Origin: Alphaproteobacteria bacterium | Lineage (GTDB): Bacteria; Pseudomonadota; Alphaproteobacteria; Rs-D84; CACZYB01 | Direction: 5' to 3' | Assembly: GCA_009785175.1 (NCBI GenBank) | Contig: WQWV01000023.1 | Coordinates: 1-14,980 of the forward strand | Length of the DNA stretch: 14,980 nt | Shown here: positions 1 through 14,980 of the stretch, one piece after another | Layout of the letters: every line of letters starts with the position of its first letter | Numbering within the stretch: the first letter of the stretch is position 1 | The notes under the pieces: generated by a model | Seen by the model: the letters and a program-made list of their open reading frames with translations, nothing else | Told to the model about the DNA's origin: nothing | Databases searched by the model: none | Translations under genes and position numbers: made by a program

Positions 1-498
1 GCCCTCGAACTCGTAAACGTGCCCGGCGTCGCCGAACATGGCGTTCGCGATATCGAATCCAAGGTCTGTGGCAGCCGTTTTGACCTGCTCCTCGGTCTTG
101 CCCTCGATTTCGATGAAAGGTTTAAGGCCGGGCCAGGTGTCGATATCGGCCTCGACATCGCCGCGGCGCCAGGTTTCGCGGAGGGTTTCCTGATACGCTT
201 TTTGCCTGAATTTCAAGGAGTTAAGGAATCCTATGGCGTTTTCGTAATTGTCGACCTTTAGGCAGATTTCGGTGTTTCCTTGTATCCCGGAGGTCGATGT
301 TTTCTTTATGCTCATAGTTATACAATCGGCCTCTTGCCGGACGCGGGCAAAGGCAACATCGAGATTATTCTCGACCGCGAAAATCGCGCGTTTGGGCATG
401 TATTCCGGGTGGACGAGCGAGAACCCGGCGGCGCGCAGTTTGGCGCGTGTGGCGTCCTTGTCTATGGGGTAAAATTTCAGTTCGATTTCTGATTGCAT
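1..498 (-). CDS. CYTH-domain protein (CyaB-like class IV adenylate cyclase / triphosphate tunnel metalloenzyme family); 3' end runs off the window
   Basis: Not in the ORF track because no stop lies inside the window. The reverse complement from the ATG at 496-498 reads MQSEIELKFYPIDKDATRAKLRAAGFSLVHPEYMPKRAIFAVENNLDVAFARVRQEADCITMSIKK...HVYEFEG. The N-terminal EIELKF signature and ~166 aa length are typical of the CYTH family. Confidence 0.55.
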   Translation of the reverse strand, partial: MQSEIELKFYPIDKDATRAKLRAAGFSLVHPEYMPKRAIFAVENNLDVAFARVRQEADCITMSIKKTSTSGIQGNTEICLKVDNYENAIGFLNSLKFRQKAYQETLRETWRRGDVEADIDTWPGLKPFIEIEGKTEEQVKTAATDLGFDIANAMFGDAGHVYEFEG

Positions 499-504
499 GC
501 GAGG

Positions 505-533
505 ATTATAAGTTGCTGCTTTGGGCAAGTCAA
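505..533 (-). promoter_or_regulatory. sigma70-type promoter for the CYTH gene, predicted leaderless
   Basis: On the minus strand: TTGACT (528-533), 17-nt spacer, TATAAT (505-510), 6 nt (499-504), then ATG (496-498). No SD is present. Confidence 0.45.
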
Positions 534-544
534 GGGGACGCTTT

Positions 545-594
545 ACTTCATCGCGCTATCGCGATATCATGATATCACACTATCGTGATGAAGT
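545..594. repeat. Palindromic element A (ACTTCATC ... GATGAAGT arms, inner GATATCATGATATC perfect palindrome)
   Basis: 8-bp perfect inverted arms at 545-552 and 587-594. The inner part contains the 14-bp perfect palindrome GATATCATGATATC (564-577) and a CACACTATCG block shared with element B at 6073-6116. It lies between the divergent CYTH and truB promoters. Confidence 0.5.
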
Positions 595-639
595 GTGTTG
601 TGATTTTTCCCCATATTATCAATATATTAGGAAATCGCG

Positions 640-668
640 TTGATTTTGTGGGTTTTGCGCATTATAAT
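640..668 (+). promoter_or_regulatory. sigma70-type promoter for truB, predicted leaderless
   Basis: TTGATT (640-645), 17-nt spacer, TATAAT (663-668), 6 nt, ATG at 675. No SD is present. Confidence 0.5.
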
Positions 669-674
669 TCTAAA

Positions 675-1661
675 ATGCTCAACGGTTTTATCAATTTTTA
701 CAAGGAATCGGGGCTGTCCTCGAACGATGCGCTTTACCGTATAAAACGCCTGCTTTTTCCGGAGTTCGGAAAGGTCAAAATCGGGTTTGTCGGGACGCTT
801 GACCCGTTGGCCGAGGGGGTTTTGCCAATCGCGCTTGGGGAGGCTACCAAATTATTGCCGTATATCACGGATGGCCGAAAAACTTATGTTTTCAATATAA
901 AGTTCGGGGCGGAAACTACCACTGCGGACAGGGGTGGGGAGGTGGTTGCGACGTCCGATAAAATCCCTATGCGCGACGAGATTTTGGCGGCTGTTGCGAG
1001 TTTCCGTGGTGCGATTACCCAAGTTCCGCCTAAATACAGCGCTATACAAATCGGCGGGCGGCGGGCGTATGACCTTGCGCGCGAGGGTGTGGAATTCGAA
1101 ATTAAATCGCGGTCTAACTTTGTGCATGAGTTTGAATTGTTGGGGCAAGCACCCTACAGCCCAAAGGGCTCCGCGCGCTCCGCCGCCCCCACGCTGGACG
1201 CGCGCGGTATACACCGCTTGCCGCCCAGCTCGGCGTCGCTTGCTGGAACAGAGTGCGAGTGGCAATTCCGCATAACCGCCGACACAGGCTTTTACGTCCG
1301 TTCGATGGCGTGCGATTTGGCGCGTGCGGTCGGTTCGCTTGGCTATGCCTCATATATATATAGGGAGGCGTCCGGGGCGTTTGAGGCGGATACTGCAATA
1401 TCGCTTGACAAGTTGGCAAAAATGTTTGAGAATACGGCAAAACCTGATGCACGAGATTTTATTTTGGATTTGTGCTTCCCTCTGAACGGCATCTTGGAGG
1501 AGAAGATCAGCGAAGAGGTCGCTGTCCGATTACGACACGGAATGTCCGTGGAATATGTCGGCTTGGACGGAATTCGCAAAGTAATCCTTAATGGTTCTTT
1601 GGTCGCTATCGCGGAAATTCGCGATGGTAGAATGTATCCGGTGCGCGTAATAAACAACTAA
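675..1661 (+). CDS. truB: tRNA pseudouridine(55) synthase TruB
   Basis: The ORF-track 585..1661 frame is trimmed to the internal ATG at 675 (MLNGFINFYKESGLSSNDAL...). That start matches the canonical TruB N-terminus and sits 6 nt after a TATAAT. The catalytic motif GFVGTLDPLAEGVLPIALGEATK (the TruB HTGTLDPLATGVL motif) is present. truB-rpsO-pnp synteny supports the call. Confidence 0.85.
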   Translation: MLNGFINFYKESGLSSNDALYRIKRLLFPEFGKVKIGFVGTLDPLAEGVLPIALGEATKLLPYITDGRKTYVFNIKFGAETTTADRGGEVVATSDKIPMRDEILAAVASFRGAITQVPPKYSAIQIGGRRAYDLAREGVEFEIKSRSNFVHEFELLGQAPYSPKGSARSAAPTLDARGIHRLPPSSASLAGTECEWQFRITADTGFYVRSMACDLARAVGSLGYASYIYREASGAFEADTAISLDKLAKMFENTAKPDARDFILDLCFPLNGILEEKISEEVAVRLRHGMSVEYVGLDGIRKVILNGSLVAIAEIRDGRMYPVRVINN

Positions 1662-1663
1662 AT

Positions 1664-1689
1664 GGATTCCGGGTCAGGCCCGGAATGAC
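1664..1689 (+). repeat. Hairpin element copy 1 (GGATTCCGGG-tcagg-CCCGGAAT followed by GAC)
   Basis: 8-bp stem 1666-1673 / 1679-1686 with a 5-nt loop, followed by GAC. It starts 5 nt after the truB stop and ends 21 nt before the rpsO ATG. Same family as the copies at 11530-11555 and 11660-11684. Confidence 0.5.
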
Positions 1690-1709
1690 GAAAGAAAAAG
1701 GTAAAAACT

Positions 1710-1961
1710 ATGGCAGACAAAAAGAAACTCGCTCTTGCAAAACACGACAAGGACACCGGATCGGCCGCAGTGCAGATCGAAATCCTGACGGCCCGCATAC
1801 TCGGCCTTGAGGGTCATTTCAAAAATGCGCCCAAGGACAAGGCTTCGCACCGCGGCCTTATCACGATGGTAAACAAGCGCAAGAAGCTTCTTGCATACCT
1901 TGCGAAAACCGACAAGGCGACATACGAAGAAACGCTTAAAAAACTAAACCTCCGCAAATAA
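1710..1961 (+). CDS. rpsO: 30S ribosomal protein S15
   Basis: 83 aa. The DTGSAAVQIEILTARILGLEGHFKNAPKDKASHRGL stretch matches the S15 consensus (DTGSxEVQvAlLTeRI...H.kD.hSRRGL). SD AAAGG lies 9 nt upstream. Position between truB and pnp is canonical. Confidence 0.9.
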   Translation: MADKKKLALAKHDKDTGSAAVQIEILTARILGLEGHFKNAPKDKASHRGLITMVNKRKKLLAYLAKTDKATYEETLKKLNLRK

Positions 1962-1978
1962 GCGGAACAACAACAAAT

Positions 1979-2056
1979 GCCCCCGGCTGGGCAATGTTGG
2001 AATATCAAGCGCTAGGCCTAGCGTTTCATCTTCTGACATAGTGCGCGGCCGGGGGC
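1979..2056 (+). promoter_or_regulatory. Structured rpsO-pnp intergenic leader (long-range stem enclosing a 14-bp perfect palindrome)
   Basis: GCCCCCGGC (1979-1987) is the exact reverse complement of GCCGGGGGC (2048-2056). Inside lies the perfect palindrome CGCTAGGCCTAGCG (2010-2023), followed by the U-rich TTTCATCTTC. It sits directly upstream of the pnp SD, as expected for an rpsO terminator/attenuator plus an RNase III-type pnp leader stem. Confidence 0.4.
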
Positions 2057-2076
2057 GAAACAGAAAGGAAAAAACT

Positions 2077-4206
2077 ATGTTTGGAATATTTGGAAAAAAA
2101 TCCACATCTGAAACATCAATGTTCAACATCACCGAAAAGCGCATGAACTGGGAAGGCAAGGAACTTGTCCTTCAGACCGGGAAAATCGCGCGTCAAGCGA
2201 CCGGAGCCGTCATGGCCACATACGGAGAAACAACCGTGCTTGCCACCGTCGTCGCCAACAAGGAGCCGAAACCCGACCAGGGCTTCTTCCCTTTGACGGT
2301 CGATTACCAGGAAAAATTCAGCTCGGCCGGTAAAATCCCCGGATCGTTCAAGCGCCGCGAAGGCCAGCCGTCGACCGACGAAGTGCTTACCGCGCGTCTT
2401 ATCGACCGGCCTGTGCGCCCCCTGTTCCCTGATAACTTCAAGAACGAGGTTCAGGTCGTCGCAACCGTATTCAATTATGACAAGCAGAACAAGCCGGACA
2501 TCTTGGCCATGGTCGCTTGCTCGGCCGCGTTGGCGATTTCCGGCGTGCCGTTCGCAGGACCCATCGGTGCCGCGCGCGTCGCATACAAGGATAAGAAATA
2601 CATCATCAACCCGACTTTGTCCGAACTTGTCGACACCGAATTGAATTTGGTTGTCGCAGGAACCAAGGACGGCGTGCTTATGGTAGAATCCGAAGCGAAT
2701 CAGTTGCCCGAAGACGTAATGCTTGGCGCGGTCGAGGCTGGATTCAAATCCTTCCAGGCCGTAATCAAACTTATCAACGAGATGGTTGCCGAAGCAGGCA
2801 AGGCGAAATGGGAGCTTCCGGCCGTTAACGAAAACTTCCCCGTAGTGGAGAAGATCGTGCGCGATGCGATCACCGCGGATCTTCAGGCCGCTTTTGGTAT
2901 CAAGGAAAAGCAGGCCCGCACCGAAGCCGTCCACGCCGCTCAGAAAAAAGCGCGCGAGAAAGTCGCCGAGATTACCAACACCACCGGCGAGCTTAACCAA
3001 TTCGCAGCGGTCGCATACGAAAACTTGTCCGCGGAAATCCTTCGCGGAGCAGTGTTGGCCGGAGAGCCCCGCATCGACGGACGCGACACTAAGACCGTGC
3101 GTCCCATCGAGTGCGAAGTCGGAATATTCAGCCGCAACCACGGCTCGGCGTTGTTCACACGCGGCGAAACGCAAGCTATCGTTTCCGCCACCATTGGTGT
3201 CAAGGACGACGAACAACTCCTTGACGATTTGGACGGCGTTCGCAACGATCCCTATATGCTCCACTACAACTTCCCTCCGTTCTCGGTCGGCGAAGTCGGA
3301 CGTATCGGCGCGCCCAAGCGTCGCGAAATCGGACACGGCAAGCTTGCCTTCCGCGCAAACCGCGCCGTGTATCCTTCGTTCGAGGAATTCCCCTATACTA
3401 TCCGTATCCTTGCCGACATAACCGAATCGAACGGTTCGTCGTCAATGGCCACGACCTGCGGCACTTCGCTTGCCATGATGGACGCGGGTATTCCCGTCAA
3501 GGCCGCCGTTGCCGGTATCGCAATGGGCCTTATCAAGGAAGGCGAAAAGTATGTTATCCTTTCCGACATCATGGGCGACGAAGACCACCTTGGCGACATG
3601 GATTTCAAGGTTGCTGGAACGTCCGCCGGTATCACCGCGCTTCAGATGGATTTGAAAATCACTTCGATTAGCTTCGACATCATGAAGAAGGCGCTTGCCC
3701 AGGCGTGCGACGGACGCAAGCATATCCTTGGCGAAATGGCGAAGGCTATCAAGGAACCCCGCAAGGAATTGTCCGCATACGCGCCCACAATCCGCTCTAT
3801 CACCATCAATCCCAAGAAGATCCGCGAGGTCATCGGCTCGGGCGGTTCGGTCATCAAGGCTTTGACCGAAAAGACCCAGACGAAAATCGACATCACGGAC
3901 GACGGCGTCATAAAAATCGCCGGAACCGACGGCGACAACATTCAGCGCGCGATCGACCTTATCATGGAAATCGCCGCCGAGCCCGAAGTAGGCCAGCTCT
4001 TTGACGCGAAGGTTATCAAGCTTCTTGACATCGGCGCAATCGTTTCGTTCGGCAAGAACTTCGAGGGCATGGTCCACGTTTCCGAAATCGACAACAAGCG
4101 TATCGAAAAGCCTTCGGACGTCTTGAAGGTCGGCGAGATTGTGAAAGTGATTGTCGTCGAACCTAAAGACGGTAAGACAAGGCTTTCGATTAAAAAGGCT
4201 AAGTAA
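2077..4206 (+). CDS. pnp: Polyribonucleotide nucleotidyltransferase (PNPase)
   Basis: Two RNase PH-like domains, then a KH motif ([15 protein letters not shown]) and a C-terminal S1 domain ([20 protein letters not shown]...GMVHVSEI). Start is set at ATG 2077, 7 nt after SD AAAGGAA. The track's GTG at 2041 is rejected. The homology-based start MFNITEK at 2119 lacks an SD and remains an alternative. Confidence 0.9.
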
Positions 4207-4228
4207 TTCGTTTTTCACGAGTTGAGGA

Positions 4229-4257
4229 ATCCCCGGTTTCGGCCGGGGATTTTTTTT
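4229..4257 (+). terminator. Rho-independent terminator of pnp
   Basis: ATCCCCGG (4229-4236), loop TTTCGG, CCGGGGAT (4243-4250), then a run of 7-8 T. Confidence 0.8.
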
Positions 4258-4383
4258 ACTAACGCATATATGACAGCGCGCCGCAGGCGGCCAGTGCTCG
4301 CCCCCACCCGGGCGCTGGCTCAAACAAGTTTTCGCGCCCCCGGGGCTCGACTGTCCGCCGTTTTCTTTTCCTTAAAATATCCC

Positions 4384-4413
4384 TTGACAAAATATTGCGG
4401 GGGGGGGTAGGTT
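4384..4413 (+). promoter_or_regulatory. Promoter module M1 with a G9 tract in the spacer (candidate phase-variable promoter of the flotillin-like gene)
   Basis: Perfect TTGACA (4384-4389), then an 18-nt spacer containing GGGGGGGGG (4399-4407), then TAGGTT (4408-4413). A leader with SD AAGGA follows 8 nt before ATG 4451. The module is near-identical to M2 at 6136-6165. Confidence 0.5.
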
Positions 4414-4450
4414 AGTCTATAGGTCTAATAAAATAAAAAGGAAAAACACC

Positions 4451-6001
4451 ATGGAACTTATTCAATATATAATGCTTGGAGGCGCATCCGCCGCAACCCT
4501 TACCGCTGCGATCGTCGGTTATAAAATCTTGAAATTGCGCACGATCGTGCCTGCCGATATGGTGCACATTGTCCAAAGCGTAAAGAATACCACATCGTAT
4601 GGTAAAGACCAAAAGGACGAGAATAAAAAAGACACCGGAAACGTCTATTATAAATGGCCTCAGATGATCCCGGTTCTTGGTGTCGTGGTCAAGCAGTTGC
4701 CGGTTTCCAACTTTGATATCCGCATGGATAATTTCGAGGCGTATGACAAGGATCGTGTTCCCTTCAACGTCGATGTTTCCACCTTCTTCCGCATAGCCGA
4801 TACCAACAAAGCGGCCGAGCGCGTCGCCTCGTTCGACGAACTGAGAAACCACCTTACCGTAATGGTGCACGGCTCGGTCCGTTCCATCATGGCGAACGCG
4901 AAACTCGAGGAGATCATGGAGCAGCGCTCGACCTATGGAGAAAAGTTCACGAAGGAAGTCGAAGACCAGCTCAAGGCCTGGGGTGTCGAGCCTGTCAAGA
5001 ACATCGAGCTTATGGACATACGCGATACGAAAGAGTCCACCGCCATCGCGAACATAATGAAAAAGAAGCAGTCCGAAATCGCAAAGGAATCACGCACTAC
5101 CGTCGCCCTTAACAACAAAGAGGCGGATATGGCCGAAATAGACGCCGAACGCGAGGTCGAGGTAAAGCGCGCCGAAAAAGAACAGTTGGTCGGCGAGCGC
5201 AATGCCGAGAAGAATCGCGTTATCGGTATCGCCAACGAACAGCAAAAACAGTTGGTTGCCGAACAGGAAAAAATCACTGCGGAAAAGGATCTCGAAATCA
5301 CAAGGGTCAAAGAAATAACAAACGCCGAAATCGCGCAGAATAAAAGTATCATCGAAGCCGAAACCACCAGGAAGACTGCGGTCATCAAAGCCGACCAGGA
5401 CAAGGAAACCATGAAGATCAAGGCCGAGGCGGATAAGGAAAAGATGAGGATAGACACCGACGCAAAAAAATACGAGACGGAAACCATCGCCGATGCCGAC
5501 AAGCTTGCCAAGGAAAAGAACGCAAGCGCCCACCAGACCATGGAACTTGCCAAGGCCGCCGGTATAAAGGCGACTGGTGAAGCGTCGGCCGATGCCGAAA
5601 AGATGCTCCAGCTTGCCCGTGTTGTCGCGGAAAAGGAGTTGGCGGAAACCATCGGCTCGAACAAGGAGTATCAGGAATACCTGATCAACCTTGAGAAGGT
5701 CAAAAAGAATGCCGAAGTTGCGATCAAGACCGCCGAATACAACTCGGAAGTCGGAAAGGAACAGGCCAAAAACTTGAATAAAGCCGATATAAAAATCATC
5801 ACGAATACTTCTGATGGAAATGTCGGTGGCGGTGTAAGTAAGGTCATGGATTTGTTCTCAAGCAAGGGGGGCCAGGCCGTCAACGGAATGTTGGAAACTT
5901 TGTCCAATACCGATATGGGCAAGGGACTGCTTGAAAAAATCGGTGTTATAAACAAAGGTAAGCAAGACCAAGTAAAAGGCGCGCTTGATAAACAGAGATA
6001 A
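4451..6001 (+). CDS. Flotillin-like SPFH/band-7 membrane protein (FloT/YuaG/YqiK type)
   Basis: 516 aa. N-terminal TM helix (LIQYIMLGGASAATLTAAIVGYKIL). SPFH domain (...FNVDVSTFFRIADTNKAAERVASF...VEPVKNIELMDIRD). Long EA/K-rich coiled-coil. Gly/Ser-rich C-terminal tail (IKIITNTSDGNVGGG...), resembling the B. subtilis FloT architecture. SD AAGGA lies upstream. Confidence 0.85.
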   Translation: MELIQYIMLGGASAATLTAAIVGYKILKLRTIVPADMVHIVQSVKNTTSYGKDQKDENKKDTGNVYYKWPQMIPVLGVVVKQLPVSNFDIRMDNFEAYDKDRVPFNVDVSTFFRIADTNKAAERVASFDELRNHLTVMVHGSVRSIMANAKLEEIMEQRSTYGEKFTKEVEDQLKAWGVEPVKNIELMDIRDTKESTAIANIMKKKQSEIAKESRTTVALNNKEADMAEIDAEREVEVKRAEKEQLVGERNAEKNRVIGIANEQQKQLVAEQEKITAEKDLEITRVKEITNAEIAQNKSIIEAETTRKTAVIKADQDKETMKIKAEADKEKMRIDTDAKKYETETIADADKLAKEKNASAHQTMELAKAAGIKATGEASADAEKMLQLARVVAEKELAETIGSNKEYQEYLINLEKVKKNAEVAIKTAEYNSEVGKEQAKNLNKADIKIITNTSDGNVGGGVSKVMDLFSSKGGQAVNGMLETLSNTDMGKGLLEKIGVINKGKQDQVKGALDKQR

Positions 6002-6024
6002 TATTTGCCCTTGTTAAAGAAAAT

Positions 6025-6050
6025 CCCCCCTCTTCGGAGGGGATTTTTTT
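6025..6050 (+). terminator. Rho-independent terminator of the flotillin-like gene
   Basis: CCCCTC (6027-6032), TTCG tetraloop, GAGGGG (6037-6042), then T7 (6044-6050). Confidence 0.8.
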
Positions 6051-6072
6051 GTAGTATATTATAAACTCGATT

Positions 6073-6122
6073 CACTTCATCACACTATCGCGCTAGTGTG
6101 ATAGTGTAATGAAGTGTTTTTT
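6073..6122. repeat. Palindromic element B (CACTTCATCACACTATC ... GATAGTGTaATGAAGTG) followed by T6
   Basis: 17-bp inverted arms at 6073-6089 and 6100-6116 with one mismatch, a 10-nt loop, then TTTTTT (6117-6122). Outer arms and the CACACTATCG block match element A (545-594). It ends 19 nt upstream of the M2 -35. Confidence 0.5.
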
Positions 6123-6135
6123 CATAAAACAATGC

Positions 6136-6165
6136 TTGACAAAATCCTCCGGGGGGGGGTAAGTT
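6136..6165 (+). promoter_or_regulatory. Promoter module M2 with a G9 tract in the spacer (candidate phase-variable promoter of the small Cys-rich gene trio)
   Basis: TTGACA (6136-6141), an 18-nt spacer containing G9 (6151-6159), TAAGTT (6160-6165), then a leader with SD AAAGGAAA before ATG 6200. The M1/M2 alignment is CTTGACAAAAT..CGGGGGGGGGTA.GTT.AGTCTAT...TAATAAA..AAAGGAAA. Confidence 0.5.
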
Positions 6166-6199
6166 TAGTCTATTCGTTTAATAAACAAAGGAAATAGAA

Positions 6200-6451
6200 A
6201 TGAAATGTATTTATGACGACAACAAAGAATGTAAATCAAACGGAGAGTGCTATGACACGGTCTGCATGGACATGAGCACGTTTAATATGAAAAATTTCAA
6301 AGAAAAAGTAAATGCCGAGCTTGCCGAGCGGGCAAAAGGTTCGGGGGAAAAGTATGCTCCGATAGGCGGCTTGATCCTTAGGTCCGGTCATGTCTTCTCG
6401 GAAATGTATCAGGCGATCTGCTGTGTTAAAGCTTTTGGCAACCAAAAATAG
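6200..6451 (+). CDS. Small cysteine-rich protein, paralog 1 (unknown family)
   Basis: 83 aa. SD AAAGGAAA at 6187-6194. No signal peptide. N-terminal MKCIYDDNKEC...C...C motif, central GSGEKYAPIGG, and C-terminal MYQAICCVKAFG. All three are shared with the next two ORFs. Confidence 0.65.
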   Translation: MKCIYDDNKECKSNGECYDTVCMDMSTFNMKNFKEKVNAELAERAKGSGEKYAPIGGLILRSGHVFSEMYQAICCVKAFGNQK

Positions 6452-6500
6452 GAAATAAAAATGAAGTGGATGCCCGACGGGCGATAGGGGGAAGATAATT

Positions 6501-6737
6501 ATGATATGTATCTATAGCGACAGCAAAGCCTGTGTAAATAACAGAATGTGTTATAAGATAGTTTCGCAGATAGGAAGCCTTGATCCGGATAGTTTCCAGG
6601 GTAAGGTCAATGAAGTCATTATAAGGAAGCAGGGGAACTATGTCCTTAACGGAGGAGTGGCGGCGTGTGCGGAATCAGAAAACAAACATGCCTGTATGTT
6701 CCAAGCGCTTCGTTGCGTAAATGTGCGTCAAGGATAG
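6501..6737 (+). CDS. Small cysteine-rich protein, paralog 2
   Basis: 78 aa. SD GGGGGAAG upstream. MICIYSDSKAC..C N-motif, KQGNYVLNGG centre, and MFQALRCVNV C-motif are homologous to paralogs 1 and 3. Confidence 0.6.
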   Translation: MICIYSDSKACVNNRMCYKIVSQIGSLDPDSFQGKVNEVIIRKQGNYVLNGGVAACAESENKHACMFQALRCVNVRQG

Positions 6738-6743
6738 TTAGTT

Positions 6744-6983
6744 ATGCGATGCAAATTCGACGATTACAAAGAATGCAACGCCGGACCCGAGCAGAAGTGC
6801 CGCGAGATCGTTCAAGCGGGAACCAAATCAAGCCTTGTCAGCAATGTAAGAAAAGTGGTTGCCAATAATATCGAGGGCAGCGGCGAAAAATACGTTGCTG
6901 TGGGCAAAGCCAAGCAGACGGGCAGCTCGCAATGGTATCAGTGGATTTATTGCCTGAAGAATCCGGGCGCGTACGACAGGTAG
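6744..6983 (+). CDS. Small cysteine-rich protein, paralog 3
   Basis: 79 aa. SD AGGATAG upstream. It starts 7 nt after paralog 2 ends. MRCKFDDYKEC N-motif, GSGEKYVAVG centre (identical core to paralog 1), and YQWIYCLKNPG C-motif. Confidence 0.65.
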   Translation: MRCKFDDYKECNAGPEQKCREIVQAGTKSSLVSNVRKVVANNIEGSGEKYVAVGKAKQTGSSQWYQWIYCLKNPGAYDR

Positions 6984-7193
6984 GGAGAACCCGCCATTTA
7001 GCGCGCTGGCGTTGTCATCTGCGAGTAAACCTATCGGTCATGGAAGCATGTAGTCCACTTCCTCAAGGTTTCTCTTGATTCCTAGCCATCATCGCGAACT
7101 GCGCCAGCATTCGCACTTGCCACGCCGTAGATTTATCGAAGGCGGGTCGCCGCACGAAGGCAACTTACGTTGCGTTCGCAGGCAAATTAAACC

Positions 7194-7237
7194 ATTGATA
7201 TTTTTAAGGGGGGGGGCGCCTTCGGCGTAGCTATAAA
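7194..7237 (+). promoter_or_regulatory. Degenerate third copy of the G9 promoter module (TTGATA ... G9 ... TAGCTATAAAT)
   Basis: TTGATA (7194-7199), 8 nt, GGGGGGGGG (7208-7216), then CGCCTTCGGCG replacing the TAGGT of M1/M2, then TAGCTATAAAT. No plus-strand gene lies downstream, only a hairpin and then lon in antisense. Confidence 0.3.
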
Positions 7238-7238
7238 T

Positions 7239-7287
7239 CCCTCCTGCAAAGCTTGCGCTGTCCTGCGTCCAGCTCTTCGCAGGAGGG
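7239..7287. terminator. Long stem-loop between convergent lon and the small-gene trio (possible bidirectional terminator)
   Basis: CCCTCCTGC (7239-7247) pairs with GCAGGAGGG (7279-7287) around a 31-nt internally structured loop. It is 7-15 nt from the lon stop. Flanks are GTTTGGTT on plus and ATTTAT on minus, so the U-tracts are weak. Confidence 0.4.
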
Positions 7288-7293
7288 GTTTGG

Positions 7294-9798
7294 TTATGGT
7301 TGTGCTTTGCTAGCGATGATAGGAGATGAGGCCACAGGCATATCCTCCAAGAGGCGGGCGAAGAAGTTCGCGGGCTCCTTGTCCACAATCGGTTTCGGCG
7401 CGGTGAGGAGCGCTATTTTCAAAACTTCGTCCGCGGTTTTGACGGGAATGATTTTTATCTTCTCTTTCACTATGTCGGGAATTTCGGTTAAATCCTTTTC
7501 GTTTTCATACGGGATAAGCGCGGTTTTGATTCCGGCGCGCATGGCCGCAAGCAGCTTTTCCTTTAGTCCGCCGATGGCGAGAACCCGGCCGCGAAGCGTC
7601 ATCTCGCCGGTCATGGCGATATCGCGGCGCACCGGGATTTCGGTTAAGGTCGATACTATCGAGGTAAGCATCGCGATGCCAGCCGACGGGCCGTCCTTGG
7701 GCGTGGCGCCCTCGGGCACGTGGATATGAATATCGATCTTGTTCCAGATTTTGGGATTTATACCGAAGGATTTCGAGCGGCTCCTTATAAACGATTTCGC
7801 CGTTTCGATCGATTCCTTCATCACGTCGCCAAGCTTGCCGGTGAACTTGGCTTCGCCTTTGCCCTCCATGACCGCGGTTTCGATCGAGAGCATTTCGCCG
7901 CCGACCTCGGTCCAGGCAAGGCCGTTTACGAATCCGACCTCGTCCCTTTTACCTGCGCTTAGGTGGTCGTATTTTTCGGGGCCCAAATAGTCGGCGAGGT
8001 TCGCGGCGGAAACTTTGATTATCTCCTTTTTCACTTCGTCGGCGATGAGTGTGAAGTTGTCGGAGGACGGCGCGGCGCGTTCGATTTTCAACGCCGCCTT
8101 TCGCATGATTTTATCGATTTGGCGTTTAAGGCCGCGGACGCCCGACTCGCGCGTATAGTTCGAAATAACCTTTTTCAGCGCGGCGTTGTCGATTTCGATT
8201 TCGCGCGCGGTAAGCGAATTTTTTTCAAGGCATTCGGGTATGATGTGGCGCTTGGCGATTTCCAATTTCTCGGTCTCGGTATAGCCGGAAAGCTCGACAA
8301 TCTCGAGTCGGTCGAGAAGCGGGCGTGCGATGCGGTCAAGCGAGTTGGCCGTGGTGATGAACATGACCTCGGAAAGATCGTAATCAAGGTCGAGGTAGTG
8401 GTCGGCGAACGTCGAATTTTGTTCGGGATCAAGAACCTCGAGCATAGCTGCGGCCGGGTCGCCATGAAGGCGGTCCGCTCCCATCTTGTCGATTTCATCA
8501 AGCAGGATCAGCGGATTTCCGGTGCCTGCTTTTTTAATCGTGGAAAGTATCTTGCCGGTGGTCGAGCCGACATAGGTTTTCCTATGCCCGCGGATTTCCG
8601 CCTCGTCGTGAACGCCGCCAAGCGAGAGTTTCGCGAATTTGCGGCCGGTGGCGGTTGCGATGGCGCGGCCAAGGCTTGTCTTACCTACGCCAGGAGGGCC
8701 GGCGAAGCAGAGGATTGTCCCCTTCGTCTTGCCGGCGCGTTTTTGGATTGCCAAGAATTCTAGTATCCTGTCCTTGATTTTATCGAGGCCGTAGTGCGCT
8801 TCGGTAAGCGTCTTTTCCGCGAAGGCGAGGTCGTTTTTCACCTCGTCGCGTTTGCCCCACGGAAGATCAAGCACGGTTTCGATGTAGTTGCGAAGCACGT
8901 TCGCCTCGGACGAGTGCGAGTTCATTTTTTTGAGCTTATTCAGGTCGGCCTTCACGCGGGCGGCGGCCTCTTTGGAAAGCGGCGCTTCGGCTATACGTTT
9001 TTCAAGAGCCGAGAATTCGTCGTCGCCTTCGTCGCCAAGCTCCTTTTGGATCGCGCGCATGGCTTCGTTAAGGTAATACTCGCGCTGGTTTTGGTTGATC
9101 GACTTGTTGACCTCGACGCGAATCTTCTGATCCACTTTGATCTGATTTATCTCGTTTTCAAGAAGGGCGATCAGGGCCCTTATGCGGCCGGCCATCGTGT
9201 CTTCTTCGAGTATCTTCTGTTTCGCCGCGATCTTGCCGGGAATGGACATCGCGATCGTTGCGACAAGGAGCAGGGGCTCGGCTATTTCGTCAAGGTCGCC
9301 GGTCGAGGAAACCATCGCGCTGCGCCCGGATTTTAGGTAGCGGTAAAAACTTGCAAGGAGTGCGCGGCGAAGCGTTTCTACCTCGAGTATGCCGTGCGGA
9401 GGGTAGCTTGTTTCCTCGTCGGTCGGCACGGTGGTCGCCCAGAGGTCGCCCTGCCTCGGCTCGAACGAAATGGCGCGGACCTTCTCTTCGGCCTCGACAA
9501 TCAGCTTCATCGAGCCGTCGGAAAGCGTGGTGTTCGAAACCACATACGCGCGCGCGCCGATGTCATAAAGATCGGCGTCGGTTTTCGCCTCTTTCACGCC
9601 TTCACGCACCGCCAAAAGTAGGAGGGGCGAGCCGGTGTTGACCGCCTCGATTATCGACTGGTTCGGCTTCTGCCCGGACGTGATCACCGGGATCATCATG
9701 CCGGGAAAGGGGACTATGTCCGCAAGGGGTAGTATAGGCAACGCCTCGCGCGGATTTCTGTCTTGGCGGGAAAGCCGTCTGGGTTTGGAAAACAACAT
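7294..9798 (-). CDS. lon: ATP-dependent Lon protease
   Basis: 834 aa. N-terminal LON substrate-binding domain ([17 protein letters not shown]). Walker [19 protein letters not shown]+ module. C-terminal serine protease domain with [17 protein letters not shown] and the catalytic KEKLLAA motif. Confidence 0.95.
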
Positions 9799-9804
9799 GG
9801 TGAT

Positions 9805-9838
9805 AGTATAGGGAAGTTTTTACGGGAATTCAAGGGGG
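9805..9838 (-). promoter_or_regulatory. lon promoter: sigma32-like CCCCCTTGAA-N15-CCCTATACT that also reads as sigma70 TTGAAT-17-TATACT, predicted leaderless
   Basis: Minus strand: CCCCCTTGAA (9829-9838), then CCCTATACT ending at 9805, 6 nt, then ATG (9796-9798). No SD is present. Confidence 0.45.
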
Positions 9839-9840
9839 CT

Positions 9841-9860
9841 TTGAAACAATTTGAAACACA
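9841..9860 (+). repeat. Tandem direct repeat TTGAAACAAT / TTGAAACACA between the divergent lon and lpxA promoters
   Basis: Two adjacent 10-mers sharing TTGAAACA. A third TTGAAA at 9868 is the lpxA -35. Confidence 0.35.
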
Positions 9861-9867
9861 ATAGCGA

Positions 9868-9895
9868 TTGAAATATTTGCGTGTCCGTCTATAAT
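9868..9895 (+). promoter_or_regulatory. sigma70-type promoter for lpxA, predicted leaderless
   Basis: TTGAAA (9868-9873), 16-nt spacer, TATAAT (9890-9895), 7 nt, ATG at 9903. No SD is present. Confidence 0.5.
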
Positions 9896-9902
9896 AAAAG
9901 TT

Positions 9903-10772
9903 ATGGAAAAATTGCGCTCGAAACAGCTTGTCGACCTTGAAACGCTTAACTCGCGGCGAACATTTATCGCAAAATCCGCGGACGTCGACACTAGCGCTAA
10001 GATCGGCAAGAACGTAGTTATCGAGGACTTCTGTAAAATCGGTGCCAACGTGAAAATCGGCGATTTCGCCACTATCATGCGCGGCTCTATCATCGAGGAA
10101 AACTCGGTCATCGGGCGCGAATGTGTAATCCACCCCTATGTCATAATCGGCAACCAGAGCCACGATTTGAAGTTCGCCGACGCCGAGAAAACACCGGTTT
10201 TAATCGGCGAGCGAGTGATAATCCGCGAGTATTCAAACATTCATGCCGGCACGCCGCTTGGCGGAAACACTATCGTTTCGGACGACGCCTATATCATGTC
10301 CCACTCGCATATAGGGCACGATTGCAAGGTCGGGCGCGGCGCTTTGCTTTCGCAGCAGACGACGTTGGGCGGCGAGGTCGACATCGGCGAGTATGCCGTT
10401 ATCGGCGGATGCTCGGCCATACATCAATTCTGCACCATCGGGAAATACGCAATCATCGGCGGGTGTTCCAAAATCACCCAGGACGTTATTCCGTTCGCGA
10501 TGAGCGATGGAAATCCGCAAAGCCTTGACGGCCTTAATCTGCTTGGTTTGAAACGCCACGATTTTTCGGCCGAGGACGTTCGCGTGATAAAGGAAGTTTA
10601 CAAGACGCTTTTCATTGCCGACGATTTGGTTTGGGAAGAGCGGCTTGCGGCGGCGCAAAACGTATATGGCGACTCGGCTGTGGCTCAGGTGATCTTCGAC
10701 TTTATCAAGAACGTGTCGAGGCGGCCTTTGGCCCGTCCCAAGGGAAAGTTCAAGGACCAAGGCAATGTCTAG
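9903..10772 (+). CDS. lpxA: Acyl-ACP--UDP-N-acetylglucosamine O-acyltransferase LpxA
   Basis: 289 aa. Left-handed beta-helix hexapeptide repeats (IGKNVVIEDFCKIGANVKIGDFATI...). The conserved HxxHDCxVG region reads HSHIGHDCKVG. C-terminal helical domain (LGLKRHDFSAEDVRVIKEVYKTLF). It has a ~20-aa N-terminal extension relative to E. coli LpxA. Confidence 0.85.
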   Translation: MEKLRSKQLVDLETLNSRRTFIAKSADVDTSAKIGKNVVIEDFCKIGANVKIGDFATIMRGSIIEENSVIGRECVIHPYVIIGNQSHDLKFADAEKTPVLIGERVIIREYSNIHAGTPLGGNTIVSDDAYIMSHSHIGHDCKVGRGALLSQQTTLGGEVDIGEYAVIGGCSAIHQFCTIGKYAIIGGCSKITQDVIPFAMSDGNPQSLDGLNLLGLKRHDFSAEDVRVIKEVYKTLFIADDLVWEERLAAAQNVYGDSAVAQVIFDFIKNVSRRPLARPKGKFKDQGNV

Positions 10773-11562
10773 GCTTGGAATTATCGCGGGCGATAAATCG
10801 CTTCCCTCCACGCTTATAAATTTTCTTAAATCCCAGGGGGCGGACGATACCGTTGTTGCGGGCATAATCGGTTCATACGAAGGGGTTGCGGACGCGCGGT
10901 TCAGGCTTGCCGAGCTTCCGAAACTGATTGCATATTTCAAGCGTCTTGGCGTAGAGCGTGTAGTGCTTGCCGGCGGCGTACATACTGCCAAGGTGGGATT
11001 TTCTTTGAAGTTGATCGAGTTCGCGCTGAGGTTGCTTTTTATGAAAAACCGCTATGACGGCGTGTTGCGCCTTGTCGTGCGTGAAATCGAAAAAAACGGC
11101 ATGAAGGTCGTCGGGATCCAAGAGATTATGCCTCAGTTGCTTATTGCCGAAGGAGCTATGGGTGCGATTGCTCCGTCGGAATTGCAGACGGCCGAAATCA
11201 ATAGAGCATGGCGGCGAGCGCGGGAATTTGCCTCTACCGATGTCGGGCAATCTTGCGTGGAGGTTGGCGGAGTCGTTGTTGCGACCGAGAAGTTTGCCGG
11301 CACGAACGAGCTTATAGGGCGGGCGGGAATGCGGCCCGCAGCGGTGCTTTTGAAAATGCCGAAACCGGCTCAGGAAATGCGCGCGGACGTGCCGGTGATC
11401 GGCGTGGATACAGTGGAGCTGTGTGCGGCTCGGGGCTATGCCGGAATTGCGGTCGAGGCCGGGCGCGTAATTGTCGAGGATAGGGCGGCGACGGTGGCGG
11501 CGGCTGATAAAAATAAAATCTTTATAGTTGGATTCCGGCTCGGGGCCGGAATGACAGGGTGA
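10765..11562 (+). CDS. lpxI: UDP-2,3-diacylglucosamine hydrolase LpxI (DUF1009 family)
   Basis: 265 aa. Overlaps the lpxA stop by 8 nt (ATGTCTAG), indicating translational coupling. The N-terminus MSRLGIIAGDKSLP is LpxI-like. Position immediately after lpxA matches the LpxI gene order known from Caulobacter. Confidence 0.65.
   Translation: MSRLGIIAGDKSLPSTLINFLKSQGADDTVVAGIIGSYEGVADARFRLAELPKLIAYFKRLGVERVVLAGGVHTAKVGFSLKLIEFALRLLFMKNRYDGVLRLVVREIEKNGMKVVGIQEIMPQLLIAEGAMGAIAPSELQTAEINRAWRRAREFASTDVGQSCVEVGGVVVATEKFAGTNELIGRAGMRPAAVLLKMPKPAQEMRADVPVIGVDTVELCAARGYAGIAVEAGRVIVEDRAATVAAADKNKIFIVGFRLGAGMTG
11530..11555 (+). repeat. Hairpin element copy 2 (GGATTCCGGC-tcggg-GCCGGAAT followed by GAC), overlapping the lpxI 3' end
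   Basis: 8-bp stem 11532-11539 / 11545-11552, 5-nt loop, then GAC. It encodes the last residues of the LpxI ORF (FRLGAGMTG). Confidence 0.45.
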
Positions 11563-11612
11563 AGGTGGGGCGGCGTCTTGCGCGCAGCGAGGCAAGCTCG
11601 CTAGGAAAACAC

Positions 11613-11641
11613 TTGAAATCCGCGGAAACAACTCCTATAAT
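11613..11641 (+). promoter_or_regulatory. sigma70 consensus promoter for the 138-aa hypothetical gene
   Basis: TTGAAA (11613-11618), 17 nt, TATAAT (11636-11641). This yields a ~60-nt leader containing hairpin copy 3 and SD AAAGGAG. Confidence 0.5.
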
Positions 11642-11659
11642 AAGGATATAGCAATTCCC

Positions 11660-11684
11660 GGATTCCCGCCTTCGCGGGAATGAC
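11660..11684 (+). repeat. Hairpin element copy 3 (GATTCCCGC-cttc-GCGGGAAT followed by GAC) in a 5'UTR
   Basis: 8-bp stem 11662-11669 / 11674-11681, 4-nt loop, then GAC. A partial direct copy AATTCCCGG lies just upstream. It ends 23 nt before ATG 11707. Confidence 0.45.
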
Positions 11685-11706
11685 GCGGAGAAGAAAGGAG
11701 TCCGAC

Positions 11707-12123
11707 ATGATCAATGTTTCGTTCCGCAAAAAATCCACTCAAATTATCGATGCGACGGTTGCCGAGGTCGATGTGTTCATTGACAAAGACCATAAGAAGG
11801 GCCGGGCGCCAAATGAAAAACTTCCGAAGGAAATGGAGCTTTTGAAGGTCTTCAAAAACCTTTTGGCAAAGCTTAAGGAGAAGCTTAACGCGCGGCCGCA
11901 AAACGAGATCGAGGAAAACAAGCAGAAGGCGGAAATCGAAGAGCTGAACCAACTTGTCGGCGCGGTGCTTGACCAACTTTTCGCAATGGCGAACGCCGGG
12001 GAAATTACCGATCAGAAGCTTGTCGCCGCGATCAAATCCTGGCTTGTCGAACTTAATATGCGTCGCAGGCAGGGATCGAAAATCATGAACCGGCTTGCAG
12101 AAATGCGGCAAAAGGTGCGATAG
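11707..12123 (+). CDS. Hypothetical protein, predicted coiled-coil, no recognisable family
   Basis: The ORF-track 11680..12123 frame is trimmed to ATG 11707 (MINVSFRKK...), which has SD AAAGGAG 7 nt upstream. Heptad-like K/E/L-rich middle section (ELLKVFKNLLAKLKEKLNARPQNEIEENKQKAEIEELNQL). Confidence 0.55.
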   Translation: MINVSFRKKSTQIIDATVAEVDVFIDKDHKKGRAPNEKLPKEMELLKVFKNLLAKLKEKLNARPQNEIEENKQKAEIEELNQLVGAVLDQLFAMANAGEITDQKLVAAIKSWLVELNMRRRQGSKIMNRLAEMRQKVR

Positions 12124-12134
12124 CCGATTTCTTG

Positions 12135-12162
12135 TTGCAAAATCCAAAAACAGTGCTATATT
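12135..12162 (+). promoter_or_regulatory. Candidate promoter for the tRNA-Val/tRNA-Leu pair
   Basis: TTGCAA (12135-12140), 16 nt, TATATT (12157-12162), about 25 nt upstream of the tRNA-Val 5' end. Confidence 0.35.
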
Positions 12163-12186
12163 TGGGCGCATTCGGGTAAACCCGAT

Positions 12187-12263
12187 GGGTGTTTAGCTCA
12201 GCTGGCTAGAGCATCTCGTTTACACCGAGAGGGTCGGGGGTTCAAGTCCCTCAACACCCACCA
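12187..12263 (+). tRNA. tRNA-Val (anticodon TAC)
   Basis: Hand-folded cloverleaf. Acceptor GGGTGTT/AACACCC. D arm GCTC-AGCTGGCTA-GAGC. Anticodon arm TCTCG-TTTACAC-CGAGA with U33 and A37. T arm GGGGG-TTCAAGT-CCCTC. Discriminator A and an encoded CCA. Confidence 0.85.
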
Positions 12264-12326
12264 CCCTGCGCTTAAGCTTCGGGTGGCAGGCCACCTGGCA
12301 AAAGCGTAGGTTGGCGACATTGATGT

Positions 12327-12410
12327 GCGGTCGTGGCGAAACGGTAGACGCACTACCTTGAGGTGGTAGCGGGGCGACCCATGGAAGTTCAAGTCTTCTC
12401 GACCGCACCA
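12327..12410 (+). tRNA. tRNA-Leu (anticodon GAG), class II with a long variable arm
   Basis: Acceptor GCGGTCG/CGACCGC (7 bp). Anticodon arm CTACC-TTGAGGT-GGTAG. Variable-arm hairpin GGGGCGACCC. T arm GGAAG-TTCAAGT-CTTCT. Discriminator A and an encoded CCA. Confidence 0.85.
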
Positions 12411-12483
12411 TTAAAAAAACCTGGAACGGGACGTCGAAGTTAACTCGCGAGCTCGCTAGCCTTCTCGCTAACAACGCTCGTCG

Positions 12484-12510
12484 GCAAGCTGTGCTTGCGC
12501 TCGGTTTCTT
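12484..12510 (+). terminator. Weak candidate terminator after the tRNA pair
   Basis: GCAAGC-TGT-GCTTGC hairpin (12484-12498), then GCTCGGTTTCTTCTT. The stem is short and the U-tract is interrupted. Confidence 0.2.
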
Positions 12511-12542
12511 CTTGGGCGCGCCATTTTCAAAAGGAATTAAAA

Positions 12543-12614
12543 ATGCGAAGAGTGGAACATATGATGCCTTGGCGCCGCGTGTTTTCATTGCCAGAAAAAT
12601 TGCCGGTAATATGA
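12543..12614 (+). CDS. Possible 23-codon upstream ORF translationally coupled to the kinase gene (MRRVEHMMPWRRVFSLPEKLPVI)
   Basis: SD AAGGA (12531-12535) is 7 nt before ATG 12543. Its stop TGA (12612-12614) overlaps the downstream ATG (12611-12613) as ATGA. The downstream gene has no SD of its own. Confidence 0.25.
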   Translation: MRRVEHMMPWRRVFSLPEKLPVI

Positions 12615-13231
12615 AACGCAAAAAGCCTTTTGTAATTGGAATTACCGGAAAGACCGGGAGCGGCAAGACCTTTGTCGCCGAACTGCTTGGCGAAATGACC
12701 GGGTTCGAGGTGATCCACTGCGACAAGTATCTTAACAACATCATTCTTATAGAACCGATACGGAAATTATTGGAACTTAGGCATGGAATGGATTTGGACA
12801 TCGGACCCGGCGACGAGGCGGGGCGAAAAAATATCGACGGTAAAATTCCATATATGGTTGCGAACATGAGCAGGGCGGAGGCTCGGCTGTTCACGCTTGT
12901 CATCGACATTATGCTTTGCGACGAGCTGATAAAAAGAAGGGGCGAACCGGTGATAGTCGACGGCCTTTATATACCGAAATTTTACTTTTCAAAGGAATTC
13001 GCCAGCCTTGCCTATATCACAAGTGCCGGCGGGACCGCGGCAAGGCACGAAAAGATCGCGCGGCGCCATCCCGGCCTTCCCTTTGAGGTGATAAAGAAAG
13101 CCGACGACCTTTGCAACGGAGTGTTCGGATATAAAAATATCAAATACGACAGGACATTCAGCAACGACTATACGAACGTTCCAGCCGGGCTCGAGCAGTA
13201 TGCGGAAAAAATCCTACGGGCCGCGAGATAG
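12611..13231 (+). CDS. coaE: Dephospho-CoA kinase-like P-loop kinase
   Basis: The ORF-track 12491 (GTG) frame is trimmed to its only in-frame ATG. MKRKKPFVIGITGKTGSGKTFVAELLGEMTGFEVIHCDKY matches the CoaE N-terminus (xIGLTGGIGSGKST...G..VIDAD). Length is ~206 aa. C-terminal conservation is weaker. Confidence 0.55.
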   Translation: MKRKKPFVIGITGKTGSGKTFVAELLGEMTGFEVIHCDKYLNNIILIEPIRKLLELRHGMDLDIGPGDEAGRKNIDGKIPYMVANMSRAEARLFTLVIDIMLCDELIKRRGEPVIVDGLYIPKFYFSKEFASLAYITSAGGTAARHEKIARRHPGLPFEVIKKADDLCNGVFGYKNIKYDRTFSNDYTNVPAGLEQYAEKILRAAR

Positions 13232-13245
13232 CGGAAATTTCGCCG

Positions 13246-13536
13246 TCAATCATCTTTCAAATAACACTTCATCGTAGTATCATCATGGGTGAAAATTGCT
13301 TCGTCGCCCTTGCCGTGGAATTCGGCGGTGTCATTCGTGTATTTAGCGCCGGAGGCCGAGGGGACGCGTTCAAGCCCCCTGAAAAACTCATACGAATTGC
13401 GGCCGGTTTTAAGCAGCACATCGGCGCCGTCTTCGCGCGGCCTTAGCTCGAGCTTTGTATCGGCACAATCATATATGATTTTTTCTGATGTCAAAGCGCA
13501 GGAGGCAAGGCCCATGACCAAAAGTATTTTTTTCAT
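13246..13536 (-). CDS. mliC: MliC/PliC-family lysozyme-inhibitor lipoprotein
   Basis: 96 aa. Signal peptide with lipobox LASC. IIYDCADTKLEL...VPSASGAKYTNDTAEFHGKGDEAIFTHDDTTMKCY follows the MliC pattern (Y.C......L......SASGARY.dG.yE.w.KGDEA.L......C) with the two conserved Cys. Confidence 0.7.
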   Translation of the reverse strand: MKKILLVMGLASCALTSEKIIYDCADTKLELRPREDGADVLLKTGRNSYEFFRGLERVPSASGAKYTNDTAEFHGKGDEAIFTHDDTTMKCYLKDD

Positions 13537-13542
13537 GGTTTG

Positions 13543-13571
13543 ATTATATAATATTAAGGAGCTTGACGCAA
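13543..13571 (-). promoter_or_regulatory. sigma70-type promoter for mliC, predicted leaderless
   Basis: Minus strand: TTGCGT (13566-13571), 17-nt spacer, TATAAT (13543-13548), 6 nt, ATG (13534-13536). It overlaps the stop of the upstream gene. Confidence 0.45.
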
Positions 13572-13578
13572 CCGCGCG

Positions 13579-14088
13579 TTAGATCGCGGCGACTTTCATG
13601 TTGCGGTATTTAGCGACAAGCCTTCCGATAAAGCTTGCGGCATATTTTTCCGCCGCCCTCTTTTTCGCTTCGCGCGAAAGATATGCGTTATGTATGGTTT
13701 GCGCCACCTGGTTTTTATCGGCGCGGTCCCATGGGCCATGGGGATTGCTTTTGACGCTTTGGGGGATAAGTTTGCCATCGTATAATTCGAATATATCCAC
13801 TATGAACTTGATTTTGTTATCATCGTCTTCAACGCGCGAGACAAGCGAGTAGGTGAAGGCCTTTCCGTAAGTTTGGTTATCTTCGGGGCGTTCCTTGCGC
13901 ACTATGTCGCAAAGCTTGAGCATTTTATTCACGTATGTATCGAGGGCTTTAGTTGTCAGCTTGCGAGTCCCTTTACCTTCGGCGTGTTTGTCGAGGTATT
14001 CCACAGCTTTGTTCGTTTGCGAAACAAACTTGTGGAGCCAATCCATTTTTGTGGTGGTGTCTTTATGCCGAGAGTTTGTTATTTTCAT
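13579..14088 (-). CDS. Hypothetical cytoplasmic protein (169 aa), no recognisable family
   Basis: Intact ORF. SD AAAGG is 5 nt before ATG (14086-14088). No signal peptide or TM segment. Co-directional with mliC and immediately upstream of it. Confidence 0.55.
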   Translation of the reverse strand: MKITNSRHKDTTTKMDWLHKFVSQTNKAVEYLDKHAEGKGTRKLTTKALDTYVNKMLKLCDIVRKERPEDNQTYGKAFTYSLVSRVEDDDNKIKFIVDIFELYDGKLIPQSVKSNPHGPWDRADKNQVAQTIHNAYLSREAKKRAAEKYAASFIGRLVAKYRNMKVAAI

Positions 14089-14111
14089 TTTGGCCTTTTA
14101 GGTTTTAATGC

Positions 14112-14140
14112 ACAATAGACGGTATATTGAAATTCGTCAA
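14112..14140 (-). promoter_or_regulatory. Candidate promoter for the 169-aa hypothetical gene
   Basis: Minus strand: TTGACG (14135-14140), 17 nt, TATTGT (14112-14117). A ~25-nt leader with an SD follows. The -10 is weak. Confidence 0.3.
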
Positions 14141-14153
14141 CGGTTTTATTCAT

Positions 14154-14182
14154 AAATAAAAATCCCCTCGGTCGGAGGGGAT
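14154..14182 (-). terminator. Rho-independent terminator of the SOD-like lipoprotein gene
   Basis: On minus: stem ATCCCCTC/GAGGGGAT (14162-14169 / 14175-14182), loop of 5, then TTTTTATTT (plus 14154-14161). The stem sequence is nearly identical to the flotillin terminator stem. Confidence 0.7.
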
Positions 14183-14210
14183 TTCGGTTGGGATTCAGAT
14201 CTGGCCTTAC

Positions 14211-14780
14211 TTAAAAGAACCGGCGGGATCTTAGTTTGCCACCGATGGTGCAAAGCTCTTCCTTGTCGGTATTGCAAAGAGCTATGCGCATGCCGTTTAT
14301 CTTGGTCGCCGAGGTGCCCTTTAGCAAGAACTCGGTTTCGATATTTCCGTCCTCGTCGGATTTCAGCATGGGGAAGCGGACGTTGTCGACAATCTTTTTG
14401 CATGCCTCAAGCTGGGTCATCTTGTCGGCCTTGTTCAACCTCTTGCGGTCGCGCTTGTCGAACTCGCAGCTCGAGATATCATAAAGACGCAGGGCGAATG
14501 TCGTGTTAGGCTTCACGTCCTCGATGTCGACATACATCTTGAGGCCGGCGTCGCCTTCGTCGAATCGGACGGTGCCGACGGTTTCTTGCTTATCTCCGAC
14601 CTGGCGCATTTTGGCCGAGAGGCGGGTTATGTGTTCATCCTGGTGCAGGCGGGTGGCTTTGTCGCCAGAGCCAGAGCAGCCGGCAAGCAAGCTTATCGCC
14701 AAGAGTGCTGCGGCAAAGGTTCCAGGTTTCGGGCATCCCGCGAACGGTTTGGGACAGAGTGGTTTAGGGCAGTTGTTCAT
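14211..14780 (-). CDS. Lipoprotein with a Cu,Zn-superoxide-dismutase-like sequence pattern lacking the copper-ligand histidines
   Basis: 189 aa. Strong SD AAGGAGG is 7 nt before ATG (14778-14780). Unusual n-region with three CPKP repeats, then h-region and lipobox LLAGC. VGTVRFDEGDAGLKMYVDIEDVKPNTTFALRLYDISSCE follows the SodC N-terminal pattern (G.V.f.e...Gl.......L.pG.HGFHiHe.GsC), but the histidines are replaced. C-terminal RIALC...LCTIGG loosely follows the SodC RYACGVI end. Confidence 0.5.
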   Translation of the reverse strand: MNNCPKPLCPKPFAGCPKPGTFAAALLAISLLAGCSGSGDKATRLHQDEHITRLSAKMRQVGDKQETVGTVRFDEGDAGLKMYVDIEDVKPNTTFALRLYDISSCEFDKRDRKRLNKADKMTQLEACKKIVDNVRFPMLKSDEDGNIETEFLLKGTSATKINGMRIALCNTDKEELCTIGGKLRSRRFF

Positions 14781-14980
14781 GTTTTTCCTCCTTTTGGTTA
14801 TAGGGGGAGTTTAGCGCATTTTGGCCGCGAGTGCAGTAGGATGATAGTCAAACCCCTGAAATACGCACGAATGAACAGTGCTTATCCTAAATTCCGCTAA
14901 GTCATGTATGTCTATATACATTCCTGTCGCATAATTTATTATAAGCTTGTTCCTCGCGCGATTTGATGGGGTTTGAGAGC

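Follow-up and report, generated by a model that had tools for sequence, protein, structure and literature searches.

Promoter-type motifs at a fixed distance from the start codon suggest leaderless mRNAs in a little-known alphaproteobacterial lineage

The window considered here, a stretch of 14,980 nucleotides, derives from an uncultured alphaproteobacterium known from metagenome assemblies only (MAG of approximately 52% GC), the TruB and Lon proteins of which are only 40-62% identical to anything else found. Five of its genes, with identities confirmed by Pfam, are each preceded by a composite of two promoter-type hexamers and an initiation codon. On the minus strand, the composite of the CYTH-domain gene (496-533) consists of TTGACT (533-528), 17 nt, TATAAT (510-505), 6 nt and ATG 498-496. 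The truB composite on the plus strand (640-677) has TTGATT (640-645), 17 nt, TATAAT (663-668), 6 nt and ATG 675. For lon (minus strand, 9796-9833), TTGAAT (9833-9828) is followed at 17 nt by TATACT (9810-9805) and, after 6 nt, by ATG 9798-9796, while the divergently oriented lpxA (plus strand, 9868-9905) carries TTGAAA (9868-9873), 16 nt, TATAAT (9890-9895), 7 nt and ATG 9903. The fifth, mliC (minus strand, 13534-13571), is headed by TTGCGT (13571-13566), 17 nt, TATAAT (13548-13543), 6 nt and ATG 13536-13534.

The layout that had been proposed for these genes in the initial annotation, TTGNNN-16/17-TATA(A/C)T-6/7-ATG, was reproduced to the base at all five sites, as was the constant distance of 35 nt between the start of the -35 hexamer and the A of the ATG (5/5 genes). 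The -10 hexamer is TATAAT in four cases and TATACT in one, separated from the ATG by 6 or 7 nt. With spacers of 16-17 nt, four of the five sites score 9-11 of 12 against the sigma-70 consensus, mliC being the one that combines TTGCGT with TATAAT. The reported lack of a Shine-Dalgarno (SD) sequence also held, no SD-like match longer than 3 nt being present upstream of any of the genes. All five genes are first in their units: CYTH/truB and lon/lpxA form divergent pairs, and mliC has its own promoter, which occupies almost the whole of the 42-nt gap downstream of the preceding gene's stop codon.

A single weaker promoter-like site (542-570; 9/12) was also observed between CYTH and truB, and could serve the latter. 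No terminator was found in the 42-nt gap between mliC and the gene preceding it; further upstream promoters or read-through could yield leadered transcripts as well.

Outside the five, almost all genes of the window present an SD sequence, ranging from AAGG to AAGGAGG, at 5-9 nt. The hypothetical gene for a 138-aa product (plus strand, 11613-11709) is preceded by TTGAAA-17-TATAAT (11613-11641), 65 nt and then ATG 11707, with the SD AAGGAG at 6 nt. This promoter is equally strong and yet drives a classical leader, indicating that two classes of gene coexist. The flotillin gene (plus strand, 4384-4453) and the first Cys-rich gene (plus strand, 6136-6202) share TTGACA and an 18-nt spacer ending in nine G's, followed by TAGGTT (4408-4413), 37 nt and ATG 4451 in the former and by TAAGTT (6160-6165), 34 nt and ATG 6200 in the latter, each with the SD AAGGA. 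The hypothetical gene for a 169-aa product (minus strand, 14086-14140) has TTGACG-17-TATTGT (14140-14112), 23 nt and ATG 14088, with the SD AAGG. SD sequences also precede lpxI and cys3, which are internal or downstream genes, and the leadered rpsO and pnp. An exception is cys2, upstream of which only the G-rich GGGGGAAG was recognized by eye; at the P-loop kinase gene (ATG 12611), both an SD and a -10 hexamer at the leaderless distance are missing.

The intergenic DNA has a higher AT content than the window as a whole, with 28-50% GC upstream of the five, and AT-rich hexamers might thus be thought to co-occur there by chance. The frequencies rule this explanation out. Three occurrences of TATAAT-N6-ATG were observed in the window against 0.06 expected, and five of TTGNNN-N16-18-TATAMT-N6/7-ATG against 0.01, a number reached by none of 500 dinucleotide shuffles of the whole window. 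When only the 60-nt regions preceding the 16 genes were shuffled and the composite was relaxed to TAnnnT, five were again observed against 0.025 expected, and none of 5000 such local shuffles reached even two composite sites. All composite matches in the window fall at the 5' ends of genes identified by Pfam, and the layout was found again in independent genomes. Moreover, a TTG at 16-17 nt further upstream is present at 5/5 sites having a -10 hexamer at 6 or 7 nt, which argues for promoters over mere AT-rich sequence.

The five ATGs appear to be the true starts, a reading supported in each case either by homology or by the lack of an alternative start codon. With CYTH, residue 4 is matched to position 3 of the Pfam profile, and the N-terminal ExExK motif would hence require ATG 498-496; the nearest further in-frame ATG lies 33 codons downstream. 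The preference for 675 over 585 as the start of truB was borne out, since the similarity to solved TruB structures extends up to the Met encoded at position 675 (residue 2 of Thermotoga maritima 1r3e aligns to residue 32 of the ORF opening at 585) and the PGAP product, MCL2439770.1, is 328 aa. For lon, lpxA and mliC, the ATG is the earliest start codon in the ORF. An alternative would be that the promoters are real but that translation begins at a downstream codon, the first annotated codons forming a short 5' untranslated region. LpxA does possess an N-terminal extension of approximately 14 residues relative to solved LpxA structures, homology to which begins near residue 18; however, up to codon +40 the sole other candidate in lpxA is a TTG at +3, with no ATG, GTG or TTG from codon +4 onward. 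Starting lon at the TTG of codon +1 would yield MFSK, exactly as in the closest relative (the N-terminus MLFSKPRRL resembles MFSKPRRL of the 62% identical P0002 and the MFGK with which others begin), but this codon is displaced by just 3 nt and would leave the leaderless conclusion unchanged. The automatic JGI/ENA call for mliC is likewise an internal ATG, 13515; this leaves only five residues before the Cys, such that the lipobox LASC read in the product (MKKILLVMGLASC...), and with it the lipoprotein signal peptide, needs ATG 13536-13534. Given further that an SD precedes no downstream in-frame start codon and that the alignments of the CYTH motif and of the TruB N-terminus begin within residues 1-4, initiation downstream is very improbable. 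The suggested use of the layout for start calling is illustrated on this very contig, where the JGI/ENA calls misplace truB (357 aa, upstream) and mliC (89 aa, internal), adding 29 residues to TruB and removing the MliC signal peptide; PGAP has TruB correct.

Relatives of this organism are MAGs labeled by NCBI as either 'Alphaproteobacteria bacterium' or 'Rickettsiales bacterium', and the gut or other host-associated material is the probable source of the clade. The layout was found at nine further genes in relatives of 54-60% GC, with a spacer of 16-17 nt and a gap of 6-8 nt at eight of them. These comprise three hypothetical genes in L155 (one being the ninth, with a spacer of 18 and a gap of 7), truB, pth and tyrS in L161 (tyrS with a gap of 8 nt), and tgt, polA and an Fe-hydrogenase-like gene in L160; their N-termini look canonical where the family is recognizable. 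No such sites were found in a further relative, L162. ATG is the start codon at all 14 layout sites (five in the window and nine in relatives), although most genes here begin with ATG anyway. The minimum folding energy over the first 30-50 nt showed no significant difference between the 14 layout and 39 leadered genes (p = 0.17-0.95), and the weakly structured 5' end expected of leaderless mRNAs was therefore not detected.

A uniform scan of 79 kb of the clade (five contigs, perhaps four genomes) for the distance between the -10 hexamer and the ATG of a long ORF returned 6 nt six times, 7 nt three times and 8 nt once, none at 0-4 or 9-12 nt, and then 17-45 nt with SD sequences, a bimodal distribution. 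Within the same contigs, 10 of 27 consensus promoters located no more than 60 nt from a long ORF stood at the leaderless distance. Elsewhere, only three sites at 6-8 nt were encountered in 1,582 kb of other Alpha- and Betaproteobacteria, with no peak at that distance, and 49 kb of AT-rich relatives contained no such site. Layout genes amount to 14 of the 76 called in six clade contigs (85 kb), and in the window to 5 of 16 genes (approximately 30%) or 5 of about 12 promoter-proximal ones (approximately 40%). Among orthologs, truB retains the layout (TTGACA-16-TATAAC-6-ATG in L161, with the same MLNG N-terminus), whereas the leader status of the other three differs: lon has a leader and an SD in L155, L160 and L163, CYTH is leadered in L161, and lpxA is leadered in AT-rich relatives. 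The proposal that the layout constitutes a lineage signature stands only among the GC-rich members of the clade; it fails for the AT-rich relatives, which lack the peak, and it is not fixed for a given ortholog.

The initial annotation had also drawn a dichotomy between core genes, said to be leaderless, and accessory genes, said to be led by an SD. The second half was upheld for the genes named (cys2 being only G-rich), but it is not exclusive, and the dichotomy itself was not sustained. That the layout should distinguish core, or housekeeping, genes is suggested by the presence of truB, lon and lpxA among the five and of truB, pth, tyrS, polA and tgt among the relatives' layout genes, together with the leaders and SDs of the flotillin, Cys-rich trio and lipoprotein genes. 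Against such a role, rpsO, pnp and lpxI are core genes that have SDs, CYTH and mliC are hardly core, the orthologs of lon and CYTH just described are leadered in relatives, and the layout occurs at the L155 hypotheticals and the L160 Fe-hydrogenase-like gene. A functional division of this kind is therefore unlikely; the real division is between a gene lying directly behind its own promoter and everything else.

RNA polymerase usually starts approximately 7 nt beyond the -10 hexamer, with a preference for purines. A -10 hexamer ending 6-7 nt before the start codon would consequently place initiation at the ATG, either directly on its A or no more than 1-2 nt away, and the original proposition that the spacing sets the predicted transcription start at this A was supported. 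Based on the sequence data, we put at roughly 80% the probability that the five motifs are housekeeping (sigma-70-type) promoters producing leaderless mRNAs. The resulting transcripts would possess neither a 5' untranslated region nor an SD, and would be translated by the direct binding of a ribosome with initiator tRNA to the 5'-terminal AUG, an arrangement that may be common in the lineage beside ordinary SD-led genes. The gaps of 7 nt at lpxA and 8 nt at L161 tyrS could leave a leader of 1-2 nt; leaders of this length are inhibitory in both Escherichia coli and Caulobacter.

The TATAAT-like boxes could instead be AT-rich, unstructured ribosome-loading sequences on leadered mRNAs transcribed from promoters further upstream. 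AT-rich non-SD initiation regions are used by many bacteria (GeneMarkS-2 group B; PMC6028130), and the P-loop kinase gene at 12611, with neither signal, indicates that SD-independent leadered initiation may exist here. Nevertheless, the TTG hexamer found at 16-17 nt in all five would be needless for ribosome loading, and the fixed position of the box at 6-8 nt, with the 9-12 nt zone empty, also speaks against it. A general non-SD site would be expected at internal genes too (the GeneMarkS-2 criterion), but lpxI, cys2, cys3 and pnp have no box, being preceded by SD-like or purine-rich sequence instead. In the divergent pairs, moreover, the -35 hexamers are only 106 nt (CYTH/truB) and 34 nt (lon/lpxA) apart. 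This explanation is accordingly considered improbable, and leaderless transcription from the five promoters remains the preferred reading.

More tentatively, and with a little less than even confidence, the counts from these contigs may mean that 20-40% of the operons in this clade are expressed as leaderless mRNAs, with leaders quickly gained or lost between orthologs and AT-rich sisters that do without leaderless genes. If so, its share would be at the level usual in Actinobacteria or Deinococcus and would clearly exceed both the approximately 10% of Caulobacter and the near-absence reported for most Alphaproteobacteria. A poorly known alphaproteobacterial lineage would thereby join the minority of Proteobacteria in which leaderless genes are frequent. 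Genes such as lon, of the leaderless type in one genome and SD-led in relatives, would make the clade a natural system for studying the switch between the two modes in the bacterial class ancestral to mitochondria. Mitochondria arose from Alphaproteobacteria, and mammalian mitochondrial mRNAs are leaderless. The practical value lies in annotation, as SD-based gene callers err at starts of the leaderless type.

The leaderless architecture is already known, and it is encountered here in a little-known lineage with no new mechanism. A single regulated phage gene offers the same combination of a sigma-70 promoter, a transcript from the A of the AUG and SD-free translation, but as one gene rather than as a genome-wide habit. 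In Caulobacter crescentus, 385 leaderless mRNAs, or approximately 10% of genes, have been mapped (Schrader et al., 2014, PMC4117421; Bharmal et al., 2021, PMC8459731); 95.6% of them begin with AUG, few leaders are shorter than 10 nt, and leaderless translation is inhibited even by a small number of added 5' nucleotides (PMC8459731). The class is the same, with near-exclusive use of AUG and a bimodal leader length resembling the 6-8 versus at least 17 nt seen here. The Caulobacter genes were, however, mapped experimentally, whereas the approximately 18-30% in the contigs sampled here is predicted from sequence. Zheng et al. (2011) recognized TA-led genes, in which TAnnnT/TAtaaT approximately 10-12 bp upstream of the start codon marks leaderless transcription (PMC3160421). 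As in this window, medium-GC genomes showed the full TAtaaT form; in contrast to the higher density in this clade's contigs, just 2 of the 117 alphaproteobacterial genomes yielded such genes, which made up 4.7-7.8% of their genes (PMC3160421). GeneMarkS-2 likewise recognizes leaderless operons by a Pribnow box that lies 6-8 nt away from the start codon (Lomsadze et al., 2018, PMC6028130). In its group C, including Mycobacterium tuberculosis and Deinococcus deserti, 25-50% of operons are leaderless (PMC6028130), near the window's approximately 40%, group C assignment being a whole-genome criterion and the counts here coming from the window and clade contigs. Group C comprises mostly Actinobacteria and Deinococcus-Thermus and just 5.6% of Proteobacteria (PMC6028130), and high-GC genomes carry a degenerate TAnnnT in place of the full TATAAT and clear TTGNNN -35 present here at approximately 52% GC. 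As in group C, the remaining genes have SD sites at this same distance, and both classes coexist (PMC6028130).

Base-by-base inspection of each site, within a reading of the whole window, bore out exactly the promoter geometry that the initial annotation had described for five genes, in which TTGNNN is followed after 16 or 17 nt by TATA(A/C)T and, after a further 6 or 7 nt, by the ATG. With CYTH (minus strand), TTGACT (533-528) lies 17 nt from TATAAT (510-505), and a gap of 6 nt leads to the ATG at 498; truB (plus strand) has TTGATT (640-645), a 17-nt spacer, TATAAT (663-668) and a 6-nt gap to ATG 675. The lon gene (minus strand) combines TTGAAT (9833-9828), a 17-nt spacer, TATACT (9810-9805) and a 6-nt gap to ATG 9798; lpxA (plus strand) has TTGAAA (9868-9873), a spacer of 16 nt, TATAAT (9890-9895) and a gap of 7 nt to ATG 9903; and mliC (minus strand) has TTGCGT (13571-13566), a 17-nt spacer, TATAAT (13548-13543) and a 6-nt gap to ATG 13536. 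In all five genes the A of the start codon thus lies 35 nt downstream of the first base of the -35 box. Any Shine-Dalgarno (SD)-like match at these five genes is limited to 3 nt or fewer; almost all other genes of the window carry AAGG to AAGGAGG at 5-9 nt. Pfam searches confirmed CYTH, TruB, Lon, LpxA and MliC, together with S15, PNPase, a Band-7/flotillin protein and LpxI.

Four of the five sites ranked among the top matches of a consensus promoter scan of the window. TATAAT-N6-ATG was observed three times (0.06 expected), and TTGNNN-N16-18-TATA(A/C)T-N6/7-ATG five times (0.01 expected), each time at the 5' end of a Pfam-identified gene; none of 500 dinucleotide-preserving shuffles reached five. 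Because intergenic DNA is more AT-rich than the window as a whole, the test was repeated with shuffling restricted to the 60-nt upstream regions of the 16 genes (5000 shuffles). The looser pattern TTGNNN-16..18-TAnnnT-6/7 was observed five times against 0.025 expected, and more than one site arose in none of the 5000. The main argument that the -10 boxes are promoters, and not mere AT-rich stretches, is the presence of a TTG hexamer at promoter spacing upstream of all five.

At sigma-70 promoters, transcription starts approximately 7 nt past the last base of the -10 box, with a purine preferred, and +1 would therefore fall at or next to these ATGs: with a gap of 6 nt it would coincide with the A of the start codon, and with one of 7 nt it would be either that A or the base preceding it. 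The mRNA, having neither leader nor SD, would then be translated from its 5'-terminal AUG. Most of the five genes are probably leaderless (a likelihood of roughly 80%), as judged from the promoter motifs, their spacing, the lack of SDs and the recurrence of the layout in relatives; both the transcription start positions and the mode of translation are predictions from these features. Predicted folding energy over the first 30-50 nt did not differ significantly between genes with the layout and leadered genes.

The start codons themselves are well placed. No earlier start codon exists in the open reading frames of lon, lpxA and mliC. The N-terminus of Lon, MLFSKPRRL, compares with MFSKPRRL in the closest relative and MFGK in many others. 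LpxA carries an N-terminal extension of about 14 residues relative to solved structures, and codons +4 to +40 of lpxA hold no alternative start codon. The lipoprotein signal of MliC, MKKILLVMGLASC, requires the first ATG. The alignment of CYTH to its Pfam profile begins at residue 4, and only ATG 498 therefore yields a protein with the N-terminal ExExK motif. The preference of the initial annotation for truB ATG 675 was upheld: homology to solved structures begins exactly at this Met, 30 upstream codons are without counterpart, and the NCBI annotation gives 328 aa (MCL2439770.1) versus 357 aa in the JGI/ENA gene call. TruB also has an insertion of some 30-40 residues relative to solved TruB structures (residues about 154-195, window 1134-1259), which falls between two aligned blocks of the structure comparison; its closest relatives are shorter (288-307 aa versus 328 aa). 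For pnp, the SD-preceded ATG 2077 (MFGI, as in the related contig L161) is a better start than the ATG 2119 of the automatic call.

The window is an entire NCBI contig of a MAG labelled "Alphaproteobacteria bacterium", and its sequence also occurs in an ENA contig of 18.3 kb. No close relative is known: the best relatives of Lon (62% identical) and TruB (47%) both belong to a "Rickettsiales bacterium" MAG from JGI sample 3300042612. When the sequence upstream of every called gene was read on the contigs of the nearest relatives, the layout was found repeated at other genes in those that are GC-rich (54-60% GC). On contig L155, two hypothetical genes have TTGACA-17-TAATAT-6-ATG and TTGACT-17-TATAAT-6-ATG, and a third has TTGACA-18-TATTTT-7-ATG. 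Contig L161 has it at truB (TTGACA-16-TATAAC-6-ATG, where the product shares its MLNG N-terminus with the TruB of the window), pth (TTGACT-16-TATAAT-7) and tyrS (TTGAAA-17-TAGACT-8), and contig L160 at tgt (TTGCAT-17-TATCAT-6), polA (TTGACC-17-TAGAAT-6) and an Fe-hydrogenase-like gene (TTGACT-17-TACTAT-6). We take the products of pth (MAKLVIGLGNPG), polA (MNRKYILIDGSGY) and truB in these relatives to have N-termini canonical for their families. A uniform scan, requiring at least 9 of 12 matches to a consensus promoter and then the ATG of an ORF of at least 80 codons, returned from 79 kb of the clade six sites with a gap of 6 nt, three with 7 nt and one with 8 nt. Gaps of 0-4 and of 9-12 nt did not occur; a further cluster, at 17-45 nt, comprised SD-led genes. 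In 1,582 kb from other Alpha- and Betaproteobacteria the same scan detected three sites with gaps of 5-8 nt, and 49 kb of AT-rich sister lineages yielded no such site. The Lon relatives of about 50% identity among the matches listed in species-representative genomes (Bradyrhizobium, Ralstonia and others) served only as a negative control.

The proposal that the layout is a lineage signature holds, on present sequences, for GC-rich members only. In the AT-rich sister group of the Lon and TruB matches (four contigs, L156-L159, ~30% GC), SD-like sequence precedes nearly all genes and the leaderless layout was not found upstream of the called genes. On the contig of a more distant relative (L164, 48% GC), truB lies within the usual nusA-infB-rbfA-truB operon, genes are mostly SD-led, and no more than one site (TTGACA-16-TAATCT-5-ATG) resembles the leaderless layout. 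The nearest lpxA matches among metagenome contigs (54-61% identity) came from AT-rich organisms with an SD-led lpxA leader, and were too distant for base-by-base promoter comparison.

The accompanying claim, that core genes are leaderless and accessory genes leadered, failed: rpsO, pnp and lpxI of the window have SDs, and hypothetical genes in relatives have the layout. Orthologues differ as well. Relative to window 9796-9833, lon on contigs L160 (1556) and L163 (812) has an SD and a TTGACT-type promoter with a leader of ~13-18 nt (20-25 nt from -10 to ATG), and on L155 (70) the SD GAGGAG close to the ATG, with only a -10-like TAGTAT; the N-terminus (MFSK/MFGK) is kept in all three. By this comparison, the leader appears to be gone in the window, and lon provides a clear case of an orthologue switching between SD-led and predicted leaderless layouts. 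CYTH is SD-led in L161, and lpxA in AT-rich relatives; among the five genes, only truB retains the layout, in the sole relative where this is checkable (L161). Given core genes with SDs, leadered orthologues and leaderless-type hypothetical genes, the layout is therefore a feature of genes that lie immediately downstream of their own promoter, and it varies from one orthologue to another. A P-loop kinase-like gene (ATG 12611, MKRKKPFVIGITGKTGSGKT) fits neither class, having no SD and no -10 box at leaderless distance; its nearest promoter-like site, TTAAAA-17-TATGAT (12537-12565), predicts a leader of ~40 nt without an SD.

A second promoter type occurs across the clade, consisting of TTGACAAA, 6-7 nt, a C, exactly nine G's and TAnnnT (window 4384-4413 and 6136-6165; minus strand of L155 5507, L160 8069 and L161 15378), and four of these five copies have an 18-nt spacer; the G tracts of the two window copies are at 4399-4407 and 6151-6159. 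Those of the window precede the flotillin gene and three tandem paralogous genes (6200-6983) for small Cys-rich proteins of 78-83 aa, the 5' ends of which are 70% identical over 40 nt; the proteins matched no Pfam family. The two 48-nt upstream blocks are 79% identical. The presence of poly-G within a promoter spacer is suggestive of phase variation, but its constant length across genomes may instead denote a conserved regulatory element, and with nine G's in every copy, phase variation was set aside as an explanation of the "accessory" class. Further runs of nine G's (or C's) occur at L161 2780, 16755 and 19745 and at window 7208-7216, the latter in a 310-nt intergenic gap (6984-7293) that separates the Cys-rich trio from the lon 3' end and has no ORF call or Rfam match. 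Across the window, Rfam identified two tRNAs only; it found no known leader RNA, such as those of S15 or pnp.

Other repeated elements were observed. The back-to-back promoters of CYTH and truB flank a palindrome with core CACTTCATCACACTATCG (545-594), which has related copies upstream of the Cys-rich promoter (6073-6117) and near the mliC 3' end (13259-13282) and may be a repeated operator or REP-like element. Hairpins of the form TGGATTCCGG...CCGGAATGAC, which resemble REP-like or terminator elements, occur at three places: one starts directly after the truB stop codon (1663-1689), one falls in the last codons of lpxI (11529-11555), and one is part of the leader that precedes ATG 11707 (11657-11685). 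A tandem direct repeat of two TTTGAAACA units (9841-9860), placed between the -35 boxes of the divergent lon and lpxA promoters, may be a site for a shared regulator or of the UP type. A nearly identical 24-nt ribosome-binding block precedes rpsO (1689-1712, CGAAAGAAAAAGGTAAAAACTATG) and pnp (2056-2079, CGAAACAGAAAGGAAAAAACTATG), and a similar block is found at the flotillin gene (4431-4446).

The main value of the layout is in start-codon calling, and the clade is a possible example of Alphaproteobacteria with unusually frequent leaderless genes. A literature search on the sample and assembly identifiers found no mention of them. The architecture itself is already described. In the "group C" genomes of GeneMarkS-2, 25-50% of operons have a Pribnow box at a distance of 6-8 nt from the start; the group accounts for 1028 of 4769 bacteria, but just 5.6% of Proteobacteria belong to it (PMC6028130). 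Zheng et al. named such genes "TA-led" and detected them in two of the 117 genomes of Alphaproteobacteria (PMC3160421). Mapping in Caulobacter crescentus, itself an alphaproteobacterium, has yielded 385 leaderless mRNAs, of which 95.6% begin with AUG; leaders of less than 10 nt are seldom seen there, and the addition of as little as a few nucleotides is inhibitory (PMC8459731). The empty zone at 9-12 nt and the exclusive use of ATG starts in the present clade agree with these C. crescentus data.

Follow-up and report, generated by a model that had tools for sequence, protein, structure and literature searches.

Two promoter-adjacent, palindrome-like elements built of 8-bp units from an uncultured alphaproteobacterium of the termite gut: sites for a DNA-binding protein, or a small dispersed repeat?

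An 18.3-kb contig from an uncultured termite-gut alphaproteobacterium (NCBI MAG, locus tags FWD15_), of which the first 14,980 nucleotides make up the window described here, carries two short palindromic sequences, A and B, each lying next to a promoter-like site. What are these two sequences, and what might they do there? They are genuine related elements of 44-50 bp, palindrome-like, composed of 8-bp units and promoter-adjacent, and as a class of feature they are of an ordinary kind. Judged from 18 kb of sequence, they may be either protein-binding sites or a small dispersed repeat.

The two elements are laid out as follows.

545-594, no strand: element A, 50 bp, supported by its arms, units, fold and PWM
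545-552: A unit 1 (terminal), ACTTCATC
553-560: A unit 2, GCGCTATC
561-568: A unit 3, GCGATATC
569-576: A unit 4, ATGATATC
577-584: A unit 5, ACACTATC, then GT
587-594: A closing inverted terminal unit, GATGAAGT
6073-6116, no strand: element B, 44 bp, supported by its arms, hairpin and PWM
6073-6089: B left side, C plus ACTTCATC (6074-6081), then ACACTATC (6082-6089)
6090-6099: B centre, GCGCT followed by AGTGT
6100-6116: B right side, GATAGTGT (6100-6107), then AATGAAGT (6108-6115) plus G

Both are made from one type of unit, RCRC-TATC, together with the terminal ACTTCATC, and both end in the arms ACTTCAT(C) and (G)ATGAAGT. The outer arms had been described as identical; the shared termini bear this out, but the right arm of B matches at only 7 of 8 bases. 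Its terminal arms, CACTTCATC (6073-6081) and AATGAAGTG (6108-6116), do extend to 17 bp with one mismatch, as had been claimed. The internal block CACACTATCG is indeed present in both elements and is rearranged: in A it adjoins the right arm, in B the left. The same units recur in different number and orientation, with the PWM matching itself at +/-8 nt: A has five direct units and one inverted terminal unit at its end, and in B two units on either side face one another. Identity is 78% between the left halves, and the right halves are alike only at the arm. The best-conserved part is the outermost 8-9 bp; the interior is freer. Where the arms differ, it is mostly by purine transitions within the RCRC spacer; TATC is invariant.

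This likeness is far above chance. ACTTCATC occurs four times in the contig against 0.36 expected, and CACACTATCG with at most one mismatch four times against 0.42; in neither case did any of 200 shuffles reach the observed count. In a PWM built from the four arms themselves, those arms score 28-34 bits (30.8 and 28.3 for A, 33.6 and 29.8 for B), and the maximum over 30 shuffles was 14.4 bits.

In A, the TATC cores at 557, 565, 573 and 581 keep an exact 8-bp spacing on one strand, and TRF reports a tandem period of 8 with 3.4 copies over 550-576. A perfect palindrome, GATATCATGATATC, had been noted in A; it is there, at 563-576, but a row of four direct 8-bp units describes the interior better. 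The inverted arms of 25 nt are only 80% complementary, and the mismatches coincide exactly with those right-half units that are direct and not inverted. The hairpin z-scores of A are -3.0 and -4.2. The 8-bp TATC phase has been kept and hairpin pairing has paid for it; what is conserved in A is the unit and not the stem. The inverted arms of B (22 nt) are 86% complementary.

Both elements sit next to well-formed promoter-like sites:

533-505, minus strand: CYTH promoter-like site, TTGACT-17-TATAAT, 11/12 matches, ATG at 498
640-668, plus strand: truB promoter-like site, TTGATT-17-TATAAT, 10/12 matches, ATG at 675
6117-6199, plus strand: promoter/5'UTR module M2, homologous to 4366-4450 upstream of flotillin

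The start codons of CYTH and truB begin 7 nt past the -10 hexamer, in keeping with leaderless mRNAs, and the TruB_N domain begins near the ATG at 675. The geometry on both sides thus agrees with the original prediction that A lies between divergent leaderless promoters; its left end is 11 nt from the CYTH -35 and its right end 45 nt from that of truB. M2 consists of an A/T-rich upstream part with T6 (6117-6122), TTGACA at 6136-6141, which places B 19 nt upstream of the -35 as proposed, a spacer of 18 nt whose last bases are G9 (6151-6159), the hexamer TAAGTT (6160-6165) and a leader with an SD sequence, and is predicted to drive three small Cys-rich paralogs. It is 79% identical to 4366-4450 over 48 nt, the likeness running from about 6118, directly past B, to the ATG.

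The reading that we tentatively put forward, while giving it somewhat less than an even chance, is that A and B are arrays to which a small dimeric DNA-binding protein would bind cooperatively, in the way of the operators of ParG or omega. The earlier suggestion of a dimeric regulator with variable spacing is retained in its substance, and its geometry is better given as a row of several units that repeat every 8 bp and can face either way. Under this proposal, A and B would be two versions of a multi-unit platform on double-stranded DNA for a small, probably dimeric protein encoded outside the 18 kb. One dimer would bind each 8-bp unit (a TATC core, which at the terminal unit is TCATC, with a 4-bp RCRC spacer), and neighbouring dimers would bind cooperatively and cover 44-50 bp. 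The end of the array, 11 nt (CYTH) or 19 nt (small paralogs) upstream of the -35, would fall in the UP-element/alpha-CTD zone, and occupancy may raise or lower initiation at those promoters, and perhaps also at the truB promoter at a distance of 45 nt. Protein binding, the identity of the protein and the sign of regulation are all what we infer from this arrangement.

Comparable arrays have been described. At the operator OF of plasmid TP228, the ribbon-helix-helix (RHH) protein ParG recognises eight ACTC boxes, some direct and some inverted, at regular 4-bp spacing, one dimer per box; OF and the centromere parH share with A and B the degenerate 4-bp boxes, the 4-bp spacers, the 8-bp period and the occurrence of boxes in both orientations, and sites of 8-12 boxes over 60-100 bp at the promoter tolerate rearranged geometry (PMC3130281). 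The sites of omega (ParB-pSM) on pSM19035/inc18 are likewise contiguous short repeats, of 7 bp, in mixed orientation and varying unit number, at least four being needed for full activity (PMC9499535). In A and B, at least four contiguous repeats at a fixed 7-8-bp period are present, as the four TATC cores, mostly direct, of A and the two units per side, inverted, of B. There are also differences: the box is TATC with RCRC and not ACTC with AT-rich spacers, the arrays here, at 5.5-6 units, are shorter than those of ParG and bracketed by inverted terminal units, and the period is 8 and not the 7 of omega, a Firmicute plasmid system. ParG sites adjoin their own gene on a plasmid, whereas A and B sit by chromosomal housekeeping genes with no RHH gene in reach and no omega-like gene here. 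The omega heptad is WATCACW, and its arrays lie at three promoters that are no more than a few kb apart; ATCAC/ATCGC is a recurrent sequence of A and B as well. The weak Zeta_toxin-like match of the ORF at 12491-13231 (E = 0.003, below the Pfam cut-off) provides no evidence for a tie to omega.

What speaks for the operator proposal, besides these precedents, is that the 8-bp TATC phase was kept in A at the cost of hairpin complementarity, that A and B arrange the same units in different ways, that the RCRC spacers vary around an invariant TATC, and that both elements abut promoter-like sites with convincing start-codon geometry. A PWM scan of the 18.3-kb contig found no further full copy, the element being confined to the two intergenic regions that hold A and B. 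Several findings weigh against it. A Pfam search of all ORFs on the 18.3-kb contig detected neither an RHH or HTH domain nor any other DNA-binding one, and so gave no candidate regulator; the structure model of the small paralogs (pLDDT 63.5, low confidence) has the order beta-alpha-beta-beta, whereas ribbon-helix-helix proteins have beta-alpha-alpha. The arrays are clear of the -35 and -10 hexamers, unlike most repressor operators, and the CYTH promoter is near consensus and so would have no need of an activator. No A/B element or palindrome of this kind precedes the near-identical module at the flotillin promoter (4366-4450). Full copies number two within 18.3 kb, and transcription-factor sites are usually shorter than 44-50 bp with arms of 17-25 bp. 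The element was not found in 62 kb of DNA from the nearest relatives (PNPase identity 68-78%) and is therefore no regulon site shared among them. In IMG/VR, a pattern of four ATCAC units spaced 8 bp apart had 89 hits against a rough chance estimate of well under one; many of these contain back-to-back matches, which, judged by match position, suggests long tandem repeats. An 8-bp period can also arise through simple replication slippage.

The more specific version, in which an unseen chromosomal regulator reads TATC 8-bp units either way in the RHH manner of ParG and omega, and thereby ties the expression of the RNA-processing housekeeping genes CYTH and truB-rpsO-pnp to that of a lineage-specific operon for three small orphan Cys-rich proteins, we hold to be rather unlikely. 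Were it true, a multi-box operator of the partition type would be at work on a chromosome and not on a plasmid. If A and B are operators at all, they would offer a simple case of multi-box, orientation-tolerant recognition at chromosomal housekeeping promoters instead of plasmid partition loci, and a first handle on regulation in uncultured termite-gut alphaproteobacteria with widespread leaderless mRNAs.

The strongest alternative, which we regard as somewhat unlikely, is that A and B belong to a family of short dispersed palindromes of REP or MITE type, spread by transposase or recombination, with many more copies elsewhere in this genome, the terminal 8-9 bp being the recognised ends and the closeness to promoters incidental. 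The strong conservation of the ends relative to the interior would be expected of such a family. Both copies are intergenic, and there are two of them (plus a marginal solitary arm) per 18.3 kb. A lies at a synteny breakpoint, truB being preceded in relatives by mutS or unannotated genes and the sole CYTH gene of one relative (L138) lying about 6.5 kb away beside recA, and B is flanked by lineage-specific genes; absence from relatives at this distance is what a young lineage-specific repeat would show. The genome also appears repeat-rich, given the other small intergenic repeat families on the contig: a GC-rich hairpin of roughly 70 nt at about 4272-4340 (also L004:3220-3290), the hairpin ATTCCGGG...CCCGGAAT, which occurs twice, and look-alike terminators. 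REP/REPIN sequences with RAYT transposases are, like A and B, short imperfect palindromes that are intergenic, lineage-specific and hairpin-capable, and MITEs likewise have terminal inverted repeats (here, identical termini of 7-9 bp and imperfect arms of 22-25 bp), a looser interior and no coding content.

However, the flanks of A (...GCTTT and GTGTT...) and of B (...CGATT and TTTTT...) were searched for the target-site duplications proposed as a check, and none was found. At 44-50 bp the elements are shorter than described MITEs, they differ in length between copies and their interiors are not collinear. The ends, (C/T)ACTTCATC, have no GTAG or GTGG head of REP type, the half-elements are not palindromic, the interior of A is made of direct repeats and one copy lies between divergent promoters; that A lost complementarity yet kept its unit phase is a misfit with a hairpin-recognised REP. 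No transposase or RAYT gene is present in the 18 kb. Scans of IMG/VR and a metagenome collection gave chance-level matches only; the latter result counts weakly because the metagenome collection does not contain this contig. As a dispersed repeat, A and B would add another lineage-specific family to those of REP/MITE-like type, of use mainly for strain typing and assembly; whichever the outcome, the importance is local and not general.

It is improbable, in our view, that A and B are functionless, a palindromic seed duplicated once in this lineage and then altered by 8-bp slippage. Tandem 8-bp arrays seem to arise readily, and just two copies are known, restricted to the lineage and with no known cognate protein. 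However, copies 5.5 kb apart that keep identical termini and an invariant TATC while their spacers diverged suggest constraint, and both copies abut promoters.

That the elements act as RNA hairpins, B as a back-up flotillin terminator and A as a related hairpin with no terminator role, is in our view somewhat less probable still. The relevant neighbour of B is:

6022-6050, plus strand: flotillin intrinsic terminator, canonical, AATCCCCCC-TCTTCGG-AGGGGATT plus T7

On the flotillin strand, B can form a 22-bp stem (-25.8 kcal/mol, z -7.6), followed directly by U6; G-U wobbles, as read on the plus strand, account for two of its three mismatches. A sub-threshold Rfam match to a two-hairpin leader (Thr_leader) spans 6015-6123 at 26 bits, where the gathering score is 55. 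The hairpin and T6 behind the idea of a second terminator are thus real, but the T6 is part of the M2 module shared with the flotillin promoter, where it has no palindrome, and the canonical terminator, of the same type as that of pnp at 4228-4256, already stands 23 nt upstream; this reading of B is weak. A, with a divergent leaderless start on either side, is unfit for that role: there is no adjacent T-tract, no upstream transcript to terminate and no complementarity in its interior. In the Rfam 15 scan, two tRNAs alone passed the gathering score, and no RNA family did so over A or B.

An uptake site is hinted at only weakly: like Neisseria-type uptake sequences, which form inverted pairs in terminators, CACTTCAT/ATGAAGTG is over-represented, with 6 copies in the 18.3 kb where 0.41 are expected. 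However, it ranks 6th among 8-mers, no more extreme than several coding-derived ones, and three of the six lie within A or B, with two of the isolated copies in coding sequence and one in a duplicated gene start. That last copy, at 6462-6469, had been taken for an isolated half-site and is instead part of the following feature, which does not belong to the A/B family:

6444-6471, plus strand: relic copy of the ribosome-binding/start region of paralog 1, 82% identical to 6183-6210

One further site was missed in the earlier reading:

13265-13286, plus strand: possible solitary arm, CACTTCATCGTAGTATCATCAT, PWM 18.4 bits against the shuffle maximum of 14.4

This marginal match has no inverted partner near 13265-13286 and is probably due to chance, or at any rate not an insertion. 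It falls within conserved sequence of the 3' coding end of an MliC-like lipoprotein gene (13246-13536, minus strand), where it encodes ...TTMKCY..., and the Cys encoded there presumably aligns with the conserved C-terminal Cys of E. coli MliC.

Elements A (545-594) and B (6073-6116) are real: two modular palindromic arrays that are restricted to this lineage. The contig that carries them is metagenomic. Its sequence recurs in ENA assembly ERZ27264051 (18,294 nt; loci L001 and L004) as well as in the Logan runs SRR10512954 and SRR5215205, and NCBI has it under locus tags FWD15_04670-80 (proteins MCL2439773.1 and MCL2439774.1) in a MAG named "Alphaproteobacteria bacterium". All retrievable copies share 100% identity, and searches for exact matches to the proteins of S15, paralog 2 and a 189-aa ORF returned the same strain only, again at 100% identity. 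The gene order was taken from Pfam and the tRNAs from a tRNA search:

start 498, minus strand: CYTH gene (Pfam)
545-594, between CYTH and truB: element A
675-1661: truB, followed by rpsO and pnp (Pfam)
4451-6001: flotillin (SPFH) gene, with a terminator before it (after pnp) and another after it
6073-6116, after the flotillin terminator and before the paralogs: element B
6200-6983: three orphan Cys-rich paralogs
after the paralogs: lon (minus strand), then lpxA and lpxI
after lpxI: tRNA-Val and tRNA-Leu (tRNA search)
after the tRNAs, minus strand: MliC-like lipoprotein gene

In CYTH, truB, lon and lpxA only 6-7 nt separate the -10 hexamer from the start codon. This geometry indicates leaderless transcripts for these genes and lends support to the promoter calls. 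Gene callers place the start of truB at ATG 588, within the right arm of A, adding 29 residues relative to ATG 675; both the TruB_N domain and the position of the -10 speak for ATG 675, so that the gene is probably too long in the public annotation. The lon gene appears leaderless, with a predicted sigma-32-like promoter at 9799-9840 on the minus strand (CTTGAA-N16-CCTATACT) and the ATG 6 nt further on. The string CCTATACTA, with 3 copies against 0.03 expected, is among the contig's most over-represented 9-mers.

The arms, the internal CACACTATCG block and the 14-nt perfect palindrome of A were all recovered at the coordinates originally predicted, together with the T6 run after B (6117-6122) and the 19-nt gap between B and TTGACA. 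Four copies of ACTTCATC are present (0.36 expected) and four of CACACTATCG with at most one mismatch (0.42 expected), a count reached by 0/200 shuffles in either case. The position weight matrix (PWM) of the four arms scored 28-34 bits on those arms, against a shuffle maximum of 14.4, and the hairpin z-score was strong for B (-7.6) and moderate for A (-3.0 and -4.2).

Both elements resolve into 8-bp units, of the form RCRC-TATC except for the terminal unit. Element A reads ACTTCATC / GCGCTATC / GCGATATC / ATGATATC / ACACTATC / GT / GATGAAGT, i.e., five direct 8-bp units and one inverted terminal unit, with TATC at exact 8-bp steps and a period of 8 by TRF. Element B reads ACTTCATC / ACACTATC / GCGCT-AGTGT / GATAGTGT / AATGAAGT, a pair of units on each side, the sides facing each other. 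The PWM also matches at an 8-nt offset within both, and differences between arms are mainly purine transitions within the RCRC tetramer, TATC being invariant. As a palindrome A is 80% perfect, and its 5 mismatches are the positions where the units of the right half are direct, not inverted; A keeps the unit and the phase rather than the stem.

With the arm PWM, a solitary arm at 13265-13286 scored above all shuffles; it has no inverted partner and lies within the MliC coding sequence, in a stretch that includes a Cys probably conserved in E. coli MliC, and its significance is only marginal once post-hoc pattern choice is considered. Beyond A, B and this arm, no site of the 18.3-kb contig scored as high as the shuffle range. 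The 62 kb examined around truB-rpsO-pnp in four relatives lacked the CACTTCATC palindrome and were nearly devoid of long palindromes of any type. The nearest PNPase homologues (78%, 73% and 68% identical; all "Rickettsiales bacterium" MAGs) have mutS or unannotated genes before truB and lack the element, and in one relative, L138, the CYTH gene adjoins recA, therefore A lies at a synteny breakpoint. A metagenome scan with ACTTCATCNNNNTATCN{12,34}ATGAAGTG gave 47 matches, mostly non-palindromic and none with the internal structure of A or B, which we judged to be at chance level; this negative is weak because the collection lacks the window's own contig. Scans of IMG/VR gave chance-level or non-palindromic matches only. 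Neither element had a significant blastn match among plasmids, Rfam gave no match reaching threshold, and a literature search on the arm sequences gave primer coincidences only. A and B appear to fit none of the NrdR, Fur, Zur, CIRCE, alphaproteobacterial LexA, CtrA or Pho boxes, nor attC or dif.

Two look-alikes were found among the metagenome matches, L092 and L117/L126. The Bacteroidetes-like L092 (Ga0247843_1002240, 1190-1370) has two tandem hairpins between divergent rbfA and rpsF-rpsR-rplI, composed of 8-bp-period ATCAC units (ATCACTTC, ATCACTCT, ATCACTTT) and the inverse GATGAAGT and GATAGGGT, and containing the exact string ATCACTTCATCAC. Its arm mismatches are C-to-T, such that G-U pairs would persist in rbfA-strand RNA. 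The architecture resembles that of A and B, but the likeness is mostly imposed by the search pattern, and homology of L092 or L117/L126 is therefore not claimed.

Unit-based recognition of double-stranded DNA by a putative binding protein would fit A and B best, and we tentatively favour reading them as protein-binding arrays, at somewhat less than an even chance. Each array stops short of a -35 hexamer, by 11 nt for A and 19 nt for B, and lies over the UP-element zone. The ParG operator, with eight ACTC boxes at 4-bp spacers in both orientations and one dimer per box (PMC3130281), is similar in its short boxes, 4-bp spacing and the occurrence of boxes in both orientations, and the pSM19035 omega sites, contiguous heptads of mixed orientation of which at least 4 units are needed (PMC9499535), are similar in their contiguous repeats of mixed orientation. 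Against a binding array, no regulator gene is within reach on the 18.3-kb contig, the CYTH promoter is near consensus already, the sister flotillin promoter has no element, and slippage appears to yield 8-bp tandem arrays too. A dispersed REP/MITE-like repeat, as the original prediction had also proposed, is the main rival and only a little less probable: a check for target-site duplications found none, which, with the very small size and non-collinear interiors, weakens a classical MITE, and the complementarity lost in A weakens hairpin-based roles, REP and terminator alike. That A and B are a neutral by-product is improbable. A terminator is more doubtful still, since A, between divergent leaderless starts, cannot be one, and the "second terminator" suggested at B is weak because T6 belongs to a promoter module and a canonical terminator lies 23 nt upstream of B.

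That promoter/5'UTR module of ~85 nt starts with T6, its similarity extending from directly after B up to the ATG, and has a second copy upstream of flotillin (4366-4450 and 6118-6200; 79% identity in a 48-nt core). Both copies comprise TTGACA, an 18-nt spacer ending in G9, a -10 of TAGGTT or TAAGTT and a leader with an SD. Phase variation by slippage classically involves a homopolymeric tract such as this G9 within the spacer of a promoter. G9 recurs a third time at 7208-7216, and GGGGGGGG is the contig's most over-represented 8-mer (6 copies vs 0.1 expected). A likeness between A's right flank and the upstream region of the paralog promoter (M2), suggested by a hand alignment, was unsupported in MAFFT.

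The best named flotillin homologues are in termite-gut Treponema MAGs, not alphaproteobacteria (60-65% identity, not syntenic), a scan of genome contigs with the protein found two distant loci only (47-49% identity), and the pnp neighbourhood of relatives lacks flotillin. The Treponema homologues and this absence suggest that the gene may have been acquired horizontally. GC falls to 0.40 across 5700-6600. The three tandem paralogous ORFs encode 78-83 aa with four invariant Cys and no signal peptide, and had no homologue but themselves among 5.8 billion proteins. Flotillin and the paralogs are lineage-specific. The paralogs' AlphaFold model (beta-alpha-beta-beta) is of low confidence (pLDDT 63.5) and uninformative on them as candidate regulators. 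The "isolated half-site" claimed at 6462 is a ATGAAGTG within a duplicate of the start region of paralog 1 (6183-6210 vs 6444-6471), and 6444-6485 is a short remnant of a fourth gene start.

The contig holds other small repeats. A GC-rich intergenic repeat with a ~70-nt conserved core occurs at ~4272-4340 and, in inverted orientation, just past the window's 3' end (L004:3220-3290), without a match in Rfam or IMG/VR. Its central hairpin shows a compensatory change between copies (GCCAGTGC...GCGCTGGC vs GCCAACGC...GCGTTGGC), which hints at a structured RNA or REP-like element. The hairpin TGGATTCCGG(G/C)TC(A/G)GG(C/G)CCGGAATGAC, in two 89% identical copies lacking a T-tract, directly after truB (1663-1689) and at the lpxI 3' end (11529-11555), is a candidate third family of small repeats.

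Follow-up and report, generated by a model that had tools for sequence, protein, structure and literature searches.

The window analysed here is a stretch of 14,980 nucleotides on contig WQWV01000023.1, from an uncultured, deep-branching alphaproteobacterium of the termite gut, and the part of interest extends from the end of pnp to the end of lon. On the plus strand lie a gene for an SPFH/Band-7 flotillin-like protein of 516 amino acids (4451 to 6001) and an operon of three paralogous Cys-rich small proteins (6200 to 6983), which is separated by a GC-rich non-coding gap of 310 nt from the stop codon of lon on the minus strand (7294 to 9798). The flotillin-like protein matches PF01145 (E-value 2.8e-18) and has a hydrophobic stretch at residues 4 to 22 as an N-terminal anchor, and its residues from about 230 to 480 are rich in Ala, Glu and Lys, which by eye reads as a long helical region. 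An SPFH/Band-7 domain, an N-terminal anchor and a long, apparently helical Ala/Glu-rich region are together the marks of a flotillin-type protein, and many of its homologues, all of which are at most 65% identical to it, are named flotillin by JGI. It scores only 26 bits with the NCBIfam FloT equivalog model NF058507, whose cut-off is 700, and thus we call it flotillin-like rather than a FloT equivalog.

The three small proteins (83, 78 and 79 amino acids, encoded at 6200-6451, 6501-6737 and 6744-6983 of the plus strand) share 34-37% pairwise identity and conserve C3, C11, C17 and C75. They are orphans: no Pfam or NCBIfam family matched them, and a search among 5.8 billion proteins returned only the trio itself, as FWD15_04670/75/80 in the NCBI MAG 'Alphaproteobacteria bacterium'. 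A match of the third protein to the PADLOC '2TM effector' (E-value 0.0016) was weak and judged to be noise. An AF2 model from the trio reached a pLDDT of 63.5 and found no fold match in PDB. All three are predicted to be soluble, since neither a signal peptide nor a membrane or hydrophobic segment is predicted in any of them, and therefore they are not expected to be surface proteins. The earlier note on this DNA had named phase-variable surface proteins as the classic case for such tracts, and the products here differ from it, as the SPFH protein is anchored by its N-terminus and the trio seems to stay inside the cell. Neither unit belongs to the surface, host-interaction or restriction-modification genes that are typical, if not strictly defining, of phase-variable promoters.

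What these two unrelated units have in common is the DNA in front of them. A promoter/5′UTR module of about 85 nt precedes each one, at 4366-4450 before the flotillin-like gene (ATG at 4451) and at 6118-6199 before the trio (ATG at 6200), both on the plus strand. Module 1 consists of an A/T-rich stretch, a -35 hexamer TTGACA (4384-4389), an 18-nt spacer (4390-4407), a -10 hexamer TAGGTT (4408-4413), a conserved block TAGTCTAT (4413-4420) and a ribosome-binding site AAAGGAAA (4437-4444). Module 2 holds, in the same order, TTGACA (6136-6141), the 18-nt spacer (6142-6159), TAAGTT (6160-6165), TAGTCTAT (6166-6173) and AAAGGAAA (6187-6194). Each spacer is made of nine nucleotides followed by nine uninterrupted Gs, which occupy its 3′ half and directly abut the -10 hexamer (tract 1, 4399-4407; tract 2, 6151-6159). 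Thus the layout described earlier for 4384-4413 and 6136-6165, with TTGACA, a 9-nt gap, G9 and TA(G/A)GTT, stands as it was given, and so does its arithmetic of an 18-nt spacer with the G9 wholly inside.

How similar are the two segments? They had been called near-identical, which is overstated, but their homology is far above chance: when 4384-4453 is aligned globally with 6136-6202, 55 of 71 columns (77%) are identical and three small gaps total 5 columns, and the score is 36, while 2000 shuffles gave -11 ± 5 with a maximum of 6. From the -35 through the -10 hexamer, 26 of the 30 positions are identical in this alignment. The likeness extends about 18 nt 5′ of the -35 hexamer (79% over 4366-4413 and 6118-6165). 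When the regions upstream of all genes in the window were compared pairwise, the module pair scored 32 and the runner-up 4, and a degenerate pattern that covers both copies matched twice in the window and never in 200 shuffles. The longest perfectly conserved block of the modules is CGGGGGGGGGTA, while 23% of the columns differ elsewhere. Similar promoter segments before non-homologous genes of one genome are what has been described as promoter re-use, as in 'Promoter propagation in prokaryotes' by Matus-Garcia et al. (PMC3488235). There are two differences from that concept: the two copies here are adjacent and show no mobile-element features, and a homopolymer spacer is no part of it.

By its sequence, the tract fits a position between the -35 and -10 hexamers of the driving promoter, although both -10 hexamers match TATAAT at only three of six positions, which are the strongest three (T1, A2 and T6). 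Because of this weak -10, neither site was listed by a sigma-70 consensus scan of the window. Transcription would start around 4419-4422 in module 1 and around 6172-6175 in module 2. Other promoter classes were inspected by eye against their consensus sequences. Sigma-32 promoters, in the E. coli or the alphaproteobacterial form (CTTG, 17-18 nt, CYTAT), did not fit; GGAAC...CGTT of ECF/EcfG promoters and TGGCAC, 5 nt, TTGC of sigma-54 promoters are absent; and an alternative downstream -10 at CTATAG or CTATTC has no conserved -35. A resemblance to the promoter of SP6 phage polymerase (TAGGTTAGTCTATAG in copy 1 against TAGGTGACACTATAG) is broken in copy 2 by an indel and TATTC, and there is no phage-type polymerase nearby; this reading was rejected.

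The modules also stand behind strong transcription stops. An intrinsic terminator follows pnp (4228-4256, plus strand; CCCCGG..CCGGGG and then T8), with a folding energy of -22.7 kcal/mol (z -3.9) that none of 200 shuffles equalled, and it would isolate the flotillin unit from upstream transcription. After the flotillin-like gene there is another intrinsic terminator (6026-6050, plus strand; -18 kcal/mol, z -3.6, followed by T7), and then a long perfect palindrome made of CACTTCATCACACTATC and its complement, followed by T6 (6073-6123, plus strand; -25.8 kcal/mol, z -6.5), which looks like a second terminator-like hairpin with a U6 tail. A 17-mer of this palindrome is found in four copies in the window, where none is expected. 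Since a strong terminator precedes each module, the flotillin-like gene and the trio need separate promoters, and the in silico evidence supports the earlier proposal of two homologous sigma-70-type promoter/5′UTR modules that drive two separate units. Downstream of the trio, a large hairpin (7240-7288) separates this unit from the 3′ end of lon; the 107-nt stretch that contains it (7190-7296) folds at -42.9 kcal/mol on the plus and -37 kcal/mol on the minus strand, and it is probably a two-way terminator. Rfam reported no family in the region; the one match below threshold, to the Thr leader, reached 26 bits where 55 are required; it overlaps the terminator and the palindrome and was rejected as chance.

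Runs of nine Gs are clear outliers in this DNA. The window contains 34 G runs of length 4, nine of length 5, a single one of length 6 at 5866-5871, none of length 7 or 8, and three of length 9. Geometric extrapolation predicts about 0.04 runs of at least nine Gs, so that the probability of three or more is about 1e-5. All three are intergenic, on the same strand and clustered within 2.8 kb, and none is found elsewhere in 18.3 kb. Both promoter tracts are longer than the length from which an uninterrupted homopolymer can slip (about 7-8 nt or more). Because of this outlying run length, phase variation at both promoters is plausible from their anatomy, rather than demonstrated. The third tract (7208-7216, plus strand), which had been overlooked, lies in the gap between the trio and lon. 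Neither strand around it has a -35/-10 pair that fits a recognisable promoter, and the idea that it is a diverged copy of the module was rejected, as its flanks do not align to the module. Such a tract cannot act via promoter spacing, and a model built on the spacer leaves it unexplained.

Comparison with other flotillin promoters gives the 18-nt spacer another meaning. In two other contigs of termite-gut Alphaproteobacteria MAGs, the flotillin gene is preceded by TTGACA-AAAAGCCAAAGGGGAAGG-TAATAT (L017) and TTGACA-ATATGGGGTGATTTTGTC-TATTAA (L103), both with an 18-nt spacer and without a homopolymer, and no homopolymer was found in the promoters of the flotillin homologues examined. The recurrence of TTGACA with 18 nt supports the promoter assignment, and it also indicates that 18 nt is the native spacing and not one step off an optimum, which weakens the earlier argument that the present spacer is a single G away from the best length. 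As both promoter tracts are G9 and the promoters on L017 and L103 also have 18 nt, the present state looks like a fixed functional spacing. At the place of G9, L017 has GGGGAAGG, and the comparison suggests that G9 was derived from a spacer that was already rich in G.

Do the tracts differ in length among the available data? The locus was compared in four assemblies, namely the JGI window, ENA ERZ27264051 and the Logan assemblies of SRR5215205 and SRR10512954. They are 100% identical where they overlap, without a SNP in up to 12 kb, and every tract covered is G9 (tract 2 in all four; tracts 1 and 3 in the JGI window and the ENA contig). The absence of SNPs means that the four assemblies represent one strain, and therefore the shared G9, with no tract-length difference among them, says little on variation. 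The two Logan assemblies cross tract 2 without a contig break. Logan contig ends at 7129 and 7258, near tract 3, were considered as a sign of heterogeneity, but the breaks do not fall on the tract borders (7208 and 7216) and are uninformative in this respect. A metagenome scan for both tracts at any length from 5 to 14 nt, with a pattern that works on the window itself, gave no match in a collection without the window's own contig. No close relative was found for comparison of the locus, since the nearest flotillin and PNPase homologues are at most 65% and 66% identical, respectively; in metagenomes, one PNPase relative reaches 66% identity and the others lie at about 55%.

In Campylobacter jejuni, poly-G/C tracts lie mostly in coding regions and turn genes ON and OFF by frameshift, in an organism without MutS/MutL repair, whereas all three tracts here are intergenic. 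What the two have in common is length: the modal poly-G length of C. jejuni is nine, with G8-G9 biased to insertion and G10-G11 to deletion, at 1e-4 to 1e-3 per division (PMC3401435), and three tracts of exactly nine are compatible with such a slippage equilibrium. The arrangement in the modules is closer to that of porA in Neisseria meningitidis, in which a sigma-70 promoter has a poly-G tract in its -35/-10 spacer, so that a gain or loss of one nucleotide alters spacing and transcription (as summarised in PMC7864442). The precedents cited earlier for poly-G/C promoter tracts, porA and opc, are real (PMC7864442). The poly-C tract of opc overlaps the -35 hexamer and is not in the spacer. Both genes encode outer-membrane antigens of a pathogen for which tract variation and its effect on expression were shown by experiment; here, an SPFH protein and orphans without predicted membrane segments are encoded by a gut symbiont, and the assemblies of its one strain show no variation. 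Treponema pallidum likewise has several poly-G promoters in one genome, those of tprE/G/J, tprL and TP0126, which encodes an OmpW homologue. In TP0126 the tract lies between -35 and -10 with an expression optimum at 17 nt, and that of tprL has between 7 and 11 Gs, mostly nine (PMC7864442). Its tracts vary measurably within isolates, while here the resting spacing is 18 nt and the two promoter tracts sit in duplicated copies of one cassette. The layout thus appears to be of the known slippage-controlled type represented by porA and TP0126, and the locus is a candidate for a further case.

How could such a pair have arisen, and what would it do? The best explanation, which we hold tentatively and with somewhat less than even confidence, is a duplicated ancestral promoter whose G9 spacers act as a slippage dial on both units. 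The ancestral promoter of the flotillin-like gene would have been of the sigma-70 type, with TTGACA in perfect form, followed after 18 G-rich nucleotides by a weak -10 (TAnnnT). In the source lineage, the 3′ half of this spacer, already rich in G, may then have become an uninterrupted G9, and the cassette, which takes in the A/T-rich stretch, the ribosome-binding site and everything between them (about 85 nt), may have been copied before the neighbouring trio operon. With a terminator before each unit, the flotillin-like gene and the trio would be transcribed separately from equivalent promoters and, through this, be co-regulated. Replication slippage by one G would shift the -35/-10 spacing at each module: G8 would shorten it to 17 nt and probably strengthen the promoter, the 18 nt of G9 are the native working state, and G10 would lengthen it to 19 nt and leave the promoter weak or silent. 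We infer that tract lengths would vary and that expression would follow, most likely as a heritable and reversible dial on both units like those of porA and TP0126. A wider version, in which the paired promoters form a coordinated contingency switch and the third G9 is a decayed switch or the mark of a G9-specific factor, seems unlikely to us.

Against the slippage dial stands the possibility that nothing meaningful is switched at all. The modules could be ordinary duplicated promoters in which G9 is the current spelling of a fixed 18-nt spacer, stable in a mismatch-repair-proficient host where length variants are rare and without biological use; the composition of the spacer may tune promoter strength, and co-regulation would come only through the shared promoter. 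This is a real possibility, to which we lean slightly less. The promoters on L017 and L103, with 18 nt and no homopolymer (GGGGAAGG in L017), speak for it, and so do the invariant G9 of all assemblies, the passage of two Logan assemblies through tract 2 as a single contig, the housekeeping-like or intracellular character of the products and the precedent for promoter re-use before non-homologous genes (PMC3488235). It has difficulty with the strong over-representation and clustering of nine-G runs, and with a tract that is kept uninterrupted in both copies despite the 23% divergence of the other columns; moreover, any G9 is intrinsically prone to slip (PMC3401435).

Another way to read the G9/C9 run is as a recognition element, bound by a DNA-binding factor (an RNA-binding one for tract 3) in a small regulon of three sites, where the exact length serves binding and not spacing. 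To our knowledge, no factor that recognises such a run has been described. It is true that all three tracts have exactly nine Gs on the same strand, that one of them is outside any promoter and that no other part of the module is conserved as well as the G block; since, however, the window encodes no candidate regulator, the module has nothing in common with the flanks of tract 3 and equal lengths are also predicted by slippage equilibrium (PMC3401435), we regard this reading as quite improbable. That the runs are an artefact of sequencing or assembly, such as two-colour poly-G calls or homopolymer miscounts, can hardly be believed. Homopolymers do invite errors and every sequence used comes from a metagenome assembly, but four assemblies, which were built by different pipelines from two or more runs, agree on the internal G9, with unique sequence on both sides and no contig end nearby.

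The mechanism itself is textbook, so that the locus adds an example and not a principle, whichever way the tracts behave. If they vary, promoter-spacer phase variation would occur outside the classic pathogens, on an SPFH/flotillin scaffold and small proteins; two units would have been wired together by copying one switchable promoter, the orphan trio would be functionally tied to the flotillin-like protein, and subpopulations of a gut symbiont might differ in membrane organisation. If the contingency switch were true, repeat-driven phase variation would be carried beyond pathogens and their surface antigens, into the way in which a symbiont organises its membrane internally, with a membrane-microdomain scaffold (the flotillin-like SPFH protein) and a Cys-rich intracellular orphan family as its targets. 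If the tracts are invariant, the locus is just a neat case of a duplicated promoter whose 18-nt spacer is rich in G. A scan for the core motif in a collection of genome contigs without the source MAG matched only unrelated Thermodesulfobacteriota and Patescibacteria MAGs; in a Thermodesulfobacteriota MAG the layout recurs as TTGACAAAAT, G9 or G10 and TARGTT upstream of three paralogous secreted LRR proteins, which speaks for the slippage dial.

The two promoter modules lie in a gene order of truB (585-1661), rpsO, pnp (2041/2119-4206), a flotillin-like gene of the SPFH/Band-7 type (4451-6001, plus strand), a trio of small Cys-rich paralogues (6200-6451, 6501-6737 and 6744-6983, plus strand) and lon (7294-9798, minus strand), with lpxA, lpxI and two tRNAs beyond lon. 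Module 1, in front of the flotillin-like gene, is composed of TTGACA (4384-4389), 9 nt, nine G's (tract 1, 4399-4407), TAGGTT (4408-4413) and the ATG at 4451, and module 2, in front of the trio, of TTGACA (6136-6141), 9 nt, nine G's (tract 2, 6151-6159), TAAGTT (6160-6165) and the ATG at 6200, both on the plus strand and both with a spacer of 18 nt. The earlier note had described this arrangement exactly, and its coordinates are confirmed at both copies. A pattern that fits either copy has 2 matches in the window and none across 200 shuffles. The repeat is real: a global alignment of the 67-70-nt segments scores 36, against -11 +/- 5 (maximum 6) in 2000 shuffles and 4 for the runner-up pair among the window's upstream regions. 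Its 55 identical columns out of 71 (77%) are too few, however, to call the copies near-identical, as had been done. The likeness begins about 18 nt 5' of the -35 hexamer, which extends the modules to about 85 nt (4366-4450 and 6118-6199). Duplication of a promoter is well supported in silico, and resembling promoter segments 5' of non-homologous genes are a phenomenon already described (PMC3488235). A consensus promoter scan of the window listed neither module, because their -10 hexamers match TATAAT only at T1, A2 and T6. By inspection, 18 nt is the sole register that places a TAnnnT 15-19 nt from the perfect TTGACA, and transcription would start at about 4419-4422 in module 1 and 6172-6175 in module 2.

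Do the flotillin-like gene and the trio need a promoter each, as had been proposed? Intrinsic terminators stand 5' of module 1 (4228-4256, -22.7 kcal/mol, then T8) and of module 2 (6026-6050, -18 kcal/mol, then T7), the latter followed by a second long and perfect hairpin (6073-6123, -25.8 kcal/mol, z -6.5, U6 tail) which contains CACTTCATCACACTATC. With such strong terminators before both modules, each unit does need its own promoter. The gaps within the trio are 50 and 7 nt and free of terminators, and therefore the trio is one operon. Between the pnp terminator and module 1 there is a GC-rich segment of about 110 nt (4257-4365) without a convincing ORF; it could be the remnant of an older gene, or the junction at which a flotillin-trio segment was inserted.

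The promoter assignment has comparative support from the flotillin genes of two further Alphaproteobacteria MAG contigs from termite gut. The promoter on L017 (3936-3965; protein 54% identical) reads TTGACA-AAAAGCCAAAGGGGAAGG-TAATAT and that on L103 (311-340; protein 55% identical) TTGACA-ATATGGGGTGATTTTGTC-TATTAA; both have an 18-nt spacer, a terminator 5' of the promoter and the common 5'UTR GCAGAGAGAACAACAAAAAAAGGAA. The unusual 18-nt spacing is thus kept in three lineages, and L017 has an interrupted G run, GGGGAAGG, at the exact position of the window's G9. More distant flotillin homologues (termite Treponema-type, 59-62% identity) have ordinary TG-TATAAT promoters free of G tracts. From these sequences we conclude that module 1 represents the ancestral flotillin promoter with 18 nt as its native spacing, and that the G9 homopolymer would have arisen in the window's lineage out of a G-rich spacer, the cassette being copied before the trio afterwards.

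The earlier note had missed a third G9 (tract 3, 7208-7216), on the same strand as the others and within the 310-nt non-coding gap (6984-7293, 54.5% GC) from the trio to the lon stop codon. It does not align with the promoter module, and no -35/-10 pair could be fitted around it on either strand; a small hairpin, CGCC-TTC-GGCG, lies 3' of it, and then a large one (7240-7288), probably a two-way terminator. G runs in the window number 34 of length 4, 9 of 5, 1 of 6, none of 7 or 8 and 3 of 9, and C runs do not exceed 6. By geometric extrapolation, about 0.04 runs of at least 9 G's would be expected (P of three or more about 1e-5), and the extra 3.3 kb of a longer ENA contig holds no additional tract. 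Therefore, runs of nine form a separate class with local clustering, rather than the far end of a continuous length distribution.

Poly-G between -35 and -10 sets the spacing in the meningococcal porA promoter and in T. pallidum TP0126, whose expression is maximal at 17 nt (PMC7864442), and by sequence modules 1 and 2 fit this architecture. The T. pallidum tprL tract varies from 7 to 11 G's, mostly 9 (PMC7864442). Poly-G/C tracts of C. jejuni have a modal length of nine, those of G8-G9 mostly gain and those of G10-G11 mostly lose a G, and the rate of change is 1e-4 to 1e-3 per division (PMC3401435). Given this bias, three tracts of exactly nine are what slippage equilibrium would lead us to expect; the equal lengths may be taken as an argument for hypermutability, one that accommodates the non-promoter tract 3 too. 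A scan of a genome collection without the window's source MAG found similar layouts. In a Thermodesulfobacteriota MAG (OZ240231.1), TTGACAAAAT, 2 nt, G10 and TAGGTT or TAGATT, with a 16-nt spacer, precede each of three paralogous secreted LRR-repeat proteins (L013:2829-2856, L013 about 6750-6759 and L015:1029-1056, on two stretches of that MAG), of which the two whose frames reach the end of the stretch read exceed 800 aa; from sequence, they look like a phase-variable surface-protein family. In a Patescibacteria MAG (JAHIRI010000048.1, L014:4104-4131), TTGACAAAATTAC-G9-TAAGTT, also with a 16-nt spacer, lies 5' of a 77-aa ORF, itself before rpsB-tsf.

None of the proteins encoded behind modules 1 and 2 is a typical phase-variable surface antigen, all being intracellular or membrane-anchored. 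The flotillin-like protein combines an SPFH domain with an N-terminal anchor, and at 26 bits it stays below the 700 that the FloT equivalog model demands. The trio proteins (hypothetical proteins FWD15_04670/75/80 of the MAG 'Alphaproteobacteria bacterium' in NCBI) conserve Cys at C3, C11, C17 and C75, and have no hydrophobic segment and no Pfam or NCBIfam match, nor is a signal peptide or membrane segment predicted in them; their sole PADLOC match was weak (E 0.0016) and treated as noise. An AF2 model gives a low-confidence beta-alpha-beta-beta fold (pLDDT 63.5), for which a fold search found no match. Among 5.8 billion proteins the trio matches only itself and is an orphan family, in a lineage that is itself isolated (best flotillin homologue 65% identical and best PNPase 66% in a metagenome collection).

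How should the tracts be read, then? Phase variation at modules 1 and 2 is plausible as their anatomy fits it, and we give a mutable-spacer switch somewhat less than an even chance. It is weakened by the 18-nt spacing, which is native to this promoter family, by products that are not surface-exposed and by the third G9, which lies outside any promoter. A fixed G-rich spacer that serves no useful switching, which the same native spacing would suit, is only slightly less probable, and that the G9 is a recognition element seems unlikely. Parts of the locus are present in four assemblies (the JGI window, ENA ERZ27264051, Logan SRR5215205 and Logan SRR10512954), which match the window at 100% identity for up to 12 kb and, with zero SNPs, represent one strain; a consensus assembly conceals minor variants. 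G9 is read at each covered tract, which makes an artefact hardly credible, and both Logan contigs cross tract 2 unbroken. The Logan contig ends at 7129 and 7258 lie off the borders of tract 3 and are uninformative. A metagenome scan for the context of tract 1 or 2 with any tract length of 5-14 nt, in a collection without the window's own contig, gave zero matches, and we found no literature linking bacterial flotillin with phase variation. At best, a mutable-spacer switch would be of a type already well known, the host and the downstream genes being what is unusual.

Elsewhere in the window, good promoter-like sites before lon (TTGAAT-17-TATACT, 9805-9833, minus) and lpxA (TTGAAA-16-TATAAT, 9868-9895, plus) both end only 7-8 nt before the start codon; the two mRNAs are then near-leaderless, unless their start codons have been assigned wrongly. 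The 17-mer CACTTCATCACACTATC has 4 copies in the window against 0 expected (544-594, 6073-6117 and 13265-13281), and a palindrome similar to the 6073-6117 hairpin lies at about 545-594, between a CYTH gene (minus) and truB. This element may be REP-like, a terminator or an operator.

Follow-up and report, generated by a model that had tools for sequence, protein, structure and literature searches.

What role might be assigned to three small adjacent genes that lie directly downstream of a flotillin-like gene in an uncultured alphaproteobacterium and that encode cysteine-containing proteins of about 80 residues? Such proteins could serve the neighbouring membrane scaffold or could form a family of their own, and the initial annotation of the locus had leaned towards the former, proposing a novel flotillin-associated module. 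In the window, by which we mean the whole stretch of 14,980 nt that was analysed, the gene order is truB, rpsO and pnp on the forward strand, a gene for a 516-residue SPFH/Band_7 protein, the trio of small genes, and lon on the opposite strand (7294-9798). The reading we favour, tentatively when taken as a whole, is that of an orphan and locally expanded family of cytoplasmic proteins that probably carry a Cys4 metal site and whose expression would be driven by a slippage-tunable promoter, acting in parallel to, but independently of, that of the SPFH gene. What this reading says on gene structure and regulation is much firmer than what it says on biochemistry.

Coding character of the three paralogues

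All three genes are located on the forward strand, at 6200-6451 (ORF1, 83 residues with six cysteines), 6501-6737 (ORF2, 78 residues with six cysteines) and 6744-6983 (ORF3, 79 residues, the cysteines being the four invariant ones only), and the stop of ORF2 is separated from the start of ORF3 by 6 nt. A purine-rich ribosome binding site of the AGGA/GGAAG type precedes each of them. Homology among the three, as claimed initially, is evident from BLASTP comparisons of ORF1 with ORF3 (E 2e-9) and of ORF1 with ORF2 (E 2e-8), while ORF2 and ORF3 are linked through ORF1 only (direct E 0.08). Pairwise identity among the proteins is 23-37%, and their alignment contains 13 invariant columns, four of which are cysteines (C3, C11, C17 and C75 in ORF1 numbering) with a spacing of C-x7-C-x5/7-C followed by about 55 residues to the fourth. 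The shared motifs that had been listed are present, with the restriction that ORF1 and ORF3 alone have the central GSGEKY motif in full, ORF2 having QGNY instead. Between ORF1 and ORF2, an additional reading frame of eight codons (MKWMPDGR and a stop; 6461-6487, forward strand) has a ribosome binding site and start region that copy those of ORF1 (direct repeat D4, 82% over 28 nt), and probably represents what is left of a fourth copy.

Between the paralogues, aligned codons agree in 53-59% of cases at positions 1 and 2 and in 36-37% at position 3, and dS is saturated. As identity at the first two positions exceeds that at the third while synonymous sites are saturated, the trio must have evolved as protein-coding DNA since duplication, and at the level of the sequences this pattern identifies all three as real genes under protein-level constraint. 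It also bears on the alternative that they are young ORFs without a function, or remnants in decay, that have stayed open by chance, which could account for their orphan status, the low confidence of their structure models, the relic of a lost copy and the omission of ORF2 by one gene caller. Apart from the strong conservation of codon positions 1 and 2 relative to position 3 after saturating divergence, the retention of the four cysteines, the start codons and the ribosome binding sites in all three copies and the identity of the sequence in four assemblies speak against this explanation, which we consider unlikely.

Hydropathy profiles of the three proteins revealed neither a transmembrane segment nor a signal peptide; the highest mean Kyte-Doolittle value over 19 residues does not reach 1.0, and acidic and polar residues characterise the N-termini. 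The earlier prediction of a cytoplasmic location is thus upheld, and by sequence the proteins are soluble and leaderless, with near-neutral to basic isoelectric points (7.5-9.1).

The locus is also richer in A and T than its surroundings, as had been noted, with a GC content of 0.40-0.44 across positions 5800-6800 versus 0.52-0.59 in pnp and lon. At third codon positions, ORF1 (0.52) and ORF2 (0.46) fall below the neighbouring genes (0.63-0.70), while ORF3 (0.63) does not deviate. The nearest relative of the source organism by PNPase, a MAG labelled 'Rickettsiales bacterium' (78% identity), retains truB-rpsO-pnp followed by unrelated genes and lacks the trio at its pnp locus. Based on this difference, the SPFH gene and the trio alike are lineage-specific additions at this site. 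The array would then have arisen by local duplication, either in this lineage or soon after acquisition, with the putative fourth-copy relic still visible.

Transcription units and the SPFH neighbour

Signals for transcription separate the two additions from each other. On the forward strand, pnp is followed by an intrinsic terminator at 4228-4256 (a hairpin with T8, -20.8 kcal/mol, z -4.2), and the SPFH gene (4451-6001) by a similar one at 6022-6050 (-16.1 kcal/mol, then T7), the two being members of the same direct-repeat family (D5). Behind the latter, a near-perfect palindrome of 44 nt followed by T6 (6073-6123, forward strand; inverted repeat I1, -25.8 kcal/mol, z -7.4) lies about 20 nt upstream of the -35 element of the trio and could represent a second terminator and/or an operator site. 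An Rfam match to a Thr leader in the terminator region was sub-threshold and is regarded as spurious; otherwise, Rfam recovered only two tRNAs over the whole window.

The promoter predicted for the SPFH gene (4384-4413, forward strand) consists of TTGACA at 4384-4389, an 18-nt spacer ending in a run of nine G (G9, 4399-4407), and TAGGTT at 4408-4413. The one predicted for the trio (6136-6165, forward strand) has the same layout, with TTGACA at 6136-6141, an 18-nt spacer ending in G9 (6151-6159), and TAAGTT at 6160-6165. Global alignment of the two gives a score of 33, compared with -11.5 +/- 4.8 for shuffled sequences, and the homology extends from the -35 element through the 5' untranslated region to the ribosome binding site (direct repeat D2, 79% over 48 nt). 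This similarity identifies the sigma-70-type promoter predicted for the trio as a duplicated copy of the SPFH gene promoter, G9 included. In another alphaproteobacterial MAG, the promoter of an SPFH homologue (locus L010) reads TTGACA-18-TAATAT with GGGGAAGG at the same place, which suggests that the cassette was originally that of the SPFH gene.

As two predicted intrinsic terminators lie between them, the trio does not share a transcript with the SPFH gene but constitutes, by its signals, a three-gene transcription unit of its own that is insulated from the gene upstream. The description of the trio as downstream of and co-regulated with the flotillin-like gene therefore holds for its position and, through the duplicated promoter, for parallel control, but not in the sense of one transcript. 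At the other end of the unit, ORF3 is followed by an untranslated and structured tail of about 250 nt (6984-7234, forward strand; z -3.2) with a third G9 run at 7208-7216, in which neither a terminator nor an Rfam match was found. The sole terminator-like structure downstream of the trio is a strong hairpin (7235-7291; inverted repeat I5, -33.0 kcal/mol on the forward and -30.3 kcal/mol on the reverse strand) located where the reverse-strand gene lon has its 3' end.

The neighbour itself matches Pfam PF01145 (E 2.8e-18); its N-terminus is hydrophobic, and it contains a long coiled-coil region. It scores 26 bits against the NCBIfam FloT model, whose cutoff is 700, and is thus, by sequence, an SPFH protein of flotillin-like architecture rather than a FloT equivalog. 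Its nearest homologues (59-65% identity) are found in termite-gut metagenomes and Treponema MAGs, and those in other alphaproteobacterial MAGs are 49-54% identical. Seven loci with SPFH genes encoding 46-65% identical proteins (L004-L007, L009, L010 and L012) were compared and displayed seven different neighbourhoods. None of the seven contained an NfeD gene and none, as judged by tblastn, a member of the trio. With unrelated neighbours and neither trio nor NfeD at all seven loci, this SPFH subfamily seems to work without a fixed partner and would normally be a stand-alone gene.

These comparisons weigh on the proposal that the trio proteins associate physically with the SPFH scaffold, as its partners or as its cargo, and stand in for a missing NfeD. 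SPFH2-type flotillins usually share an operon with a homologue of NfeD (PMC2636767), and the absence of NfeD, already remarked upon in the initial annotation, was confirmed for the window. The trio in turn lies next to the SPFH gene on the same strand, and the duplicated promoter implies parallel regulation of the two. Like yuaF-yuaG/floT and yqiJ-yqiK, the SPFH-NfeD operons (PMC2636767), the locus thus combines a small gene set with a flotillin-like SPFH gene. Unlike in those operons, however, the trio is located downstream, is separately transcribed according to the two terminators, encodes proteins predicted to be soluble, and was not conserved with the SPFH gene at the seven related loci, so that a conserved operon of the NfeD type was rejected. 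The trio proteins cannot be taken for NfeD either: Pfam and NCBIfam gave nothing for NfeD at E<=1, the proteins lack a hydrophobic or transmembrane segment, and the modelled helix and hairpin do not resemble an OB-fold barrel. Moreover, G9 promoters in the nearest relative also drive unrelated genes. Because no homologue of the trio was found elsewhere, co-occurrence with flotillin genes cannot be shown, and nothing beyond adjacency and a copied promoter in a single genome points to a functional link. The neighbourhood survey that had been suggested for the flotillin-associated module turned out negative at the seven loci, and we regard a partnership with the scaffold as improbable.

Homopolymer tracts in the promoter spacers

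Phase variation through homopolymers in the promoter spacer occurs in Neisseria meningitidis, where porA carries a poly-G and opc a poly-C promoter, and in most cases phase variation concerns surface antigens. Promoter-spacer homopolymers of at least 8 nt were searched for in the locus, and the G9 runs at 4399-4407 and 6151-6159 both lie within 18-nt spacers. As in porA and opc, the G run is placed between a good -35 hexamer and a -10-like hexamer, so that its length sets their spacing. Slipped-strand gain or loss of one G would change the spacer to 19 or 17 nt, and the trio and the SPFH gene could thereby be transcribed more or less strongly, each independently of the other. Under this mechanism the two units would be variably expressed 'contingency' genes and not the parts of a fixed complex.

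Is there any indication that the tracts do vary? The trio promoter was covered by four assemblies, all of them consensus assemblies, and its tract was G9 in each (4/4), without length variants among them. The trio sequence is likewise identical in the four, and two Logan unitigs match the window exactly over their entire length. In this lineage, each of the six tracts observed measures exactly 9 nt. This uniformity, which sets them apart from the porA and opc systems, could instead mean a fixed sequence element. A further difference from these systems lies in the genes concerned, which here encode a membrane scaffold and predicted cytoplasmic mini-proteins rather than surface antigens.

Evidence from other genomes points towards variability. 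A metagenome scan with the pattern CTTGACAAAAT-N-G(>=7)-TA yielded at least 119 matches, in 118 fetched loci, that were analysed. Among the matches listed, which do not include the loci of this organism, the hexamer following the run was -10-like in nearly all cases, and homologous families of G-tract promoters differed in run length (e.g. 7, 8 and 9). Judged by this pattern, G-tract promoters are widespread in metagenomes. The nearest relative has three 9-nt G tracts in its 16-kb locus. The first is part of a TTGACA-15-TAAAAT promoter ahead of two genes whose products have signal-peptide-like hydrophobic N-termini, and the other two occur near the 5' end of the coding sequences of two paralogues (50% identity), which encode cysteine-containing proteins that also begin with signal-peptide-like N-termini. 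Both paralogues are out of frame at G9 and would be full length at G8/G11 or G7/G10, a picture that is, in its sequence features, that of classical contingency loci and that puts the tracts of the relative at positions comparable to porA/opc-type systems. Because G9 genes of the relative are out of frame and homologous metagenome promoters vary in length, phase variability of the trio and SPFH promoters is plausible. The claim of a putatively phase-variable promoter is therefore supported by the G9 in the spacer and the out-of-frame genes of the relative, while the tract length was constant in the four assemblies.

The secreted, cysteine-containing proteins under G9 control in the relative also bring into play an exported role for the trio, namely as leaderless type I or type IV effectors or orphan immunity-type proteins that are directed at a host or competitor, diversified by duplication and switched as contingency genes. 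Tandem and divergent paralogues (23-37% identity) of low GC content that are confined to one lineage would match such a role, as would the grouping of the source organism with Rickettsiales-like MAGs by PNPase. The trio, however, lacks a signal peptide, about 16 kb of the contig contain no secretion or toxin gene, and neither PADLOC nor PHROGs produced a match. On balance we find an exported function doubtful.

A wider reading would combine switching and partnership. In this case, the SPFH gene and the trio would form a two-unit, slippage-switched regulon, the trio would be a new class of soluble SPFH clients or regulators that replace NfeD in a stand-alone flotillin subfamily circulating among termite-gut bacteria, and diversifying paralogues would be kept so that cells display different scaffold-partner combinations. 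We rate this scenario as quite unlikely. If the tract-length switch alone is real, an uncultured Rickettsiales-like gut bacterium would stochastically vary a membrane-scaffold protein together with a private family of small cysteine-containing proteins. Such genes would be an unusual target of phase variation, for which surface antigens are the usual case, and could offer a handle on the role of stand-alone bacterial flotillins.

Relatives, fold and the predicted metal site

That the proteins match no recognisable family was borne out by the searches. The libraries of Pfam, NCBIfam, PHROGs and PADLOC gave only sub-threshold noise. A profile of the three sequences, searched by word index against 5.8 billion protein clusters, returned self matches only, which are annotated as the hypothetical proteins FWD15_04670, FWD15_04675 and FWD15_04680 of 'MAG: Alphaproteobacteria bacterium'. 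When 1.84 billion representatives were scanned exhaustively with HMMER, the trio itself was accompanied by a single SH3b-repeat protein (E 7.5e-4, summed over five repeats), and a sequence profile search of the PDB gave nothing meaningful. As small ORFs are readily left uncalled, as was ORF2 in the ENA gene calls, searches were also made at the DNA level. JGI metagenome contigs, IMG/VR, plasmids and phages yielded no homologue when scanned in the manner of tblastn, and the trio HMM detected no further copy when the source contig, 817 kb of fetched loci and the pnp loci of relatives were translated in six frames. Based on these searches, the trio constitutes an orphan, lineage-specific family found in one organism only.

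The profile searches that had been proposed as a check thus recovered no well-characterised family, and the one resemblance they did yield was dismissed. It concerns a local motif, G-x-G-x-K-Y-x-x-x-G ... Y-Q, which the trio has in common with bacterial SH3 domains (SH3b, SH3_3). Kinship with SH3b (PF08239) received an hhalign probability of only 36% over 33 columns, Pfam gave no match to it or to SH3_3, and the predicted topology of the trio differs from these domains by a long helix. We therefore treat the match as a chance resemblance of motifs.

AlphaFold2, run with the three-row alignment of the trio, gave a model of ORF1 (pLDDT 63.5, pTM 0.55) in which residues 18-24 form a strand, residues 30-45 a helix, and residues 51-62 and 67-76 together a hairpin, while the 15 N-terminal, cysteine-bearing residues have a pLDDT below 50. 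The model of ORF3 is poorer (pLDDT 51.8, pTM 0.33) and differs in its N-terminal topology, the two concurring only on the helix near residues 30-45 and on the C-terminal hairpin. With models that are weak and mutually discordant, the predicted fold is provisional, and fold searches with them were uninformative.

Alternatively, the trio could encode bacteriocin- or RiPP-like precursors, in which a long conserved leader extends to a Gly-Gly near residue 57 and is followed by a cysteine-containing core. ORF1 (...PIGG/LIL..., the slash marking the end of the leader) and ORF2 (...LNGG/VAA...) would fit such a cleavage, and cysteines are present in the 25 C-terminal residues. Tandem peptides with GG motifs and homopolymer switching are known from napABC of Neisseria gonorrhoeae, a tandem, phase-variable island that encodes short, cationic, helical bacteriocin-like peptides bearing GG leaders at their N-termini and that is accompanied by immunity and holin genes (PMC11798529). 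The locus resembles napABC (PMC11798529) in its three tandem small genes on an AT-rich, horizontally acquired segment, in the homopolymer tract and in the GG motif of two of its members. It differs in the length (about 80 residues), isoelectric points (7.5-9.1) and predicted alpha/beta structure of its proteins, in lacking accessory genes, and in the location of the tract within the promoter. ORF3 has VGK at the aligned GG position, the C-terminal part is conserved and is predicted to form a beta-hairpin packed on the helix, and NCBIfam models of NHLP and Nif11 leaders gave no match. In addition, neither a C39-peptidase ABC exporter nor a modifying enzyme or immunity gene was identified among the genes called on 16.4 kb (locus L001) of the 18.3-kb source contig. 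The GG-leader reading was consequently rejected, and a precursor peptide of any such kind appears very improbable.

In the reading we favour, which assigns the proteins to the cytoplasm, the cysteines would serve to bind a metal. With four invariant cysteines in a soluble protein of about 80 residues, the trio resembles small Cys4 zinc-binding proteins such as zinc ribbons and rubredoxin-like knuckles. However, the spacing of C-x7-C-x5/7-C and about 55 further residues is unlike that of ribbons and knuckles, which have CxxC pairs. A classical Cys4 zinc ribbon or knuckle was rejected, as the invariant cysteines at positions 3, 11, 17 and 75 form neither CxxC nor CxxxxC pairs, and no zinc-finger family in Pfam matched. 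The trio nevertheless probably bears a Cys4 metal site, which we infer solely from the four conserved cysteines. These would bind one metal ion, most likely Zn, and in a small alpha/beta domain the metal would thereby connect the N-terminal segment with the C-terminal beta-hairpin. Our best guess for the role of the trio is that of a small metal-binding regulatory or adaptor protein inside the cell.

While the regulatory principle of a homopolymer-tuned promoter is already known, the trio proteins are new at the family level and add one more well-supported orphan family of small proteins with a probable metal site. As they are confined to one uncultured organism, their general importance is limited as things stand. 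The failure of one gene caller to register ORF2, a copy homologous to its two annotated neighbours, illustrates how such small genes escape annotation.

G tracts in the nearest relative and in metagenomes

The pnp locus of the nearest relative by PNPase, a Rickettsiales MAG (L133), carries two paralogous G9-bearing genes (L133 12409-12946, + strand, and 15459-14861, - strand), which encode Cys-containing proteins of roughly 178 and 199 aa with signal-peptide-like N-termini. In both paralogues the G9 tract sits just 3' of the start codon and leaves the gene out of frame, full length being reached at G8/G11 or G7/G10, and gene callers gave only the 3' parts of both. The same locus also contains a G9 promoter, TTGACA-aacgac-G9-TAAAAT with a 15-nt spacer (L133 11041-11049, - strand), that precedes genes of 186 and 390 aa directly downstream of pnp. 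The products of these two genes both start with a signal-peptide-like hydrophobic N-terminus, and the genes occupy the place held in the window by the SPFH gene and the trio of small Cys proteins.

A weak alignment of about 5 bits, which is not significant, links the trio (window 6325-6425) to the relative's G9-bearing contingency paralogues (L133 12430-12520). It pairs GSGEKY-x-hydrophobic-...-Y-Q-x-x-C of the trio with 'GG-x-KY[IL]A-x-ALLLLS...SNYYTC' of the relative, the latter being the signal-peptide region 3' of the G tract, and this resemblance may well be due to chance.

Among the matches listed (L013-L130, metagenome contigs), metagenomes from gut and environmental sources commonly carry promoters that read CTTGACAAAAT-N-G(7-13)-TAnnnT. 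Also among these matches, homologous promoter groups differ solely in their G count, as in one group with G7, G8 and G9 in eight, three and one contigs, respectively.

Sequence surrounding the SPFH gene and the trio

A third G9 tract (window 7208-7216) lies inside 6984-7234, within the 310 nt that separate ORF3 from the end of lon. TTGATA precedes the tract, no -10-like hexamer directly follows it, and its flanks are loosely similar to both cassette promoters, those upstream of the SPFH gene and of the trio (TAGCTAT vs TAGTCTAT). The tract may be what is left of a third cassette copy that has decayed or, alternatively, an antisense promoter facing lon.

Directly 5' of the trio promoter is a near-perfect palindrome of 44 nt (window 6073-6116) that is not present at the SPFH promoter and that, beyond a role as terminator, could serve as a trio-specific operator. 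Upstream of the SPFH promoter, a GC-rich stretch of ~110 nt (window 4257-4365) extends from the pnp terminator and contains no notable ORF and no Rfam match.

Between ORF1 and ORF2, an 8-codon ORF (MKWMPDGR*, window 6461-6487) has a ribosome-binding site and first codons that duplicate those of ORF1 (82% over 28 nt). Judged from this duplication, it is probably the leftover of a deleted fourth paralogue.

Assemblies and annotation

The right end of the window holds tRNA-Val(TAC) (12187-12263), tRNA-Leu(GAG) (12327-12410) and a gene of the MliC lysozyme-inhibitor family (13246-13536, - strand), and several hypothetical genes around these have no Pfam match.

Logan unitigs of two different sequencing runs (L002 and L003) are 100% identical to the window and share the same start and end positions (window 5786/5787-7129). 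The positions at which both unitigs break may correspond to strain-level branching on either side of the trio. ENA's assembly of this contig (L001) carries no gene call for ORF2 (6501-6737), which is annotated in Logan and NCBI, and this is an example of how small genes drop out of protein databases.
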